In this document: positions 1 through 64,000 of the stretch, piece by piece | How positions within the stretch are numbered: the first letter of the stretch is position 1 | Layout of the letters: the number at the start of each line of letters is the position of its first letter | DNA from: Candidatus Binatia bacterium | GTDB lineage: Bacteria; Desulfobacterota; Binatia; UBA9968; JAJDTQ01 | Direction: 5' to 3' | NCBI GenBank assembly: GCA_963666515.2 | Contig: OY762897.2 | Location: forward strand, 1,728,001-1,792,000 | Length of the DNA: 64,000 bases | The notes under the pieces: model-generated | What the model saw: only the letters and a program-made list of their open reading frames with translations | What the model was told of the DNA's origin: nothing | The model's database searches: none | Translations under genes and position numbers: made by a program

Positions 1-2
1 CG

Positions 3-428
3 CGCCGCCAGCGCCGGCCGTTCCGCTCCATCTGCTTCTCCTCCCGGGAGACCGCCCTTCACGTCCTCGACCTGACCACGCGCCGGGGCGCCGAGGTCGA
101 GCCCGACAAGCTCATGGATCTGGCGGAACACTTCCCCGGCGGCGGCACGGACTTCGAGAAGCCCCTGGACGCGGCCCTGGAGTGCCTCGGGAAATCACGA
201 TATAAGAAGGGGGACATCGTGTTCATCACGGACGGCGAGTGCCAGGTGTCCGCGGAGTGGTCGGAACGGTTCCTCAAGGAAAAGGACCGGCTGAGCTTCT
301 CGCTCTTCTCCATCCTCATCGACGTGGGCCACAGCTCCCTGGGAACCTTGAAGGAATTCAGCGACCGGATCACCACCATTACGCAGCTCACGAACGAAGG
401 CACCAACGACCTGTTCATACGTTTCTGA
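3..428 (+). CDS. VWA-domain protein, C-terminal part (5'-partial; ViaA/YieM/CoxE-like)
   Basis: Frame open from the window edge; vWA motifs GGGTDF and DIVFITDGE. Confidence 0.75.
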   Translation, partial: RRQRRPFRSICFSSRETALHVLDLTTRRGAEVEPDKLMDLAEHFPGGGTDFEKPLDAALECLGKSRYKKGDIVFITDGECQVSAEWSERFLKEKDRLSFSLFSILIDVGHSSLGTLKEFSDRITTITQLTNEGTNDLFIRF

Positions 429-481
429 GGTCTGCCGCTCCGGCGGAACGGGCCTTGATTGAAAGATCATCGGAGAACCAC

Positions 482-1441
482 ATGACCCAAAAACTCAGCT
501 TCGGCATTCTGCTACCCACCCGCGGCGTGATCCTGGCCAAGACCGCGGTCCCGGACTTGAGCCCCGTCTTCAACCTCGCCGACGCGGTGGAGAAGGCCGG
601 CTACGACTCGGTGTGGATCGGCGACAGCGTCACCGCCAAGTCGCGGCTGGAGGTCATCAGCACGCTGGGGGCGCTCTCGGTCAAGACCGAGCGGGTGAAG
701 ATCGGCACCGCGGTGCTGCTGGCGGCCATGCGCAACCCGGTGGTGCTGGCCCAGGCCCTGGCGAGCGTCGACGTGCTGTGCGGCGGGCGCCTGATCTGCG
801 GCGTGGGCGTGTCCCGCAACGACAAGATGTTCGAGGAGGAGTACACGGCCTGCGGCGTCCCGTTCAACCAGAAGGCCGGGCGGCTCAGCCAGGTGCTCAG
901 GATCATGAAGATGCTGTGGGCCGGGGACGACGTCACCCACGAGAACAAGTACTACACCATTGAGAACATCTCGCTCCTGCCCAAGCCGGTGCAGCGGCCG
1001 GGAATCCCGCTGTGGGTGTCGAGCAACGACGTGGACAGCGGTCTCAAGCGCGTCGGCCTTTATGGCGACGCCTGGATCACCAACATCCCGTCGCTCCAGG
1101 TGTTCAAGGAGTCGCGGAAGAAGATGGAAGACTACGCCAGCGACGCCGGACGCAACCCCGACGACATCCACCGCTGCCTCTACCTCACCATCCACATGGA
1201 CCCGGACGCCGACAAGGCGCGGCGCGAGGGCGGCGCGTTCCTGGAAGCCTACTACCACAAGACCTACGAGCAGGTGGCCGCGCAGCTCGTGGTCAAGGCC
1301 GGCGGCACCAACGAGGTGGTGGACTTCATCAACGAGTACGCCGAGGCCGGCATTCAGACCTTCATCGTCCGCTTCGCGGCCAAGGACCAGTTCCAGCACT
1401 TGGACGTGTGCAGCGAGCACGTCATGCCGCACTTCCGGTAG
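482..1441 (+). CDS. LLM-class flavin-dependent oxidoreductase
   Basis: ATG at 482 after GGAG; AGYDSVWIGDS, IGTAVL, RNPVVLAQ, GGRLICGVG motifs. Confidence 0.88.
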   Translation: MTQKLSFGILLPTRGVILAKTAVPDLSPVFNLADAVEKAGYDSVWIGDSVTAKSRLEVISTLGALSVKTERVKIGTAVLLAAMRNPVVLAQALASVDVLCGGRLICGVGVSRNDKMFEEEYTACGVPFNQKAGRLSQVLRIMKMLWAGDDVTHENKYYTIENISLLPKPVQRPGIPLWVSSNDVDSGLKRVGLYGDAWITNIPSLQVFKESRKKMEDYASDAGRNPDDIHRCLYLTIHMDPDADKARREGGAFLEAYYHKTYEQVAAQLVVKAGGTNEVVDFINEYAEAGIQTFIVRFAAKDQFQHLDVCSEHVMPHFR

Positions 1442-1511
1442 CCGACAAGGCGTGTCCCCTGACGAATCACCACCGGATCACACCGCGGCGGGCCGGTTTC
1501 ACGGGGCTGAC

Positions 1512-2702
1512 ATGAACACTGATCGCGTGCTGGTGGCAGGCGCGGGGCCCGTGGGGCTGGTGGTGGCGGTGCACTTGGCCCAACACGGCGTGCCGGTAAC
1601 CGTGCTGGAGGCCGAACCCGACCTGCCGGAAACTCTGCGCGCCTCCACCTTCCATCCCCCGACCCTCGACATGCTGGAATCGACAGGGGTGCTGGACGAC
1701 TTTCTGGCGCTTGGGCTCAAGGCTCCTACGCTCCAGTACCGTGAGCGCGCGGGCTGCATCGCGGAGTTCGACTTCGGGCGGATCGCCGACGTCACCGCGC
1801 ATCCCTACCGGCTTCAGTGCGAGCAGTTCAAGCTCAACCGGCTGCTGTACGAGAAGGTGGCGACCCTGCCTGGAACCGAAGTGCTCTTCGCCAGCGAGGT
1901 GACCGCGGTGGAACAGACCGCAACGTCCGTTACCGCTGTCGTAACGCAAGGCGCCGCCACCCGGCGCTACCCGGGCCGCTACCTGGTGGGAGCCGACGGC
2001 GCCCGCAGCAACGTCCGCAAGACGCTGGACATCGCCTTCGACGGGTTCACTTGGCCGGAGCGGTTCCTTGTGGTGAGCACGCCATTCCGGTTCGAAAAAC
2101 ACTTCGACGGGCTTGCGCCGGTGAGCTACTTCGCGGACCCGGACGAATGGTTCTTCCTGCTGCGGATCCCGGGGCTGTGGCGCGTCATGTTCCCCACCCG
2201 GCCGGAAGAGAGCGACGACGCCGTGCTCAGCGACGCCAGCGTCGAGCAGCGTCTGCAAGGCGTCGTCCGCACCGAAGGGCTCTACCCGGTGGAACACCGG
2301 ACCCTTTACCCCGTGCACCAGCGAGTGGCCGCGCGCTACCGCAAGGGACGAGCGTTCCTCGCCGGCGACGCGGCCCACATCAACAATCCCCTGGGCGGCA
2401 TGGGCCTGAACGGCGGCATCCACGACGGCTACAACCTGGCGGAAAGGCTCGTGCGCGTGTGGCGCGGAGAGGCGCTGGACGCGGAACTGGACGGCTACGA
2501 GCGCCAGCGCCGCCCCATCGCGCTGGAGTACGCCAACGTCCACTCCACCCGCAACAAGCTGAACCTGGAAGCCCGCGACCCCGCGCGGCAGCAGGAATTC
2601 CGCCGCACCATGCGCGAAACTGCCTCAGACCCGGAGAAGTCCTACGAATACCTCTTGCGGATCTCGATGATCGCCAGCCTGAGACAGGCGGCCGGATTGT
2701 AA
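1512..2702 (+). CDS. FAD-dependent monooxygenase (PHBH/MhpA family)
   Basis: GAGPVG, GADGARS and LAGDAAH..P.GG.G fingerprints. Confidence 0.9.
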   Translation: MNTDRVLVAGAGPVGLVVAVHLAQHGVPVTVLEAEPDLPETLRASTFHPPTLDMLESTGVLDDFLALGLKAPTLQYRERAGCIAEFDFGRIADVTAHPYRLQCEQFKLNRLLYEKVATLPGTEVLFASEVTAVEQTATSVTAVVTQGAATRRYPGRYLVGADGARSNVRKTLDIAFDGFTWPERFLVVSTPFRFEKHFDGLAPVSYFADPDEWFFLLRIPGLWRVMFPTRPEESDDAVLSDASVEQRLQGVVRTEGLYPVEHRTLYPVHQRVAARYRKGRAFLAGDAAHINNPLGGMGLNGGIHDGYNLAERLVRVWRGEALDAELDGYERQRRPIALEYANVHSTRNKLNLEARDPARQQEFRRTMRETASDPEKSYEYLLRISMIASLRQAAGL

Positions 2703-2832
2703 CGGCATTCGGAACTTGGCAACGTTGCGCACCGCCCAAGTGCTTGACACACGGGTCGGCCAAAGTCAGATTAGCCTCTGGTCCGGCGTGGCTTCTTGCA
2801 GGACCCACGACCGCCTCTTCCAGGAGACCGCA

Positions 2833-3642
2833 ATGCCCAAGGTACTGACACAGGAGCAGGTGGACGCCTACCATCGCGATGGATTTCTGTTTCCCGTCCG
2901 CATCATGGACAAGGAGTCGGCGCGTGCGTTGAGGCGCAAACTGGAGGACGTGGAGCAAACCATCGGCGGCGAGCTTCAGGACCGTTACCGCATCAAGGCC
3001 CACCTCCCCTTCCCTTGGCTCAACGAGCTGATCCGCAACCCGGTGATGCTCGACGCGGTGGAGGACATCATCGGGCCGAACATCCTGTGCTGGGGCTCCA
3101 GCTTCTTTACCAAGAACGCCCACGATCCCCGGTTCGTTTCCTGGCATCAGGACACCACCTATTACGGCCTGCAACCGCGGGAGACACTGACCGCCTGGTT
3201 CGCGTTCACCGACAGCAAGGTAGAGAGCGGCTGTATGCGGGTAATCCCGGGCTCCCACGCCGGCGGCGCCCGCAAACACGTGGAGACCTTTGCCAAGGAC
3301 AACCTCCTCTCCAGGGGCCAGACCGTCGCGGATGTAGACGATTCCCGGGCGGTGGACGTGGAGCTGGACGCCGGGGAGATTTCGTTCCACAGCGAAACCG
3401 TGATCCATGGGTCCAATCCCAACCAGTCGGACGACCGGCGGCTCGGCTACTCCATCCACTTCATCGCCCCGCACGTTCATCAGACGCTGTTCGACCACGC
3501 CAGCGCGGCGCTGCTGCGCGGCGCCGATACACACGGCCACTGGGAGCCCGAGCCCGTGGCGAAACAGGACTTCGACCCGGAGTGCCTCGCCGCCCTGGAC
3601 CGGAACCACCAGCAGTACAAGGCCAACAAGCAGGGGGCGTGA
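2833..3642 (+). CDS. Phytanoyl-CoA dioxygenase family Fe(II)/2-oxoglutarate oxygenase
   Basis: SD AGGAG upstream; WHQD...HGS facial triad; RR motif near the C-terminus. Confidence 0.9.
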   Translation: MPKVLTQEQVDAYHRDGFLFPVRIMDKESARALRRKLEDVEQTIGGELQDRYRIKAHLPFPWLNELIRNPVMLDAVEDIIGPNILCWGSSFFTKNAHDPRFVSWHQDTTYYGLQPRETLTAWFAFTDSKVESGCMRVIPGSHAGGARKHVETFAKDNLLSRGQTVADVDDSRAVDVELDAGEISFHSETVIHGSNPNQSDDRRLGYSIHFIAPHVHQTLFDHASAALLRGADTHGHWEPEPVAKQDFDPECLAALDRNHQQYKANKQGA

Positions 3643-3648
3643 CGCCCA

Positions 3649-4497
3649 GTGTCTGAGAAAACATCAAAAGACAAGGTCGTGATCATCACCGGCGGTGCTG
3701 GCGGCATGGGCACCATCATGACTCTCGCCCTGCTGGAGGACGGTGCCCGTGTGGCGGTGGTGGACAACCGGGAAGAGCGGTGCCAAGCCATGGCGCGGAG
3801 CGCCGCAGGCGTGGCTGATGAAGGAGCGCTGATCACCCTCACCGCCGATATCACCAAGGCCGAAGACTGCGAGCGCGTAGCCGAAGCGGTGCTGGGCCGC
3901 TTCGGACGCGTGGACGCGCTGGTCAACGCCGCCGGCATCGGCATGCAGACCGTGCGTGCCAACTACATGAGCGAGCCGGTGCGTTTCTGGGAGGTGGAGC
4001 CCGACCGCTGGCAGTCCGTGATGGACGTCAACTGGAAAGGCGCATTCCTCATGGCCCGCGCGGTCACGCCGCACTTGGTGAAGCAAGGCTCCGGCCGCAT
4101 CGTCAACGTCACCACCAGCCTGGACACCATGTTCCGCGGCGCCTACACGCCCTACGGCATGTCCAAGGCCGCCCTGGAAGCGGCGTCGGCGAGTTGGGCG
4201 AAGGACCTGGAAGGCACCGGCGTGACCGTCAACGTGCTGGTGCCCGGCGGCCCCACCAACACGAGCTTCATTCCCGAGAGCGCCCCCTTCGACCGCAGCA
4301 AGCTGGTGCAACCCGAAGTCATGGCCGAGCCCATTCGCTGGCTCGTGTCCGACGCCTCTGAGGAGATCACCGGCTGCCGCTTCGTGGGCAACGACTGGGA
4401 TACCTCGCTGGAGCCCGACGAGGCCGCCAAGGCGACCTGCCGCCCGGCCGCGTGGCAGGACCTGTCCTCCCAGGCGGTATGGCCCGACCGGAAGTAG
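3649..4497 (+). CDS. Short-chain dehydrogenase/reductase
   Basis: TGGAGGMG, VNAAG and catalytic YGMSK; GTG start. Confidence 0.9.
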   Translation: MSEKTSKDKVVIITGGAGGMGTIMTLALLEDGARVAVVDNREERCQAMARSAAGVADEGALITLTADITKAEDCERVAEAVLGRFGRVDALVNAAGIGMQTVRANYMSEPVRFWEVEPDRWQSVMDVNWKGAFLMARAVTPHLVKQGSGRIVNVTTSLDTMFRGAYTPYGMSKAALEAASASWAKDLEGTGVTVNVLVPGGPTNTSFIPESAPFDRSKLVQPEVMAEPIRWLVSDASEEITGCRFVGNDWDTSLEPDEAAKATCRPAAWQDLSSQAVWPDRK

Positions 4498-4515
4498 TTT
4501 CCGCCTTGGCTACGC

Positions 4516-4631
4516 CCCGAATCGTCATTCCGGCGAAAGCCGGAATCCAGGGGTGGGGAGGGGCTGACGGCAGTGATTCCCCGCCCCACCCCCACCTGGA
4601 TTCCGGCTTTCGCCGGAATGACGATTCGGGC
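4516..4631. repeat. REPIN-like element: two inverted copies of CGTCATTCCGGCGAAAGCCGGAATCCAG (family A)
   Basis: Arms ~4516-4551 and ~4595-4631 are reverse complements, each internally palindromic; further copies at 26468 and 43379. Confidence 0.85.
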
Positions 4632-4813
4632 GTGGCGCCATGTCCGTAACCACGGAGAGTTTTGACACAGCCTCTTCCGCGGGCATGACGTTTTGGACGT
4701 CGGCAATACACCGTACCCTCCCGTTTTTGTTTGCCGTCGCCGACGGCTTTTGATAAGGGTCGGCCACGCGACGGGTTGGCGAGTCAACATTCGAAAAACA
4801 GGAGGGATGACCC

Positions 4814-5902
4814 ATGAAGGACTCGATGGAAACCAAGGAAACGAAAACGGGCGGGATCAACCGCCGCACTTTCATCGGCGGCAGCGTAGCGGCCGGGGCG
4901 ATGATATTGGGAGCGCCCTACATCGCGTCCAAGGCACGGGCCAAGACCAAGACCATCTACATCAACACCTGGGGTGGAAGCTGGGGCAAGGCGGAGGCGG
5001 AAGCCTATTACAAGCCCTACGAGAAGGCCTCCGGCATTGCGGTGAAGCCCGTCACGCCCGTGTCGTTCGCCAAGATGAAGGCGCAGGTCCAGAGCGGCCA
5101 CTATGAGTTCGACGTCGCCGGTATGGGACGGTCGGACTCTATCCGAGGGCTCAACGACAACCTGCTGGAGCACATTCACTACGACATCATCCGGCTCACC
5201 GACTATCCGCCGGACACCATCGGCTACAACGGCATCTCGCGCCATTCCATCTCCACCAACCTCGTCTACAACAAGAAGAAGTTCCCCAACGGCGGCCCGC
5301 AGTCCTGGGCCGACTACTGGAACGTGGAGAAGTTCCCGGGCAACCGGGGCGCCTACAAGGACGTCGCCCGGATGGTGCCGTTCGCGCTGCTGGCGGACGG
5401 CGTGCCCAAGGACAAGCTCTATCCCCTGGACGTGGACCGGGCCTTCAAGAAGCTCGACGAGTTGAAGCCTCACGTCAAGGTGTGGTGGCGGCGCGGCTCG
5501 CAGTCGGTGCAGCTCGTCCGTGACGGCGAAGTCGACCTGATGCCCATGTGGAACACCCGCGCCGGGGTGGCGGTGGAACAGGGAGTGCCCATCGAGGTGG
5601 TGTGGAACCAGGCCCACATGCGCCGGTCCAACTGGATCGTGGCGCGCGGCACCCCCAACGCGGCGGAGGCCTGGCGGTTCGCCCAGTTCTGCCTGAAGCC
5701 CGAAAACCTGGGCGTCTTCTGCCGCCTGATGAACACCGGCCCGTGGATCGCCGCGGCCTACGAGCACATCGACGAGAAGAAGGCGCGGATGATGCCCACG
5801 TGGAAGGACAACCTGCCGCTCACCTACCAGCCGGATCCGCTGTGGGTGGGCACCAACCTGAGCGCGCTGACCAAGCGCTTCAACCAGTGGCTGGCGACCT
5901 GA
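4814..5902 (+). CDS. ABC transporter substrate-binding protein (PotD/PotF-like), probable Tat signal
   Basis: INRRTFIGG twin-arginine leader; WGGSW, SWADYWNVEKFPG, DVDRAFKKLDELKP motifs. Confidence 0.88.
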   Translation: MKDSMETKETKTGGINRRTFIGGSVAAGAMILGAPYIASKARAKTKTIYINTWGGSWGKAEAEAYYKPYEKASGIAVKPVTPVSFAKMKAQVQSGHYEFDVAGMGRSDSIRGLNDNLLEHIHYDIIRLTDYPPDTIGYNGISRHSISTNLVYNKKKFPNGGPQSWADYWNVEKFPGNRGAYKDVARMVPFALLADGVPKDKLYPLDVDRAFKKLDELKPHVKVWWRRGSQSVQLVRDGEVDLMPMWNTRAGVAVEQGVPIEVVWNQAHMRRSNWIVARGTPNAAEAWRFAQFCLKPENLGVFCRLMNTGPWIAAAYEHIDEKKARMMPTWKDNLPLTYQPDPLWVGTNLSALTKRFNQWLAT

Positions 5903-5938
5903 GGCCGGAGGTCGATACGCGTTTCACCAGGGTGCACG

Positions 5939-5965
5939 CAGGGGCGGGTTGGAACCCCGCCCCTG
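5939..5965. repeat. REP-like hairpin (family B, GTAG/GCAG type)
   Basis: CAGGGGCGGG-loop-CCCGCCCCTG in the gap between SBP and permease genes. Confidence 0.6.
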
Positions 5966-6013
5966 AACCCCCGTGTTCCGGCGGCGCAGGCTCCCGCGTC
6001 CGGTCCGATTGAC

Positions 6014-6877
6014 ATGACGACACTTGCCGGCAGAAGAGCATTCAGGCCGTGGCGCTCACGCGCCAACCTTTCGGCCTGGACGCTTTCCGCGCCGGCAGTG
6101 CTGTTCATCGCCGTCCTGTTCGTCTATCCGCTGCTGGACGTCGTCGTCATCAGCTTCACCGACCCGACGCTGTCGCTCGTCCACTACCGGGAGTTCTTTT
6201 CGTCCCCACTCTATTCCAGGGTGCTGGGCAACACGTTCTGGTTCGCCTTCATGGTGACCGTGATCTGCCTGCTGCTGGGCTATCCCCTGGCCTACGTCAT
6301 CGTCCGTTACGGCGGCACCCTGGGCTTCGTGCTGCTGCTGGTGGTAGGCATGAGCTTCTGGACGAGCTTTCTGGTCCGCACCTACTCGTGGCTGGTGATC
6401 CTGGGCAGCAAGGGACCGGTCACCAAGCTGCTGGCCTGGATCGGCTTCGACCCGGTGCCGCAGATCCTGTTCAACAGCTTCGCCACCACCCTGGGCATGG
6501 TGCACATCCTGATCCCCTACATGATCCTGTCGATCTACGCGGCCATGCAGAAGATCGACCCCAACCACCTGCGCGCGGCCGCGAGCCTGGGCGCCACCCC
6601 GTTCCAGGGGTTCCGCACGGTCTTTCTGCCCTTGAGCCTGCCGGGCGTGGTCAACGGCTGCACGCTGGTCTTCATCATCTGCCTGGGCTTCTACGTGACG
6701 CCGGTGCTGCTGGGCGGACCGAGAGACCAGATGATCGCGGGGCTCATCGGCGAGCAGATCGAGGAGCTTCTCGAATGGGGCTTCGCCTCGGCCATGGCGG
6801 TGGTGCTGCTGGCGACCACCATGGCGCTGCTGGCCGTCTACAACCGGCTGGTGGGGCTGGACAAGCTCTGGGGATGA
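6014..6877 (+). CDS. ABC transporter permease (PotB-like)
   Basis: Multiple TM segments; GYPLAY and AAASLGA (EAA loop). Confidence 0.9.
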   Translation: MTTLAGRRAFRPWRSRANLSAWTLSAPAVLFIAVLFVYPLLDVVVISFTDPTLSLVHYREFFSSPLYSRVLGNTFWFAFMVTVICLLLGYPLAYVIVRYGGTLGFVLLLVVGMSFWTSFLVRTYSWLVILGSKGPVTKLLAWIGFDPVPQILFNSFATTLGMVHILIPYMILSIYAAMQKIDPNHLRAAASLGATPFQGFRTVFLPLSLPGVVNGCTLVFIICLGFYVTPVLLGGPRDQMIAGLIGEQIEELLEWGFASAMAVVLLATTMALLAVYNRLVGLDKLWG

Positions 6878-7659
6878 GTGCGCCCATGAACTTCCTGAGA
6901 GCCGTCGCCATCGCCATCGGCGCCTTCATCGCCGCGCCGATGTTCATCGTCATCCCCATGTCGCTCAGCGACTCGCCCTCGTTCGCGTTCCCGCCCACGG
7001 GCTACTGGCTCGGCTACTACCGGGCATATTTCACCAACGAGTTGTGGACGACGCCGACCATCAACAGCGCCATCATCGCCACCGCCACCATGTTCGTGAC
7101 CATGGCGCTGGTGGTGCCGGCCTCCTTCGCGCTGGTGCGCTTCCGGTTCCCGGGCCGCGGGACGGTGAACTTCCTGCTGATGATGCCGCTCATGGTCCCC
7201 CACATCGTGCTGGCGCTGGGCTACTACGCCATCTTCAGCCCGGTGGGCCTCACCAACAACCACATCGGCGTCATCATCGCCCATACCTGCGTGTCCGTGC
7301 CCGTGGCCTTCCTGATCGTGTCCGCCACGCTCAAGGGTTTCGACCGCAACCTCGAGCGCGCCGCCATGAGCTCGGGGGCCGGACCGCTCCGGACCTTTCT
7401 CCACGTCACCCTGCCGGTGCTGCGGCCGGGCTTCCTGGTGGCGTCGCTGTTCGCCTTCCTCCACTCGTTCGACGAGACCGTCATCGCCATCTTCATCGCC
7501 GGGCGCGACGCCTCCACCCTGCCCCGGAAGATGTACGAAAGCGTGCGGCTGGAGGCCGACCCGGTGCTGGCGGTGGTGTCGAGCCTGCTGTTCACGCTGG
7601 TGCTGATCGGCACGGCGATCGCCGCGGTGACGCGCAAGAGGCCGGTCCATGCCACTTGA
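6874..7659 (+). CDS. ABC transporter permease (PotC-like)
   Basis: ATGA overlap with previous gene; LERAAMSSGA and SFDE motifs. Confidence 0.9.
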   Translation: MSAPMNFLRAVAIAIGAFIAAPMFIVIPMSLSDSPSFAFPPTGYWLGYYRAYFTNELWTTPTINSAIIATATMFVTMALVVPASFALVRFRFPGRGTVNFLLMMPLMVPHIVLALGYYAIFSPVGLTNNHIGVIIAHTCVSVPVAFLIVSATLKGFDRNLERAAMSSGAGPLRTFLHVTLPVLRPGFLVASLFAFLHSFDETVIAIFIAGRDASTLPRKMYESVRLEADPVLAVVSSLLFTLVLIGTAIAAVTRKRPVHAT

Positions 7660-9757
7660 GCGGCTCCTCAAGCCGAAATCCATCGCGGTCTACGGCGCCA
7701 GCGAGAACCGCGGGCCGGGGCGGCGCATCCTGGAGATGCTCGACAAGCTGGGCTACGAGGGCACGGTCTACCCGATCAATCCCAGGTACGAGACGGTGCT
7801 CGGGAAACGCTGTTATCCGGGCCTCGATGACGTCCCCGAAGGCATCGACGCCATCGTTTTCTGCGTCAACCACCGGCTGGTGACCGAGCCGTTCCAGCTT
7901 GCCGCAGCCCGCGGCTACGGCGCCGCGGTGGTGCTGGACGGCGGCTTCGCCGAAGTTGGCGAGGAAGGCCAGAGGCGGCAGGACGTGCTGGAAGCGGCCG
8001 CGCGCGGCGCCGGCATGGCGGTGTGCGGCCCGAACTGCATGGGCGTGCTGAGCCCGCACAACCGCACCAGCCTCTACACCTCGAATCTGCTGCATCCCGA
8101 GAAGCTCCCCGGCAACGTCGCCATCGTCACCCAGAGCGGCTCCATCGCCATCGGGCTCCTGACCGACTGCCGCCGGTTCGGCTTCAGCCACGTGGTCTCC
8201 ACCGGCAACGAAGCGGTCACCACCACCGCCGAGTTCATCGAGTACCTGGCCGACGACCCCGACACCCGGGTCATCGCGAGCTTCACCGAAACCATCCGTG
8301 ATCCGGAACGCTACGTCGCGGCCCTGGACAAGGCCGCGGACCGCGGCAAGCCCGTGGTGGTGCTCAAGGTCGGGCGCAACGACCGCACGCGCCGGGCGAT
8401 CACCAGCCACACCGGCGGCCTCGCGGGCGAGGCCCGTGTCTTCTCCGAGGTGCTCAAGCGGCACCGCGCCATCGAGGTCGGCGACATGGACGAGCTGACC
8501 GAGGTGCTGGCCTGCTGCCAAGGCGAGCGCTGGCCCAGTGGACGGAAGCTCGGCGTGATGACGGCGTCCGGCGGACAGGCCGAGCTGATCCTGGACGTCG
8601 CCGGGGCTGCCGGCCTGCGGCTGCTGCCGCTGTCCGAAGACGGCCGCCGCGAAGCCGAGCGCGTCATCGGCCCCCTGACCGGCGACGGCAACCCCCTCGA
8701 TGCCTGGGGCGACGGCAAGTTCGACGTGAACATCCCGCACGGACTGAAGGTGCTGGAGGACGAGCCCGACGTGGACTCCATCGTCCTGGTGAGCGACAGC
8801 CGCGACGACTCGCCCATGGTCCCCACCCAGTACACGCAGTACCTGGCCGAGACCGCCCAACGGACAACCAAGCCGTGCTATTTCATGAACACCCGGCCGG
8901 GGCTCTTCCGGCAGGAGTTCGCCGACGCGCTGCACGTGGCCGGAGTGCCCACCATCGGCGGGGCGCGTCAGGGCCTGGGCGCCGTGGATCGTCTGGCGCG
9001 CTGGTCCATGCCGCAGTTCGATCTCCTGCCCGAGCCGCCGCCGACCGCCCGGGTCGCCGCTTGCCTGCGCAACGGCAACCCGCAGCGCTCCCTCATCAAC
9101 GAGGTAGATGCCAAGAGGCTGCTCGGCGAGGCCGGCTTGCCGGTGGTCCGGGAAACTATCGTGGCGTCGCGGGATGAGGCGCTACGGGCCGCTCGTGACA
9201 TCGGCTATCCTGTGGTGCTTAAGGTGGCGTCCGACGGCATCCCGCACAAGTCGGACCTGGGGCTGGTGGCCGCGGGTCTCGCAGACGAGGCGGGCGTGGC
9301 GAGCGCGTTCGACGGCATGGCGGCGAAACTGGAAGGGCTCTCGCCCCCGCCGGCCGATGCCGTGTTCATCGTCCAGGCCATGGTCCGGGACGCGGTGGAG
9401 TTGTTCATGGGGGTGAGCCGCGACCCCGACTTCGGACCGGTTTTGGCGTTCGGGTTCGGCGGCGTCCTGGTGGAGGTATTCGACGACGTGGCCCTTCGGC
9501 CGCTGCCGCTCCGCGACGGCGACGTCAATGCCATGATCGGCGAGACCCGGGGCCGGCGCCTGCTGGGCGGCGTACGCGGCCAAGCCCCTCGCGACGTCCA
9601 GGCGGTGCGCGAATGCCTGACCGCCCTCGGCGAGTTCGCCTGGGCCGAGCGGGACTCCGTCGCCGAAATCGACCTGAACCCGGTGATGTCGCTCCCCCGG
9701 GGCCAGGGATGCCTCGTGGTGGACGCGCTGATCATCCCGCGGGAGAACGACACATGA
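7649..9757 (+). CDS. Acetate/acyl-CoA ligase (ADP-forming) family, fused alpha-beta
   Basis: CoA-binding N-terminus (GPNCMG), phospho-His SHTGGLAG, ATP-grasp GYPVVLKV..HKSD and EIDLNP. Confidence 0.9.
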   Translation: MPLERLLKPKSIAVYGASENRGPGRRILEMLDKLGYEGTVYPINPRYETVLGKRCYPGLDDVPEGIDAIVFCVNHRLVTEPFQLAAARGYGAAVVLDGGFAEVGEEGQRRQDVLEAAARGAGMAVCGPNCMGVLSPHNRTSLYTSNLLHPEKLPGNVAIVTQSGSIAIGLLTDCRRFGFSHVVSTGNEAVTTTAEFIEYLADDPDTRVIASFTETIRDPERYVAALDKAADRGKPVVVLKVGRNDRTRRAITSHTGGLAGEARVFSEVLKRHRAIEVGDMDELTEVLACCQGERWPSGRKLGVMTASGGQAELILDVAGAAGLRLLPLSEDGRREAERVIGPLTGDGNPLDAWGDGKFDVNIPHGLKVLEDEPDVDSIVLVSDSRDDSPMVPTQYTQYLAETAQRTTKPCYFMNTRPGLFRQEFADALHVAGVPTIGGARQGLGAVDRLARWSMPQFDLLPEPPPTARVAACLRNGNPQRSLINEVDAKRLLGEAGLPVVRETIVASRDEALRAARDIGYPVVLKVASDGIPHKSDLGLVAAGLADEAGVASAFDGMAAKLEGLSPPPADAVFIVQAMVRDAVELFMGVSRDPDFGPVLAFGFGGVLVEVFDDVALRPLPLRDGDVNAMIGETRGRRLLGGVRGQAPRDVQAVRECLTALGEFAWAERDSVAEIDLNPVMSLPRGQGCLVVDALIIPRENDT

Positions 9758-10574
9758 CGGATTCGGAACAGGTGCTCACCTACCGCAAGGACGGCGACAT
9801 CGGCATCATCTCGCTCAACCGGCCAGAAAAGCGCAACGCCCTCAACCGGGCGCTTTCGCAGGCGCTGATGGAGGCCCTGGACGCGGCCGACCAGGACCCC
9901 GGCGTCACCGTCATCGTGCTGCGCAGCGAGGGCAAGAGCTTCTGCGCCGGCCACGACGTCGAGCGCAGCGATCCGGAGCGGGAAAAGGACCGCCACCATG
10001 CCATCCGCACGCACCACCGACTGAGCCGCGGGCTCAGGCTGGCCACCGCCATCTGGGACCTGCACACGCCCATCATCGCGTCCGTCCAGGGACACGCCCT
10101 GGGCGAGGGCTGCGTCATGACCATGCTCTGCGACCTGACCATCGCCGCGGAGGACGCCCTGTTCGGGGAGCCGGAAATCCGCTTCGCCGGGCCCGCCACC
10201 GCCATGATGATGCCCTGGGTCATCGGCCTGAAGCGCGCCCGCGAGCTGATCTACATGGGCGACATGATCGGTGCCGAGGAGGCGAAGGACATCGGCATGG
10301 TCAACCGAGTGGTGCCCGCCGACCAGCTTGAAGAGGCGACGATCAAATACGCCCGGCGTCTGGCCCTGATCGGCCCCGAGGCGCTCTTCTGCGCGCGGAC
10401 CGCCATCAACCGCATCCTGGAGGCACAGGGCATTCGCATGGCCTTCAACAGCTCGGTGGACCTCATCGCGCCCACCTACGCCACCGAGTCGCAGGTGCAC
10501 CGCGACTTCCAGGCCAAGGTCGCCGAGCTGGGGCTGGCGGGAGCCTTCAAGTGGCGGCGCGACCAGTTCAAGGA

Positions 10575-10578
<4 letters not shown>
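9754..10578 (+). CDS. Enoyl-CoA hydratase/isomerase family protein
   Basis: LNRPEKRNAL, FCAGHD, FGEPE; ATGA overlap. Confidence 0.9.
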
Positions 10579-11660
<1,082 letters not shown>

Positions 11661-11722
11661 TGTCAAGTCGCGCAAATGCATTATTCTTGAATTGACCGGT
11701 CTGACCAGTTATTGTGTGGCCC

Positions 11723-11998
11723 ATGAGCATTACGTATTCGGCTTACGACGCCAAGGCACGGTTCTCCGAGGTCCTCCGGCAGGTGCGCGATGGGAAGACG
11801 GTCACGGTTTCCTACCGAGGAACGCCCGTGGCCGAGATTCGCGCTCTCCGCGAACCGCCGGGAACCATCGAAGCACGCCTTGACGATCTCCAACGGCAGG
11901 GAATCCTGGTTGGTTCCGGCGAACCCAGGAAGCCCATGAAGCCGCTGAAACGAAGCCCCGGCGCTCTCAAGCGGTTTCTCGCCGAGCGCGGTGAATGA
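11723..11998 (+). CDS. Phd/YefM family antitoxin
   Basis: SAYDAKARFSEVL...VTVSYRGTPVAEI signature; stop overlaps the toxin start. Confidence 0.88.
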   Translation: MSITYSAYDAKARFSEVLRQVRDGKTVTVSYRGTPVAEIRALREPPGTIEARLDDLQRQGILVGSGEPRKPMKPLKRSPGALKRFLAERGE

Positions 11999-12375
11999 GC
12001 GTCGCCTACGTCGATACGTCCGCCCTCGTGGCTGTTGCCTTCGACGAGCGCGGTGCGGCTGCCTGTTCTCGAAAGCTTGACACGTTTTCCCGTCTCGTGT
12101 CCTCGAACTTGCTCGAAGCCGAACTGCGTGCGGTATTCGCACGCGAGAAACACCGATTCACTCCGAGCATAGTCTCCGGCATCGAGTGGGTGCTCCCGGA
12201 CCGGCCGCTGACTCACGAGTTCGAGACCGTGCTCAACGCAGGCTACCTTCGGGGCGCCGACCTGTGGCACGTAGCGACGGCCCTCTACGTCACGCCGGAG
12301 CCGGGAGAGATCTCATTCATTACGCTCGACCGCCGGCAACGCAACGTTGCCATGGCGCTCGGCTTCCAGGTCTGA
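11995..12375 (+). CDS. PIN-domain (VapC) toxin
   Basis: YVDTSALV, EAEL, LRGADLWHVATA, FITLDRRQ. Confidence 0.88.
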   Translation: MSVAYVDTSALVAVAFDERGAAACSRKLDTFSRLVSSNLLEAELRAVFAREKHRFTPSIVSGIEWVLPDRPLTHEFETVLNAGYLRGADLWHVATALYVTPEPGEISFITLDRRQRNVAMALGFQV

Positions 12376-12491
12376 AACGGCTGACGCAAGGTCGGTTTGA
12401 ACCCACCGGTCCCCGCTGCCGGTGCCGATTCGATTGACAACCCCATGGGGATTTGTCATGGACGGACATAGCCCGCCCACAGGAGGTCATC

Positions 12492-13814
12492 ATGGCATAC
12501 AGCGCCAAGGGTCGTACCAAGGACTTTCCCGTCTTCGACTGCGACAGCCACATCTACGAGCCCCCGGAGGTCTGGGACAAGTACATTCCCGAGCGCCATC
12601 GGGCGTTCGCCAAGACGCATTTCTACCGGGACGCCGACCAGCTCGTGCTGGTGCGGAACTCGCGCATCAGTTTCCGCAGCCCAAACGACTGGAAGTATCC
12701 GGCTGAGACGTGGCACCCGGGCCTGACCAAGGATGAGATCGGCAGCGTCCAGCCCGGCACCCCGGAATGGGACAAGAAAATCGGCCGCAACGCCAGCGCC
12801 CGGGACCCACACGTGCGGCTCAAGGACATGGACGCGTCGGGCATCGACCAGGTGATGATCTTCCCCTCCACGTTCGTCTACCTGCCGCTGGTGGAGAACG
12901 CCGAGGCCGCGCACCTGTGCGCGCGGGCCTACAACGACTGGGTCTACGACTATTGCGGCGCCGATCGGAAACGGATGTACCCGGCCGCTGTGCTGCCCTT
13001 GCAGGAAGTGGACCGGGCCATCGACGAGTTGCGGCGGGTGGCCAAGCGCGGCTTCAAGTCCGCGCTGGTGCGGCCCATCATCGCGCTGAACCGCTATCCC
13101 ACCTTCCCCGAGTTCGATCCCCTGTGGAAGGAGTTCGAGGAACTCGGCATCGTGCTCGGCATGCACACCTTCCCGTCCCGCGGCGAGGCCATGTCGCCGG
13201 GTCTGGCGGAGCGCATGGGCGCCGACCGCAGGCGCCTTTTCGGCGACGAGGACATCCTGGTCTACTCGCCCGGCCAGTTCGTCGCCAACATCATGCAGGC
13301 CATGGGGTCCAAGCAGGCCGGCGACGCCGCCTACGGCTTCATCGCCGAGGCCATGACCTGGACCGGCGTGGTGCTGATGACCGGCTGGCTGGAGAAGTTC
13401 CCGCGCCTCAAGGTGGCGATCCTGGAGTCCAACTCGAGCTGGCTGCCGCTGGTGCTGGAGAAGGCTGAAGGCTATCTCGACCTCTATCGCCACACCAACG
13501 AGAACATCGGCGACCCCAAGGAGGTCTTCTACAAGAGCTGCCACATCGCCTTCGAGGGCGACGAGGAGATCACCTTCCGGCTGTGGGACCTGTACGAGGA
13601 CATCGGCTTGTGGTCCTCCGACATGCCCCATCTCGACGCCTCCGACGTCTGGGAAGCCATCGACAACATGAACAAGCACAACGTCCCGAAACGCGCCCAG
13701 GAGAAGATGCTGGGCGGCAACGCCCGCCGCCTATACGGCATCGAGCCGGAACTCGTGGTCACCCAGGCGCCGGACGAGTACACGCCCGTCACCATGTCGC
13801 GGTTTGCGTCGTAG
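12492..13814 (+). CDS. Amidohydrolase_2 family protein
   Basis: SD AGGAGG; DCDSH, DMDASGID, AYNDW, GMHT, WSSDMPH. Confidence 0.88.
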   Translation: MAYSAKGRTKDFPVFDCDSHIYEPPEVWDKYIPERHRAFAKTHFYRDADQLVLVRNSRISFRSPNDWKYPAETWHPGLTKDEIGSVQPGTPEWDKKIGRNASARDPHVRLKDMDASGIDQVMIFPSTFVYLPLVENAEAAHLCARAYNDWVYDYCGADRKRMYPAAVLPLQEVDRAIDELRRVAKRGFKSALVRPIIALNRYPTFPEFDPLWKEFEELGIVLGMHTFPSRGEAMSPGLAERMGADRRRLFGDEDILVYSPGQFVANIMQAMGSKQAGDAAYGFIAEAMTWTGVVLMTGWLEKFPRLKVAILESNSSWLPLVLEKAEGYLDLYRHTNENIGDPKEVFYKSCHIAFEGDEEITFRLWDLYEDIGLWSSDMPHLDASDVWEAIDNMNKHNVPKRAQEKMLGGNARRLYGIEPELVVTQAPDEYTPVTMSRFAS

Positions 13815-13853
13815 GGTGCCGATCTAACGTCCCAACACAACGGAACGTGCCCA

Positions 13854-14228
13854 ATGATCTGCGTGATAAACTACAAAATTGAAGACGCTGACGGTGAAGA
13901 TGCTGCCATTTACGACAATCTCCATCACACTCTCGAAGCCCTCAACGCCCGCTCGTTAGAAACGAACCCAGAATTCTCCGCTACTATGCGGTCCCGGTCC
14001 CCATGGGTAGTCCGCATAAAGCAAAAACGAAACGCTTCACGAATACTACTCGAAACAATCCGTATCAGTATCGAACCCCGTTACCTAAATCGTATCTGTC
14101 TGCTTATATCCATCGAACCTGTCTCCTACCGCGTCAACCTCTCGCCGTTCGATGAATTGACCGAGCTTGACGTCACAAGAGCACTGGCTGAGGCGAAAGC
14201 ACAACTCACCCTGGGTTTGGGTCAATGA
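13854..14228 (+). CDS. Hypothetical protein (visibly lower GC; weak Cas2/VapD-like N-terminal pattern)
   Basis: 124-aa ORF filling the gap; composition differs from flanks. Confidence 0.5.
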   Translation: MICVINYKIEDADGEDAAIYDNLHHTLEALNARSLETNPEFSATMRSRSPWVVRIKQKRNASRILLETIRISIEPRYLNRICLLISIEPVSYRVNLSPFDELTELDVTRALAEAKAQLTLGLGQ

Positions 14229-14255
14229 GCAGGCTGGAGATAGCAGGAGAAAGCC

Positions 14256-14672
14256 ATACTTTACATCGCCTTCATCCATAGAGACGGGGACCCCGGTTTC
14301 GGCATCAGCTTTCCCGACTTTCCGGGTTGCGTGTCCGACGGCGAGATGATTGATGAGACGATCCAGCGAGGCGCCAGCGCTCTCGCCTTCCACATCGAGG
14401 GCATGATCGAGGACGGGGAGCCCATTCCAGCGCCGCGGTCCCTTCAGGATATAGAAAGGGACCCAAGCCTTATGGAATGGCGGGAGGGGGCGACTATCTG
14501 TTTCATCCCCGCGGTCATCGACAAAGGGTCACCCCGACGGGTGAATATCTCGCTGGATTACGGTCTCTTGCAGGCCATTGATGACGAGGCCAAGCGGCGC
14601 GGCATGACACGATCCGCGTTTCTTTCCAGCGCGGCCCGAAACGAGATCCAGGAGAGAAATCTCGGCAGATAA
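14256..14672 (+). CDS. hicB: HicB family antitoxin with C-terminal RHH (probable ATA start)
   Basis: In-frame YIAFIHRDGDPGFGISFPDFPGCVSDG upstream of the track's GTG; RVNISL...GMTRSAFL RHH; AGGAG 6 nt before ATA; in-frame TAG at 14241. Confidence 0.8.
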   Translation: MLYIAFIHRDGDPGFGISFPDFPGCVSDGEMIDETIQRGASALAFHIEGMIEDGEPIPAPRSLQDIERDPSLMEWREGATICFIPAVIDKGSPRRVNISLDYGLLQAIDDEAKRRGMTRSAFLSSAARNEIQERNLGR

Positions 14673-14732
14673 ATCAACCACGATCGAGCGAACGCCATGC
14701 CTACCGTGCCATACAGGACGAGCGACTACCTC

Positions 14733-14846
14733 ATGACTTCTCAAGCAATCGTTGAATATCTCTGCTTGGTGCTCGACGACCCCGAAAGCGATGACAAGGA
14801 CTTGCTGATCGCCCTCTACAACCTCGCTGAAGCGACATCCAACTAA
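14733..14846 (+). other. Possible 37-aa small ORF or gene remnant
   Basis: MTSQAIVEYLCLVLDDPESDDKDLLIALYNLAEATSN; protein-like but no clear SD. Confidence 0.25.
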
Positions 14847-15598
14847 CTACCGACCACAGGTCCCAGGTCCGGCATCTCGGACAGGAGCCGGCCATAGCCC
14901 GGGATGGGCTGGCGGAAGCCCAGGCGTAGCTGGGTTTCCCAGCTTCGGGCGGTGAGGGGGTAGATTACCGGCACGCCTACGCTGTTCTCGATGTCTTCGA
15001 GGACGTCCAGGATCTTCCAGGCGGAGCCCAGCAGGTAGAGGGCCTCGGCGCCGGGGTGGCGGCGGAACGACTGCTTGAGGTGCTCGGCGATGTCGGTGGC
15101 CGGGATGTTGGGCACCTCGTGGAACGGTGCGTCCATGCCCTCCATGGCGATGACGGCGAAGCCGGCCTCCCGCAGATACTTGGCGAAGATGTCGTTGAGG
15201 TTGTCGGGCAGGTAGGTGCCGCCGAGCAGCCGCTTGACCCCCAACGCCTTCATGGCGCGGACATGGTTCTGCCCGGAGGTGAACATGGGCACGCCGTACT
15301 TCTCCTCCCAGCCCCGGATCACCCGGCTTTCGCCGTCGAACCCCAGGATCATGAAGGGCGGCGCGCCGAGCACGCGGATCAGGTCAGGCTTCTCACCCAT
15401 GAGGCCCGCGGCCTTGGCCTCGTAGCTGGGGATGGAGCGGGCGAATTCCTCCTCGGTCCCCTCCTGGAAGTCCATGGTGACGTGGACGAGCCGGATGGCC
15501 GGCGGCAGCCGGCGGTCGAGTTCGTTGTCGCCGAGGGTTCCGGTGCGGTTGGTTGGCCAGACGGAGCCCACCACGAATTCACGGTCTTGTGCAGACAT
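14843..15598 (-). CDS. Maleate isomerase/arylmalonate decarboxylase-fold protein lacking all Cys
   Basis: Fold pattern (GVP.FTS, AMKALGVKR, C-terminal PGYGRLL); catalytic positions read LGAPP and LLGSAW. Confidence 0.8.
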   Translation of the reverse strand: MSAQDREFVVGSVWPTNRTGTLGDNELDRRLPPAIRLVHVTMDFQEGTEEEFARSIPSYEAKAAGLMGEKPDLIRVLGAPPFMILGFDGESRVIRGWEEKYGVPMFTSGQNHVRAMKALGVKRLLGGTYLPDNLNDIFAKYLREAGFAVIAMEGMDAPFHEVPNIPATDIAEHLKQSFRRHPGAEALYLLGSAWKILDVLEDIENSVGVPVIYPLTARSWETQLRLGFRQPIPGYGRLLSEMPDLGPVVGS

Positions 15599-15647
15599 GT
15601 CCGTTCAGTCCTCGTACGGCAGGTGGGACTCGTCAGGGTTCCCCAGC

Positions 15648-16070
15648 CTACTCGCGCGGCAACTCGTAGCTGATCATCCAGCCGATGCCGAACCGGTCGG
15701 TCCAACTGCCGAAGTAGGAACCCCAAAAGGTCTCCTGCATCGGCATCGTGACCGTGCCTCCCTCCGAGAGTCTCGCAAAAACCTCGTCGCAGTGCTCCCT
15801 GCTCTCACCGTCGATGGATATCGCGAAGTTGGTGCCCTGAACCGGAAGCGGACCGAAGGTCGAGATGCTGTCGCTTCCCATCAGAACGCCCGATCCAACG
15901 GGCAATGCGACGTGCATGACGAGGTCCTTCTCCTCCTCCGCCACGTTCATGTCCGGCGGCCCGTCGCCGAAGGTCTGCAGAGTCTGGTACTCGCCGCCGA
16001 AGACCGAGCGGTACAACTCGAACGCCTCCCGGCAATTGCCGTCGAAGAAGAGATAGGTATTGAGCGACAT
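15648..16070 (-). CDS. VOC/PhnB family protein
   Basis: YLFFDGNCREAFELY, VMHVAL, MPMQETFWG, DRFGIGW. Confidence 0.9.
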   Translation of the reverse strand: MSLNTYLFFDGNCREAFELYRSVFGGEYQTLQTFGDGPPDMNVAEEEKDLVMHVALPVGSGVLMGSDSISTFGPLPVQGTNFAISIDGESREHCDEVFARLSEGGTVTMPMQETFWGSYFGSWTDRFGIGWMISYELPRE

Positions 16071-16085
16071 TGTAAATCTCCCCTG

Positions 16086-17216
16086 CTAGAACCCGTACAA
16101 CCGCGCCGGGTTGCCATCCAGGATCGCGCTCTTGCCCGACTCGCTCACGTCGTCCCGCTCCAGCAGCGTTTTGGCGGCGAAGCGCTCACGGTCCGAGTGG
16201 GGCATGTCGGAGCCGAAGACGATCTGGCCCTCCCCCACCAAGTCCAGGACCTGGGGCAGCAGGCTGTCCTCGACCTCGGCGCTCCAGTACAGGTTGCCGC
16301 TGCGGACGTAGGCGTCGGGCTCGGCCGCGGCGTTGACCTTGATTTCGGGATAGAGGTCCGCCATGGTCCGGGCGTAGGGGAAGCGGTGGTTGAGGCGGTC
16401 TAGGACGAAGGGTATCCACAGGCAGCCGCCCTCCAGGAAGACGACCCGGAGGTTGGGGAACCGGTCGAGCAGACCGCCGGTCATGAAGGCGACGAACCCC
16501 ATCATCAGCGGCATGAGGAACGCCGTGATCCACGACGGGTAGAGGTCGCTGTAGAGGTTGTTGAACGACGGCCAGGACCAGCCCACGTGCACCCCCAGGG
16601 TCAGGTCCGACTCCGCCATGGCCTCGTAGAAAGGCAGCAGCGCGGGGTCGTCGAGCATGCGGTCGCCGGCGGTGCCCAGCACCATGATCGCCGAGGCGCC
16701 GAGGCTCCTGGCCTCCTGCACCACGCGCACGGCCCCGGCGGCGTCGTCCAGGTTGACCACGCCGGCCCACTTGAGCCGCTCGTTGCCGGAGAGCGTGTCG
16801 CCCATCCAGCGGTTGTACGACGAGCACAGCGCGGTGGCGAGGGCCGGGTCGGAGGCCAGCGGATAGGCGAGAAAAAGCGTCGGATAGATGACCTGGACGT
16901 CGATGTTCTCGGCGTCCAGGGCCTCGATGCGGGCCTTCACGTCCGTCAGTTCCTGGCTGTCCAGGCTGTCGAGGAGTTCCCCCTCGATGAACGCGCCGAG
17001 CCGGGTGGGCTTGCCGTTCACACGGGCCGGCGTGCTCAGGTTGTTGCAGCCGGTGCCCGCTCGCCGCGGGAAGACCTGATCGTCGATCTTCCAGCAGGAG
17101 CGCTCCTCCGACGTCACGATCACGGGTCGCCGGGAACGGAACCCCGGGTCCAGGTATCTGTCGTCGAACGTCGCGGGATGCTCGTTCACGTGACCGTCTG
17201 CGTCGATGACTCGCAT
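16086..17216 (-). CDS. Amidohydrolase_2 family protein (tandem copy 2)
   Basis: DADGH, YNRW, GVHVG, FGSDMPH; 376 aa. Confidence 0.9.
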   Translation of the reverse strand: MRVIDADGHVNEHPATFDDRYLDPGFRSRRPVIVTSEERSCWKIDDQVFPRRAGTGCNNLSTPARVNGKPTRLGAFIEGELLDSLDSQELTDVKARIEALDAENIDVQVIYPTLFLAYPLASDPALATALCSSYNRWMGDTLSGNERLKWAGVVNLDDAAGAVRVVQEARSLGASAIMVLGTAGDRMLDDPALLPFYEAMAESDLTLGVHVGWSWPSFNNLYSDLYPSWITAFLMPLMMGFVAFMTGGLLDRFPNLRVVFLEGGCLWIPFVLDRLNHRFPYARTMADLYPEIKVNAAAEPDAYVRSGNLYWSAEVEDSLLPQVLDLVGEGQIVFGSDMPHSDRERFAAKTLLERDDVSESGKSAILDGNPARLYGF

Positions 17217-17248
17217 GGGTGTAGCCTTTGCCGATTCCGAGGTCCCGC

Positions 17249-18379
17249 TCAGAACCCGTACAGCCGCGCGGGGTTGCCCTCCAGGATCGCGTTCTTGCCG
17301 GATTCGCTCACGTCGTCCCGCTCGCGCAGCGTCTTGGCGGCGTAGCGCTCCCGGTCGGAGTGGGGCATGTCGGAGCCGAAAACGATCTGGCCCTCCCCCA
17401 CCAGGTCCATGACCTGGGGCAGCATGTCGTCCTCCACCTCCGCGCTCCAGTACAGGTTGCCGCGCTTCAGGTATTCATTGGGCTCGACCGCGGCGTTGAC
17501 GTTGATCTGCGGGTAGAGGTTCGCCAGCCGGTGGGCATGCGGGTAGCGGTGGTTGAGGCGGTCGAGGACGAACGGGATCCAAAGGCAGCCCGCCTCCAGG
17601 AAGACCACCCGAAGGTTCGGGAACCGGTCCAGGAGGCCGCCGGTCATGAAGGCGACGAACCCCATCAGGAGCGGCATGGTGAACGCGGTGATCCAGGAGG
17701 GGTAAAGCTCGCTGTAGAGGTTGTTGAGCGACGGGCACGACCAGCCCACGTGCACCCCCAGGGTCAGGTCCGTCTCCGCCATGGCCTCGTAGAACGGCAG
17801 GAACATGGGGTTGTCCAGCATATGGTCGCCCGCGGTCCCCAGCACCATGATGCTCGAGGCGCCGAGGCTCTTGGCCTCGTAGACCGCCTGCACGGCCGAA
17901 GGGACGTCTTCCAGGTTGACCACGCCGGCCCACTTGAGACGGTCGCTCCCCGAGAGCGTGTCGCCCAGCCAGCGGTTGTACGACGAACACAGGGCCGACA
18001 TGAGGGCGGGCTCGGTGGTCAGCGGATAAGCCAGGAAGAGCGTCGGATAGATGACCTGGACGTCGATGTCCTCGGCGTCCATGGCCTCCAGGCGGGCATT
18101 GAGATCCGTCAGCTCCTGGCTGTCCAGGCTGTCCAGGTTCTTGCCCTCGATCAGCGCGCCGTGCCTGGTGGGCTTGCCGTCTACCCTGGCCGGGGTGCTG
18201 AAGTTGTTGCACCCGGCACCCGAACGCCGCGGCACCACCTGCTCGCCGATCATCCAGTAGAACATGCCCCCCGAACCGACGATGGCCGGCCGCCGGGACC
18301 GGAACGCCGGGTCCATGTACTTGTCGTCAAAGGTCGCGGGGCACTCGTTTACATGTCCGTCTGCATCGATGACTCGCAT
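17249..18379 (-). CDS. Amidohydrolase_2 family protein (tandem copy 1)
   Basis: Same motifs and length as neighbour; clearly paralogous. Confidence 0.9.
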   Translation of the reverse strand: MRVIDADGHVNECPATFDDKYMDPAFRSRRPAIVGSGGMFYWMIGEQVVPRRSGAGCNNFSTPARVDGKPTRHGALIEGKNLDSLDSQELTDLNARLEAMDAEDIDVQVIYPTLFLAYPLTTEPALMSALCSSYNRWLGDTLSGSDRLKWAGVVNLEDVPSAVQAVYEAKSLGASSIMVLGTAGDHMLDNPMFLPFYEAMAETDLTLGVHVGWSCPSLNNLYSELYPSWITAFTMPLLMGFVAFMTGGLLDRFPNLRVVFLEAGCLWIPFVLDRLNHRYPHAHRLANLYPQINVNAAVEPNEYLKRGNLYWSAEVEDDMLPQVMDLVGEGQIVFGSDMPHSDRERYAAKTLRERDDVSESGKNAILEGNPARLYGF

Positions 18380-18552
18380 AGCCGTTACCCATTGCCGATT
18401 TCGCCATTCAAGTCAAGACGAAGCCCGCGTTGGCCTGTATCGGGGCCTCACCAAGGACATCGCGCTCAAATAGCAACGCTACTCTCCTCGCCCTTTTCGG
18501 TCTCATGCTATCGTGTTACGCTCCGGGCCATCATCGCGAGCCGGGAGGACCC

Positions 18553-19287
18553 ATGCAGCTCATCGAGCGCTTGTTCAACAAGGAGGACCACGGCGTAGCC
18601 GGATTTCTGGCCCATCCGCAACGGACGGAGCCGGGGCCGGCGCTGCTGCTGATCCACCCCAAGGGCGGGTTGACGGACTACATCAAGATCGAGGCGCGCA
18701 AGTTCGCCGCCCTGGGCTACAGCACCTTTGCGCCCAACGTCTTCGAGCAACTGGGATATCCGGAGCCCACGCACATCGTCTCCGGCGGCGAGATCCAGGC
18801 CAAGACCTCCGACGACCAGTTCGACGCCGCGCTGACAGAGAGCTGGCGCTTCCTGCTTTCCCAGCCCCACGTGGACAACAAGCGGGTGGCGGTGTCCGGC
18901 TACTGCATGGGCGGCAGGATCGCCATCAACTTCGTCGCGGCAACGCCGGAGGTGCGGGCGTTCGTGGGCTACTACCCTACTGTGCGGGACGAGCCTCCCA
19001 CGGACATGCGGCCCATCCCGCCCTGGGAGAAGGCCAAGGTCATCCGCTGTCCTTCCATCAACCTCTACGGCGCGGACGACGTGGTCACCAACATCGCGGT
19101 CCAGGACAGGATGATGTACGCGTTCCGGGAGAACGGCCAGCCGCTGGAATGGCATTTCTTTCCGTTCGGCGGCCACGGGTTCGTGGACCCGGGCGCGGTG
19201 GGCTACCACGCCCATGCCGCGGAGCTGGCCTGGCCCATGGTGGTGGACTTCATGGAGCGCGAGCTCCAGTGGGCGCCCGAGCCCTGA
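18553..19287 (+). CDS. Dienelactone hydrolase family protein
   Basis: SD GGAGG; GYCMGG nucleophile motif, GADD, GHGF. Confidence 0.9.
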   Translation: MQLIERLFNKEDHGVAGFLAHPQRTEPGPALLLIHPKGGLTDYIKIEARKFAALGYSTFAPNVFEQLGYPEPTHIVSGGEIQAKTSDDQFDAALTESWRFLLSQPHVDNKRVAVSGYCMGGRIAINFVAATPEVRAFVGYYPTVRDEPPTDMRPIPPWEKAKVIRCPSINLYGADDVVTNIAVQDRMMYAFRENGQPLEWHFFPFGGHGFVDPGAVGYHAHAAELAWPMVVDFMERELQWAPEP

Positions 19288-19306
19288 ACACCGGAAAGGA
19301 GCCTTC

Positions 19307-19801
19307 ATGGCCCGGTTCGTATCGGACAGCCTCCCCGACGATGCCTTGGCGCTGTTGCGGCCCGGCAACCTTGACGAGAAGCGGAATCGCGTGGTCCAGA
19401 TCATCACCGTGGACGAAGAAGGATGGGCCAATGCGGGCATGTTGAGCTACGCCGACGTCATCGCCAAGGACGGCGGAAGCCTCAATCTCGCAACCTGGGG
19501 TGACGGGGAATGCGCCGCTGACCTGCGGCGAAACGGCCGCATTACCCTGCTGGTCATCGACGACGATATGGCCTATTACGTCAAAGGCCGCGCCTCGGAA
19601 GTTCAGGTCTCCGGAGAGGCGCTCACGGACGCGAACGACACCGGCGGCCATTCCACCCTGGCCTATTTCCACGTCACCGTTCAGGGGGTATTCGAGGACC
19701 GGGTCCCGACGGCCAAGGTTCTGGGCGGCGTCATCTTCGAGGGCACTGAATCCGAGCAGATCGCGCACGACGCCATCCTGAAGAAGCTCGCCTCCATCTA
19801 G
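19307..19801 (+). CDS. Pyridoxamine 5'-phosphate oxidase-like split-barrel protein
   Basis: SD AAGGAG; ITVDEEGWA and LRRNGRITL patterns. Confidence 0.7.
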   Translation: MARFVSDSLPDDALALLRPGNLDEKRNRVVQIITVDEEGWANAGMLSYADVIAKDGGSLNLATWGDGECAADLRRNGRITLLVIDDDMAYYVKGRASEVQVSGEALTDANDTGGHSTLAYFHVTVQGVFEDRVPTAKVLGGVIFEGTESEQIAHDAILKKLASI

Positions 19802-19834
19802 CGTGATCTCTCAGTGTGATCTGGTCCGCGGTCC

Positions 19835-20779
19835 ATGTCTCATCGAGTCTCCTTCGGAGTGACCCCGATCCAGACCGGAGTCGACTTCGCCCATATCCGT
19901 GACGTGGTCCTCCTGGCGGAGGAGTTGGGCTACGACTCGGTGTGGCTGAACGACCACTTTTTCACGTCCAGGTTCTTCCACCCGCTGCCGCCGCCCACCG
20001 CCCCGTTCTACGAGTCCTGGGTGACCCTCTCCGCGCTGGCAGCGCTGACCGGCCGCGTCCGCATCGGCACCCTCTGCTCCAACGTGTCGTTCCGCAATCC
20101 CGCGCTGCTGGCCAAGATGGCCGCGTGCCTGGACGTCATCAGCGGCGGACGGCTGGAGTTGGGCCTGGGCGCCGGCTGGTTCGAAGAGGAGCACACAGCG
20201 TACGGTTTTCCGTTCCCGGACATGGCGCAGCGGGCGCAGCAGTTGACCGAGGCGGTATCCATCATCAAGCGCATGTGGAGCGAGGAGACGGTCACCTTCG
20301 ACGGCAAGTGGTTCCGCACGGAAAACGCCTATTGCAGCCCCAAGCCGCTCCAGTCGCCCCGCCCGCCCATCACCATCGGCGCCCGCGGCTCGCGGACGAT
20401 GCTGAAGGCGGCGGCCCGGTGCGCCGACCGGTGGAACATCCAGACGCCCATCAGCCCGGCGCAGTACCAGAGGAAACTCGCGTTCCTCGAAAGGCACTGT
20501 GAAGAGGCCGGACGCGACCCCGGCGAAATCGGACGCTCGCTGTGGGCGGGTACGGTCATCGGCCGGGACCCGGAGGATTTCGCCCGTGCCGCCGAGGCCC
20601 TGGAGTTGCCGCATACGACGTATCTGGACGCTCGAATCTCGGGAACTCCCGAAGAGTGCGTCCGGCGCATAGAGGCATTCGTGGACCTTGGCGTCACCGA
20701 GTTCATCCACTACTTTACGTTCGAAGAGCTCGCCAGTGTGGAACTGTTTGCAACGCACGTCATACCGGCGTTCCGGTAA
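19835..20779 (+). CDS. LLM-class oxidoreductase, possibly F420-dependent
   Basis: AEELGYDSVWLNDH, RNPALLAKMAA.LD.ISGGRLELGLGAGW. Confidence 0.88.
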   Translation: MSHRVSFGVTPIQTGVDFAHIRDVVLLAEELGYDSVWLNDHFFTSRFFHPLPPPTAPFYESWVTLSALAALTGRVRIGTLCSNVSFRNPALLAKMAACLDVISGGRLELGLGAGWFEEEHTAYGFPFPDMAQRAQQLTEAVSIIKRMWSEETVTFDGKWFRTENAYCSPKPLQSPRPPITIGARGSRTMLKAAARCADRWNIQTPISPAQYQRKLAFLERHCEEAGRDPGEIGRSLWAGTVIGRDPEDFARAAEALELPHTTYLDARISGTPEECVRRIEAFVDLGVTEFIHYFTFEELASVELFATHVIPAFR

Positions 20780-20811
20780 CCCGTCAGAGTTGGGCTGCGG
20801 AAGACGATGTT

Positions 20812-20836
20812 GTAGGGGCGGGTTTCAAACCCGTCC
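20812..20836. repeat. GTAG-type REP (family B)
   Basis: GTAGGGGCGGGTTTCAAACCCGTCC; near-identical inverted copy at ~34257-34283. Confidence 0.75.
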
Positions 20837-20896
20837 GCGTCGCGTTGCCGGTTGATCCAAACTCGCGGATTCAGGATTCTTTGAGGAGAGTACGCA

Positions 20897-22639
20897 ATGG
20901 CGAAGAACGACAATACAGCGGGCTTGCCCTCGACCCCGGACCTTGCGGCAGATGTAGTCATCGTCGGATCCGGGGCGACGGGGTTGCCCGCGGCCATCGT
21001 CGCGGCGGACGCCGGCGCGTCGGTGCTGGTGGTGGAAAGCAACTACGACGTGGGCGGACACGCCATCATCAGCGGCGGCAACGTGCCCCTGGGGGGCGGC
21101 ACCAGCGCCCAGCGCAAGTACGGCATCGAGGACTCGCCGGACACGGTCTTCGCGGACCTGACGGACTGGTCCGTTGTCCAAGTCAACGGCTTCCCGGACT
21201 ACCGCTACAGCGACCGCGCCGTGATACGGGCGTTCGCCGACCATTGTGCGGAAACATATGAATTTCTGGTGGCCAACGGCGTGAAATTCAAGGAGATTCC
21301 TCCCGACAGCCAGGGTGCCCACTCCACCGGCAACTCGGCGCATCGGGAAAACCATACCTATTGGGAGCACGGCGCCGGACTGGCCAGTCCCAACGGCAGG
21401 CCCGGCACCGGACTGGTACGGCCGCTGGAACTCAGCGCTCGGGAGAAGGGCGTAAAGTTCCTGCTGAACTACAAGATGTCCGCCATCATCCGCGAGGGCG
21501 CACCGGGCCAGCCCTCCGGGCGGGTTCTGGGGATCACCGCCGAATACACCCCCACCGTGCTGCCCGGCACCACCACCCCGCTCCGGAGCTACCGCTCCGC
21601 CGGGAACATCGACCGCACCGATCCCAACTTGACCATCCACGCGCACAAGGCGGTCATCATCGCCACCGGCGGCAGCACCAGCAACGTCAACTTCCGGCGC
21701 ATGTTCGACCCGAGGCTCACCGAGGTCTACCAAGTCGCCGGCGAGCCCTACTCGTTCCAGGACGCCAGCGGCGAACTGGCCGCCATGGCCGTCGGCGCCT
21801 CCCTCTGGGGCCTGGCCAACCAGATCCTGGAGAACGGCGACAACATCCGGGTGCAGCGCGCCCTGGGCACCCGCTGGAACTACTTCCCGTGGAAACTGGA
21901 GTGCCCCATCTTCCCGCTCGTGCGGGCCACGGGCCTGGCCGTCAAGGACTGGCATGACCTGATCCTGGTGAACCAGGTGGGCGAGCGCTTCTACGACGAG
22001 ACCCAGGGCGACTACCCCGAAGGCAACAAGCACAAGGACATCGACCCCTACACCCCCGGCGACCACCGGAACACCCACATCGAGTACGATCCGCATCACT
22101 CCAACTTCTTCAACGCCGCAGTGGCCATGAACGCCGCCTCCAAGCCTCCCGACTACTCGGGCGGGCCGGTCTGGGCCATCTTCGACGCCGCCGCGGTGGA
22201 ACGCGAGGGCTGGAAAGTGACCCCGCCGTACGTAGACCCGGACGGCTATTTCTTCACCGCCGACACGCTAGACGACCTTGCCGCGGCTATCGAGAACCCC
22301 TGGCAGGCCGTGCCCATGAGCGGCGCCGCCCTGGAGGCCACGGTGCGCCGCTACAACTCGTTCGTGGATTCCGGCGTCGACGAGGACTTCGGCAAGCCAT
22401 CCCCCAAGCACAAGATCGAGAAACCGCCGTTCCACGCCGCCTGGGGCACCCCCCTTGTCCACGACAGCCGCGCCGGCCTGCGCATCAACGAGAAGTGCCA
22501 GGTGCTGGACATGAACGGCGAGGTCATCCCCGGCCTCTACTGCGGCGGCGAGTCCGCCGGCGGCTTCAACCAGCACGGCATGGGCCGCTGCACCGTGCAG
22601 GGGTTGATCGCCGGGAGGGAGGCGGCGGCGGAAGGATGA
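20897..22639 (+). CDS. FAD-binding protein, fumarate reductase/3-ketosteroid dehydrogenase flavoprotein family
   Basis: GSGATG, GGHAIISGG, VIIATGG, ILVNQVGERFYDE, IPGLYCGGE. Confidence 0.85.
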   Translation: MAKNDNTAGLPSTPDLAADVVIVGSGATGLPAAIVAADAGASVLVVESNYDVGGHAIISGGNVPLGGGTSAQRKYGIEDSPDTVFADLTDWSVVQVNGFPDYRYSDRAVIRAFADHCAETYEFLVANGVKFKEIPPDSQGAHSTGNSAHRENHTYWEHGAGLASPNGRPGTGLVRPLELSAREKGVKFLLNYKMSAIIREGAPGQPSGRVLGITAEYTPTVLPGTTTPLRSYRSAGNIDRTDPNLTIHAHKAVIIATGGSTSNVNFRRMFDPRLTEVYQVAGEPYSFQDASGELAAMAVGASLWGLANQILENGDNIRVQRALGTRWNYFPWKLECPIFPLVRATGLAVKDWHDLILVNQVGERFYDETQGDYPEGNKHKDIDPYTPGDHRNTHIEYDPHHSNFFNAAVAMNAASKPPDYSGGPVWAIFDAAAVEREGWKVTPPYVDPDGYFFTADTLDDLAAAIENPWQAVPMSGAALEATVRRYNSFVDSGVDEDFGKPSPKHKIEKPPFHAAWGTPLVHDSRAGLRINEKCQVLDMNGEVIPGLYCGGESAGGFNQHGMGRCTVQGLIAGREAAAEG

Positions 22640-22768
22640 GACTCATCGTTGAGCAAAGGAACGCACCCTCGGCGAGTTTCGTCACCGCTCTGAAATCACA
22701 GGGTTCACGGGATGTCGGGGCTGCGTGGATGTGATAGGGTGCAGTCATGTTCAGCGGGGGCATGGTCC

Positions 22769-23110
22769 ATGCGAGCGACAGGTAACGGCATTCCTGGGGA
22801 GGAGTTGGTAGCGGCCGGTGTCGAGGCGCTCGACCGGGGAGAACTCAGCATCGAGGCGTTGCTTGTCGCAGTCGGGGCGCCGCGGCTACGGAGCTTGGGG
22901 ATCCCGGTGCCGGACGACGCATGCTTGCCGCATTACCCGGAGCTTGCTCTTTATCACGCAGTCGGACAACGCTATCCCGACGACGCGCACTCACGGTACA
23001 ATGCCCTGATCCGCCGGCTCGTGAGCTTCGAGCACGAACTGGAGCGGCGCCGCTTCTCCGCGGCGAAGCGCCCAACTCAAGCCGGCGGCAGCGGCATGAA
23101 GAGGAATTGA
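22769..23110 (+). CDS. Conserved hypothetical protein (AHSRYNALIRRLVSFE family)
   Basis: PGEELV..G, ALLVAVGAPRL and AHSRYNALIRRLVSFE; recalled as a usual neighbour of DUF6036 nucleotidyltransferases. Confidence 0.6.
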   Translation: MRATGNGIPGEELVAAGVEALDRGELSIEALLVAVGAPRLRSLGIPVPDDACLPHYPELALYHAVGQRYPDDAHSRYNALIRRLVSFEHELERRRFSAAKRPTQAGGSGMKRN

Positions 23111-23113
23111 ACG

Positions 23114-23356
23114 ATGAAGGGTAGTTTTGACGGCTTCTCCGTCAATCTCTACCAAGACGAAGACGGCGACTGGTTGGCGCACTTGGTTGAAATGCCCGGC
23201 ATTTCAGCCTTTGCGGATACACCGGACCGGGCCTTGGCGGAACTGGTTGAAGCGTGGGAAGGAACCAAGGAGAGCTACCGGGCACACAACGAACCGATCC
23301 CGGAGGCTCCGGCCCGAAAGGAAATGCAGCAGATAACGGATAAAACGAACACCTGA
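23114..23356 (+). CDS. hicB: HicB family antitoxin (short, no DNA-binding domain)
   Basis: DEDGDWLAHLVEMPGISAFADTPDRALAEL...EPIPEAP. Confidence 0.8.
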   Translation: MKGSFDGFSVNLYQDEDGDWLAHLVEMPGISAFADTPDRALAELVEAWEGTKESYRAHNEPIPEAPARKEMQQITDKTNT

Positions 23357-23371
23357 AAAGGAGAAACCGCC

Positions 23372-24505
23372 ATGGAACAAGCCATCATCTCGGCAGACTC
23401 GCACGTCATCGAGGTCCCGGACCTTTGGGAAAAGGGGTTGCCGTCGTCCATGAGGGACAGGGCGCCCAAGGCCTACTTCGACGAGGGACGTGACGCCTGG
23501 ATGTTCGGATCGGAGGACGTGATACCGCAGGCCGTGGGCGGGCTTTTCATGGCGGGCCAGCGGCCGGAACAGGTAGAGGAATTCCGCCGGGCCGGCTTCT
23601 CGGTGGCGCGGCCCGGGGGCTGGGACCCGGTGGAGCGCATCAAGGACATGGCCACGGACGGCGTGTCGGGCGAGGTGCTCTACCCCAGCCTGGGACTGGG
23701 GTTCTTCTGCGTCGAGGACGCGGCGTTCCAGGAAGGCCTGTTCCGCACCTACAACGACTGGCTCATCGAATACTGCCAGGGAGCGCCGGACAGGCTGTTC
23801 GGCATCGCCCTGATCTCGGCCTTCGACATGGACCACGCGATCGCCGAGATGGAGCGCTGCAGGAAGGCCGGGATGCTGGGCACCCTTATCTGGCAAGTGC
23901 CCCACGCCGACCTGCCCTTCACCTCGGACCACTACGAGCGCTACTGGGCGGCCTCCCAGGACCTGGACATGCCGGTGCACCTGCACATCCTCACGGGCTT
24001 CGGCGACAGCATGCACCGCCAGACCGCCACGGGCATGAAGCGTTACCGCATCGGCGTGGAGCAGACCCGCGAGATCGAGGACGCGCTGTTCGACATCATC
24101 TTCTCCGGCGTGCTGGAGCGCTACCCCAAGCTCAAGATCGTCTCGGTGGAGAACGAGATCGGCTGGATTCCCTTCTGGCTCGGCCAGTGCGACAAGAACT
24201 TCCGGCGCCACCGCCACGCCCATCCGCTGGGCATCGACAAGCTGCCCAGCGAATACTTCGCCCGCCAGGTCTACGCCACCTTCTTCAACGACCACATCGG
24301 CGGCCGGCTATTCTCCTGGTGGGGCTCCGACAACTGCATGTGGTCCAACGACTACCCGCACCAGAACTCGACTTGGCCCCACTCGCAAGACGTCATCGCG
24401 CGGGATCTGGGCCCACTGGACGCCGCCGACCGCGCGAAGCTGCTCAACACCAACGTGGCAAGACTCTACAACCTGAACGTGTCGCCGCTGATGAATGCGG
24501 CGTAG
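23372..24505 (+). CDS. Amidohydrolase_2 family protein
   Basis: ISADSH, DGVSGEVLYPS, YNDWL, HLH, MWSNDYPH. Confidence 0.9.
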   Translation: MEQAIISADSHVIEVPDLWEKGLPSSMRDRAPKAYFDEGRDAWMFGSEDVIPQAVGGLFMAGQRPEQVEEFRRAGFSVARPGGWDPVERIKDMATDGVSGEVLYPSLGLGFFCVEDAAFQEGLFRTYNDWLIEYCQGAPDRLFGIALISAFDMDHAIAEMERCRKAGMLGTLIWQVPHADLPFTSDHYERYWAASQDLDMPVHLHILTGFGDSMHRQTATGMKRYRIGVEQTREIEDALFDIIFSGVLERYPKLKIVSVENEIGWIPFWLGQCDKNFRRHRHAHPLGIDKLPSEYFARQVYATFFNDHIGGRLFSWWGSDNCMWSNDYPHQNSTWPHSQDVIARDLGPLDAADRAKLLNTNVARLYNLNVSPLMNAA

Positions 24506-24524
24506 GAACCTGCACTGAATCCCT

Positions 24525-24552
24525 GTAGGGGCGACCGGCCGGTCGCCCCTAC
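24525..24552. repeat. Perfect 28-bp GTAG-type palindrome between convergent genes (family B)
   Basis: GTAGGGGCGACCGGCCGGTCGCCCCTAC equals its own reverse complement. Confidence 0.8.
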
Positions 24553-24578
24553 CTCCGATCGACTACTCGGACAGACTC

Positions 24579-26012
24579 CTACCGCCTACTCCAGGCGCTG
24601 ATCTCCGCCACCAGTTCCGCCCATCTTTCTTCCACCGCCCGCTTCTCCGCGGGAGAGAATACGTTGGGCTCCGGGAACGAATCCTTCCAGTGGAAGGGCT
24701 TGCAGGCGTCGATGAGCACGCGGCCCATGGTGAAGTCTCCTGATTGCTTTTGCTCTGGGGTCAGACGGGGGTCCAGGTCGCTGGTCCAGGCGTCGTGGAG
24801 GAGGTTCAGGGAGGTGGCGGGGTTGGTTCGGGTGCACATGGCCCACAGCACGTCCTTCAGGTCCGACGGGTCGATGTCGTCGTCCACGGCGACGAAGTAG
24901 CCGAACATGCTGCCGGCGGCGGCTATGCCGTTGGCGGTGATGAGGGCCTGCTTGGCGTGGCCGGCGTAGCGCTGCCGAAGGGCGATGACCAGCATGAGGC
25001 CGTGGCAATGGCCCCAGACGCCGGTGACGTCGGTGATGCCGGCGCGCTCCAGGTGGTCCCAGGCCCGCGCCGCGCTGTCCGGGAGGTCGCTGCCGAAGGA
25101 CAGCATCGGCCGTAGCGGCTGGTGGCCGAAGACGATGGGGTCGTCGCGGTGATGTATCTCCTTGATCCGCACCACGCACTCCGGGCCGCTGTGGGAATAG
25201 TAGCCCGGCCATTCGCCGAACGGCCCCTCGTGGGCGGTCTCCTCGTCCGGCGACGGGATCTCACCTTCCACCAGGATATCCGACTCCGCGGGGACCGGAA
25301 GGCCGCTCAGCGGCGCCTTGACCACCTGCACAGGTGCGCCGTGCAGCGCCCCGGCCTGCTCGTACTTGAGGCGGCTGGTGGAGGCCATGAGGGTTAGCGG
25401 CGCGCAGCCCAGCACCACGGCCACCGGGCACGCCTCTCCCCTCGCCCAGTACTTCTCCGCGATGATGCGACCGCGTTTGTGCGCAATGATCCACAGGCTC
25501 AGGCGGTCCCGGTCCTTGACGCAGGCGCGGTAGGTGCCGAAGTTGATCCAGCCGGTCTCCGGGTCGCGGATGATGACGAGGTCCCCGGTGCCGATGTAGT
25601 TGCCGCCGTCCCCGGAATGCCACTTGGGCGCCGGGAACCTGCGAATGTCCGCATCATCCGCCGCCAGCCGGTGCGTTAGCACCGGGCCGTCCGCCACCTC
25701 CTGCGGCTTGGCCGGGACTTGGCGCGCGCGCAGCTTCCGCAGGTGCTGCACCAGCTCCACGGGATGGGCGTCCGAAGGGATGCCCAGGGCCAGGGCGTAG
25801 CGGCGCCGGCTGTGGCGGTAGACGTTGCTGGCGACCCGGAAGCCCGGCGGAAAGCCGGCGAAGTTGTGGAACAGCAGCAGCGGGCCGTCAGATTGCGCAG
25901 ACAGCTCCGACAGCGCGCCTACGTCCGTATCCAGATCCGCGCCGTGAACGTCCTTGACGTCACCCGCGACCCGGGCCGCGTCGATGAATTCTCCGAGAGA
26001 GGCATGACCCAT
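24579..26012 (-). CDS. UbiD family (prFMN-dependent) decarboxylase #1
   Basis: GGNYIGTG, NFGTYR, EGPFGEWPGYY, VDDDIDP...WAMCTR, IDAC. Confidence 0.92.
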   Translation of the reverse strand: MGHASLGEFIDAARVAGDVKDVHGADLDTDVGALSELSAQSDGPLLLFHNFAGFPPGFRVASNVYRHSRRRYALALGIPSDAHPVELVQHLRKLRARQVPAKPQEVADGPVLTHRLAADDADIRRFPAPKWHSGDGGNYIGTGDLVIIRDPETGWINFGTYRACVKDRDRLSLWIIAHKRGRIIAEKYWARGEACPVAVVLGCAPLTLMASTSRLKYEQAGALHGAPVQVVKAPLSGLPVPAESDILVEGEIPSPDEETAHEGPFGEWPGYYSHSGPECVVRIKEIHHRDDPIVFGHQPLRPMLSFGSDLPDSAARAWDHLERAGITDVTGVWGHCHGLMLVIALRQRYAGHAKQALITANGIAAAGSMFGYFVAVDDDIDPSDLKDVLWAMCTRTNPATSLNLLHDAWTSDLDPRLTPEQKQSGDFTMGRVLIDACKPFHWKDSFPEPNVFSPAEKRAVEERWAELVAEISAWSRR

Positions 26013-26042
26013 GGTGGGTTCCCCTTGTGTGTGACTCTCGCT

Positions 26043-26420
26043 TCACAAGACGCCGATGACGTCCATCTGGATGATGGTCTTGCCCTGGACGTCGATCTGC
26101 ATGACGTGCCGGGCCGGGCGGTCGTCCTCGTTGGGGAACATGGCGAGCCACTCCTTGTTGATCAGCGCCCGGTGGCTGAAGTCCTTGAGATAGACGGTGA
26201 CCTTGCCGATGTTGTCGGTGCTGCCGCCGGCGGCCTCCATGACGTTGCGCAGGTTCTCGAAGGCCTGGCGGATCTGCTCTTCCGGGTCATCCGATATGCC
26301 GTCCGGCCCGGCGCCGCTGATCACAGACGGCAGGATCACGTTGCCGATGACGACGCCCGTGGGAATCGGGTTGTTGTGCGAGCCGAGCTTGTCGCTCTTG
26401 ATCATGTTGCGTCGGGCCAT
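26043..26420 (-). CDS. RidA/Rid family enamine/imine deaminase
   Basis: AFENLRNVMEAAGG...KVTVYL...RPARH with catalytic Arg. Confidence 0.85.
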   Translation of the reverse strand: MARRNMIKSDKLGSHNNPIPTGVVIGNVILPSVISGAGPDGISDDPEEQIRQAFENLRNVMEAAGGSTDNIGKVTVYLKDFSHRALINKEWLAMFPNEDDRPARHVMQIDVQGKTIIQMDVIGVL

Positions 26421-26467
26421 TGTTTCCTCCTTGAAGGTTTCCTTACTCGAACTTCAGAATTCCGCCC

Positions 26468-26496
26468 CCTGGATTCCGGCTTCCGCCGGAATGACG
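26468..26496. repeat. Single family A REP copy
   Basis: CCTGGATTCCGGCTTCCGCCGGAATGACG. Confidence 0.8.
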
Positions 26497-26530
26497 GATG
26501 CGGGTTTCGTATCCACGCCGGGGTTGCCCG

Positions 26531-28243
26531 CTACATCTGCATCCTGCCGCTGAACCGGCGCATGAGCAGGGCCACGCCTACGGCGAAGAACGCCAGGATC
26601 ACGCTGATGATGGATGCCGACTCCATCTGTCCGCCGAGGGCGTGCTCCATCATCAGGATGGCCAGGGGCCGGGTGGAGGCGCCGGTGAGCAGCACCACGT
26701 TGTCCACGTCGCGAATCGAAGCGATGAAGACGATGACGAAGATGGCGATGAGGGTCGGGGCGATGAGCGGCACGGTGATGCGCCACAGGGTGTAGAACCA
26801 GCCGCAGCCGCACACACGGGCGGCGTGCTCCAGCTCCACGGAGATCTGGGTGAAGCTGGTCTTCACCAGGTGCACGCCGATGGGCACCTCCTTGACGATC
26901 AGCACCCAGACGAGGCTCATGAGGGTGCCGTAGAGCGGCACCAGGAACGGCACGGTCAGGAAGATCCACAGGAAGCCCAGGCCGCTCAGGATGCCCGGCA
27001 CGGCCCAGGGCAGCCACAGGAAGACGTTGGCGACGGCGCGGCCCTGGAGCTGGGTGCGCACCAGCGCAAAGCCGAACAGGCAGTAGATGGTCACGCCCAG
27101 CACCGCCGTGGCCAGGCCCAGGATGATGGAGTTCTGCGCCGACCGCAGAAATACCGGGTCTTCCAGCACCGCGCGCCAGTGATCCAGGGTGTAGGGGTCG
27201 GCGATGTCGAAGTAGCCGAAGATCGTCATGCACGAACCCAGGACCAGCGTGCCGATGGGCAGGTAGACCGCGATGCCCACGACAACTATCAGCGCGCCGC
27301 TCACCACGTAACGCAACGAGCCCATGTCCACCTGACGGAACGAGGTGCCGCGGCCCGAGAGGGTGGCGTACTGCCGCCTGGAGGTGAAGTGCTGGTAGAA
27401 CAGCGCCAGCACGAACAGCACGCCAAGGAAGAACGTGCTCAACGTGATGGCCTGGGCGAACTCCGGCGGCTCCCAGGTGATGAGGTCGTAGATGCGGGTG
27501 GCGAAGACGTCGATGTTGGCCGGACGGCCCAGCAGCAACTCCACCTGAAAGGACTCCAGGCCCCGGATCACCCCCGCCAGCCACACCGTCAGCATGGCCG
27601 GCGCGAGCACCGGCACCAGCACGTAACGGAAGGTGCGCCAGGACCCCAGCCCGCACACCCGGGCGGCTTCCTCCAGAGACGCCTCCAGTTGTCGCATGGC
27701 GGGCATGAGCAGGATGGTCATGATGGGGATGGTGCTGGCGGTGAGGTGCACCCAGATGATGCCGGTGAAGGTGTACGGGTTGAGCGTGATCCCCATCGGG
27801 GTGAGGAAGCGGTTGAGCACCCCGTAGTTGGGATCCGCCAGCAGGATCCAGCTTATGGCCAGGGGCAGCGACGGCAGGAAATAGGCGATCCACAGGGACA
27901 GCTCGATGAAGGCCCGCCCGGGCACCCGCACCCGCACCAGCAGCCACGACAGCAGGAAGGCGGCGCTGATGCCGATGAGCGTGCGCACGCTCAGAAGGAA
28001 GCTGTAGCCGATGGCGTCCAGCGTCTTCCGGTTGGCGAACCCGCTGACCCATCCGTCGAACCCGAACACGAACGGGTCGGTGGGATCGGCCGTGTTGACG
28101 CTGTTCATGAGGATGAAGACCACCGGGGGCAGACTCACCACCCCGGCCGCGGCCAGCAGCAGCGACGCCAAGCTCCATTCCCGAAGAAGGAACCGCCCCC
28201 GTCGCGACACGGTATGGCCGGCCATACCTGTCAGGTCGGCCAT
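26531..28243 (-). CDS. FbpB/ThiP-type double-domain ABC permease
   Basis: Two EAA loops (LEEAARVCG, LEHAARVCG); about 12 TM segments. Confidence 0.9.
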   Translation of the reverse strand: MADLTGMAGHTVSRRGRFLLREWSLASLLLAAAGVVSLPPVVFILMNSVNTADPTDPFVFGFDGWVSGFANRKTLDAIGYSFLLSVRTLIGISAAFLLSWLLVRVRVPGRAFIELSLWIAYFLPSLPLAISWILLADPNYGVLNRFLTPMGITLNPYTFTGIIWVHLTASTIPIMTILLMPAMRQLEASLEEAARVCGLGSWRTFRYVLVPVLAPAMLTVWLAGVIRGLESFQVELLLGRPANIDVFATRIYDLITWEPPEFAQAITLSTFFLGVLFVLALFYQHFTSRRQYATLSGRGTSFRQVDMGSLRYVVSGALIVVVGIAVYLPIGTLVLGSCMTIFGYFDIADPYTLDHWRAVLEDPVFLRSAQNSIILGLATAVLGVTIYCLFGFALVRTQLQGRAVANVFLWLPWAVPGILSGLGFLWIFLTVPFLVPLYGTLMSLVWVLIVKEVPIGVHLVKTSFTQISVELEHAARVCGCGWFYTLWRITVPLIAPTLIAIFVIVFIASIRDVDNVVLLTGASTRPLAILMMEHALGGQMESASIISVILAFFAVGVALLMRRFSGRMQM

Positions 28244-29319
28244 ACCTTCAACCGTCCGTCCTTGACGCGGAGGAGGACCCGGTCGCCGGCAACTTGCGAA
28301 TCGTCCTCCAGGGAAATGACGAACTCGACGCCGCAGGTCTCCAGGGCCAGTTCGTAGCGATCTCCCAGGTAGATGAGGTTGTGGACCGCCGCCCGCAACT
28401 CGCCGGCGCCGGGCTCCCGCGCCTCGCCCACCAGTTCCAGGTCCTCGGGGCGCAGCCCGACCATCAGGCTCTCGCCGGCAGCGACGCCTCCCGCGTCCGG
28501 CAGCGCGAGCCTGCAGCCGTCGGCGAGCCGGGCGTACGCGGCGCCCCCGTCATCCACCCGCTCCGCATCCAGGTGGATGCTCTTGCCGAGAAACGCGTGC
28601 ACGAAGGGATTCACCGGGTCCTTGTAAAGCTCGCCGGGCGATCCCAACTGCTGGATCCGCCCGTCGCGCATGACCAGGATTCGGTCGGCCAGGGTCATGG
28701 CTTCCACCTGGTCGTGGGTGACGAACAGGAAGGTGGCCTTGAGCTTGGCCTGAAGGCCCTTCAACTCCACCCGCATCTGCTGGCGGAGTTGCGCGTCCAG
28801 GTTGCTCAGGGGCTCGTCCAGCAAGAGCAGGTCGGGCTCGTAGACCAGCGCCCGGGCGAGCGACAGGCGTTGCTGCTGGCCGCCGCTCAGGTCGGTGCCA
28901 TTGCGCTCTTCCAGTCCCCCCAGATCGACGAACTCAAGCATCTTCCGCACCCGCTCGCGCCGGTCCTGCCGGGGGTGGCCGCGCACCTTGAGTGGCAACG
29001 CCACCTGATCACCGCAGGTCATGTGCGGCCAGATGGCGAAGGACTGGAACACCATGCCGGTGTTGCGCTTCTCCGGCGGGACGAAGATACCCTTCTCCGG
29101 ATCGCTCACGACCTTGCCGTTCAAGACGATCTCGCCGGAGTCCGGGCGCTCCAGCCCGGCCAGGGTCCGCAGCGTCGTGCTCTTGCCGCAGCCGCTGGGT
29201 CCCAGGATGACCAGGATCTCGCCGCCGTAGACGTCGAAGCTGACGCCGTCCACCGCACGCACGTCACCGTAGCACTTCACGAGGTCGCGGACGCTGACGA
29301 TGGGCGCGGCGGACGGCAC
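28231..29319 (-). CDS. ABC transporter ATP-binding protein
   Basis: GPSGCGKST, LSGGQQQR, LLLDEP. Confidence 0.93.
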   Translation of the reverse strand: MPSAAPIVSVRDLVKCYGDVRAVDGVSFDVYGGEILVILGPSGCGKSTTLRTLAGLERPDSGEIVLNGKVVSDPEKGIFVPPEKRNTGMVFQSFAIWPHMTCGDQVALPLKVRGHPRQDRRERVRKMLEFVDLGGLEERNGTDLSGGQQQRLSLARALVYEPDLLLLDEPLSNLDAQLRQQMRVELKGLQAKLKATFLFVTHDQVEAMTLADRILVMRDGRIQQLGSPGELYKDPVNPFVHAFLGKSIHLDAERVDDGGAAYARLADGCRLALPDAGGVAAGESLMVGLRPEDLELVGEAREPGAGELRAAVHNLIYLGDRYELALETCGVEFVISLEDDSQVAGDRVLLRVKDGRLKVWPT

Positions 29320-29325
29320 GGCACC

Positions 29326-30417
29326 TTACCGCCCGAGGAGTTCCACCAAGCGCTTGCGCGCCCGCGGGCGCTCCTTGGTGTAGAACTCGTAGGCGTAGTC
29401 GTCGTGGTACTTGACGCCCTCCTTGGGAAGCACGTAGTCGTCCAGACCCTCGCTCACGTCCAGCCGGCGGCTCTTCTGCCGCACGTGCCGCTCGAACACC
29501 TGCTGGCCTTCCTGGTCCGCGAGCCAGTTGAGCAGGACCACCGCTCCGTTGGGGTTCGGCGCGCCCTTGACCAGCTTGATCACGCCGCTGCCGCCGGTGA
29601 GCTTGCCGGGAAGGTCTTTGAACCGCACCACGCCGATGGGCAGCCCCTTCTTGCGCAGCGGATCGAACTGCCGGGCCACGGCGCCCAGACCCACCGAATA
29701 GACGCCCCGCGCGATCCAGTCGGCGAGCTGGCGGTGATTGGCGGTGTAGACCACTTCCTGCCCCTTGTAGAGGTTGACCACGTACTCGTCGCCGAGCATG
29801 GCCAGGAAAAAGGACGCGGCCCCCTTGCCGGCGCCGCCGCGCCGCGGATCATAGCTGGCGATCTTGCCCTTGAGCTTGGGGTCCAGAAGATGCTTGACGG
29901 AATTGATCTCCTCGGCCTTGAGCTTCGTGGTGTTGTAGATGCCCGACACGTTCACGTACTCGATCAACTGGAGCATGTACTTGTGCTCGGGGTCGTTCCA
30001 CTTGAGCGCGCCGCCGCGCCACTGCTTGCCGTCGGTCACCGAGGGCAGCAGGAGATTGGACTTCATCTCACGCAGACATCCCTTGGGGTAGAGCCTCGTG
30101 ATCTCGCTGTTGCCCGACAACAGCACGTCCATGGACGGACGGTTGGCGCTGCACTCCCGCCTGGCCACAGCCGTCAGCTCCGAGCCGCGCATGGAGCGCA
30201 ACTCCACGTCGATGCCGTACTTGGCCTTGAACTTCTTCGTCACGTCCTGGCGGAACTTGGGCATACCCAGGTTGGTTCCGAGCACGACCTTCCCTTCCTT
30301 CTTGGCCGCGGCAAGGACGTCGTCCCACTTCCCGGCCTGGGCCGGAGCCGCGCCCAGGGCCGCGAGGACCATCGCGAGCGCCACCAGAAAACATCCATTC
30401 CGTTTATTCCGTTTCAT
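29326..30417 (-). CDS. ABC substrate-binding protein (FbpA/AfuA-like cluster)
   Basis: Signal peptide ending AQA; WDDVLAAAKKEGKV, LLDPKLKGKI, APNPN.A; SD AGGAGG before ATG 30417. Confidence 0.88.
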   Translation of the reverse strand: MKRNKRNGCFLVALAMVLAALGAAPAQAGKWDDVLAAAKKEGKVVLGTNLGMPKFRQDVTKKFKAKYGIDVELRSMRGSELTAVARRECSANRPSMDVLLSGNSEITRLYPKGCLREMKSNLLLPSVTDGKQWRGGALKWNDPEHKYMLQLIEYVNVSGIYNTTKLKAEEINSVKHLLDPKLKGKIASYDPRRGGAGKGAASFFLAMLGDEYVVNLYKGQEVVYTANHRQLADWIARGVYSVGLGAVARQFDPLRKKGLPIGVVRFKDLPGKLTGGSGVIKLVKGAPNPNGAVVLLNWLADQEGQQVFERHVRQKSRRLDVSEGLDDYVLPKEGVKYHDDYAYEFYTKERPRARKRLVELLGR

Positions 30418-30567
30418 GTTCTTCCTCCTTGCCTGCAGGAGCGAAAGCATCCTGCGTCCGCCGAGGGCGCGACGCGGTCGCTCCCCAGCCCATGTTTCGT
30501 TGCCTTCGGACAAATCGGACAGCATTCGGGTGTCCCGTACGATTGGGCGAATCTCCACCTGCGCACC

Positions 30568-31440
30568 CTACCAGTACCGCCGCCGGTACGTGTCGATGAG
30601 TATCTCGTCCTCGTCCTGCGAGAGAAACTCCGTCAGCACCCGGTTGAACTCCGCGGGCTGCTCGAACTGAGGCCAGTGCGCGGCCTTGTCCAGCAACACG
30701 AAGCGCGATCCCGGCACACTCTGGTGCACCTTCTCGGCCACGTGCCACGGACACGTGGGGTTGTGGGTGGTCCAGAAGAACAGCATGGGGCATTGCAGCT
30801 TGGGGATCTTCGGGATGAGGTCGTAGCCGCGCATGCGGATGAAACCCTGGACGCGTTCGCGATACTCCGGGTTCGTGTAAATCTTGAGCCGGATGTCCAC
30901 CAGCTCGTCGGGCAGCGTCGCCGGATCGTGGAACAGCCACTCCATGCGCTTCCGGATGGTCTCCTTGGTGGGATCGCCCACCGCCGCCTTCGTCAGCGCG
31001 TCGAGCTGGTGCATTCCGGTGGTGTACCCGTGCTCGTTGGACGGAATGCCGCCGACGATGAGGCCCAGCTTGCTCACACGTTCCGGATGATGGTGGGTGG
31101 TGTAGACGCTGATCTGCCCGCCCTGGGACTCCCCCACCAGGCAGCCCCGTTCCACGCCCGCGGCGTCCATGAAGTCCAGCAGGTGCCTGGAGAACGCCTC
31201 CATGTCGTAGGTGATGGCGGGCTTGTCGGTGAAGCCGTGGCCCAGGTAGTCTATGGCCAGCACCCGGAACCGTTCGGACAGCGGCAGCAGGTTCCGCACC
31301 CACGTCTCCGCGTGGCCGCCGCCGCCGTGAAGCAGGATCACGGCCTCGCCCTCCCCCTTCTCGAAGCAGCGCGTGCGCACGCCCGCGGCGTCATAGTAGG
31401 TCTCGTACTTCATGAATTCTGCGAGTTCTTCGGAAAACAT
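30568..31440 (-). CDS. Alpha/beta hydrolase, BphD/MhpC (meta-cleavage product hydrolase)-like
   Basis: LLHGGGG, GESQGG nucleophile elbow, AAHWPQFE. Confidence 0.82.
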   Translation of the reverse strand: MFSEELAEFMKYETYYDAAGVRTRCFEKGEGEAVILLHGGGGHAETWVRNLLPLSERFRVLAIDYLGHGFTDKPAITYDMEAFSRHLLDFMDAAGVERGCLVGESQGGQISVYTTHHHPERVSKLGLIVGGIPSNEHGYTTGMHQLDALTKAAVGDPTKETIRKRMEWLFHDPATLPDELVDIRLKIYTNPEYRERVQGFIRMRGYDLIPKIPKLQCPMLFFWTTHNPTCPWHVAEKVHQSVPGSRFVLLDKAAHWPQFEQPAEFNRVLTEFLSQDEDEILIDTYRRRYW

Positions 31441-31466
31441 TTAACCTCCTTGAAGCACTCGAAACG

Positions 31467-31584
31467 GTCCTTCGACTTCGCTCGCCCTTCGACAGGCTCA
31501 GGACTCGCTACGCTCAGGACGAACGGTCTTGAAAAACGCGCTCCCTCCGTTCGTCCTGAGCGTAGCGAAGCGGAGTCGAAGGAC
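31467..31584. repeat. REPIN-like inverted repeat (family C, GTCCTTCGACTTCGCTACGCTCAGGACGAACGG)
   Basis: 31505-31526 pairs with 31547-31568; outer arms also pair; partial copy at 54201-54221. Confidence 0.8.
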
Positions 31585-31608
31585 GTTCACGCGCTTCCTC
31601 CTTTCATC

Positions 31609-33048
31609 CTACCGCGCGCCCTTCAACCAATCGCCAAGGCGCCACTTCTCCCACGTGGCATCCCGCCGTTCCTTGCTGAACAGGTTCACCGGCGAGAACT
31701 CCTTCAACCGCTCGAAGGGGCGGCAGCCGTTGAGGATCAGGCGTCGGTAGGGAAGCGGCTTGCGGATCTCGCGCTCCTCCGCGGTGCGCAACGGGTCCAG
31801 CCGCCAGGCGCTCGGCACCGTGCTCTTGTGAACGCCCTCGCCGGCGTCCAGCCGCGTCCCCAGGGCCCAGAAGACCTCGATGGGGTCCTCGGGGTTCACG
31901 TCGTCGTCCACAAGGATGTTGATGCGGCAGGGGGCGCGGCTCTCCTGCAGCGCCTTGATGATGCGCGGCACGTCGTCGGGCGTCTTCTGGGCCACGCTCA
32001 CCACCACCGCGCCCATCTTGACCAGATCCGTGACCCGCGTCACCGGGAGCCCATCCTTCTCCAGCCGCGACCACAGACCGGTCATGGAGCGCATGGGCAG
32101 CGAGAAGGCATAGGACTCGCGGTACGGCTTGAACGGCGGCGCGCCGAACAGGATGGGGTCGTTGCGGTAGTAAAGAGCCGTCACGCGGATCACCGGCTCC
32201 GGCACCGAGGTGATCATGTAGTACCCGGTCCACTCGCCGAAGGGTCCCTCCTGACGGGATTCCACGTCGGGAGGCGGCACCTCGCCCTCGAAGGCAATCT
32301 CCGAACCGGCGGAGATGGGGAGGCCGGTCATGCGCCCCTTGATGACGTCCACGGGCTCGCCGCAGAGGAAGCCGACGTACTCGTACTCGGGCACGCCGGG
32401 CGGACAGCCGGTGGAGCCCGAGGCGGTGAGGAAAACCACCGGCTCCGGTGCCACCGACACCGCCACCGGGCACGCCTCGCCCTTGTCCCAGTACTTGCGC
32501 AGGATCGAGCTGCCGTCGTTGGCGGGCTCGCAGAAGAGCCCGGTGGTCTTGCCGTCGTGTACCTGGAGGCGGTAGCTGCCGAGGTTCACGAAGCCTGTGT
32601 CCGGGTCTTTGAGGATCACGGCGACGCCGGAGCCGATGTAGGGGCCTCCGTCCAACTCGTGCCAGACCGGCACCGGAATGCGGCCGAGGTCCGCGTCGTC
32701 TCCGGTCAGCACGTTCTCCAGCAGCGGGCTCGTGTCCACCACCCGCGGGGCGATGCCCCTGTAATCCGCCCACTTCGCCTTCCACGCACGCATGGCGTCG
32801 GCCTCGGGTGTGTCGGGGTGGGTGCCGATGGCCATCAGCGAGCGCTGCCGCGTGCTGGCCACGTTGGAGGCCACGCGGAACCCGGCGGGGTAGCCGGGGA
32901 TGTCGTCGAACAGGAGCGCCGGGCCGCGGTGGTGGAAGGCCATCTCGGCGATGCAGCCGATCTCGTACTCCAGGCTTGCGCCGTTCACCCGCTTGAGGTC
33001 GCCGCGGCGGTCCAGCTCTTCCAGGAACATTCTCAGGTCGGTGATCAT
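31609..33048 (-). CDS. UbiD family decarboxylase #2
   Basis: DGGPYIG, NLGSYR, EGPFGEWTGYY, VDDDVNP. Confidence 0.92.
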   Translation of the reverse strand: MITDLRMFLEELDRRGDLKRVNGASLEYEIGCIAEMAFHHRGPALLFDDIPGYPAGFRVASNVASTRQRSLMAIGTHPDTPEADAMRAWKAKWADYRGIAPRVVDTSPLLENVLTGDDADLGRIPVPVWHELDGGPYIGSGVAVILKDPDTGFVNLGSYRLQVHDGKTTGLFCEPANDGSSILRKYWDKGEACPVAVSVAPEPVVFLTASGSTGCPPGVPEYEYVGFLCGEPVDVIKGRMTGLPISAGSEIAFEGEVPPPDVESRQEGPFGEWTGYYMITSVPEPVIRVTALYYRNDPILFGAPPFKPYRESYAFSLPMRSMTGLWSRLEKDGLPVTRVTDLVKMGAVVVSVAQKTPDDVPRIIKALQESRAPCRINILVDDDVNPEDPIEVFWALGTRLDAGEGVHKSTVPSAWRLDPLRTAEEREIRKPLPYRRLILNGCRPFERLKEFSPVNLFSKERRDATWEKWRLGDWLKGAR

Positions 33049-33067
33049 GGCGCCGTCCCGCTCCGCG

Positions 33068-34192
33068 TCATCCGTTGAACCGGGGCATATCGACCTTCAC
33101 GCCGTGCCTGGCGGTCTCGGCATCGAAGATGCGGCGGATCTCTGGGTCCTCGTCTTCATACTCGATCTGTGTGCCGCCCTCGTAGATGGAAGTCGAGACG
33201 CCGCCCCGGGTGGCCGCCTTGCGCACGCCGAAGGGGTGCTTGGCGCTGCCGTTGCGAAGCGCCATCTGCAACGCCGGAATCCCCGTCACGTTGAAGTGCT
33301 GGTGGAACCAGTTGGTGGGCGGGCTGAACACGCTGCCCTCCTTCCAGTCCACCCGCACCACCTTGTCGCCCTTGCCGTCGGCGAAGGGCCTGGGACCCAG
33401 GTCGTTGGGCCACATGAGGCTGTAGCCCTCCGAGCTGAGGATGGTCAGGATCGCGCCGCCGCCGTGGTAGTGGGCCTTGGTGTAGCGGCCAGTGGGGAAG
33501 TTGGTGAAGTGACCGATGAGGCTGTTCTCACAGATCTCGAACTGGATATTGAGGTAGCCCGACCCCCGCCGTTCGTTCACCGGAAGCTCCACGGCCCGTG
33601 CGTCCGGTATGAAGTTGGTCTCCCATATCCAGCCGGGCCGGAACACGTCCTTGGAGCGCTTGTCCAGATCGAAGTAGTCCTTGCGTCCGTCGTAGCGGTC
33701 GTCGAACACCTTGTCGGTGTCGTAGATGAAGTCCTCGCGGTAGTAGAGGTCGAAGGCCAGCGGCGCCGTGTTGGTGGCCACAAGGAACGCCGGCTCCTTG
33801 CCCTTGTTGACGATGCGGTGGGTGGTGTTGAGCGGAATCGCGAACAGGCTCCCCTCCTTCCAGTTGACGGCGTTGGTGGCCTCGCCGGGACCCATGTACT
33901 CGGTCTCCCCCTCTCCCTTCATCACGTACACCACCTTCTCGTAGAGGTGCTTGTCCACGGTAGTGGAACCGCCCGGCGGAATCTCCATCACGTACATGCC
34001 GGTGATCCCCTCCATGCCCTTCATGTGCACGAATGAAGTGGGCACGCCCGTGCGGCTCCAGGTCTTGAGCGGATGCTCATGGAGGTTGGTGACGCCGTAG
34101 CCCTCGATGATCGGGATGTCCTGCGAGCGCATCCAGGTCACGTAGGGAGTCTCGCGCGTGCTCATCTGTCCCTTGGCCTTCTCCTCGCTCAT
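33068..34192 (-). CDS. Bicupin protein (gentisate 1,2-dioxygenase-like fold) #1
   Basis: HLYE..YV.KG.G and AHYHGGG...WFHQHFN cupin motifs; SD AAGGAG. Confidence 0.8.
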   Translation of the reverse strand: MSEEKAKGQMSTRETPYVTWMRSQDIPIIEGYGVTNLHEHPLKTWSRTGVPTSFVHMKGMEGITGMYVMEIPPGGSTTVDKHLYEKVVYVMKGEGETEYMGPGEATNAVNWKEGSLFAIPLNTTHRIVNKGKEPAFLVATNTAPLAFDLYYREDFIYDTDKVFDDRYDGRKDYFDLDKRSKDVFRPGWIWETNFIPDARAVELPVNERRGSGYLNIQFEICENSLIGHFTNFPTGRYTKAHYHGGGAILTILSSEGYSLMWPNDLGPRPFADGKGDKVVRVDWKEGSVFSPPTNWFHQHFNVTGIPALQMALRNGSAKHPFGVRKAATRGGVSTSIYEGGTQIEYEDEDPEIRRIFDAETARHGVKVDMPRFNG

Positions 34193-34212
34193 GGTCTCTC
34201 CTTGTTTACTCG

Positions 34213-34287
34213 CGCGGTAGGGGCCGCGTGAAACGGGCGGCAACGCCAATGCTTGCACGGGCCGGTTTGAAACCCGCCCCTACCGCG
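34213..34287. repeat. Inverted pair of GTAG-type REPs (family B)
   Basis: CGCGGTAGGGGC...GCCCCTACCGCG flanks; right copy matches the 20812 element. Confidence 0.7.
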
Positions 34288-34291
34288 TGAC

Positions 34292-35515
34292 TCATTCCCA
34301 TGACCGCACCTGATGCGACAGCTCGATCTCGCACCGTTCTTCCGCCGATTGGATCATGGCGAGGCACACTTCCAAAGTGGCCTCGCCCCAGCGCCCGTCG
34401 TGGGAGACGGGCCGCTCGTGGACCACGGCCTCGTACAGCTCCTGCACCTCGGCCTGACGGCCGGCCATGGCGTTCTCGATGGCCACCTCCCGCCTGCCTT
34501 CCGCTCCGTATACCAGAATGCCGTCCGCCGATTGCCGCAAATCGCCCTTCTCGCAACTGGCGACCGTGAGCCCGAAGAACTTCTGGTGCTTGCGGTCGGT
34601 GGCTGCGTGGCCCCTGCCCCAGATGTTCCAGATCTCGGGGTAGTTCTCGGACTGCTTGGCGCCGTAGCGCATCTGGTCCTTCTGCTCCTCCAGCGCCGCC
34701 TCGTCGCCCGAGACGCTGCGCAGGTTGGCGCGCATCTTGCGGTTGGTCTCCGGGTCGCGGTAGTAGCCGCCCTCGCCCACCCAGTCGTAAAGCTCGGCGG
34801 TGTCGAAGAAGCCGTAGCCGTTGTACACCAGCGTCGCCGGCACGCCGTCGTCGAACTCGAGGTAGCACACGTAGGCGCCTTCGCCCGGACGCAGGTCGTC
34901 CCATACTCCGGTCATGGCGCGTACGCTCCGCACCAGGCCGCCGCCCAGCAGGCGCACGATGTCCACCTGATGCGGCGCTTGGTTGAACAGGATGCCGCGG
35001 CTGGTAACAAGCTCATGGCGCGGCCAGGGCCGGTACATGAACTCGTTGAAGTTCCAGGTATTCACCATGCGCAAGGCGCCCAACTCCCCGCTCCGGATGA
35101 TCTCCCGCATCTTGCGGATGGGCGGATCGAAACTGTGGGTGTGGCCCGCCAGCAGCTTGAGTCCGCGCCGCTCCGCGGCCTCGTTCATGCGCTCGCAGTC
35201 TTCGATGGTGAGTGCGATGGGCTTCTCCACGATGGCGTGCTTGCCGTGCTCCATGGCCAGCAGCGCGTGCTCGGCGTGCATCTCCGGCGGCGTTGCCACG
35301 TAGACCGCGTCGACGTTGGGGCTCTTCACCAAGTCCCTGACGTCATTGTAGCCCTCCGCGCCGAATTCCTCCTGGAATTGCTCCAGCGCATCGTCCCGGG
35401 GATCGGCGGCCGCGGTCAGCTTGATGTGCGGCAGGTCGGTGATGCCGGGACGCTCGGTGAAGATCCGCGTCACCGCCATTCCCAGCCCGATGAATCCCAG
35501 CCTCAACGCCTCCAT
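34292..35515 (-). CDS. Gfo/Idh/MocA oxidoreductase (OphB/CbaB dihydrodiol dehydrogenase-like) #1
   Basis: GFIGLG, VEKP, GHTHSFD, NQAPHQVD, GRWGEATLEVC; start overlaps the Rieske stop. Confidence 0.88.
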   Translation of the reverse strand: MEALRLGFIGLGMAVTRIFTERPGITDLPHIKLTAAADPRDDALEQFQEEFGAEGYNDVRDLVKSPNVDAVYVATPPEMHAEHALLAMEHGKHAIVEKPIALTIEDCERMNEAAERRGLKLLAGHTHSFDPPIRKMREIIRSGELGALRMVNTWNFNEFMYRPWPRHELVTSRGILFNQAPHQVDIVRLLGGGLVRSVRAMTGVWDDLRPGEGAYVCYLEFDDGVPATLVYNGYGFFDTAELYDWVGEGGYYRDPETNRKMRANLRSVSGDEAALEEQKDQMRYGAKQSENYPEIWNIWGRGHAATDRKHQKFFGLTVASCEKGDLRQSADGILVYGAEGRREVAIENAMAGRQAEVQELYEAVVHERPVSHDGRWGEATLEVCLAMIQSAEERCEIELSHQVRSWE

Positions 35516-36789
35516 CAACGTGCGTCCCGCGACTCCCCTTCCAGCCCCCGGTGGTATTCCTTCCAGTTCATCCCGTCCGGCAGGAAGCCGTAGGTGGAGA
35601 GGATGGTGAAGCGGTTGGCTTCCGGCTCCCGCACAACGTTGGCAGGGTCGCGCCCCTGCTCCACGTCGACCATGCCCTTGAGCAGCACCTTGCGCGAGGC
35701 CACGATGGGGGCGTCCGACGCCACCAAGTGCTCTTGAGTGCGGTCCTGGATGGCGGCGCTCTCGGTGACGCACAGGTCCTGGGCCTGAAAGACGTGGCCG
35801 ATACCGCTGTAGCTTTCCGTGTTCATGGAGTCACGGTCCTGGAGATAGCGGTTGGCCTTGTTGCGCAGCGACTTGTAGCTCGGATCGGTAGCCTGCCGCT
35901 CCCGCAGCACCGCTTCCTTGTCCAGGGCGCGCTCGCGGTTGAAGATCAACACGTACTTCCAGTGGTTCTCGTCGTCGATGGGGACGTGCCAGTTCACGGT
36001 GTAGCCGCGCCCGCCCTCCTGGCGCGCGGGCACCGCGCACAGGTTGGGCATGATGAAGGTGCAGGAGCGGATGTAGGTGCGGTCCGGCGGCACCTTGCGG
36101 AGCTTGCAGACCCTCAGGCCCACGTCCACCAACTCCGCGTCCGTGGTCTCGGCGCCCGGCGCCCCGCCTCTGGAACTGAGGCCATTGGCGCCGCCGTGAA
36201 CCGTGTTGGCCTGCACGTCCCGGTCGGTGTAGTGCAGGATCGACACGTGCAGCAGGTCGATGTTGCCTTCGTTCCCCTGCAGGTAGTTACACTCGCTGTA
36301 GAGCTTGGTGCAGAAGACCTGCTCCTCCGGCAGGGTGAGGAACTCGTAGTTGGGCAACAGCGGCGGCTCCCCCGGCCCCATGTAGGCGAAGATCAGCCCC
36401 ACCCGTTCGACGCACGGGTAGGCCGGCTGGCGGATCTCGCTTCGGTGCGGGCCGCCGCCGGGCTCGCCGGGCTGGTCCAGGCAGTTGCCGTGGATGTCGT
36501 AGAGCCAGCCATGGTAGATGCACCGGAGCCCGCCGTCCTCCACCCGGCCGTAGCTCAGGTCCGCGCCCCGGTGGCAGCAGTGGATGCCCAGCAGTCCGGG
36601 GCGCCCCTGGTCGTCCCGGAACAGCACCATGTCCTCACCAAGGAGCCGAACCGGCACGGGCGCGCCGCCGGGCGGCAACTCCTCCGACAACGCCACCGGC
36701 TGCCAGTAGCGCCGCATCAACTCGCCGCACGGGGTTCCCGGCCCCACCCGTGTCAATCGGTCATTCTCTTCCTGCAACATGATCGTCAC
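35515..36789 (-). CDS. Rieske non-heme iron oxygenase alpha (phthalate 4,5-dioxygenase/LigXa/CbaA family) #1
   Basis: RVGPGTPCGELMRRYW; CxH...CxYH; EGNID.LH...LH; QD. Confidence 0.92.
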   Translation of the reverse strand: MTIMLQEENDRLTRVGPGTPCGELMRRYWQPVALSEELPPGGAPVPVRLLGEDMVLFRDDQGRPGLLGIHCCHRGADLSYGRVEDGGLRCIYHGWLYDIHGNCLDQPGEPGGGPHRSEIRQPAYPCVERVGLIFAYMGPGEPPLLPNYEFLTLPEEQVFCTKLYSECNYLQGNEGNIDLLHVSILHYTDRDVQANTVHGGANGLSSRGGAPGAETTDAELVDVGLRVCKLRKVPPDRTYIRSCTFIMPNLCAVPARQEGGRGYTVNWHVPIDDENHWKYVLIFNRERALDKEAVLRERQATDPSYKSLRNKANRYLQDRDSMNTESYSGIGHVFQAQDLCVTESAAIQDRTQEHLVASDAPIVASRKVLLKGMVDVEQGRDPANVVREPEANRFTILSTYGFLPDGMNWKEYHRGLEGESRDAR

Positions 36790-36841
36790 TCGCTACCAAC
36801 GGCCGTTGGGTCCCGCGGGCTCCGCCTCACCGCCACGGCCC

Positions 36842-37810
36842 TCAGGCGTCCGCTCCCTCCGGCTCCCAGTAGCCCGCTCCCATACCCATGACGGCGCTGT
36901 AGAAGGGCTGATAGTGGAGGAACGTCGGTCGCACCTTGCCCACGGCCCCCAGAAGCGTGATCCAACTGCGCATCTCGATGCCGCCGTTGTCAAGCAGATC
37001 CCGCGAGGTCAACTGCTCAAGCCTGTCGCCTTCCCCTTCCCTCATCGACTCCAACGCCTTCCGGTCGAACTCCTCGCTGATGGATCCGACGCCATGGGGC
37101 CCCGAGTAGTGCTTCCACGGATAGCCCGCGGTGAAGTGGGACAGGCCGCCCGACGCGTAGACGGCTACCCGCTCGTCTCCCGGCCGGCTCTCGATGATCT
37201 CGCGCATGGCCGCGCCCAGACGGTAGCAGCGCCTGGGGCTCGGCGCCGGCACGTGGATGGCGTTCACGAACACCGGCACCACGGGAATGTCCGCGTCCGG
37301 AAGGACCCGGCGCATGATCGGGCCGTGGGCATGAGAAAGCAACTCGTCCTTGGGAAAGGCGCTGCAGGAGGCCACGTCGAACTCGCGGTCCACCAGGCCG
37401 TTGAGGAGGTCCTGAGCCAGGTCCGCGTGGCACGGGTACTTCGGTCCGCGCAGCCGCGAGCCGTCGCCCGCCCGCTCGGTGGTATGGATCTCCGCGCCCG
37501 TGTAGACGGCGATCTGCGGCAGGTTGTCCTCCGTGAAGTTCTCGTCCTGGTCGTCGCCCACGATGATAACGGCGTCCGGCCGCTGCTCCCGCATCTGCCG
37601 CTCGAAGAACGCCAGCGACTCGCGGATGTGCCGGTAGCCCCTCTCCCGCACCTCCGGAGTCTCGTCCACGATGTTGGGATGAAGCTCCGGCTCCACGCCG
37701 TAACGCGCCTTGTACCGCGCCCGCGTCCGCCCCCGCATCACGTCCCACCCCGTCGGCTCCACCAATGCGTAGGCGTGGGAGGACGCCATCGCGGCAATGA
37801 TCCTGCCCAT
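36842..37810 (-). CDS. Class III extradiol ring-cleavage dioxygenase (LigB fold, DesZ-like)
   Basis: SSH, GDDQ.ENF, SGGLSHF, GIEMRSWI. Confidence 0.82.
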   Translation of the reverse strand: MGRIIAAMASSHAYALVEPTGWDVMRGRTRARYKARYGVEPELHPNIVDETPEVRERGYRHIRESLAFFERQMREQRPDAVIIVGDDQDENFTEDNLPQIAVYTGAEIHTTERAGDGSRLRGPKYPCHADLAQDLLNGLVDREFDVASCSAFPKDELLSHAHGPIMRRVLPDADIPVVPVFVNAIHVPAPSPRRCYRLGAAMREIIESRPGDERVAVYASGGLSHFTAGYPWKHYSGPHGVGSISEEFDRKALESMREGEGDRLEQLTSRDLLDNGGIEMRSWITLLGAVGKVRPTFLHYQPFYSAVMGMGAGYWEPEGADA

Positions 37811-37943
37811 CTATGGCCTCCCGTCTCCTGCTTGCTCCCGCGGAAATCCTCGGACAGGCTTCTACCGTTCGTACGGCGCCGTGCCGCCCAACGCCAAAGC
37901 CGTGAGAACTGCCAGCACTGCCGGCAGAACGGTTCGCTGCGCT

Positions 37944-39577
37944 TCAATCCGCATCGGCGTCTCCGGTAAGGTTGCGGCTCTTGCGCAAGAGCCGTTCGGC
38001 CGCCTCGTCCATGCGTCCCGCCTCGGACAGCGCCACCAGCTCGGCCTCACCTTCCGGCCAGTGGCCCAGGGAGACGCCGTGCCACGGCGCCTTGGGTCTG
38101 AGGGGCGGCAATTCCAGCTCTTCCCAAAGCTCCCGGGCGCGTTCCATGTAGTCCCGGCGCGGCAGCGAGATGGGCGGATTGGCCCACTTGCGGGTGGCGT
38201 CCATGAGCATGGCGGAGGCCCCCTGGGGGCCCGTCAGGGAGGTCGGGTAGCCGCGCGGATGCCGCCGGGAGCGTCCCGCGGCCCCACCGACTCGTCCAGC
38301 CCGGCGCTCCTGCCCTGGATGACCTTCAGGTCCCGGTGCGGCTGGTACCGGTTGGTGACGGCCCAGAAGACCGATTCCAGGTCCCAGGGATCGATGTCGT
38401 CGTCCACCCCGATGACGATCTTGGGCCAAGCGGCGTCCGCGGACATGACCGTGAACAACGCGTGCCACACCTTGCTGTTGGGCGTGCGCACCCCGGCTAC
38501 GTCGTGGAAGCGCACGACGCACAGGTTCTTGGCGCTGCCGCAGTCGTGGAACGCCACGTCCTTGACCTGGGAGATGCCGTGGGCGCGCAGCAGCGCCGTG
38601 ACGTGTCCCTCGCTGTTGACGCAGCGCATCACGCTGGATTCGCTCGGCGGGAGCTGGCAGATCACGTCGTGCCAGATGGGGTCACGGCGGTGGGTGATGC
38701 AGGTCACCTCGAAGGCGTGGACCCAGTGGCCCGGCATCACGTGGCCGCGGTTCTCGCCGCTGGGGCCGTCGAGGTCCATGATGTCGATGGGGATGGCGCC
38801 TTCGATGACCACCTCCGCGGTGGCGGGCACCAGGAGGTCCGAGGTCTCGCACTCCACCACCGGGATGGCTTCGCCGATGAGCCCCCCGGCAGCGTCGAAC
38901 TCGGACACGCTCTGGGGCACGTTGGTGGCGGCCACCAGCGACAGCACCGGCGGCACCCCCACGGCGATGGCGGCCGGCAGCGGCTCACCCCTGGCCCGGC
39001 ACTTCTCCCAGTGCCGGCGCAAATGGCGCGCGGTGCGCACGTTGGCCCGGCCGGCGCCCAGCACGATGCTGTTGTACATGCCGGCGTTGAGATGACCCGA
39101 GTCGGGATCACGGGTGATGCAGGAGGCCGCGGTGACCCGCGGGAACGCCTCCCAGCCGTTGGTAGCGAACGGTATGCCGAACTCGTGCAGCCCGCCGTGC
39201 TCCAGAAGCCCGTCGCCCTTGTGGACCTCTTCCTTCACCGGCCCGGTGGCGACGCGCTCGGGCGGGATAAGCCGGTCCAACGCGTGGGACCAGCGCTCGT
39301 GCAACTCGTCTACGGAACACCCCATCGCCAGCGCGTACATCGCGCGGTTGGCGGCGATCACCGACGACGCGACACGGCCGTTACAGGGCCGTCCGTCGCG
39401 GTCGGTGACGTTCTCGAACAGGAAGCCGAACCGCTCATCCTCGGCAAGGCCCCGGTACTGCCATTTGACCAGCGGATGCAGTTCCCGGTCCTTGTCCACG
39501 GCGCGTCCGATGCGGCGCAGCCAGCCCTTGGCTTCGAGCGCGTCCAGGTACTCGCGGAAGTCTGCGTAGTAGCCCAT
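37944..39577 (-). pseudogene. UbiD family decarboxylase #3, frameshifted near 38251-38260
   Basis: N-part from ATG 39577 stops at 38234; UbiD-type tail (SAMLMDATRKW...RARELWEEL) continues in another frame to 37944. Confidence 0.8.
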
Positions 39578-39602
39578 GGTAGACAATGGGTTCAGGCCGG
39601 CG

Positions 39603-40406
39603 TCATTCGGCTCCCCCATCCCCTCGGCCCCTCGCCAGCAATGCCTCAAGCTCCGCAACCCGAGCTTGCGCCGCCTCCGCCGCCCGCTGCGCCTCCTGCC
39701 GTGCCTGTTTCTCGCGGTCTCGTTCCTGTTCAACCCGATTCCGCTCCTGCTCGACCAATTGGCGCACCCGTCTTTCGTGCTGCCAACCCTGCTCGGTGCG
39801 CCTTCGCGTCTCGTTCGATTCCGCAAGGTTCAGCAGGTACTCCCCCGTGGCCACATCGTGGAACCGCAACCCCCCGCTCCCCAACCGCAACTCCAGCCCC
39901 AGCACCCGGCTCCACATCACCGACCCGCCGTCCGCCAACTCTCTCCCTGCCAATCTACTGTACTCCCCCGACACCAACTCCTCGCCCTGCAGCCGGGGCG
40001 CCAGATAGTCTCCCGTGGGATCGTATTGCCAGTACTCCGTCACTCCAAGCTCCCGATACAGATCCCGCTTCCTTCCCTGGTCTTCCCGCCGCGTGCTCCG
40101 CGACGTCACCTCCAGCACCCAGTCCGGCCCCTTCGGCTCCCGCCACAACAGGTACGAAGACCGGTCATGGGCCGGCGCCCCGAACACTACGAACACATCC
40201 GGCGCCACCCGCGCCTTCACGTTCCCCTCTTCGTAGTAGATCAGCAGGTTGCCGGCCACGTACACGTCGGATCGGTGGCGGTAATAGTCACGCAGGGCGT
40301 TGCGCGCGTAGGCGAGCGGATCGAACTGAAAATCGCTCTCCGCCAACGGCATGCCGTCGGAACTTGGATAGCCGATTTCGACCGGAACGGGCGCATGTTT
40401 TACCAT
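39603..40406 (-). CDS. Uma2 family PD-(D/E)XK endonuclease with coiled-coil tail (copy 2)
   Basis: YPSSDG.PLAES, APDVFVV, PDWVLEVTS, GVTEYWQYDP. Confidence 0.9.
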   Translation of the reverse strand: MVKHAPVPVEIGYPSSDGMPLAESDFQFDPLAYARNALRDYYRHRSDVYVAGNLLIYYEEGNVKARVAPDVFVVFGAPAHDRSSYLLWREPKGPDWVLEVTSRSTRREDQGRKRDLYRELGVTEYWQYDPTGDYLAPRLQGEELVSGEYSRLAGRELADGGSVMWSRVLGLELRLGSGGLRFHDVATGEYLLNLAESNETRRRTEQGWQHERRVRQLVEQERNRVEQERDREKQARQEAQRAAEAAQARVAELEALLARGRGDGGAE

Positions 40407-40481
40407 GGCTCAGCCTCCATGAAGACCCCTAACACATCGGCGCATCCTGGGCAAAAAGACGTTCCCGCATCGAGTCCAGCG

Positions 40482-41306
40482 TCATTCGGCTCCGCCGTTG
40501 TCCCGGCCTTTCGCCAGCAGAGCCTCGAGTGCCGCAACGCGAGCTTGCGCCGCCCCCGCCGCCCGCTCTGCATCCGCTGTTGCCCGCTCCGCCTCCGCTA
40601 CTGCCCGCTCCGCCTCCTGCCGCGCCTGTTTCTCGCGATCTCGTTCCTGTTCAGCCCACCGGCGCGCCCGTCTTTCATCTCGCCACCCCTGTTCGTTGCG
40701 CCGACGCGTCTCGTTCGATTCCACAAGGTTCAGCAGGTATTCTCCCGTAGCCGCATCGCGGAACCGCAACCCCCCGCTCCCCAGCCGCAACTCCAGCCCC
40801 AGCACCCGGCTCCACATCGCCGAGCCGCCGTCCGCCAGCTCCGTCTCCGCCAATCTCCGGTACTGCCCCGACACCAACTCCTCGCCCTGCAGCCGGGGCG
40901 ACAGATAGTCCCCCGTGGGATCGTATTGCCAGTACTCCGTCACTCCAAGCTCCCGATACAGATCCCGCTTCCTCCCCTGGTCTTCCCGCCGCGTGCTCCG
41001 CGACGTCACCTCCAGCACCCAGTCCGGCCCCTTCGGCTCCCGCCACAACAGGTACGAAGACCGGTCATGGGCCGGCGCCCCGAACACCACGAACACGTCC
41101 GGCGCCACCCGCGCCTTCACGTTCCCCTCCTCGTAGTAGATCAGCATGTTGCCGGCCACGTACACGTCGGAGCGGTGACGGTAATGGTCACGCAGGGCGT
41201 TGCGCGCGTAGGTGAGCGGATCGAACTGAAAATCGCTCTCCGCCAACGGCATGCCGTCGGAGCTGGGATAGTCGATTTCAACCGGAACGGGTGCATCTCT
41301 CTCCAT
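40482..41306 (-). CDS. Uma2 family endonuclease with coiled-coil tail (copy 1)
   Basis: Core nearly identical to neighbour; heptad repeats in tail. Confidence 0.9.
   Translation of the reverse strand: MERDAPVPVEIDYPSSDGMPLAESDFQFDPLTYARNALRDHYRHRSDVYVAGNMLIYYEEGNVKARVAPDVFVVFGAPAHDRSSYLLWREPKGPDWVLEVTSRSTRREDQGRKRDLYRELGVTEYWQYDPTGDYLSPRLQGEELVSGQYRRLAETELADGGSAMWSRVLGLELRLGSGGLRFRDAATGEYLLNLVESNETRRRNEQGWRDERRARRWAEQERDREKQARQEAERAVAEAERATADAERAAGAAQARVAALEALLAKGRDNGGAE
40561..40620. repeat. 21-bp tandem repeats encoding AERAxAx heptads
   Basis: gcccgctctgcatccgctgtt / gcccgctccgcctccgctact / gcccgctccgcctcctgc. Confidence 0.7.
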
Positions 41307-41385
41307 GGGTCACCTCCACGAAGAAGCCTACCAAATTTGTACCGTATGAACAAAAACGCGCGGCCACGCGCCCGTGCGAAATGTC

Positions 41386-42486
41386 CTAACCCCTGCTTCC
41401 CTGGTCCAGCGGCTCCAGCCGCACGGTGACGCCGTTCTTCTCCAACTCGCGGTTGTACTCCTCCCGGATGGAAGGGTCTTCCTTCTCGTAGCGGATCTTG
41501 AACGACTCGGCGAAGGGGTCGGTGTCCTGGGCGGTGCGGGCCGGATGGAAGCTCCGGCCGGAGCCGTAGCGCAACCCGGTGCCCCGGAACGCCAGCATCC
41601 GGTACCCGCCCTTGCCGCTGTTGAAGTGTTGGTGGAACTCGTTGGTGCGGGGCGCCACCACGGCGTAGGGAACGGTCGGGACCTTGCGGCGCTCCTTCTC
41701 CTGCCCCGGCATGAACATCAACTCGTAGCCTTCGCCGCCGATGACGATGACGTGGGCGCCGGCGCCGTGCCGGTGGGCCGTCACGTAAGTCCCCTCGGAC
41801 GCCTCCATGATGTGCATGCCGATGGAACAGCTCGCCATGGACAGGCGCATGATGGCCGTGCGGTTGCCGCGCTCGGGATAGGGGTCGAGTCTGAAGGTGC
41901 GGATGTCGGGGATGAAGTTGGTCTCGAAGAGCCGCAGATTCCACTGCCGGCCCTCGTCGGTGAAGAAGTCCGGCATGGACATGGAGAAGCGATCCGTGAA
42001 CGAATATGGGTTATTAAAGACGAAATCGAGATTATGATAGAGGTTTATGACGTGCGCCGCATTGGTGCCGAACAGCAGCCGGCAGGGCTCGTCCCCGGAG
42101 CTGTTGAACTCCTGGTGCCAGGCATTCAGCGGGATGGACAGCAGCGACCCCTCCTCCCATTCCACGGTGTGCTTCTTCTCACCCTCCTGCCAGATGACGG
42201 AGGCGCCGCGTCCCTGCATCACGTACATGATCGCGTCATAGATGTGGTGCTCAGGCTTCAACTCACCCTTGGGCGGGATCTCGACAATCTGGAGGCTGTT
42301 GGTCTCCTGCTCCCCGAGGCGTGTGTAGGCGGCCTTGCCGCCGCGCCGCTCCCACTCGCCCAACTCCAGGGTGTTGAGATTCTCCAACGCGCTGCCCTCG
42401 TAGAGCGGCACACCCTCCTGCTTCACGAATGCCTGGTAGGAGCTCTTGACGTACCACTGATCGAAACCGGGACGCGCATCCGACAT
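41386..42486 (-). CDS. Bicupin protein #2 (paralog of 33068-34192)
   Basis: EHHIYD..MYV..G.G, IPLNAWHQ, ETNFIPD, AHRHGAG, FHQHFN. Confidence 0.8.
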   Translation of the reverse strand: MSDARPGFDQWYVKSSYQAFVKQEGVPLYEGSALENLNTLELGEWERRGGKAAYTRLGEQETNSLQIVEIPPKGELKPEHHIYDAIMYVMQGRGASVIWQEGEKKHTVEWEEGSLLSIPLNAWHQEFNSSGDEPCRLLFGTNAAHVINLYHNLDFVFNNPYSFTDRFSMSMPDFFTDEGRQWNLRLFETNFIPDIRTFRLDPYPERGNRTAIMRLSMASCSIGMHIMEASEGTYVTAHRHGAGAHVIVIGGEGYELMFMPGQEKERRKVPTVPYAVVAPRTNEFHQHFNSGKGGYRMLAFRGTGLRYGSGRSFHPARTAQDTDPFAESFKIRYEKEDPSIREEYNRELEKNGVTVRLEPLDQGSRG

Positions 42487-42544
42487 CGCCTTTGCCTCCG
42501 TCCAGTTGCCTGCCTTGCTGCCTGCCTCGCGAGTCCGCGCGCCG

Positions 42545-43339
42545 TCAGCCGCTGTCCCGCTTGGAACGCACCGGCTTGCCAGCACGCACGTCCTGGGTGA
42601 ACTGCTCCGCGGCCTCCAGGAGCGCCACCGCCACCGGGCCGTAGTTGGAGCGGCGCCGGTCCAGCTCGTCCGCTGCCAGGCCGATGGTGGGATGGGTCAC
42701 GCCGATCTGGCCGTCACAGTGGTCCCCGGCGCCGAAGCCGGCGATAGTGGGCACCCGCACCTCCGCGGTGATCCGCTGCGCCAGTTCCGCGCTGATACCA
42801 GTGAGCAGGAGCGAGAACGATCCCGCCTTCACCAGTTCCCGGGCGTCACGCCACACCTGCTCCTCGTCCACCGAGCTGGAACGGAAATCGCCCGCGCCGA
42901 TGTTGGCCATGGGCGTGCTGCCCATGTGCGCCAGCACCGGAATGCCCGCCTTGACGAGGGCCGCCACCGTGGAGGCGTACTCGGCTCCCACCTCCAGCTT
43001 CACCGCCTGGACCCCGGCCTCCTGGATGAGCCGGCCGGCATTGACGACGGCCTGCTCGTCGTTCACCTGGTAGCTCATGAACGGCATGTCCCCCACCACC
43101 AGGGCCCGGTCGGAGCCGCGGGCAGCGGCCCGCGCCATTATGACCATCTCGTCCACGGTGACCTCGTTGCTGTCGTCGTGGCCGAGGGCGTACCGCCCGC
43201 CGCTGTCCCCCACCAGGATCACGTCCACGCCCGCCCGGTCGACGATGCGCGCCACGGTGTAGTCGTAAGCGGTCATGACGACGATCTTCTGCTTCTCCGC
43301 CTTCATCCGCTGCAAATCCACGATCGATACTCTGCTCAT
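42545..43339 (-). CDS. PanB-like (ketopantoate hydroxymethyltransferase fold) protein, divergent
   Basis: TAYDY, VGDS, GDMPFMSY, VKLE, GAG..CDGQ present; the Glu181-equivalent position reads LLLTG. Confidence 0.85.
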   Translation of the reverse strand: MSRVSIVDLQRMKAEKQKIVVMTAYDYTVARIVDRAGVDVILVGDSGGRYALGHDDSNEVTVDEMVIMARAAARGSDRALVVGDMPFMSYQVNDEQAVVNAGRLIQEAGVQAVKLEVGAEYASTVAALVKAGIPVLAHMGSTPMANIGAGDFRSSSVDEEQVWRDARELVKAGSFSLLLTGISAELAQRITAEVRVPTIAGFGAGDHCDGQIGVTHPTIGLAADELDRRRSNYGPVAVALLEAAEQFTQDVRAGKPVRSKRDSG

Positions 43340-43378
43340 GTTCACCTCTCTGAATCCATCATTTCTCCCGCCCTGATC

Positions 43379-43479
43379 CGTCATTCCGGCGGAAGCCGGA
43401 ATCCAGGGGTGGGGCGAGACAATAGGGGCGTGATTTCCCGCACCACCCCGTCTGGATTCCGGCTTTCGCCGGAATGACG
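43379..43479. repeat. Family A REPIN-like element
   Basis: CGTCATTCCGGCGGAAGCCGGAATCCAG ... CTGGATTCCGGCTTTCGCCGGAATGACG. Confidence 0.85.
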
Positions 43480-43501
43480 TTTTTGCGGCCTCAGTACCAT
43501 T

Positions 43502-44707
43502 TCAACATCCCACTTGGTGCGACATGTACACCTCGCGCCGTTCCTTCGCCGATTCCAGCACGCCCAGACACACCTCCAGGGTCGCCTCTCCCCAACGGCC
43601 GTCGTGGAACGGCTGGCGGTCGTGGAGGATGGCGTCGTGGAACTCGCGCAGTTCCGCCTCCCGGCCGCGGGCACCCTGCTCCACCGGTATCTCGCGGCGG
43701 CCGTGGTCGTCATAGATGTAGAGGCCGTCTCGGGATTGGCGGATCTCGCCCTTCTCGCAGGTCACCACGGTGAGGCCGAAGAACGGTTGGTGGCGCGGTC
43801 CGGCTTCGGACTCGGTCCCCGGCCCGCCGCCGGCGGCGCCATAGCGCCACGCCTCCAGCTTTCGCTCCAGTCCGTCGCTGCGCTCGGCCCCCTCGCCGAG
43901 GCTACGGAAGAACGCCCTCGCCTTGGGGTGCCTGTCGGGGTCCTTGGGAAGGCCACCCTCGCCGAGCCCCCATACCAACTCGGCGGTGTCGAAATAGGCA
44001 TAGCCGCTGTACACCAGGCTCGCGGGCACGCCGTCTTCGAACTCCAGGTGACAGGCGTAGTGTCCCTCGCCTGGACGCGTGGGGTCGCCAATCCCCGCCG
44101 TGGCCCGGACGCTGCGCACGAGCCCGCCCCCGATCAGCCGCACGATGTCGAACTGATGCGGCCCCTGGTTCAGCACGACGCCGCGGCTCATGCGGATGTC
44201 GTGGTCGGAGAAAGGCCGGTACATGTGGTCCTTGTAGTAGGCGGTGGAGATCATCAACAGCTTCCCCAACTCGCCGCCGGCCACGACCTCCGCCATCTTC
44301 CGCACCGGCGGATCGAAGCTGTGGGTGTGGCCCGACATGAGCTTGACCCCGTGCCGGTCGGCCGCGGCGTTCATGGCCTCGGCCTCGTCCAGCGACAGCG
44401 CCATGGGCTTCTCGACGATCACGTGCTTGCCCCGCTCCATGGCGGCGATGGAGTGCTCGGCGTGGTACTCGTGGGGCGTGGCGACGTAGACGGCGTCCAC
44501 ATCCTCCCTGTCGCACAGTTTTTGCACCGAGTCGAACGTCCGCGCGCCGAACTCCCGTGCAAACCTGTCCAGGGCTTGCCTGCGAAGGTCGGCGGCGCCT
44601 GTGAGCCGCACGAAAGGCAACGGCGCTATCTCCGGCAGGATACGGGCCGCGGCCATGCCGAGGCCGGCGATTCCGAGCCGCAGCCTGGTGTCCGCGCCTT
44701 CGCTCAT
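43502..44707 (-). CDS. Gfo/Idh/MocA oxidoreductase (OphB/CbaB-like) #2
   Basis: GIAGLG, VEKP, GHTHSFD, NQGPHQFD, GRWGEATLEVC; ATGA overlap with the Rieske gene. Confidence 0.88.
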   Translation of the reverse strand: MSEGADTRLRLGIAGLGMAAARILPEIAPLPFVRLTGAADLRRQALDRFAREFGARTFDSVQKLCDREDVDAVYVATPHEYHAEHSIAAMERGKHVIVEKPMALSLDEAEAMNAAADRHGVKLMSGHTHSFDPPVRKMAEVVAGGELGKLLMISTAYYKDHMYRPFSDHDIRMSRGVVLNQGPHQFDIVRLIGGGLVRSVRATAGIGDPTRPGEGHYACHLEFEDGVPASLVYSGYAYFDTAELVWGLGEGGLPKDPDRHPKARAFFRSLGEGAERSDGLERKLEAWRYGAAGGGPGTESEAGPRHQPFFGLTVVTCEKGEIRQSRDGLYIYDDHGRREIPVEQGARGREAELREFHDAILHDRQPFHDGRWGEATLEVCLGVLESAKERREVYMSHQVGC

Positions 44708-46002
44708 GGAGTCGCCAGGGTCTGCCAGCCCCGCCCTTCGGCCACGAGGTGCTCCAGGTAGTCCTGCCATGGCGTGGCGCTCGGGATCACGCCGTAGGTC
44801 GCCACGATCTCGGGGAAGCGGTTGGCCTCGGGGTCCCGGACCACATGGGGCGGATCGTTGCCGTCCTCAACGTCCTTGATGGCCTTGATCAGCACCTTGC
44901 GCGACGCCACGATGGGGATGTCCGACTCCACCAAGTGCTCGTTGGTCCGATCCTGCACCAGCCCGGCCCCCTCCACCACGCACAGGTCCTGGATCGGGTT
45001 GGGGTAGTCGATGCCGCTGTAGACTCGGTCCTGCATGAGGCTCCGGTCCTGACCGTAGCGGTTGGCCTTGCTCGCCATCGGCCGGTAGTCCGGCGCCGGC
45101 GCCCACTGGCTGGCGCGCATGGTGGCGGCCTCCCTGTCCAGCGCCTTCTCGCGGCTGAAGGTGATGACGTACTTCCAGTGGTGGGTGTCGTCGATGGGCA
45201 CGTGCCAGTTGATGGCGCCGCCGGGAATGACCGTCATGCTCGGCAGCACGAAGGTGGCGGCGCGGATGTAGTTCCGTTCGTCATCCATGCGCCGCACCTT
45301 GCAGATGCGGATGCCCAGGTCCAGGAGCTGGGCGTGGGTCCGCTCCGTGCCGGGCGACGGCCCGCGCCCGTTGACCCGTTCCACGTCGCCGAACCGGTCC
45401 CGTATCTTCCGCACCTCCTCCTCGCTCATGGCGGAAAGGTCGCGCTTCACGAAGTGCAGATAGTTGTTGTGGAAGATGTCGATGTTGCCCTCGTTGCCCT
45501 GGAGGTAGTTGCACTCGCTGTAGAGCTTGGTGGGCGCCACCTGATCGTCCGGCACCGTCAGCCAGTCGTAGGCGGGCAACAGCGGCGGCTCGCCGGGGCC
45601 CGTGTACGCGAAGATGATCCCGCTCTTCTCGCGGCACGGGTAGGCGGGCTGGCGGATGGCATCGCGGTGCTCGCCGCCGTTGGGTTCTCCAGGCTGGTCC
45701 AGGCAGCGCCCTTCGATGTCGTAGAGCCAGCCGTGATAGATGCAGCGGAGGCCGCCGTCCTCCAGGCGGCCATAGCTCAGGTCCGCGCCACGGTGGGCGC
45801 AGTGGATGCCGAGCAATCCCGGCCTGCCCCGGTCATCCCGGAACATGACGAGGTCCTCGCCCAGGAGCCTCACGGGGAGCGGCGGGCCGCCGGGCGGAAG
45901 CTCCTCGGAGAGCGCCGCCGGCTGCCAGTAGCGGCGCATAAGCTCGCCGCAGGGTGTGCCGCGGTCGGTCCGGGTCAGTAGTTCATTCTCGCCGCTGTCC
46001 AT
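44704..46002 (-). CDS. Rieske oxygenase alpha (phthalate 4,5-dioxygenase family) #2
   Basis: GTPCGELMRRYW, CAHRG...CIYHG, EGNIDIFH...LH, IQD; SD AGGAG. Confidence 0.92.
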   Translation of the reverse strand: MDSGENELLTRTDRGTPCGELMRRYWQPAALSEELPPGGPPLPVRLLGEDLVMFRDDRGRPGLLGIHCAHRGADLSYGRLEDGGLRCIYHGWLYDIEGRCLDQPGEPNGGEHRDAIRQPAYPCREKSGIIFAYTGPGEPPLLPAYDWLTVPDDQVAPTKLYSECNYLQGNEGNIDIFHNNYLHFVKRDLSAMSEEEVRKIRDRFGDVERVNGRGPSPGTERTHAQLLDLGIRICKVRRMDDERNYIRAATFVLPSMTVIPGGAINWHVPIDDTHHWKYVITFSREKALDREAATMRASQWAPAPDYRPMASKANRYGQDRSLMQDRVYSGIDYPNPIQDLCVVEGAGLVQDRTNEHLVESDIPIVASRKVLIKAIKDVEDGNDPPHVVRDPEANRFPEIVATYGVIPSATPWQDYLEHLVAEGRGWQTLATP

Positions 46003-46034
46003 AGCCTGCTCCTGCCGGTGGACGGTTCCCCGGT

Positions 46035-47504
46035 TCAACGCGATAGCAGATGGCCCCACTTGGCGCGGATCTTCTGCCGCAGCTCCGGGCCGTTGACGCA
46101 CACGGGCGGGAACGCATCGATCCAGTCGTAGGGACGGCACGCGTCGATGACGAGGTTGTGCGCCGTGTAGGAGGCGCGGCCGTGGGCCGCGTCGGGGTTC
46201 GAGCGCTCCTCCGGTGGTATGCGCGGGTCCAGTTGCCAGACCGCGGTGCCGGGAATGACCTGCACGCCCTCCTCGGGGCGGCACCGGCTGGCCACCGCCC
46301 ACAGCACCTCCTTCGCATCGGTGACGTCGATGTCATCGTCCACGATGATCCAGGTCTGGTGCCCGTTGTAGCGGTCGCCGCCAGGCACGAGCACCCTGAT
46401 CACGTCGCGGACGTGGTCTCGGTACATCTGCTCCACGGCGACGGCGTAGAGGTGCGGCCGCGCCAGGGCCACGATCCGGCCGATACCGGGTATGCCGGCC
46501 TTCTCCAGGCGCTGCTTCGCCTCGAGGTTGTCGCCCCCGAGACTGGCGAAGTAGTCGCACCCCACCGGCCGCGTGGGCGAGGCGCCGAAGATGATGGGGT
46601 CGTTACGGTGATAGACCGCATGCACCTCGATACGCGTCTCGGGCCGGCGGCCGTGGGCGTAGTAGCCGGTCCACTCGCCGAACGGCCCCTCGGGCAGGAG
46701 GCCTCCGTCGGCATCGTCCGGGGACGGGATGAAGCCCTCGATGACTATCTCCGCGGCGGCCGGCATGGGCAGCCCGGTAACGGCGCCCGGTATGACCGGA
46801 TAGGGGCTGCCGTGCAGGTAGCCGGCCACCTCGAACTCCGACACCCCCTCCGGGGTGCGGTAGACGCTCGACGAGCCCAGCGCGGTCAGCACCGGCTCCT
46901 GGCCCACGGAGATGAGCACCGGGCACTTCTCGCCCCGGTCCCAGTACTTGCGGCGGATCACGTCGCCGTGCTTCCCGTGCTCGGTGAAGATGGTGCATGT
47001 GGACTTGTCGTGGACCGCCACGCGGTAGGCGCCGGAGTTGACGAATCCGCTGTCAGGGTCTTTCTGGATGACGCAGACGCCGGTGCCGATGTAGCGGCCG
47101 CCGTCGTTCTCGTGCCACTTGGGCGTGGGGAACTTGAAGAGGTCCACCGCGTCCCCGGTCATCACGTTCTCGAGGACGGGTCCGCCGGAGACTTCCTCGG
47201 GCGGCGTCGCCCGAAAGTCCTTGAGCTTCCGGGCAAAACGCTCCGCCACTCCGTCGATGGAAGGCTCCAGCGCGATGCCCAAGGCAGTGGCCGTGCGCTT
47301 GGGGGTGTTGAACAGGTTGACCGCGACCCGGTAGCCCTTGGGGTAGTCCCGGATCTCGTCGAACAGGAGCGCCGGCCCCCGCTGCTCGGTGACCAGCTCG
47401 GCGATGCCGCCGATCTCCTCCTGCCAGTCGCACCCCAGCACCGTTTCCAATTCGCCCAGCTCATCCAGCCTGTGCAGGTACTCCCGAAGATCGTTCCAGA
47501 GCAT
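46035..47504 (-). CDS. UbiD family decarboxylase #4
   Basis: DGGRYIGTG, NSGAYR, EGPFGEWTGYY, VDDDID...WAVASR, IDACRP. Confidence 0.92.
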   Translation of the reverse strand: MLWNDLREYLHRLDELGELETVLGCDWQEEIGGIAELVTEQRGPALLFDEIRDYPKGYRVAVNLFNTPKRTATALGIALEPSIDGVAERFARKLKDFRATPPEEVSGGPVLENVMTGDAVDLFKFPTPKWHENDGGRYIGTGVCVIQKDPDSGFVNSGAYRVAVHDKSTCTIFTEHGKHGDVIRRKYWDRGEKCPVLISVGQEPVLTALGSSSVYRTPEGVSEFEVAGYLHGSPYPVIPGAVTGLPMPAAAEIVIEGFIPSPDDADGGLLPEGPFGEWTGYYAHGRRPETRIEVHAVYHRNDPIIFGASPTRPVGCDYFASLGGDNLEAKQRLEKAGIPGIGRIVALARPHLYAVAVEQMYRDHVRDVIRVLVPGGDRYNGHQTWIIVDDDIDVTDAKEVLWAVASRCRPEEGVQVIPGTAVWQLDPRIPPEERSNPDAAHGRASYTAHNLVIDACRPYDWIDAFPPVCVNGPELRQKIRAKWGHLLSR

Positions 47505-47684
47505 GATCCGCCTTTCGCAGGCCCATTGAGGCAGCCCACGATTACTAAATGCCTTCCAAGGGTGTCAAGAACGGCCAACGGAGGGTTTGCCGGTCCTTGA
47601 CAGCGCCGAAACGACTGTGGTCTAAGGGGCTGCGTTTCGAGCGAAACATCTCGTGCAAACCAATTGAGTAGAGGGGAGGGTAAC
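47505..47684. promoter_or_regulatory. Divergent promoter region between the UbiD cluster and the transporter operon
   Basis: Non-coding, less GC-rich gap between divergent genes; TTGACA present on both strands. Confidence 0.45.
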
Positions 47685-48089
47685 GTGAAGAAGACGTTCT
47701 TATCGATACTTGCTGTTCTGTTTCTGTTCTCCCTGATGGCCGCCGGAAGCGCCGATGCCCAGGACAAGAAGAAAAAGGGCAAGAGCACCAAGGAGATGGA
47801 GCTGGTCATCAGCGGCGTAGGACCCGCGACCATCGAGTACCAGTACCAGCGCGGGGGCAAGGGCAGGATCCGGAAGGCCTACATCGGCGTCGGCGACGAC
47901 ACCAGGATCCAGAAGAAAAAGGGCGACGCTTGGCAGGATATCAGCGTGGCCGACCTGAAGAAGCGGGACAAGGTCACGGTGAAGGTCGAACGCGATCCCG
48001 AGGAGCCCGGCCTGCTGGCCCTTACCGTGCGCGTGACCGGCAAGGGCGAGCTGCTGTCCGACAAAAAGAAGAAGAAAAAGAAGAAGTAG
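47685..48089 (+). CDS. Secreted Lys-rich small protein (possible OB-fold/DUF5666-like)
   Basis: GTG after GGGAGG; signal peptide ending ADA; DLKK.DKVTV pattern; C-terminal K8. Confidence 0.7.
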   Translation: MKKTFLSILAVLFLFSLMAAGSADAQDKKKKGKSTKEMELVISGVGPATIEYQYQRGGKGRIRKAYIGVGDDTRIQKKKGDAWQDISVADLKKRDKVTVKVERDPEEPGLLALTVRVTGKGELLSDKKKKKKKK

Positions 48090-48116
48090 ACGAGCCGGAC
48101 GACTCGAAGGAGGAAC

Positions 48117-49280
48117 ATGGTTATGAGCCCGAGAAATGGATTAGGCGGCCCGGCCGTCCGATACGTTCGTTCTGGCGTGCTCGCACTCTTTGGCGTCCTG
48201 GCTCTCGCCTCCTACGGCTTGGCGGCGGACGCCGGCGCGAAGTGGGAAAAGACCCTGGCGGCGGCGCAGGCCGAAGGACAGGTGAACATCTACGGCGGCG
48301 ACGAGATCACCCATCACGAGATCCTCGGCGCCTTTCAGAAGCGCTATCCCAAGATCAAGGTGGTCAGCGTGTCTGGCCACTCCGAGCTGATTCAGCGCAT
48401 GATCGCGGAGCGCAGGGCGAAGAAGTACCTGGTGGACCTCTTCTCCTACGGCCCCAACGCGGCGCGGACGGCATACATCCTGGACTACCTGGCGCCCGTC
48501 AAGCCCCTGCTCATGCTCCCCGAGGTGACCGACCAGTCCAAATGGTACAAGGGACAGCACTTCTACCGCGACCCGGACGGCAAGTACATCTTCCTCTACG
48601 AGGGCACCCCGGGCACCGCCAGCATGGCGTACAACAGCAAGCTCCTGACGAGCCTCAAGGGGATCGACTCCTTCTGGGACATCCTCGACCCCAAGTGGAA
48701 GGGCAAGCTCGGCTTCTACAGCTACGGCCGCGGGGGCTCGGTGCCCACGCCCATGCTACAGCTCTACTACAACCCCGACGTGGGTCCCAAGTTCCTGGAA
48801 CGGCTGTTCACCAAGATGGACCTCACCATCTCCCGCGACCGCCGGCAGGCCACCAACTGGCTCGCCCGCGGCAAGTATCCCCTGTGCTTCATGTGCCGCG
48901 ACGTCGAGAAGGCGCAGAAACAGGGGCTTCCGGTCAAGACCTACCCGGCCGAGAACATCAAGGAAGCCGGCGCCATGGGCAGCGGCAACAGCAGCGTGCT
49001 GGCGCACCTGAAGGGCGCGCCCCACCCCAACGCGGCCGCGGTCTTCGCCAACTGGTTCCTGTCCCGGGAAGGCCAGTCCACCTGGCAACGGGTGATGAAC
49101 CAGGTGGTGGTGGAGCCCTCCAACTCCATGCGCACGGACATCTCCAAGGACGACGTGCTCACCGACGGCAAGCGCGTGGAGGGGAAGAAGTACCCGATGC
49201 TGGGGTTCCTGGACCCCCGGCCGGTGAGCAAGTTCTACTGGAAGCTGGTCAAGGAGGCGACCAAGAGACAGAAGAAGTAA
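48117..49280 (+). CDS. ABC substrate-binding protein (paralog of 29326-30417)
   Basis: WEKTLAAAQAEGQV, ILDPKWKGK, APHPNAA.VF.NW.LS.EGQ. Confidence 0.88.
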   Translation: MVMSPRNGLGGPAVRYVRSGVLALFGVLALASYGLAADAGAKWEKTLAAAQAEGQVNIYGGDEITHHEILGAFQKRYPKIKVVSVSGHSELIQRMIAERRAKKYLVDLFSYGPNAARTAYILDYLAPVKPLLMLPEVTDQSKWYKGQHFYRDPDGKYIFLYEGTPGTASMAYNSKLLTSLKGIDSFWDILDPKWKGKLGFYSYGRGGSVPTPMLQLYYNPDVGPKFLERLFTKMDLTISRDRRQATNWLARGKYPLCFMCRDVEKAQKQGLPVKTYPAENIKEAGAMGSGNSSVLAHLKGAPHPNAAAVFANWFLSREGQSTWQRVMNQVVVEPSNSMRTDISKDDVLTDGKRVEGKKYPMLGFLDPRPVSKFYWKLVKEATKRQKK

Positions 49281-49339
49281 CAGCCGGGGACAACCTGCGC
49301 ATATACCGACGCCCTTGAACCCGCGAGCCCGAGCGCGCC

Positions 49340-51067
49340 ATGCCCCAGCCCGATAGCCCGGCTGCGCCTGCGGCGCCGCGCGCCCGCATCACGGCGCTCA
49401 ACTGGGGCCTCTACCTGATGATCGTGCTCATCGGGTTCATGGGCTTCTACATCCTCTACCCGCTCGCCCTCATCCTCATCAACAGCTTCAACGTCGCCAC
49501 CATCGGCGAGCCCACCCGGTGGGGCTTCGGCGCCTGGACCGAGGCATTCACCGAATACGGCGCCGGCGAGGCGCTGTGGAACACCATCCACCTGACCGTG
49601 GTGCGCCAAGCCATCGTCTTCCCGCTGGGCGTCTTCCTGGCGTGGGTCCTGTCCCGCACCAACATCCCCTTCGCCCGCGGCTTCGAGTTCCTCTTCTGGA
49701 TCTCCTTCATGCTGCCCAGCGTGGCCTCGACTTACGGCTGGATGCTGCTGCTGGATCCGGACTACGGGCTGGTCAACACCTGGTTCGATAATCTCCTGGG
49801 GGTGATGCCCTTCGACATCTATTCTTTCTGGGGCATCGTGTGGGTCCATACCGTCGCCGGCCTCGACACCAAGGTCATGCTCCTGACTCCGGCCTTCCGC
49901 AGGATGGACGCCGCAATGGAGGAGGCGAGCCTTTTGTGCGGCGCCGGCACGCTGCGGACCATGTTCCGGGTGACCCTCCCGGTGATGACGCCGATCCTGG
50001 TGGTGGTGCTGCTGCTGAGCTTGGTGCGGCTGTTCGAGTCCTTCGAGACCGAGTTGCTGCTGGGGACCCCCTGGGGCTTCTTCGTCTACTCCACCATGAT
50101 CGTGGACCTGGCCCGGCAGGACCCGCCCCTCACCAACCAGGCCGCGGCCTTGGGGAGCATCATCCTGGTGTTCCTGGCGGTGTTCATCCCGCTGCAGCGC
50201 AAGCTCATCGGCGCGCGCCAGTTCACCACCGTCACGAGCCACTTCAAAGCGAAGCTCATCGACATGGGTCCCTGGAAGTACCTGGCGGCCGCGGGCATAG
50301 GCGCGATCTGCTTCCTGGCGGTAGGTGTCCCCATCCTGAGCGCCCTGGGCGGCAGCCTGATGGTCCGCTTCGGGTTCTTCGACCTGCCCCAGACCTGGAC
50401 CCTGGAGTACTGGCGCGTCGCCCTGAACGACCCGCGGCTCATGCTGGCGCTCCAGAACACCCTGATCATCGCCGTGGTCTCGGCGGTAGTCGGGCCGATC
50501 CTCTTTTCCCTCATCGCCTACATCATCGTCCGCACGCGACTGCCGGGAAGGAGTGTCCTGGACTCCATCTGCTGGCTTCCCTCGGCGGTGCCCGGGGTCC
50601 TCGCCGGATTGGGACTGTTGTGGATGTTCCTGGGCACGCCGTTCTTCCGCCCGCTCTACGGCACCCTGTTCCTGCTCATCATCGCCTCCATGATGGGAGG
50701 CATCACCCTGGCCACCCAGGTCCTCAAAGCCAACTTCATCCAGCTCGGCAAGGAGCTGGAGGAGGCGTCCCTCACCTCAGGCGCCGGCTTCTGGGGCACC
50801 TACTTCCGCATCGTGCTGCCGCTCATGGGACAGACCATGGCCCTCATTGCCGTGCTCAAGTTCCTCTTCGCCGCCCGCACCGCCTCCAGCGTCATCCTGC
50901 TGGCCACCTCCGAAACTCGCACCCTCGCCCTCCTGGCCCTGGACCAGATCGCCGGCGGCTACCGTGAGCCCGCCAGCATCACGGTGCTGTTCATCGTGCT
51001 GCTCACCACGGGCGTGGCGCTGGTGGCGCGGTCGTTCGGACTCAAGGTGGGGATTCAGGGGGCGTGA
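49340..51067 (+). CDS. FbpB-type double-domain ABC permease (paralog of 26531-28243)
   Basis: MEEAS..CGA and LEEAS..SGA loops; many TM segments. Confidence 0.9.
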   Translation: MPQPDSPAAPAAPRARITALNWGLYLMIVLIGFMGFYILYPLALILINSFNVATIGEPTRWGFGAWTEAFTEYGAGEALWNTIHLTVVRQAIVFPLGVFLAWVLSRTNIPFARGFEFLFWISFMLPSVASTYGWMLLLDPDYGLVNTWFDNLLGVMPFDIYSFWGIVWVHTVAGLDTKVMLLTPAFRRMDAAMEEASLLCGAGTLRTMFRVTLPVMTPILVVVLLLSLVRLFESFETELLLGTPWGFFVYSTMIVDLARQDPPLTNQAAALGSIILVFLAVFIPLQRKLIGARQFTTVTSHFKAKLIDMGPWKYLAAAGIGAICFLAVGVPILSALGGSLMVRFGFFDLPQTWTLEYWRVALNDPRLMLALQNTLIIAVVSAVVGPILFSLIAYIIVRTRLPGRSVLDSICWLPSAVPGVLAGLGLLWMFLGTPFFRPLYGTLFLLIIASMMGGITLATQVLKANFIQLGKELEEASLTSGAGFWGTYFRIVLPLMGQTMALIAVLKFLFAARTASSVILLATSETRTLALLALDQIAGGYREPASITVLFIVLLTTGVALVARSFGLKVGIQGA

Positions 51068-51139
51068 AGCTGAGCCCACCAGCTTGACTCATGACTCGTC
51101 CCTATTCTGGCCGACACTTTGACGGGCCTTCGACGTTGA

Positions 51140-51152
51140 TCCCAATATGGGA
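51140..51152. promoter_or_regulatory. TCCCA-N3-TGGGA palindrome upstream of higA remnant (possible autoregulatory operator)
   Basis: tcccaatatggga, about 24 bp upstream of ATG 51176. Confidence 0.45.
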
Positions 51153-51175
51153 CCTTGCTATGGGAGGATGGAGCC

Positions 51176-51364
51176 ATGGATATCGAACCGATCAGGAACC
51201 AGCGAGACTATCACAGGACACTGAAGGAGATAGAGGGTCTGATGACGGCGAAGCCTCACACGCCGGAAGGAGATCGCCTCGACGTACTCGTCACACTTGT
51301 CGAGGCCTGGGAAGCCAACCACTATGTGATCGATACGAATGTGAACCGCCTCGGGGCGCCATAG
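51176..51364 (+). pseudogene. higA: Truncated HigA-type antitoxin (N-terminal part only, HTH missing)
   Basis: MDIEPIRNQRDY...PEGDRLDVLVTLVEAWEANHY, then stops; no higB. Confidence 0.7.
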
Positions 51365-51409
51365 AAAGACACGTTCTTCGAACAGTTTCGCGGGCGACAG
51401 ACCGAGGTC

Positions 51410-52438
51410 TTACCCCGTCCCCTGCTCTTTCTCCTTCGCCAAGCCCATGGCGATCTCCACCAGGATATCTTCCTGGCCGCCCACCGCTTGGCGCTTGCCC
51501 ACCTCCACGAGGACATCGCGCGGGTCGACACCGAACTGGGCGGCGGCCTTGTCGGCGTGGAGCAGGAAGCTCGAGTAGACGCCGGCGTAGCCCATGGTCA
51601 GGCTGGTCTTGCCGATCCGCACGGGCTTCTGCATCAGCGGCTTCACTATCTCCTCGGCCACGTCCATGATCTTCCAGAGGTCGATGCCGGTCTCGTACTT
51701 CCCGAGCTTGTCGAGCACGGCCACCAGCACCTCGGTGGGAGTGTTGCCGGAGCCGGCGCCCAGGCCGCATGTGCAGGCGTCGAGCCAGCGGGCGCCCTCC
51801 TCGATGGCCACCAGGCTGTTGGCCATGGCCATGGACAGGTTGTTGTGGCCGTGGAATCCCACGCCGATGTCGATGGCGTCGCGTAGCGCCCTCACCCGCT
51901 CGCGCACGGTGGGAGGCAGCAGCGCACCCGCGGAATCGGTCACCAGCACCACGTCGGCGCCGTAGCTCTCCATGAGCTTCCCCTGCTCGGCGATCTTCTC
52001 GGGAGAGCCCATGTGGGAGAGCATCAGCATGCCGATGACCTCCATGTCCATCTTCTTGGCCAGCTCGATGTGCTGCTCGGAGACGTCGGCCTCGGTGACG
52101 TGGGTAGCGATCTGCGCCACCTGCGCGCCCATGTCCCTGGCCCGGGCCAAGTCGTCCTTGGTGCCGATGCCCGGCAGCAGCAACACCGCCAGCTTGCCCC
52201 GGTCCACCACGCCCGCGGCAGCGTCCAGCAACTCGAACTCGGACTGTTTTGAGAAGCCGTAGGTGATGGTGGAGCCGCCGAGCCCGTCGCCGTGGGACAC
52301 CTCGATGATCTCGACGCCGGCGTCGTTCAGCCCCTGGGCCACCCGGGCCACCTGGACCGCGGTGAGCTGGTGGCTCAGGGCGTGGCTGCCGTCCCGTAGC
52401 GTGCTGTCGAGGATGTGGATGTGGTTGTCGTCGCTCAT
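51410..52438 (-). CDS. dmpG: 4-hydroxy-2-oxovalerate aldolase
   Basis: DSTLRDGSH, EVSHGDGLGG, LLLPGIGT, HGHNNL, GYAGVYSSFL. Confidence 0.95.
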   Translation of the reverse strand: MSDDNHIHILDSTLRDGSHALSHQLTAVQVARVAQGLNDAGVEIIEVSHGDGLGGSTITYGFSKQSEFELLDAAAGVVDRGKLAVLLLPGIGTKDDLARARDMGAQVAQIATHVTEADVSEQHIELAKKMDMEVIGMLMLSHMGSPEKIAEQGKLMESYGADVVLVTDSAGALLPPTVRERVRALRDAIDIGVGFHGHNNLSMAMANSLVAIEEGARWLDACTCGLGAGSGNTPTEVLVAVLDKLGKYETGIDLWKIMDVAEEIVKPLMQKPVRIGKTSLTMGYAGVYSSFLLHADKAAAQFGVDPRDVLVEVGKRQAVGGQEDILVEIAMGLAKEKEQGTG

Positions 52439-52449
52439 GGCGGTCTCCC

Positions 52450-53349
52450 TCAGCGCTTGCGCCAAGTCCCGGCCCGGAGATGCCTGCCGATCTCCTCGCC
52501 TACCCGCACTGCGGCCGCGGTCATGATGTCGAGGTTGCCGGCGTAGGGCGGCAGGTAGTCGGCGGCGCCTTCCACTTCCACGTAGACGGTGACCTTCTGC
52601 TTGCCTTCGGGCATGTCCTCCACCAACGGCTCGGCCCGGAGCCGGTAGCCGGACACGTACTCCTGAATGCGCCGCACCATGTCCGCAAGGGCCTGACGGA
52701 TGCGTTCCGGGTCCGCCGGCTCGAGCATCCCGTACACGGTGTTGCGCATGAGGATCGGCGGCTCGGCCGGGTTGAGCACGATCACCGCCTTGCCCCTGGC
52801 CGCCTTGCCGATTTTCTCCAACCCGCGGGCGGTGGTGTCGGTGAACTCGTCGATGTTCTGCCGGGTACCGGGTCCGGCGCTCCTGCTGGCGATGGTGGCG
52901 ACGATCTCGGCGTACTCCACCGGCGCGCACGCGCCCATGGCGCTCACCAGCGGCACGGTGGCCTGCCCGCCGCAGCTCACCAGGTTCACGTTGGGCTCGC
53001 CCACGTGGGCGTCGAGGTTGACCAGGGGAATGACGTAGGGTCCTACCGCCGCGGGAGTCAGATCGACGGCGACCTTGCCGGCCTTCTTGAGGAGCGGCGC
53101 GTGCGCGGCGTGGGCCCTTGCGGTGGTGGCGTCGAACACGATCTCGAAATCGCCGGCGTGCTCCAGGAGGCCGTCGATGCCCTCGTAGGTCGTCGTCAGC
53201 CCTTCCCGGCGCGCCCGCGCGAGGCCGTCCGACTCGGGAATGATGCCGGCCATCACCGTGGGCTGGACGGTGTCGCTGCGCAGGAGCTTGTACATGAGGT
53301 CCGTGCCGATGTTGCCGGAACCCAGAATAGCTGCGCCGGTCTTCTCCAT
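52450..53349 (-). CDS. dmpF: Acetaldehyde dehydrogenase (acylating)
   Basis: [43 protein letters not shown]. Confidence 0.95.
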
Positions 53350-53363
53350 GCCCGTGTCCTCCC

Positions 53364-54155
53364 CTACACGAACCGGGCTGATACCGTCCCCAAGCCGTCG
53401 AACGACACCCGGATGTGATCGCCCCGGACCACATCCACCGCTGCCGAGACCGCGCCCGGCATGATCACCTCGCCGGCCTCCAGGGCCACGCCGTACGCGC
53501 CGACCGCATTGGCCAGCCACGCCACCGCGTTGGCCGGATGTCCCAGCGCGGCGGCGCCCGCGCCGGTCTGCGCCACCTCGCCGTTCTTCTCCAGCACCAT
53601 GCCCACCAGCCGGAGGTCCACCTGGTGGACCTGCCTGGGCGTGTTGCCGAGCACGATGCGCGCCGACGAGGCATTGTCGGCGATGGTGTCCGGTAGCTTG
53701 ATCTTCCAGTCACGGACGCGGCTGTCGATGATCTCGATGGCGGGCACCACGAAACGCGTGGCCGCCAGCACCTGCATCGCGGTGACGCCCGGCCCCTTGA
53801 GGGAGCGTTCCATCACGAACGCGATCTCCGGCTCCACCTTGGGCTGGATCAGCTCGCCGGTGTCCATGCGGACCTCGTCCTCCAGCACCATGGTGTCGAA
53901 GATGTGGCCGTAATCGGGCTGGTCCACGCCCAGCATCCGCTGCATGGCCAGGCTGGTGAGGCCGATCTTCTTGCCGACGATCTTCTCGCCCGCCGCCTTA
54001 CGGAGATCCACCAGCGCGAGCTGCACGCGGTAGGCGGCGGCCACGTCGAGCCCCTCGTGGGTGACCGTCAAGGGATCGAGCACGCGGCGCTCGCGTTCAG
54101 CGTCGTAAAGGCCCTTCGCGATCTTTCGGACCGCGGCCTGGGTAAGCCGTGCCAA
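53364..54155 (-). CDS. mhpD: 2-keto-4-pentenoate hydratase
   Basis: [46 protein letters not shown]; TTG start with SD. Confidence 0.9.
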
Positions 54156-54200
54156 GTTCGCCTCCTTCCCTGTCGCGGCATGACCGGGACAAGGAACGCT

Positions 54201-54221
54201 GTCCTTCGACTTCGCTACGCT
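54201..54221. repeat. Partial family C REP copy
   Basis: GTCCTTCGACTTCGCTACGCT. Confidence 0.6.
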
Positions 54222-54228
54222 GACGCCC

Positions 54229-54954
54229 CTACACCATCTCCTCCAGCAGCCGCCCGTAGCCCATCACCGACTCGTTGACGTGGAGCCGTTTCTGTATCGC
54301 CCACACCCGGGCCGGCACCGGGTGCACCACGGGCACCTGCAGGTCCTGCTCCAGCAGCTCGATGATGTCCAGGGTGCGCCAGCCGGAGCCCAGCATGTAG
54401 ATGGCGTCGGCGCCCTTGTGCTTGAGGAACAGGTTGCGCGTGTGCGCGTAGACTTCCTGTCCGGCGAGCTTCCCCACGTCCTCGAAGTCCACCGGGATGC
54501 CCTCCATCGCCAGCACGTCGAATCCCGCCTCGACGAAGTACTTGGCGAAGGTCTGGTTGATCTGGCCGGTGAAGTAGGTGACGCCGAGGATCTTCTTTGC
54601 CTTGAGCGCCTTCAGGGCCTCGATCTGGGTCTGGCCGGCGGTGACCATGGGGACCTTGTACTTGCGCTCCCAGGCCCGGATGGTGCGGCGCTCACCCTTG
54701 ACGCCCTGGAACATGAAGGGCGGCGCGCCTTCGGGATGGATCAGGTCCACGCCGTAGCCGGCGAGCTGGGCCACCCGCTCCTCGTACGCCTTCATGGCCT
54801 GCTGGAACTCGTCCGCGGTACCGCGCTGAAAGCCGATGAAGAGCGGTATGATGCCGATGCCCTCCGGCATCATGCGGATGAACTCCTCCAGGGACCCTGG
54901 CCGCATGGTGGGCTTGACCACGCCGACGGTGCCGCGCCAACTCGTGTACGCCAT
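54229..54954 (-). CDS. Maleate isomerase/AMDase-fold protein lacking all Cys (paralog of 14843-15598)
   Basis: SWRG.VG..KP, EGAPPF, YMLGSGW, GYGRLL. Confidence 0.82.
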   Translation of the reverse strand: MAYTSWRGTVGVVKPTMRPGSLEEFIRMMPEGIGIIPLFIGFQRGTADEFQQAMKAYEERVAQLAGYGVDLIHPEGAPPFMFQGVKGERRTIRAWERKYKVPMVTAGQTQIEALKALKAKKILGVTYFTGQINQTFAKYFVEAGFDVLAMEGIPVDFEDVGKLAGQEVYAHTRNLFLKHKGADAIYMLGSGWRTLDIIELLEQDLQVPVVHPVPARVWAIQKRLHVNESVMGYGRLLEEMV

Positions 54955-55212
54955 TCAAGACTCCTTCTGCATTGGGGAAATCGGATTTCCCGGACGCTAA
55001 CCGAAGCTCCGGGGTTTTTCAACTCCGCCGCCCAATCCCGGCCAGGGCGGGGTTGAAACGCGCGCATGCGGTCGAGATGCCGGTTGCGGGCGCGTTTGAA
55101 CCGCGACTCCGCAACCGCGGCGCCTTGCCCGCGGCCGGAATTCCTGCGCATATTCGTCAACGTATTCATGGAACGCATCACGCTTACCCGCCCGGGCAAT
55201 CCGGCCTGACCC

Positions 55213-56085
55213 GTGGACAATCTGTACATCCCGCTGCTGGCTCTGGGCGCCGCCCTGTGCTTCTCCTCGGGCCAGATATGCTCCCGCCTGGGCCTCAACT
55301 ACGGCACCCCCACCAGCGCCATTTCGGTCTCGCTCTTCACCTCCACCGTCATCCTGCTGGTGGTGCTGGGGCCGCTGGCCTCCTGGGAAAACGCGCCGGC
55401 GGCGGGGCTGCTGCTGTTCACCGGGGCCGGCGTGCTGTCGCCCTTCTGCACGCAGATCCTGTTGTTCATCTCCGCCAACAAGGTCGGCATTTCCCGGGCC
55501 TCGCCGCTACGCAACACGACGCCGCTCTTCGCCGGCGTGGTGGCTGTGTTGTGGCTGGGGGAGACCGTCACCGTGGCCATTGCCAGCGGCACGCTGCTCA
55601 TCATCTTCGGCGCGAGCCTGCTGGGCATGAGGGATTCCGAGCAGGCCATCCCCTACCAACCCATCTACCTGTTGCTGCCGGTGCTGGCGGCGTTCCTGGG
55701 CGGGTTCTCGAGCCCCATGCGCAAGCTCGGCTACTCCATGATCGATTCGGTGCCGCTGGCGGTCTGCGTGGTGCAGGGAGGGGCGTTCGTGGCGTTGGTG
55801 CTCTACCTTCTGGCGACCGGGAAGTATCGGGAATTGGTCCTACGGCGGGAGACGCTGTGGTGGTTCGGCCTGTCGGGGCTGCTCAACAGCGTTGCCGTGA
55901 CCATGAACATGACCGCGCTGGAAATGGGGGACGTGGTGGTGGTCTCGCCGCTCATCTCCACCACCCCGCTCTTCACCGTGATCCTGAGCACCGTCTTCCT
56001 GCGCTCGTTCGAGCGGGTGACGCTCAAGGTGCTCGTGGGGGCGGCGGCCATCTGTCTCGGCGGGATCGTGCTCACCACGCTCTGA
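55213..56085 (+). CDS. DMT/EamA family transporter
   Basis: Two EamA repeats, about 10 TM; GISRASPL, LGETVT, ERVT. Confidence 0.9.
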   Translation: MDNLYIPLLALGAALCFSSGQICSRLGLNYGTPTSAISVSLFTSTVILLVVLGPLASWENAPAAGLLLFTGAGVLSPFCTQILLFISANKVGISRASPLRNTTPLFAGVVAVLWLGETVTVAIASGTLLIIFGASLLGMRDSEQAIPYQPIYLLLPVLAAFLGGFSSPMRKLGYSMIDSVPLAVCVVQGGAFVALVLYLLATGKYRELVLRRETLWWFGLSGLLNSVAVTMNMTALEMGDVVVVSPLISTTPLFTVILSTVFLRSFERVTLKVLVGAAAICLGGIVLTTL

Positions 56086-56115
56086 AGCGCGCGGCTAGCC
56101 GTATGGCGGCGCGGC

Positions 56116-56817
56116 CTACGCGAGCAGCTTTCCGTATCCGGGCAGGGACGGCTTCATGCCCAGCCCTGCCAGCGCCTCCCAGATCCACGCCTGGGTGTTG
56201 GTGATGACCGGCTTGCCCAGGTCCGCCTCCAACCGCTCGATCACGGACGAAACGCGCCACTTGTTGCAGGGCATGTAGATGCCGTCCACGTTGGGACACT
56301 CCTCCAGCACCGCGGCGGCCAGGTCGTAGCCGGTCTCGGCCGGCAGCTCCCATATCTCCTGGGTGTTGTCGTAGCCCAGGCCGCGGTTGGCGGCCACCTC
56401 GATGTTGTAGTGGTCCAGGAACCGGATGAGGTTCTCGTCCTGGTCGTGGGGAAACGGCGAGGCCATGACCACGCGGTACATGTCCATGGACTTGAGCGCC
56501 CGCACCACCGCGGTCAGCACGGTCGATGCCTTCACCGGCGTGATCTCCCGCACGGAGTCCAGCACCAGCCGGTCCGAGCCCGGACCGCGATAGGAAAGGA
56601 ACAGCTCGCCCGTGATCATGAGGAAGTCCAGGGAGTCCCGGGTGAGGTCGCGGACGACGTCGGCGAAGGCCTCTTCCACCCTGGCGAAGGTCTCGTCCGT
56701 GAAACTGCTGACGTGGAGGGGCCGGCCCTTGATTTCGACGCCCTCCGGCAGAATGCTGTAATACTCCTGAATGGTCGGATCATCCAGATTGGGTGAGATC
56801 AGACCCAAAGTCTTCAT
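56116..56817 (-). CDS. Arylmalonate decarboxylase-like protein (Gly/Cys active-site pattern)
   Basis: ITGELFLSYRG and IYMPCNKW correspond to AMDase G74 and C188 regions; GKPVIT, PGYGKLL. Confidence 0.78.
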   Translation of the reverse strand: MKTLGLISPNLDDPTIQEYYSILPEGVEIKGRPLHVSSFTDETFARVEEAFADVVRDLTRDSLDFLMITGELFLSYRGPGSDRLVLDSVREITPVKASTVLTAVVRALKSMDMYRVVMASPFPHDQDENLIRFLDHYNIEVAANRGLGYDNTQEIWELPAETGYDLAAAVLEECPNVDGIYMPCNKWRVSSVIERLEADLGKPVITNTQAWIWEALAGLGMKPSLPGYGKLLA

Positions 56818-57090
56818 CAAGTCCTCCAAACAAAAAAACCAGCCCGTCCCCTCGGCCCGGTGTCTGCGACACCCTCGCCAAGCGGCGGCTGGTTCGTTCC
56901 GGATATGGTTTAGCCAATCATCTCGCTTGCGTTGCGGGACCCGGTGAAACACGGCTCACCGCGTTGCCCGTTCGGCTGTAGGACGCCTACCAGAGCCGAC
57001 TTTCGGTGTCAAGAACCCTTTTCCTCGCTTGACTTTACCCGGCAGACCCGGAACCACTGGAAGGAAATCCGACCGCGGAGAGGTGAACCC

Positions 57091-59313
57091 ATGGCCGAGA
57101 ACAGGATCGTAGGGGCTCCGGCGACGCGCGGCGAGGGCGAGGACAAGGTGTCGGGCCGGGCGCGGTACACCGCGGACATGGCGGTGCCGGACATGCTCTG
57201 GTGCAAGGCGCTCAGGAGCCCCATCGCCCACGGCCGCATCAAGCGCATCGACGCCGGCAAGGCGCTGGCGGTTCCCGGCGTCCGGGCGGTGGTGACCGGG
57301 GCCGACGTCTCGGGCGCGCGCATCGGCAAGAAGATCGTCGACATGCCGCTCCTGGCGGACGGCGTGGTGCGCTACATCGGCGAGAAGGTGGCGGCGGTGG
57401 CCGCGGACACCGAAGCCGCGGCCGAGGCCGCGGCATCCCTCATCGAGGTGGAGTACCAGGAGATGGAGGCGGTGACGGACCCGGTGGAAGCCGCCAGGCC
57501 GTCCGCCCCGCTGATCCACCCGGACGTGGCCACCTACCCGGGCCTGCTCCACGAGATGGACGCCCCCAGCAACGTCTTCGTCCACCTCGAATGGCGCAAG
57601 GGCGACGTCGAGGCCGCGTTCGGGGAGGCCGACCTGGTGGTGGAGAACACCTTTGCGACGCCGCTGCAGCACCACGGCTACATCGAGCCCCACTGCTGCA
57701 TCGTGAAGGCCGCGGGAGACGGCGCCGAGATCTGGGCGTCCACCAAGAGCCTGTTCGCCTTGCGCGACCACATGGCCGGGGCGCTGGGCATTCCCGCCCA
57801 CAAGGTCGTCGCCCATCCCGGCTACATCGGCGGCGACTTCGGCGGCAAGGGCGACGCCAACGACATCGCGGTCTGCTACGTGCTCTCCCGGAAGACCGGG
57901 CGCCCGGTCAAGTACCTGATGGAGTACACCGAAGAGTTGATCTCGGGGAACCCGCGACACGCCTCGGTCACCACCATCAGGACCGGCGTCCGCAGGAACG
58001 GCCTCATCGTCGCCCAGCACATGCGACTGCTGTTCGACAGCGGCGCCTACGGCTCGTTCCGGCCCCAAGGCTACCTGGTAGGCGCCCACACCTCCGGCGG
58101 ACCCTACAAGATCGCCCATTTCCTGCTGGAGGAGAGCTACGTCTACACCAACAAGGTGCCGTGCGGCTACATGCGCGCGCCGGGTCACCCCCAGGGTTTC
58201 TTCGCCAACGAGAGCCAGCTCGACATGGTGGCGCGCGAGCTGGGCATGGACCCCGCGGAGCTGCGGCGCGTCAACTTCATGCACGACGGCGACCTGGACC
58301 CCACCGGCGCGCCGGTGGGACACATCCAGCCGGACGAGACCCTGGACAGCGCCATCCGGACGTCGGGCTTCCACGGACCGAGGGAGAAGAACGTCGGCCG
58401 CGGCATCGCCCTGGGCCACTGGATGTCCAAGGGCGGCGAGTCGTACATCGAACTTCGGGTGGACGCCGACGGCACGGCGACCCTGGGAGCCTCACTGGTG
58501 GACGTGGGCCCGGGCGCCTACACCATGATGCAGCAGGTGGTGGCCCAGGAGCTGGACCTGCCGCTGGACGGCGTGCGCTTCGAGCGCGTGGACACGACCC
58601 GGGTAGCCAGGGACACCGGCGTGCGCGGCAGCACCAGCACCCGGGTCCACGGCAGCGCGGCCTTCGACGCCGCGGACAAGGCCCGCGCCGCGCTGCTGGG
58701 CATCGCCGCCGAACGCATGGAGGTCCCGCCGGGCGAGCTGGGCGTCGTCAACGGCGGCGTCACCCACCTGCGGTCCGAGCGGCGCATGACCTTCGCCGAG
58801 CTGGTGGAAGCCGCGGGCGGGCCGGTGGCGGTCACCGGCCACTACGCCAACATGTCCGACGGTCCCGAGACCTCCGTGGTGGCACAGGTGGCCGAGGTGG
58901 AGGTGGACCCGGAAACCGGCCAGTTCGCCGTGCGCCGCCTCACCACCGCCCACGCCACCGGCACCGTGCTGAATCCCCTCGGCCACCAGGGACAGATCGA
59001 CGGCGCGGTGGTCATGGGGCTCGGGTTCGCGCGCTGCGAGGACATCGTCACCGACGGCGGTAAGGTCATGACCGCCAACCTCGGGGACTACAAGCTGCCC
59101 AACATCAAGGACATTCCGCCGCTCCGCACCGAGGTGGCCGAGGTTCCGGTGGGGAGCGGCCCCTACGGCAGCATGAGCATCGGCGAGACCGCGGTGATTC
59201 CCACGGCCGCGGCCGTGGCCAACGCGGTGCACGACGCCGTGGGGGTCCGGGTCACCACGCTGCCCGTCACCGCGGAGAAGGTCTTCGAGGCCCTCCAGGC
59301 CAAGCGCGGGTAG
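57091..59313 (+). CDS. Xanthine dehydrogenase family molybdopterin-binding large subunit
   Basis: KVSG.ARY..D, LRSP.AH.RI, HGYIEPH, IGGDFGGK, MRAPG, GQIDG, IGE. Confidence 0.92.
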   Translation: MAENRIVGAPATRGEGEDKVSGRARYTADMAVPDMLWCKALRSPIAHGRIKRIDAGKALAVPGVRAVVTGADVSGARIGKKIVDMPLLADGVVRYIGEKVAAVAADTEAAAEAAASLIEVEYQEMEAVTDPVEAARPSAPLIHPDVATYPGLLHEMDAPSNVFVHLEWRKGDVEAAFGEADLVVENTFATPLQHHGYIEPHCCIVKAAGDGAEIWASTKSLFALRDHMAGALGIPAHKVVAHPGYIGGDFGGKGDANDIAVCYVLSRKTGRPVKYLMEYTEELISGNPRHASVTTIRTGVRRNGLIVAQHMRLLFDSGAYGSFRPQGYLVGAHTSGGPYKIAHFLLEESYVYTNKVPCGYMRAPGHPQGFFANESQLDMVARELGMDPAELRRVNFMHDGDLDPTGAPVGHIQPDETLDSAIRTSGFHGPREKNVGRGIALGHWMSKGGESYIELRVDADGTATLGASLVDVGPGAYTMMQQVVAQELDLPLDGVRFERVDTTRVARDTGVRGSTSTRVHGSAAFDAADKARAALLGIAAERMEVPPGELGVVNGGVTHLRSERRMTFAELVEAAGGPVAVTGHYANMSDGPETSVVAQVAEVEVDPETGQFAVRRLTTAHATGTVLNPLGHQGQIDGAVVMGLGFARCEDIVTDGGKVMTANLGDYKLPNIKDIPPLRTEVAEVPVGSGPYGSMSIGETAVIPTAAAVANAVHDAVGVRVTTLPVTAEKVFEALQAKRG

Positions 59314-59372
59314 CGCAATGTGACAACTTGGGAGGTTTGTGTTAGGTCGTATTCCAGGAGGGGTTTGAGTCC

Positions 59373-60218
59373 ATGGCCACCATGATAACCGAAGAGTGCA
59401 TCAACTGCGGCGCTTGCGAACCGGAATGTCCCAACGAAGCCATCACCCAGAACGATGATATCTACGTCATCGATCCAGTCCTGTGCACCGAATGTGTCGG
59501 CTTCCACGACTACGAAGCGTGCGCCGCGGTGTGTCCCGTGGACTGCTGCGTGACCGACCCCAACAACGTGGAAACCGAGGAGGTGCTCATCGGCCGGGCG
59601 CGTGAGATCCACGCCGACACCGACTTCGGCGACAGCTTCGAATCGCGGTTCCGCCCGGGCGAGGGCGGCGCCGCCCCGGCCGCGCCCGCCGAGGGGGCTG
59701 CCGACGCGCCTCCGCAGCCCGCCGCTGCCGCCCCGGCTGCCGCTGCCGCGCCCCAGCCCGCGGGAGCCCCGGCCGCGGTATTCGCCGACAACTCCCAGCC
59801 TTCGGTCACGATTCCGGCCCCGGACCAGTGGCTCGTGTCGCTCCACTGCTTCGCATGCGACAGGGTCTACGAGGTCGAGACCGGGCGCCTGACCATCGGC
59901 AACGTCCTGTTCTGCCCACACTGCTTCAAGTCGACGGTGGTCAAGGACGACCTCAACTACCTCGTCCGCACCACCGTGCAGCGGTTTCACGACGAGTGGA
60001 ACGACGACCTGTCGGAGTTCCTGGAGCGCCGGCAGCGGGAGCTGGAGCAGTTTCAGGAACGGCGCCAGAAAGAGTTGCGGGCCTTCGAGAAGGACCAGAA
60101 GAAGCGCCTGGACGAGTTCGGCAAGCAAATGGCCAAGCTCACCGAGGACTACCAGGCTCCCGGCAAGCGCATCCCGAAGCGGGCGCTGCTGAGCTGGCGC
60201 TCCAGGGCCGCCGGCTGA
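59373..60218 (+). CDS. YfhL/Alvin-type 2[4Fe-4S] ferredoxin fused to Ala/Pro linker, Zn ribbon and coiled coil
   Basis: CINCGACEPECP and CTECVG.HD..ACAAVCP; later CFAC...CPHC and an E/Q/R/K-rich helix. Confidence 0.85.
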   Translation: MATMITEECINCGACEPECPNEAITQNDDIYVIDPVLCTECVGFHDYEACAAVCPVDCCVTDPNNVETEEVLIGRAREIHADTDFGDSFESRFRPGEGGAAPAAPAEGAADAPPQPAAAAPAAAAAPQPAGAPAAVFADNSQPSVTIPAPDQWLVSLHCFACDRVYEVETGRLTIGNVLFCPHCFKSTVVKDDLNYLVRTTVQRFHDEWNDDLSEFLERRQRELEQFQERRQKELRAFEKDQKKRLDEFGKQMAKLTEDYQAPGKRIPKRALLSWRSRAAG

Positions 60219-60220
60219 CG

Positions 60221-60685
60221 TTGGCCGCCGACTTCCACATAATCTCGCTGACCCTTCACATCGGACTCGTAGTCGCCCTGTGGCTCATCCTGCTGCCTGC
60301 GCTCAAGCGGGAGTCCATGCGGGCGAGCCGGACCGAGCTGCTGGTCCGCGTGCTCCGAATCTACAACCCGGTGCAGATCGGGCTGCTGGGCATCCTCACC
60401 CTCACCGGAGCCTCCCGGATCACGGATCTCAAGGCGCTGCACGGCACGGCCTACACCCAGGAGTTCGGCGCGGCCCTGGCGGTCAAGCTGCTGCTGGCTT
60501 TCTTCGTCATCATGCTCGGCACCTGGCAGTGCATGGGCATCGCCCACCGTTTCGTCCGGCTTTCCGAATCCCCCGAGGGCGTGACCGCCGAGGGCACCGA
60601 CGCGGTCCTGCGCAAGCTGGACCGGTCCTCGGTCGTCATGCTGGTGTTCCTGGCGGCCACGGTCTGGGCCGGCCTTTCCATGTAG
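60221..60685 (+). CDS. Four-TM membrane protein (CopD/DUF4149-like)
   Basis: Probable TTG 2 bp after the ferredoxin stop; four hydrophobic segments; LTG and KL.L patterns. Confidence 0.65.
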   Translation: MAADFHIISLTLHIGLVVALWLILLPALKRESMRASRTELLVRVLRIYNPVQIGLLGILTLTGASRITDLKALHGTAYTQEFGAALAVKLLLAFFVIMLGTWQCMGIAHRFVRLSESPEGVTAEGTDAVLRKLDRSSVVMLVFLAATVWAGLSM

Positions 60686-60805
60686 GAGGCGGCAGCGGGC
60701 GGCGGGGGCGTCCGACGTGCTTGCAACCCGCCCCTGCATGCCTGTCCGCAAGCCGTCTGTTTGACAACCGCGGGGCTACCGGCTATTGCTCATGGGCACC
60801 GAGGC

Positions 60806-61177
60806 ATGACTTCCGTCAAAGAAAACAAGGACAGACCTGCCGCCAAGCCCAGGAAGGGCGTCAGCAGCACCCGGACCAAGGCATCATCCAGGAGCGCGGT
60901 CAACGATCCCGGCACGGATGAGGTCGAAGAGCAGGACCTGCCGGGCGACGCCGCCGGCCGGTTGAAGATCAAGAGACAGTACGAGGAGCTGCTGGGAATC
61001 CGCGTCGAGAAGCTCAAGGGGCGCGTGCTCAACCGGGAAAAGATCAACAAGACCATCGAGGGCATCTACTACATCTGCCTCGATTGCAAGAAAATCTGCC
61101 ACAACCTCGACGAGGGCCTGATCCAGGACCCCGAGACCCACATCTGCTACTGCGAGAGCTGCCGCAAGAAGAAGTGA
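60806..61177 (+). CDS. Small protein with DksA/TraR-like C4 zinc finger
   Basis: IEGIYYICLDCKKI...P...CYCESC resembles the DksA EGTYGxCxxC...CxxC region. Confidence 0.55.
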   Translation: MTSVKENKDRPAAKPRKGVSSTRTKASSRSAVNDPGTDEVEEQDLPGDAAGRLKIKRQYEELLGIRVEKLKGRVLNREKINKTIEGIYYICLDCKKICHNLDEGLIQDPETHICYCESCRKKK

Positions 61178-61179
61178 CT

Positions 61180-62188
61180 GCGGCCAGCGCTCAGGCCAGG
61201 GATGTGCCCGGTGCTCTGGGCGAATATGGCCGCGCCGCCGGACGCGAGCGGTTCGAGTTCGAGCAACAGTCCGCCTTGGCTGGGCGTCCACACCTTCTCA
61301 AGCCCGGCGCCATACCCCGGCCCAGCGGCGTAGACGGTCATCGGAAGATGCGTCGTGTACAGGTCCAGCACCGCCTCGCCTGCCCCGTCGGTGGTCGCCC
61401 GCACCCACGTCTTGTTCGGAAAGAGCGCGAGAACCTCGATGCCGGGCAGGGGCTCGCCTCCGGAATGCACCGTGACCGTCGCATCGGCGGGAACAAGCTC
61501 CAGTTTCGCGGCGGGGATGCGAAGCACCAAGCTGGACTCGTCGACCACCTCGTATTCCGGCAACACACCGGTGGCTTCCCGGGTTTCCTCACGGATGATC
61601 GACACGCCATCGCCACGGCGTTCCATCAGATACCTTCGATGGCCCGATCCCGCCACGTTGCCCACGGGAATGTGGCCGAAAACGGAAGCAATCACCTCGT
61701 TGCGGGTTGCCTGACTGGCGTCCATGCCTTCGATGGTCATGCCGTTCGGAAGCGGCCCGGGCGAATCGATCTTCGTCTCGGCGCAGGCGGCGCTTGGTCG
61801 CGCCTACCCGGACAAACGCCCGCCCGCTCCGCTCATGCAGGGCCTCGCCGCGCGGCACCCCCACAAGCACGAATGCCTTGCCGTCGAGTTCCCTGTGATG
61901 GACCTCGATGCGTAGCGGCGGCTCGACGGAGTGGGTGCTCACCTCCACCAGCAGGTGGTCCAGAGCCGCCATCTGTTCCCGCGACATGCCCTGGATCGTT
62001 CCGTCGTCAGCTACCCCGCACAGCATTACGCCGCCGTCCGCGTTGGCGAAAGCCCCGAGCTCGTCCGCGAAATCGTCTCGTCGCGGGCTGGTTGGAGTGT
62101 CGCCGTTGAACTCGATCTGCTTGAATTCCCAGCGACTGTCCTCGCCCAATTGCAGTTGGCGGCGGATGTCGTCGTCGCGGATCGTCAT
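61180..62188 (-). pseudogene. AlbA_2 (Schlafen-like) + RecG_C/HATPase_c_4 protein, internally deleted and frameshifted
   Basis: GEDSRWEFK...AFANADGG..L.GV.DDG in one frame; IDSPG.LPNG...RN..IA...MERRG.G in another; junction ~61770. Confidence 0.75.
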
Positions 62189-62290
62189 GTGACCTGCCAG
62201 CGCTTGGCGTAGGGATACACTCTCAGTATGGGCATCTTGCCACTTGCTCAAGGGATTTGCCACGACCTCCCGAACAACCTGCCCTGCCCT

Positions 62291-63118
62291 CTATATCCCG
62301 GATTCCTTCTCGACCCGCCGCGCGGTGGTGACGAAGCCGGTATGGGCGACCATCCGGTGCTGGGGCCGGACGCTCATCTCCTTGACGTGCCAGTAGCGGA
62401 CCAGCGTTTCCATGGTGTCGATGCAGGCGAACCCGCCGTGCTCATTGAGCGAGTCGACGAACCCCTTCACCTGCAGCACCGTCGGAACGTAGCCCAGGAA
62501 CACCCCGCCCGGCCGTAGCGCCCGCCACGCGAGGTCGGTCTGCCTCCACGGCTCCGGGAGATCGAGAAAGACCCGGTCGACGCTGAGGTCCCGGAGGCCG
62601 TCGGAGACGTCGCCCACCGTCAGGGTCCACTGGGGCGCCTCGCCGTAGTAGCGGGCCACGTTCCGTTCCGCGGCCCGGGCGTGCTCCTCTCTCGTCTCGA
62701 AGGAGATGACCCGCCCTCCGGGTCCCACCGCCCGCAGAAGCGCCAGCGTGAGCGCCCCCGGGCCGACGCCCGCCTCCACCACCGTGGCCCCCGGATAGAC
62801 GTCGCCCCACATGAGGATGAGCCCCAGGTCCTTGGGATAGATCACCTGGGCCTTGCGCGGCAGGTTCGGGATCAGCCGTTCGAGGGTGGGACGCAGCACC
62901 ACGAAGCGCTCCCGGATCGAGGATCGGACGCTGACGCCGTCCGGCTTGCCCAGAAGGTCGTCCACCGCGATGGCCCCGCCCCGGATGGAGATGGTCTCGC
63001 CGGCGCGGAGGGTCTTCAGGTACTCCCGGTCCTTCCGGTCGAAGAAAATGACCGAGTCGCCGTCGCGGAGCGGCTCGCCGGTGGTGCGAAGGCCGTGGAA
63101 AGTGCTTGAATCGGGAAT
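62291..63118 (-). CDS. trmI: tRNA (adenine-58-N1)-methyltransferase, probable ATT start
   Basis: RPTL..PRKAQVIYPKD, EAGVGPGALT, LDLPEPW, RPQHRMVAHTGF; AAGGAG 6 nt before ATT at 63118. Confidence 0.9.
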   Translation of the reverse strand: MPDSSTFHGLRTTGEPLRDGDSVIFFDRKDREYLKTLRAGETISIRGGAIAVDDLLGKPDGVSVRSSIRERFVVLRPTLERLIPNLPRKAQVIYPKDLGLILMWGDVYPGATVVEAGVGPGALTLALLRAVGPGGRVISFETREEHARAAERNVARYYGEAPQWTLTVGDVSDGLRDLSVDRVFLDLPEPWRQTDLAWRALRPGGVFLGYVPTVLQVKGFVDSLNEHGGFACIDTMETLVRYWHVKEMSVRPQHRMVAHTGFVTTARRVEKESGI

Positions 63119-63347
63119 GGTTTGCTCCTTACAACCGATTGGTCCGTGGGTGGTCGCACCACACAGTGTCAGTGTCTGGGTATCAGATCGAGGGTCGCAG
63201 GGCGAGACAGGGACCGGGGAACCCGCAACGGCAACCCAACTTGCGACATTCAGCAAATTGCCGTAAATCGAAGCAAAATTCACCCTGGTGATCAACGCTG
63301 ACTTGGCGCGACGCGCCAGCTGCATTCGTGAGCCAAGTAACGCAGGC

Positions 63348-63572
63348 ATGGAACAGCAAGACAAACCGCAAGGGGAGGGAGTTGGCCAGCGGGCCGTGAC
63401 GAATCATAGTCGTCAGCACACGCGTACAGCCATTGTCAAACACGAGCGGACCGTCCTTTCAGCCGATGATCGCGACGCAATCCTTGCCGCACTCTATCGG
63501 CCGGCCGACCCCACCGATGAACTGCGGCGAGCCTTTGCTCTACACCGCGCGCGAGTCGCCCGTGACGGTTGA
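63348..63572 (+). pseudogene. DUF1778-like antitoxin remnant
   Basis: C-terminal HERTVLSADDRDAILAAL.RP..P...LRRAF pattern; N-terminal RHH not recognisable; no GNAT toxin follows. Confidence 0.55.
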
Positions 63573-63825
63573 CGGTGATTTCGGCTACAACACCACGGCT
63601 CCGGTCCTTGAGGACGCCACCGACCCCGCACCGGCAATTGGGTAAACCCGCTCTATCGTCCGACCAATCTACTCCATCACTCGATGTACACAGCACTACC
63701 CAATTGGACGCGACCGTCATGGCGCGGAAGAATAGGATGACACCCACCGCTTGGCACGATCCGCCTTCTTTCCAGCATCGAAACAATGTGAATGTGCCGT
63801 TCACGCGCGAAGCAGGAGGACAGAC

Positions 63826-64000
63826 ATGGAGGCAACCAGCCGGAGGCCTCTGAGTCCGGCCTTCCGCATGGCCCTCCTTGCGGGGACAATCGCGTCGGTC
63901 CGCTTGCACCTGCGCTCAGGCGGAGATGTCAATGCAGCCGACGAGAGGGGCCGTTCGCCACTGATTCTGGCAGCTTCCAAGGGGCGTATCGATCTTTGCC
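63826..64000 (+). CDS. Ankyrin-repeat protein, N-terminus (3'-partial)
   Basis: SD AGGAGG; MEATSRRPLSPAFRMALLAG...GGDVNAADERGRSPLILAASKGRIDLC is an ankyrin consensus; not in the ORF track because it runs off the edge. Confidence 0.8.
   Translation, partial: MEATSRRPLSPAFRMALLAGTIASVRLHLRSGGDVNAADERGRSPLILAASKGRIDLC

Follow-up and report, generated by a model that had tools for sequence, protein, structure and literature searches.

In an uncultured soil bacterium (Candidatus Binatia), UbiD decarboxylase genes lie in one block with genes for Rieske oxygenases and Gfo-type dehydrogenases. Whether this block encodes a route for aromatic acids, and what the UbiD enzymes would contribute to it, is the question raised by this locus. 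To answer it we analyzed a window of 64,000 nt of contig OY762897.2; all coordinates are positions in this window. Genes were called as GC3-filtered ORFs, domains were assigned by Pfam and NCBIfam and starts within the block were refined afterwards. The block (24579-47504) is ~23 kb in size, lies entirely on the minus strand and contains, among others, four UbiD, two Rieske, two Gfo and two bicupin genes. It further holds genes for a LigB protein, a PanB-like protein, an alpha/beta hydrolase, an ABC importer, a RidA protein and two Uma2 proteins. Every gene type named in the original prediction of a co-oriented block was found there; the last three entries of the list are the lower-pathway genes outside the block:

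46035-47504, minus: UbiD_D, 489 aa, opening module 2; UbiD_N, UbiD and UbiD_C domains
44704-46002, minus: Rieske2, 432 aa, phthalate-family alpha subunit; Rieske and LigXa_C domains
43502-44707, minus: Gfo2, Gfo/Idh/MocA cis-diol dehydrogenase by Pfam; other possible start 44770
42545-43339, minus: PanB-like, divergent second ketopantoate hydroxymethyltransferase copy; PF02548
41386-42486, minus: bicupin2, 366 aa; Cupin_2
40482-41306, minus: Uma2, PF05685; tandem pair of 267 and 274 aa
39603-40406, minus: Uma2, PF05685; other member of the tandem pair
38234-39577, minus: UbiD_C, HmfF-like; UbiD and UbiD_C domains; other possible start 39619
36842-37810, minus: LigB-type class III extradiol dioxygenase, 322 aa; PF02900
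35515-36780, minus: Rieske1, phthalate-family Rieske oxygenase alpha subunit
34292-35518, minus: Gfo1, cis-dihydrodiol dehydrogenase, 408 aa
33068-34192, minus: bicupin1, putative 3-His ring-cleaving dioxygenase, 374 aa
31609-33048, minus: UbiD_B, 479 aa; by Pfam domains
30568-31440, minus: alpha/beta hydrolase, meta-cleavage-product-hydrolase-like, 290 aa; Abhydrolase_1
29326-30417, minus: substrate-binding protein (SBP) of the ABC importer; SBP_bac_1/8/11
28231-29319, minus: ABC ATPase; ABC_tran with TOBE_2
26531-28243, minus: fused double permease; two BPD_transp_1 domains
26043-26420, minus: RidA/YjgF-family protein, 125 aa; PF01042, 49.8 bits
24579-26012, minus: UbiD_A, PhdA-like UbiD decarboxylase, 477 aa
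about 51410-52450, minus: DmpG-like aldolase; HMGL-like with DmpG_comm
about 52450-53400, minus: DmpF-like acetaldehyde dehydrogenase; AcetDehyd-dimer
53364-54155, minus: FAA-hydrolase-family hydratase/decarboxylase; FAA_hydrolase

Most intergenic gaps were short and several genes overlapped. Gfo2 starts with an ATG at 44707 that overlaps the stop of Rieske2 (ATGA), the start of Gfo1 abutted or overlapped the stop of Rieske1, and the start of Rieske2 was an ATG preceded by a Shine-Dalgarno-like motif. The importer genes abutted or overlapped each other as well; what had been listed simply as ABC is a complete importer with SBP, ATPase and permease. Gaps of 423 nt between UbiD_C and LigB and of 150-168 nt elsewhere make several transcription units possible.

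The original prediction treated the block as a single long route. The pairwise identities of its paralogues (60.6% between Rieske1 and Rieske2, 52% between Gfo1 and Gfo2, 30% between the bicupins) suggest that two paralogous modules with a tail of transporter, RidA and UbiD_A describe it better. At a third locus of the same genome, LigB, Rieske, bicupin, UbiD and Gfo genes were found together again.

As predicted, gene order was conserved in relatives. The whole block was co-linear in all five congeners examined, with 84-98% amino acid identity, and 7 of the 27 other genomes of the genus had a Rieske1 orthologue that was 92% or more identical. In one relative (G032) an FAA hydrolase gene was likewise located near the cluster. 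Both Uma2 genes were present within the block, but their slot carries a second alpha/beta hydrolase in the five congeners and the pair is therefore strain-specific; for window positions 39579-41363 no counterpart was found in G039. The two Uma2 proteins are 80% identical to each other, and the region contains direct repeats of 300 nt (81% nucleotide identity) and 156 nt (71%) at a spacing of 879-900 nt. The pair is a replacement of the second (module-2) hydrolase and stands outside the proposed pathway.

The best solved relative of Rieske1 was the phthalate 4,5-dioxygenase PDO_KF1 (7fjl, E 3.3e-67). Rieske1 keeps the iron ligands, the bridging Asp and, as R207, R231 and R241, the equivalents of the carboxylate-binding Arg207/Arg231/Arg244 of phthalate 4,5-dioxygenase (PMC8649396), while its pocket shows the substitutions S179L, S182V, F278K and F280V. 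The Rieske2 pocket comprises R207, R231, R241, N266 and K278. Lys278 in place of Phe278 of PDO was clade-specific (69 of 73 clade members). Gfo1 was closest to the 4,5-dihydroxyphthalate dehydrogenase 7wzd, a phthalate cis-diol dehydrogenase (E 2e-94), followed by the uncharacterised "probable dehydrogenase" 3moi (4e-83), with named generic Gfo enzymes at ~1e-23. A canonical phthalate operon of Massilia encodes a Gfo with 42.8% identity, a value given for Gfo1 and Gfo2. These matches bear out the predicted phthalate type and place both pairs in the lineages of phthalate dioxygenase and of phthalate cis-dihydrodiol dehydrogenase. An FNR-type (PF00175) reductase was found neither in the cluster nor in the 98%-complete genome, so that the oxygenases are without an electron donor found.

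For ring cleavage two candidate enzyme types are present. The gene predicted as DesZ-like does encode an extradiol dioxygenase, but a divergent class III (LigB) one, its best solved relative being LigB beta (1b4u) at only E 6e-16. The predicted cupins are bicupins of ~370 aa each, from an uncharacterised family. By sequence, bicupin1 had no match among solved structures or curated NCBIfam families. Its AlphaFold2 model (pLDDT 89.5) resembled the fold of bicupin, 3-His Fe(II) gentisate and salicylate 1,2-dioxygenases (3bu7, 2phd and 2d40; Z 21.6 for gentisate, 21.2 for salicylate 1,2-dioxygenase, then 20.1; 247-264 aligned residues), albeit with 11-16% identity and a margin of only ~3 Z units over generic bicupins (~18). 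The His residues of a 3-His motif are invariant in the C-terminal cupin of the family, over the whole of which bicupin2 aligns. Fold and motif point to bicupin1 as a putative 3-His ring-cleaving dioxygenase. In gentisate dioxygenases the 3-His site lies in the N-terminal cupin; the C-terminal site found here counts against the main reading given below.

The hydrolase and the dmp lower pathway were predicted correctly: a meta-cleavage-product-type hydrolase is present, with weak HsaD and BphD matches that are both under cut-off, and the dmpFG/FAA-hydrolase set lies 4 kb from the block. Cut-offs of 272 and 207.55 bits compare with scores of 269.6 and 214.9 for the PanB-like protein and of 405 and 366 for the other PanB of the genome.

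UbiD_A, UbiD_D and UbiD_B had PhdA, the prFMN-dependent phenazine-1-carboxylate decarboxylase of Mycobacterium fortuitum (7pda), as best solved relative (E 1.4e-143 over residues 16-465, 3.4e-103 and 1e-96, respectively). They retain the catalytic Arg and the ExxxxE motif (NFGTYR/EGPFGE in UbiD_A, NSGAYR/EGPFGE in UbiD_D, NLGSYR/EGPFGE in UbiD_B). UbiD_C matched HmfF best (6h6v, E 8.4e-42), and its motifs NAGMYN and DGPSGE (not EGPFGE) mean that the conserved Arg, present in 34 of 36 UbiDs of the genome, is replaced by Asn. All four UbiDs fell under the TIGR00148 cut-off. A canonical 4,5-dihydroxyphthalate decarboxylase has 17 homologues in the genome and none in the window. In the excerpted text of a 2026 review of phthalate degradation, UbiD is placed only in anaerobic, CoA-dependent routes (PMC13040137), in line with the prediction that known Rieske/Gfo pathways use non-UbiD decarboxylases or none.

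We therefore put a probability of about 0.55 on a phthalate-like aerobic route whose decarboxylation would be supplied by UbiD enzymes, with two modules for carboxylated, possibly N-substituted, aromatic acids. From gene content we infer the following catalytic steps, including the position of the UbiD step, and likewise the substrates and the electron donor. An aromatic acid would be imported by the ABC importer and converted into a cis-dihydrodiol by the phthalate-family Rieske oxygenase, and the translationally coupled Gfo dehydrogenase would rearomatise the diol to an o-dihydroxy acid. A prFMN-dependent UbiD would then remove a carboxyl group, replacing the usual 4,5- or 3,4-dihydroxyphthalate decarboxylases. 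Ring opening would fall to the LigB extradiol dioxygenase of module 1 or to the 3-His bicupin, and the meta-cleavage-product-type hydrolase together with the dmpFG/FAA-hydrolase genes may complete the route. The prFMN/Rieske route of the original prediction is supported in part, with respect to enzyme lineages, gene order and lower pathway, but not as a single route, nor for Uma2, and the number of UbiDs is partly an expansion (see below). The Asn of UbiD_C, the scores under the TIGR00148 cut-off, the replaced module-2 hydrolase and the missing reductase also speak against the main reading.

The position of the UbiD step could be a different one. We regard it as possible, though on the unlikely side, that the UbiDs act first and trim polycarboxylated or heteroaromatic acids before Rieske and Gfo, with benzene tri-/tetracarboxylates or phenazine-, quinoline- or pyridine-carboxylates as candidates. 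In that case UbiD_A may decarboxylate an acid of the phenazine-1-carboxylate type, and RidA may deal with the imines or enamines that arise when an N-containing ring is cleaved. The PhdA matches, full-length in UbiD_A, would fit, although similarity at this level does not fix the substrate and neither PhdB nor UbiX adjoins. Known phenolic-acid UbiDs prefer hydroxylated rings, which also counts against an early step. A UbiD gene lies directly 5' of Rieske-Gfo in many loci, but the order of the reactions cannot be read from that of the genes. Further points in its favor are the positive charge added to the pocket by Lys278, the four decarboxylases facing only two oxygenases, the recurrence of RidA beside Rieske-Gfo at further loci (L037, L050, L070, L083) and the PhdA substrates, which are unhydroxylated N-heteroaromatic acids according to the excerpted source (PMC10850782).

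Alternatively, the block might be a catabolic island whose small operons are independent of each other and serve unrelated substrates, its UbiD density reflecting only a lineage-wide expansion. The genome has 39 UbiD matches and a single UbiX, encoded away from the block; 23-69 UbiDs per genome were found across the order, and the high count is partly this order-wide expansion. Proximity of UbiD genes is therefore weaker evidence here than elsewhere. Amidohydro_2 reached 109 matches in this genome. Most UbiDs of the genome occur in other contexts, only 4 of 37 UbiD ORFs having a Rieske or Gfo gene of this kind at a distance of up to 5 kb, and besides the gaps of up to 423 nt, insertions inside the block were seen in relatives (G032 has an additional ABC transporter, G007 an additional ORF). 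On the other hand, the block is the densest UbiD stretch of the genome, with 4 of the 37 ORFs in 23 kb where uniform scatter expects 0.008 such windows. The surroundings of 46 non-orthologous, more distant Rieske homologues, each flanked on either side by 3 kb or more, were compared as well. Within 3 kb, 20 of them had a co-oriented UbiD and 15 a Gfo; 12 had both. Adjacent-pair distances correlated with Rieske distances (r 0.54 for UbiD, 0.85 for Gfo; 0 of 2000 permutations reached either). The counts and the correlations are inflated by non-independent loci, since many come from few Binatia genomes and some are mutual orthologues. The same family combination recurs, rearranged, across paralogous loci and phyla. 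Together with the mostly short gaps and overlapping genes, this makes an uncoupled island rather improbable. Two further readings are hardly credible. One is a biosynthetic cluster, in favor of which UbiDs occur in polyketide and bagremycin biosynthesis and weak BagN/FevL matches were seen. The other is anaerobic, CoA-dependent degradation with a decarboxylase of the phthaloyl-CoA type, in favor of which genes for an ADP-forming acyl-CoA synthetase and an enoyl-CoA hydratase are found on the opposite strand at a distance of 15 kb. Both are disfavored because the block lacks PKS, NRPS, a tailoring set and CoA ligase or transferase, and importer, two O2-dependent oxygenase types, meta-cleavage-product-type hydrolase and dmpFG lower pathway are present.

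The favored phthalate-like route shares single traits with several known systems. UbiD_A, B and D have the catalytic Arg and Glu in common with PhdA, but no UbiX/PhdB adjoins the block, and its Rieske/Gfo context is not described for PhdA in the excerpted literature. UbiD_C is similarly short as HmfF, the 2,5-furandicarboxylate decarboxylase. In the anaerobic phthaloyl-CoA and isophthalyl-CoA routes a UbiD also removes a carboxyl group in phthalate catabolism, as excerpted in PMC13040137; these routes depend on CoA but not on oxygen and have UbiX in their cluster, whereas the Binatia block has O2-dependent oxygenases, no CoA-activating enzyme and a distant UbiX. An actinobacterial RHD(alpha/beta)-Gfo-extradiol-hydrolase-dmpEFG cluster on a Mycolicibacterium rufum plasmid, known from annotation, resembles module 1 (Gfo 52%, extradiol dioxygenase 43%, hydrolase 38%) and also adjoins an FAA-hydrolase/DmpF/DmpG set. 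It differs in that its oxygenase has two subunits (alpha/beta) and that it includes a protein of the class II aldolase/adducin type, and it has no UbiD, bicupin or PanB-like gene. From the canonical phthalate route the cluster is set apart by identities of only ~32% (Rieske) and ~43% (Gfo), the four pocket substitutions, the genome without PDR/FNR-type reductase, UbiD genes at the place of the canonical decarboxylase, and ring cleavage by LigB or bicupin followed by a meta-type lower pathway. Both have a Gfo-type diol dehydrogenase and a phthalate-family Rieske oxygenase that consists of alpha subunits only and keeps the iron ligands and the arginines that bind carboxylate, and the operon logic of the Massilia plasmid phthalate operon matches that of the cluster.

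The window has a high GC content (0.61-0.70), and open reading frames (ORFs) were chosen by their third-position GC content (GC3) and then scanned with Pfam and NCBIfam. Every real gene between positions 24579 and 47504 is carried by the minus strand. The scans confirmed the gene order of the original prediction: UbiD_D, Rieske2, Gfo2, a PanB-like gene, bicupin2, two Uma2 genes, UbiD_C, LigB, Rieske1, Gfo1, bicupin1, UbiD_B, an alpha/beta hydrolase, an SBP, an ABC ATPase, a fused double permease, RidA and UbiD_A. After refinement of the start codons, the start of Gfo2 overlaps the stop of Rieske2 (ATGA) and the start of Gfo1 abuts or overlaps the stop of Rieske1. The intergenic gaps are otherwise mostly 6-168 nt long, with a maximum of 423 nt between UbiD_C and LigB.

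An all-against-all comparison of the block proteins paired the two Rieske (60.6% amino acid identity), the two Gfo (52.0%) and the two bicupin copies (30.2%), and we therefore divide the block into two paralogous modules and a tail. The co-oriented order of the single block proposed originally was right, but three parts fit the data better:

Module 2 (minus strand): UbiD_D, Rieske2, Gfo2, PanB-like, bicupin2
Module 1 (minus strand): UbiD_C, LigB, Rieske1, Gfo1, bicupin1, UbiD_B, hydrolase
Tail (minus strand): ABC importer, RidA, UbiD_A

UbiD_A, UbiD_B and UbiD_D are mutually 35-43% identical, whereas UbiD_C shares just 26-29% with them. With four UbiD ORFs in 23 kb the block is the densest UbiD stretch of the source genome; if its 37 UbiD ORFs were scattered uniformly, 0.008 such windows would be expected.

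DmpG, DmpF and a gene of the FAA hydrolase family are located on the same strand 4 kb past the block, beyond a divergent second ABC transporter. Besides the SBP of the block (29326-30417), a neighbouring SBP is encoded at 48117-49280. A 141-aa ORF (47664-48089, plus strand) is oriented divergently to UbiD_D and had no Pfam match at E 0.001. It adjoins the cluster in five of five congeners with 79-90% identity and may act as a regulator or as a small accessory protein. Elsewhere in the window, the large subunit (793 aa) of a molybdenum hydroxylase and a 4Fe-4S protein are found with two adjoining Amdase/maleate-isomerase-like genes (56932-60218 and 54229-56952), a gene content that may resemble that of N-heterocycle catabolism of the nicotinate or picolinate type. 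A consensus-based scan gave no promoter-like sites and terminator-like sites were rarer than in shuffled sequences (6 vs 9.3 and 1 vs 2.1), both scans being uninformative. Of the sequencing runs recorded as containing 30568-39826, none is listed as RNA; four, all from one study, are of unrecorded type.

Seven of 27 other genomes of the genus contain an orthologue of Rieske1 with at least 92% identity and, at a distance of 8-12 kb on the same strand, a second Rieske gene (in G006 the pair spans the ends of the record). Conservation of the gene order, on which the prediction depended, was found: all 17 non-Uma2 genes were co-linear in the five of these congeners that were compared (5/5), with 84-98% amino acid identity. 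Gfo1 (G002, G007), Rieske2 (G007) and RidA (G002, G032) had been lost to the GC3 filter and were present in the unfiltered ORF sets.

The Uma2 pair is a strain-specific replacement that arose with tandem duplication, since its slot in all five congeners is occupied by another alpha/beta hydrolase gene (283-285 aa), G039 has no counterpart of 39579-41363, and no remnant of this additional hydrolase was found in the window or the source genome (best match at most 31% identical). The two copies share 80% amino acid identity, lie about 0.9 kb apart (879-900 nt) and are 81% identical at the nucleotide level over the best 300 nt. PADLOC returned just weak PDC-S03 (Uma2-type) matches for them. Their GC3 of 0.78-0.79 is below that of the neighbours, and the source genome holds a third Uma2 copy at C1:2765155-2765895 (C1 denotes its own coordinates). 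A terminator-like hairpin with a T-run (41373-41354, minus strand) is located directly 3' of bicupin2 and across the left junction of the replacement. In relatives, the slot separating module 2 from UbiD_C is an insertion hot spot; G032 (loci L026/L034) has an extra set of SBP, ATPase and permease there, and G007 (L025) an extra 421-aa ORF between UbiD_C and LigB.

We read the block as two parallel versions of a phthalate-like aerobic route, in which UbiD enzymes would supply the decarboxylation, with a probability of roughly 0.55. Family membership and gene coupling are the grounds for the proposed uptake, dihydroxylation and rearomatisation, recurrent adjacency and the lack of a canonical decarboxylase in the block those for the proposed UbiD decarboxylation, and family-level similarity those for the proposed ring cleavage, hydrolysis and lower pathway. 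The best-supported step would be cis-dihydroxylation followed by rearomatisation, given the family relations of the Rieske and Gfo proteins, the likenesses to known operons and the overlapping stop and start codons. A Rieske oxygenase with a Gfo partner of the phthalate-dioxygenase kind had been anticipated, and this was borne out by the closest solved relatives, which are the phthalate 4,5-dioxygenase PDO_KF1 (7fjl, E 3.3e-67), RO_CH34 (7fhr) and 9ina for Rieske1 and the 4,5-dihydroxyphthalate (cis-diol) dehydrogenase 7wzd (E 2e-94) for Gfo1. OphA2/OphB and CbaA/CbaB are related Rieske/Gfo systems.

Both the Rieske domain (PF00355) and the catalytic domain (PF19301) were matched, as in alpha-only oxygenases of the phthalate family. 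The iron ligands H181, H186 and D338 and the bridging D178 of Rieske1 align with H181, H186, D343 and D178 of PDO_KF1, and these positions are conserved in 72-73 of the 73 clade members. In the phthalate dioxygenase, Arg207 and Arg244 are the substrate determinants and Ser179, Ser182, Phe278 and Phe280 are further phthalate-binding residues (PMC8649396). The carboxylate-binding R207, R231 and R241 (the R244 equivalent) are retained in Rieske1, and R207 and R241 are also present in Rieske2 and in a paralogue at a third locus. The other four positions are changed to Leu (179), Val (182), Lys (278) and Val (280), which rules out Rieske1 as an orthologue of phthalate 4,5-dioxygenase. Among 73 non-orthologous clade members K278 was present in 69, N266 in 70, R231 in 60, R241 in 56 and R207, whose region is poorly aligned, in 43. 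Rieske1 thus belongs to a distinct phthalate-family clade whose pocket carries an additional cationic residue.

The N- and C-terminal Gfo domains were matched in Pfam. After 7wzd, the solved relatives of Gfo1 comprised the uncharacterised 'probable dehydrogenase' 3moi (E 4e-83) and named generic Gfo enzymes at about 1e-23, among them glucose-fructose oxidoreductase (E 1e-23). Gfo1 is thus closer to phthalate cis-dihydrodiol dehydrogenase than to the sugar dehydrogenases.

UbiD enzymes have so far been known mainly from ubiquinone synthesis, the decarboxylation of phenolic and heteroaromatic acids, and anaerobic CoA-dependent phthalate routes. UbiD_A, UbiD_B and UbiD_D hold all three UbiD domains (N-terminal, rift and C-terminal), UbiD_C the rift and C-terminal domains only. 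The TIGR00148 scores of all four (209-238 bits) are under the cut-off of 244.85. UbiD_A matched PhdA (7pda) with E 1.4e-143 over residues 16-465, and UbiD_D and UbiD_B did so with E 3.4e-103 and E 1e-96, respectively. PhdA is described as a prFMN-dependent phenazine-1-carboxylate decarboxylase with the key residues R159 and E269 (PMC10850782); the corresponding motifs NxGxYR and EGPFGE are retained in UbiD_A, UbiD_B and UbiD_D. This likeness to PhdA suggests the main rival reading, namely that the UbiD enzymes come before the Rieske/Gfo step, with unhydroxylated poly- or heteroaromatic acids as their substrates. The gene order, Lys278 in the Rieske clade and the presence of RidA in the block point the same way; the observations fit both readings, of which we regard this one as the less likely. 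Of the canonical 4,5-dihydroxyphthalate decarboxylase, the source genome has 17 homologues, none of them in the window. The single UbiX match of this genome over the TIGR00421 cut-off (C1:2221310-2221855) is about 446 kb away from the block.

UbiD_C has HmfF as its closest relative (E 8.4e-42) and carries the motifs NAGMYN and DGPSGE, which do not preserve the catalytic Arg/Glu. The Arg is retained in 34 of 36 full-length UbiD ORFs of the source genome and absent from two. Asn occupies this position in six of eight distant UbiD_C-like homologues, and the first Glu of EGPFGE is often R or L, so that the clade looks like one with an altered catalytic triad. UbiD_C-like genes of this NxGxYN clade are also present in loci L033, L042, L049, L057, L085 and L090.

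To follow the association beyond orthologues, we collected 72 loci whose Rieske genes encode homologues with 50-65% identity; their sources are Binatia, Chloroflexota, Dehalococcoidia, Thermoleophilaceae and records labelled delta-proteobacteria. Co-oriented partners within 3 kb were counted in the 46 non-orthologous loci that extend 3 kb or more to either side. The expected combination of UbiD, phthalate-family Rieske, Gfo and cupin recurs: UbiD was found in 20 of the 46 loci, Gfo in 15 and the two together in 12, while 13 loci had a bicupin, 10 had LigB and 18 had an SBP. These figures and the correlations below overstate the support, as several loci stem from a small number of shared genomes or are mutual orthologues. 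The order UbiD-Rieske-Gfo is repeated, for example, in L037, L050, L055, L059, L069, L071, L073 and L094. Pairwise distances of the adjacent partners followed those of the Rieske proteins with r 0.54 for UbiD (33 pairs) and 0.85 for Gfo (22 pairs), values reached in 0 of 2000 permutations, and with r 0.73 for the bicupin (8 pairs), reached in 19 of 2000.

The third locus of the source genome (L098, C1:4070103-4081796) consists of an aldo-keto reductase, LigB, a Rieske gene, an opposed second Rieske gene, a dihydroxyphthalate-decarboxylase-like gene, a bicupin, UbiD, Gfo and an SBP. Its Rieske protein is 60% identical to Rieske1, and the locus is conserved in more congeners than the block (L040, L041, L043, L044, L046, L051).

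Several candidates for the steps after rearomatisation are present. The bicupin had no NCBIfam match, and a PDB sequence search gave nothing beyond auxin-binding protein (E 0.0025). In a metagenome protein set the family numbers at least 1536 members, named only as generic cupins and derived from Binatia, Chloroflexota, Limnocylindria and Acidoferrales; the clusters returned by a protein atlas were likewise all unnamed cupins, of Binatota and Chloroflexota. An AlphaFold2 model (43-sequence alignment, pLDDT 89.5) retrieved generic bicupins only with Foldseek (TM-scores 0.40-0.51). In a wide VIA-align search it was closest to gentisate 1,2-dioxygenase 3bu7 (Z 21.6, rmsd 3.5, 264 aligned residues), followed by salicylate 1,2-dioxygenase 2phd (Z 21.2) and 2d40 (Z 20.1), while oxalate decarboxylase and seed globulins ranked lower (Z about 18). 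The invariant residues H230, H232, H286 and H288 (HxH...H, trimmed numbering) are located in the C-terminal cupin; in gentisate dioxygenases it is the N-terminal cupin that carries the 3-His Fe(II) site. Based on the fold ranking and the invariant His residues, a putative 3-His ring-cleaving dioxygenase is a reasonable but unproven reading of the bicupin.

LigB (PF02900, 93.5 bits) scored under every NCBIfam subfamily cut-off, e.g. 108 vs 290 bits, and is a predicted divergent class III extradiol dioxygenase. The hydrolase matched Abhydrolase_1, with HsaD (114.7 bits) and BphD (88.5 bits) both far under their cut-offs, and weakly resembles a C-C (meta-cleavage-product) hydrolase. The PanB-like protein lies just over the TIGR00222 cut-off (214.9 vs 207.55 bits) and just under that of NF001452 (269.6 vs 272), while a second PanB gene of the source genome (C1:2954064-2954873) reached 366 and 405 bits. 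The latter is the likelier true PanB, and the cluster copy is therefore probably neofunctionalised. PanB-like genes occur again with LigB or UbiD in L030, L057 and L090.

The FNR-type NAD-binding domain PF00175 had no match in the 98%-complete source genome, the control being positive in 11 of 14 genomes, and the PDR/VanB reductase of Massilia as query found none among its called ORFs. Therefore, no electron donor was recognised for its ten phthalate-family Rieske oxygenases. A single plant-type ferredoxin ORF of 128 aa is located at C1:4253491-4253718.

The source genome has 39 UbiD (PF01977) matches. The numbers ranged from 26 to 41 in 18 sampled congeners, from 23 to 69 in other families of the order and likewise from 23 to 69 over 31 genomes of the order including the source genome (G000-G030). 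Among 60 sampled other genomes of the phylum, 57 had 0-5 and three at least 41. A Rieske or Gfo gene of the block's type was found within 5 kb of only 4 of the 37 UbiD ORFs of the source genome; the association is specific to the block and the third locus, and most UbiD enzymes there do something else. The source genome further contains 109 Amidohydro_2 (PF04909) matches at E <= 1e-10 and six class II aldolase/adducin-like proteins. The window itself includes five Amidohydro_2 and three Amdase-like genes (12453-24505 and 14843-56952). The expansions of UbiD, of Amidohydro_2 and of the 17 dihydroxyphthalate-decarboxylase-like genes, beside one UbiX, suggest a decarboxylation-centred lifestyle.

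A much broader reading, which we consider improbable, is that UbiD, the Lys278-type phthalate-family Rieske, Gfo, a 3-His bicupin or LigB and an SBP form a modular and repeatedly duplicated toolkit of Binatia and some Chloroflexota. It would serve an undescribed aerobic strategy by which aromatic polycarboxylic acids, or N-heteroaromatics bearing carboxyl groups, that stem from humic, pyrogenic or lignin-derived carbon are mineralised. Here prFMN enzymes would strip carboxyls around an O2-dependent dihydroxylation with a non-canonical electron donor, and the Arg-to-Asn UbiD clade would have an altered chemistry. A biosynthetic and an anaerobic CoA-dependent reading of the block were both rejected on gene content.

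If the coupling of UbiD to the phthalate-like route is real, prFMN decarboxylases would belong to the standard equipment for aerobic ring hydroxylation in a soil lineage that is both abundant and uncultured. The block offers paired enzymes (UbiD with Rieske and Gfo) open to substrate screening and an uncharacterised bicupin family of over 1500 members. It also yields a concrete hypothesis of how soil bacteria attack carboxyl-rich aromatic matter. Its chief interest lies in these testable enzyme partners and in the pointer to a decarboxylation-rich lifestyle in that lineage.

A literature search outside subscription journals and supplements found nothing that joins Binatia and UbiD, and by titles and abstract beginnings apparently none of the papers listed for aromatics and decarboxylases in Binatota/Binatia concerns this topic. 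UbiD with a Rieske oxygenase and a dihydrodiol dehydrogenase was met in one article of the searched literature, a 2026 review of phthalate degradation, whose accessible sections mention UbiD for anaerobic CoA-dependent routes alone (PMC13040137). Among known systems, the canonical phthalate operon of Massilia comprises PDO, a 4,5-dihydroxyphthalate decarboxylase, PDR/VanB and a Gfo that is 42.8% identical to Gfo1. The Gfo of a plasmid cluster of Mycolicibacterium rufum is 52% identical to Gfo1, and this cluster also contains homologues of the LigB (43%) and the hydrolase (38%) of the block, adjoining an FAA hydrolase, DmpF and DmpG.

Follow-up and report, generated by a model that had tools for sequence, protein, structure and literature searches.

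The window analysed here (the whole stretch of DNA, 64,000 nucleotides) carries on its minus strand, at 42545–43339, a gene of the ketopantoate hydroxymethyltransferase (PanB) family that lies among genes of aromatic-acid catabolism. In its product the catalytic glutamate of PanB (Glu181 in E. coli) is replaced by threonine, with the metal and 2-oxo-acid ligands retained. Where sources give proteins of this type a name, they label them 3-methyl-2-oxobutanoate hydroxymethyltransferase. The locus raises the question of whether the gene is a second panB or an enzyme with another task, and which task its active site and neighbours would suggest.

Family assignment and active site

The longest open reading frame over the PanB-like gene spans 42545–43384 (minus strand) and encodes 279 aa. 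The true start is the ATG at 43339, which yields a protein of 264 aa and the same coordinates as in the first-pass annotation of this DNA: the codon is preceded by a Shine-Dalgarno-like GAGAGGTGA (43342–43350, minus strand, read from the sequence), and database homologues and same-genus orthologues all start there.

Profile searches assigned the protein to the PanB family. PF02548 covered the whole domain at 270.7 bits (cut-off 28.7), and the protein passed the NCBI panB equivalog model TIGR00222 (214.6 vs. a cut-off of 207.55), while falling slightly short of PRK00311 (270 vs. 272). The best sequence matches in the PDB were the PanBs of M. tuberculosis (1oy0, E 4.9e-52) and E. coli (1m3u, 7e-39). 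An AF2 model (pLDDT 92.1) gave 1oy0_A as its top Foldseek match (E 2.8e-25, TM 0.86/0.91), confirming the (β/α)8 PanB fold. The next-best Foldseek matches belonged to the PEP mutase/isocitrate lyase superfamily (3fa3, 3b8i, 1pym, 1ujq and others; about E 1e-9 to 1e-10, TM 0.59–0.66), including the oxaloacetate decarboxylase PA4872 (3b8i, E 2e-9). At 26.6 bits, the PEP_mutase profile PF13714 stayed short of its 31.5-bit cut-off and matched residues 25–133 only.

Active-site residues were counted along the HMMER alignment to 1m3u, and window residue numbers such as D60 or T195 follow the 279-aa reading frame. The ligands D45, D84, K112, E114 and H136 of the E. coli enzyme are retained as D60, D99, K129, E131 and H153, and S46 is likewise retained. 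Glu181 (lvlEc), which we take to be the general base of PanB that accepts the C3 proton, is replaced by T195 (lllTg; T180 in the 264-aa numbering), and M215-H216-D217 by T230-H231-P232. The first-pass annotation had read the same five ligands and both replacements, LVLEC to LLLTG and MHD to THP, from the letters alone, and the alignment bears it out.

These features extend to the close relatives of the protein. In a MAFFT alignment of the query and its 120 best matches (121 sequences), position 195 is T in 119 sequences, S in one and H in one. In an alignment of 121 clade members with 79 canonical representatives, D45, S46, D84, K112, E114 and H136 are conserved at 99–100% in the clade, and E. 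coli position 181 is T or S in 121/121 clade rows but E in 79/79 canonical ones. Four residues typical of these 79 canonical sequences are gone from the relatives of the window protein: E181 (100% conserved), D217 (96%), I202 (92%; replaced by F or G) and T57 (87%), the last three being Pro, Phe and Ser in the window protein, which also has Gly in place of L213 and a one-residue insertion before G201. Conversely, a Gly at E. coli position 47, an Arg at 49 (88%), an Asp at 206 in the β7 loop (95%) and an Arg at window residue 258 near the C-terminus (96%) are found in this group only. In the accessible sections of PMC7610986, E. coli variants at I202, I212 and V214 are described as enlarging the active site and broadening substrate scope, and positions 202, 212 and 214 are presented as governing that scope there and in the accessible part of PMC7611260. 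Judged from the sequences, the altered pocket and the gained Arg residues would fit a different, more acidic substrate.

In a 77-row tree, all T/S forms fell into one clade of 37 rows (34 T, 2 S and 1 G; SH-aLRT 99; stem 0.42), hereafter the Thr-clade, apart from the remaining 40 rows, which were canonical. Compared with six same-genus orthologues, the PanB-like gene showed dN/dS values of 0.06–0.21 at dS 0.31–0.48. Since Thr or Ser is near-invariant among the closest relatives, which form one well-supported clade with low dN/dS, the loss of Glu181 is a conserved feature of the clade under purifying selection, not decay.

Distribution and the canonical panB of carrier genomes

Of 301 genomes sampled from the window's class, whose relatives are titled Candidatus Binatia, 10 carried the PanB-like gene and one more had a copy cut at a contig end; the gene is patchy even inside one genus (8/26 genomes). 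Thr-clade members also occurred in 5 out of 401 genomes sampled from a second phylum, which the record names give as Chloroflexota. Among 401 genomes of the window's own phylum, none besides G000 exceeded the canonical level (≤303 bits vs. 461). A search of genome contigs with the single protein recovered, among the 80 matches listed, two close relatives titled Candidatus Binatia (L004 and L005), the other 78 being canonical PanBs of at most 49% identity. A search of metagenome contigs with the clade alignment gave, among its 80 listed matches, one clade member (L131), one more distant Thr form (L132) and otherwise canonical proteins. The ESM Atlas, searched with PF02548 left out, returned no usable match. 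Our literature search found no description of such a PanB-like paralogue, and no paper connecting the enzyme name together with phthalate, extradiol or gene cluster to the Thr-clade.

The window's genome encodes a canonical panB (392 bits) beside panC at C1:2.953–2.955 Mb, 1.18 Mb from the PanB-like gene, and the two PanB-family proteins share 42.7% identity. The only Pantoate_ligase match in the genome (C1:2953190–2954014) adjoins this canonical panB, and the PanD profile PF02261 had no match anywhere in the genome. The earlier statement that neither panC nor panD lies near the PanB-like gene is thereby confirmed, and the genome search that the first-pass annotation had proposed shows that this gene is not the only panB in the genome.

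The same arrangement recurs in other carriers: each of the 13 carriers examined for it retained a canonical PanB. G1093, G1095 and G648 each had a separate canonical-scoring match, the four same-genus carriers in the phylum sample had two matches each, and all five second-phylum carriers had an additional PanB of 364–395 bits. The PanB-like gene was never found near panC, and neither a panC link nor single-copy status ties it to pantothenate synthesis. Overall, the Thr-clade resembles canonical PanB (EC 2.1.2.11; 1m3u, 1oy0) in fold, in ligands and in 37–38% identity of the window protein to the solved PanBs, but differs by the absence of Glu181 and Asp217, by a changed pocket with new Gly, Arg and Asp residues, and by its occurrence as an accessory gene in catabolic clusters, with a separate canonical copy in the genomes checked.

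Gene neighbourhood in the window and across lineages

The first-pass annotation had described the gene as embedded in a catabolic gene set, which the surrounding Rieske, Gfo, UbiD, bicupin and LigB genes, all on the minus strand, corroborate. Downstream, at a distance of 58 nt, lies bicupin_a (41386–42486, 366 aa), with Cupin_2 and Cupin_1 domains and an ATG at 42486 with GGAGG. It had no match to PDB sequences at E ≤0.001, has seven paralogues in the genome, and is probably a metal-dependent ring-cleaving or related enzyme. On the upstream side, the Gfo/Idh/MocA dehydrogenase Gfo_a (43502–44707, assigned by Pfam) matches 7wzd over its full length (E 1.5e-81). This best solved relative is named “4,5-dihydroxyphthalate dehydrogenase”, and Gfo_a resembles phthalate cis-4,5-dihydrodiol dehydrogenase. 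The next gene encodes Rieske_a (44704–46002), a phthalate 4,5-dioxygenase-like oxygenase with Rieske and LigXa_C domains, whose best solved relatives are 7fjl (232 bits) and 7fhr (“putative phthalate 4,5-dioxygenase”, 200 bits). Given these relatives and the overlap of the Rieske_a stop with the Gfo_a start, the two resemble a ring-dihydroxylating dioxygenase and its partner cis-diol dehydrogenase rather than a formaldehyde-releasing O-demethylase.

Two UbiD-family decarboxylases flank this group, UbiD_a at 46035–47504 and UbiD_b at 38234–39826 (true start probably near 39577). A LigB-type (class III) extradiol dioxygenase follows at 36842–37810 (Pfam LigB, 93.5 bits), matching the protocatechuate 4,5-dioxygenase beta chain 1b4u_B at 6e-16. 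A second cassette at 31609–36789 repeats the set without a PanB-like gene (Rieske_b 35515–36789, Gfo_b 34292–35518, bicupin_b 33068–34258, UbiD_c 31609–33048), and an alpha/beta hydrolase at 30568–31440 has a weak likeness to the meta-cleavage-product hydrolases HsaD and BphD. Three genes of a lower meta-cleavage pathway occupy 51410–54155: a DmpG-like aldolase (51410–52456), an acetaldehyde dehydrogenase (52450–53520) and a DmpE/DmpH-like FAH-family hydratase or decarboxylase (53364–54155). The island, which has more than one alpha/beta hydrolase, also encodes two Amidohydro_2 proteins.

The gap between Gfo_a and the PanB-like gene contains a 96-nt palindromic, REP/MITE-like repeat (43385–43480, minus strand) with a predicted RNA fold of −61.6 kcal/mol (z −8.1). 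We considered this hairpin as an attenuator or terminator of the PanB-like gene and rejected it, as the repeat is genome-wide and not locus-specific: contig C1 carries its 12-nt arm 68 times on one strand and 75 times on the other, and blastn-short gave 209 matches. Separately, two marine metatranscriptome runs of one study yielded contigs on the PanB-like gene, bicupin, Rieske_a and UbiD_a at ~92% likeness. These contigs come from a relative and share their variant letters with a sponge-metagenome run. With DNA carry-over possible, they give at most a weak hint of cassette expression.

We further compared 15 sites from different genera or samples, each within a fetched stretch of at most 10 kb. 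At 13/15 sites, the surroundings of the PanB-like gene encoded one or more of LigB, a LigXa_C-type Rieske protein, a phthalate-type Gfo dehydrogenase, UbiD or a bicupin, and the remaining two (L219 and L132) had none of these aromatic genes in the fetched stretch. A LigB-family gene was present at 10/15 sites and directly adjacent to the PanB-like gene at 6/15; three Chloroflexota loci had no LigB gene within the stretch fetched. Across the class, the LigB orthogroup was found in 12/301 genomes, ten of which also carried the PanB-like gene, with two carrying LigB only, one the PanB-like gene only and 288 neither, counts whose independence is overstated since they come from related genomes of about five genera. 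The steadiest partner of the PanB-like gene across lineages is the LigB-type extradiol dioxygenase, not the Rieske gene. Within the genus, the PanB-like gene is the least conserved member of its cassette (87% identity vs. 91–97% for its neighbours).

Candidate reaction and rival explanations

We propose that the Thr-clade has left pantothenate synthesis and serves as an accessory enzyme of aromatic-acid catabolism, acting as a Mg-dependent 2-oxo-acid C–C lyase on a carboxylated ring-fission product, a reading to which we assign a probability of roughly 0.45. Both the kind of substrate and the mode of bond cleavage are inferred from the lost base and the gene neighbours. As in PanB, the protein would still bind a divalent metal, Mg2+ or a substitute for it, together with the 2-oxo-carboxylate end of its substrate; lacking the C3-deprotonating Glu, it would reach the same metal-bound enolate through breakage of the C3–C bond, by an oxaloacetate-type beta-decarboxylation or by a retro-aldol or retro-Claisen cleavage. 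The candidate substrate is a carboxylated 2-oxo or 2-hydroxy-dienoate, which the LigB-type extradiol dioxygenase encoded in this gene set, or else its bicupin, would produce. The dihydroxy-aromatic substrate would be prepared upstream by Rieske dioxygenases of the phthalate type, cis-diol dehydrogenases and UbiD decarboxylases. The first-pass annotation had likewise suggested a repurposed aldolase or lyase; that part, and the separation from the genome's own panB, agree with our results, which do not support its C1 specifics.

Catalysis of this kind has precedents on related and unrelated scaffolds. Members of the PEP mutase/isocitrate lyase superfamily (PA4872, 3b8i; 2,3-dimethylmalate lyase, 3fa3; methylisocitrate lyase) have the same barrel as the PanB-like protein, with a divalent-metal site likewise at the C-terminal strand ends, and their Mg-dependent cleavage of a C–C bond beside a metal-bound 2-oxo or 2-hydroxy acid is, by analogy, the chemistry proposed for the Thr-clade. 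However, identity to these enzymes is 13–19%, and the Pfam PEP_mutase/ICL signature is absent; as the protein is phylogenetically a PanB, the likeness in reaction would be convergent. After extradiol cleavage, the usual metal-dependent enzymes that decarboxylate ring-fission 2-oxo acids or split them by a retro-aldol reaction include the 4-oxalocrotonate decarboxylase DmpH, the 2-hydroxy-3-carboxymuconate semialdehyde decarboxylase DhbB and the CHA/HMG aldolase LigK, whose folds (FAH, amidohydrolase and RraA-like, respectively) are unrelated to PanB, making them functional analogues of the proposed role. The PanB scaffold itself performs metal-enolate C–C chemistry on varied 2-oxo acids according to the accessible text of PMC7610986 and PMC7611260, the former describing aldehyde addition to 2-oxo acids by E. 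coli KPHMT without tetrahydrofolate (class II aldolase chemistry). Those are laboratory reactions with Glu181 present, whereas the Thr-clade is naturally changed at 202 and 213 and has its base removed.

We dropped the argument that the PanB-like gene fills in for a missing aldolase. RraA-like (LigK-like), PrpF and HpcH/HpaI genes occur elsewhere in the genome, the first two as single copies a long way from the island. Moreover, the island's DmpG aldolase, DmpE/DmpH-like protein, alpha/beta hydrolases and Amidohydro_2 proteins could cover the usual lower steps, so that no missing step is demonstrated.

The best-surviving alternative, which we still consider improbable, is an enzyme that tautomerises (enol–keto) or isomerises the ring-fission product: a metal-bound 2-hydroxy-dienoate or 2-oxo-enoate would undergo a proton shift with no C–C bond broken. 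Adjacency to LigB at six sites and the retained metal-enolate site would suit such an enzyme, and no 4-oxalocrotonate-tautomerase-like gene was noticed among the annotated island genes, a set of ORFs larger than 4-OT size. The lost Glu, however, is the very residue that handles the C3 proton in PanB.

It is quite improbable that the protein is a second ketopantoate hydroxymethyltransferase whose base is a different residue, such as the Asp that the clade has gained at E. coli position 206. Aromatic hydroxy acids might fail to inhibit such an isozyme, which might then safeguard CoA synthesis while the cell grows on these compounds; the accessible part of PMC3937715 reports a salicylate-induced PanB in Rhodococcus and cites older work on PanB inhibition by salicylate. 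The TIGR00222 score, the full set of metal and 2-oxo-acid ligands and the new conserved Asp in the β7 loop are what one would expect of it. Yet Glu181 and Asp217 are lost clade-wide, the pocket residues I202 and L213 are altered and Arg residues gained, and the gene is patchy within one genus and never near panC. The Rhodococcus PanB, as far as its peptides are given in the accessible text of that paper, is canonical and lies outside the Thr-clade.

A C1-handling enzyme, as the first-pass annotation had envisaged, appears very improbable. Its task would be either to strip a 2-oxo acid of a hydroxymethyl group or to capture the formaldehyde that a Rieske O-demethylase sets free, and the PanB fold (PanB adds formaldehyde to 2-oxo acids in the accessible text of PMC7610986) and the LigXa_C domain of the neighbouring Rieske proteins speak for it. 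The proposed LigXa-like demethylase is nevertheless disfavoured by the phthalate 4,5-dioxygenase-type solved relatives of Rieske_a and by its overlap with the gene for the cis-diol dehydrogenase Gfo_a. Enolate formation from a 2-oxo acid requires the missing base, the link to LigB is tighter than that to the Rieske gene, and no finding points to hydroxymethyl removal or formaldehyde trapping. Finally, a catalytically dead scaffold or regulatory subunit, for example of LigB, its direct neighbour at 6/15 sites, would explain the lost catalytic residue but is scarcely credible given metal ligands conserved at 99–100% in 121 sequences, new conserved polar residues and the low dN/dS.

Returning to the C–C lyase, a more specific version is tentative and, on balance, unlikely: that the Thr-clade represents a new base-less Mg-dependent beta-decarboxylase or C–C lyase, paired with a particular LigB-type dioxygenase in an undescribed Binatia/Chloroflexota route for carboxylated aromatics (phthalate-like or humic/lignin-derived acids) from which the extra carboxyl would not be removed first.

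The panB annotation of the whole Thr-clade is probably wrong. As a rule for annotation, proteins that combine Thr or Ser at position 181 (E. coli numbering) with a GDSGG motif and the clade-specific Arg at 49 should not be named PanB. If the C–C lyase reading is true, the clade would be a natural case of a vitamin-biosynthesis enzyme recruited into catabolism by base loss and pocket reshaping, and would give engineers who use PanB as a 2-oxo-acid aldolase a naturally occurring scaffold of another shape. It would also extend, by one step, what little is known of aromatic-acid metabolism in uncultured lineages, the Candidatus Binatia relatives and the Chloroflexota.

An altered active site in a PanB-family protein

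The longest ORF of the PanB-like gene spans 42545–43384 on the minus strand. Because the ATG at 43339 is preceded by a Shine–Dalgarno sequence, GAGAGGTGA, and is the start of all database homologues and same-genus orthologues, we take the protein to be 264 aa long (42545–43339), the boundaries drawn in the first-pass annotation. Profile matches identify it as a clear PanB-family member: Pfam Pantoate_transf scores 270.7 bits, NCBIfam TIGR00222 214.6 (cut-off 207.55) and PRK00311 270 (cut-off 272). Its five sequence relatives in the PDB are PanBs only (best 1oy0, 4.9e-52), and an AlphaFold model built with 57 relatives (pLDDT 92.1) superposes on M. tuberculosis PanB with a TM of 0.86/0.91.

Residue equivalences counted along a HMMER alignment to E. 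coli PanB (1m3u) agree with every residue statement of the first-pass annotation: D45, D84, K112, E114 and H136 are all retained, E181 (LVLEC) is replaced by Thr (LLLTG), and M215-H216-D217 reads THP. We compared 121 sequences of the subfamily carrying Thr at this site, hereafter the Thr-clade, with 79 canonical PanBs. Both sets have D45, S46, D84, K112, E114 and H136 in common. Lost from the Thr-clade are E181 (100% in canonical PanBs, n = 79), D217 (96%) and T57 (87%), and I202 (92%) is Phe or Gly. The Thr-clade has gained one residue ahead of G201; at E. coli positions 47 and 49 it now has Gly (99%) and Arg (88%), which create a GDSGGR motif, and Asp stands at 206 (95%). In the numbering of the window protein, Gly-Pro at residues 234–235 and Arg at residue 258 (96%) are likewise new. 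Gly occupies position 213 in 92 of the 121 Thr-clade sequences; Leu prevails there among canonical PanBs. Excerpts of a review (PMC7610986, PMC7611260) describe variants at E. coli positions 202, 212 and 214 as enlarging the active site and broadening substrate scope, and PanB as able to work as a cofactor-independent class II aldolase. The kept, lost and gained residues, together with these reported substrate-scope positions, indicate that the metal/2-oxo-carboxylate site is untouched, with the base lost, the pocket reshaped and positive charges added.

The Thr-clade and its distribution

Judged from sequence comparison, the loss of Glu is a clade feature rather than decay. When the PanB-like protein was aligned with its best 120 matches among 5.8 billion clustered proteins (53–96% identical to it), position 195 (279-aa numbering of the longest ORF; E. 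coli E181) was Thr in 119 sequences, Ser in one and His in one. Among 50%-identity representatives, the core Thr group is represented by a single full-length cluster (P0020, 392.6 bits), and the next full-length match falls to 229 bits and 47% identity; a few other clusters are also without Glu (E in 88, T in 7 and G in 3 of 105 rows, the remainder single or double oddities). A 77-row maximum likelihood tree, made by a quick method with SH-aLRT rather than bootstrap support, drew on Thr-clade sequences found in databases and genomes, on the clusters without Glu and on 30 representatives picked at random. All T/S forms grouped together in a single 37-row clade (T in 34, S in 2, G in 1; SH-aLRT 99, stem 0.42), and the remaining 40 rows were canonical PanBs. 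Against six same-genus orthologues, dN/dS was 0.06–0.21 at unsaturated dS.

The Thr-clade is rare and patchy. Across the phylum sample of 401 genomes, matches rose above the canonical level in the window's own genome (G000) alone. The class sample (301 genomes) held the gene in 10, from three families, plus an eleventh carrier (G648) whose copy is cut by the contig start; the window's genus held it in 8 of 26 genomes, and a second-phylum sample in 5 of 401. The latter took a genome titled Dehalococcoidia as its centre, and naming sources assign clade members to Chloroflexota; the titles of the near relatives of the window's genome read Candidatus Binatia.

The five second-phylum carriers (G718, G754, G787, G841, G1039) have 3–4 PanB-family genes each, scoring 364–395 bits (canonical), 265–280 (Thr-clade) and 143–232 (one or two more divergent genes); the family seems to have diversified more widely in this phylum. 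In the window's class, one genome (G434; loci L125 and L126) has three Thr/Ser-clade copies (506, 401 and 336 bits). Two lie 6 kb from one another, each with different binding-protein, LigB, Gfo or bicupin neighbours.

A second, canonical panB (Pfam 392 bits; VVLEG, TPQS, VHD) adjoins the single Pantoate_ligase match of the window's genome, at 2.953–2.955 Mb of the same contig, and the two PanB-family proteins are 42.7% identical. The earlier observation that neither panC nor panD lies nearby was borne out: the sole Pantoate_ligase match is 1.18 Mb from the window, and PanD (PF02261) has no match in the whole genome (98% complete), though panB and panC are present; beta-alanine may be supplied by another route. 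A separate canonical-scoring PanB was found in every carrier checked: G000, G1093, G1095 and G648, the five second-phylum carriers, and four carriers of the window's genus in the phylum sample, which have two PanB matches each.

Gene neighbourhood

In the window, the minus strand reads UbiD_a, Rieske_a, Gfo_a, the PanB-like gene, bicupin_a, two Uma2 genes, UbiD_b and LigB, followed by Rieske_b, Gfo_b, bicupin_b, UbiD_c, an alpha/beta hydrolase, an ABC transporter, RidA and UbiD_d. Nearby are a DmpG/DmpF/DmpE-like lower meta-pathway, two Amdase-like genes, a molybdenum hydroxylase and two Amidohydro_2 genes. The best solved relatives of Rieske_a are 7fjl (232 bits) and 7fhr, a "putative phthalate 4,5-dioxygenase" (200 bits), and Gfo_a matches 7wzd, a "4,5-dihydroxyphthalate dehydrogenase", over its full length (1.5e-81). 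In each of the two cassettes the end of the Rieske gene and the beginning of the Gfo gene overlap in an ATGA-type stop–start junction (44704–44707 and 35515–35518), which suggests that dioxygenase and diol dehydrogenase are translationally coupled. The window LigB, under every NCBIfam cut-off, is a class III extradiol dioxygenase with a protocatechuate 4,5-dioxygenase beta chain as its best solved relative (6e-16).

All four UbiD-family decarboxylase genes fall in a 23-kb stretch (24579–47504) and score under NCBIfam equivalog cut-offs. The bicupins (41386–42486 and 33068–34258) belong to a large paralogous family with 7 copies in this genome (E 1e-60 or better) and 2–9 per genome of the genus. 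Bicupin_a has no PDB sequence match, and the family's only NCBIfam likeness is a faint one to 5-aminosalicylate dioxygenase; it is an uncharacterised family that recurs with Rieske–Gfo pairs. The tandem Uma2-family (putative restriction endonuclease-like) genes at 39603–41306 look like an insertion or replacement within the catabolic operon, an alpha/beta hydrolase gene occupying the site in the close relatives L004 and L005. The gap between Gfo_a and the PanB-like gene holds a 96-nt near-perfect hairpin (43385–43480; RNA fold −61.6 kcal/mol, z −8.1), whose 12-nt arm has 68 copies on one contig strand and 75 on the other (209 blastn-short matches). It is a genome-wide REP/MITE-like palindromic element and causes a depth spike at 43222–43629 in public sequencing runs. 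In one study, two marine metatranscriptome runs yielded contigs that align with the PanB-like gene and neighbouring genes at ~92% likeness; they share variant letters with a sponge-metagenome run, derive from a relative and may reflect DNA carry-over, giving a weak hint of expression.

We examined 10 kb or less around 15 copies from different genera and samples (the window, L125, two in L126, L127–L131, L132 and L216–L220). At least one of LigB, a LigXa_C-type Rieske, a phthalate-type Gfo, UbiD or a bicupin was present at 13 of them. LigB-family genes lay near 10 of the 15 and were immediate neighbours in six (the second L126 copy, L127, L128, L129, L131 and L220); those adjoining PanB-like genes share the orthogroup of the window LigB (46–64% identity), and LigB was not seen in three Chloroflexota stretches of this extent. 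None of these aromatic genes accompanied the copy in L132, which has MarR and amidohydrolase genes around it, or the one in L219, with NMT1-type binding proteins, IclR and a hydantoinase. In two loci the PanB-like gene has hydantoinase/oxoprolinase A or B genes in its vicinity (L219, 14513–16690; L220, 12789–14858), and L220, a Chloroflexota locus, has a EutA-like (reactivase-type) gene between Gfo and bicupin (9905–11566).

Of the 301 class-sample genomes, 12 carry the LigB orthogroup. Across the sample, 10 genomes have both genes (G648 counted), two LigB alone (G596, with an in-frame TAG, and G668), one the PanB-like gene alone (G586, a 450-contig assembly) and 288 neither. The genomes concerned are relatives drawn from about five genera, which makes the co-occurrence a consistent pattern, not a statistic.

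Proposed reaction and alternatives

PanB binds 2-oxoisovalerate via Mg2+ and forms its enolate, the C3 proton presumably being removed by the conserved Glu181. The Thr-clade retains all that is required for binding a metal-chelated 2-oxo acid and stabilising the enolate, without the base. The same enolate could be reached with no C3-H base if C3 shed a carbon substituent, as in beta-decarboxylation of a 3-carboxy-2-oxo acid, retro-aldol cleavage or hydrolytic acylpyruvate cleavage. A C3 carboxylate would be repelled by the Glu carboxylate at position 181 and not by Thr, and the two new Arg residues would suit additional carboxylates. Such substrates would be products of extradiol or bicupin cleavage of carboxylated catechols, and carboxylated aromatic acids are what the upstream phthalate-type dioxygenase, diol dehydrogenase and UbiD decarboxylases suggest. 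After PanB itself, the folds closest to the model belong to the PEP mutase/isocitrate lyase superfamily, with its Mg-dependent C–C lyases and oxaloacetate decarboxylase.

The PanB-like protein is very probably not a pantothenate enzyme and probably works in aromatic-acid catabolism. To the full statement, that it does so through C–C lyase chemistry, we give a probability of about 0.45; a decarboxylase specifically is a doubtful choice. Counting against the lyase reading, the protein still clears the cut-off of the panB equivalog model, the gene has the lowest conservation of its cassette within the genus, L219 and L132 are without aromatic context, three Chloroflexota stretches showed no LigB, and RraA-like, PrpF and HpcH genes occur elsewhere in the genome. 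The usual enzymes of the lower pathway are present in the island, which leaves no evident gap for the protein to fill.

That the protein is instead a tautomerase seems unlikely. It is rather improbable that the protein is a second genuine PanB whose base has migrated and which may resist aromatic acids; an excerpt of a Rhodococcus paper (PMC3937715) notes that salicylate inhibits PanB. The C1/formaldehyde enzyme proposed in the first-pass annotation is very unlikely, weakened by a Rieske pair that, with Rieske_a phthalate 4,5-dioxygenase-like and Gfo_a 4,5-dihydroxyphthalate dehydrogenase-like, looks like a dioxygenase and a diol dehydrogenase. A dead scaffold is most improbable given the perfectly kept metal site.

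Naming sources label clade members 3-methyl-2-oxobutanoate hydroxymethyltransferase. The literature searched held no account of such a PanB paralogue, and no non-Glu form was found among the five PDB PanB sequences (alignments for three). We regard the Thr-clade as a neofunctionalised PanB subfamily, probably with a reaction of its own.
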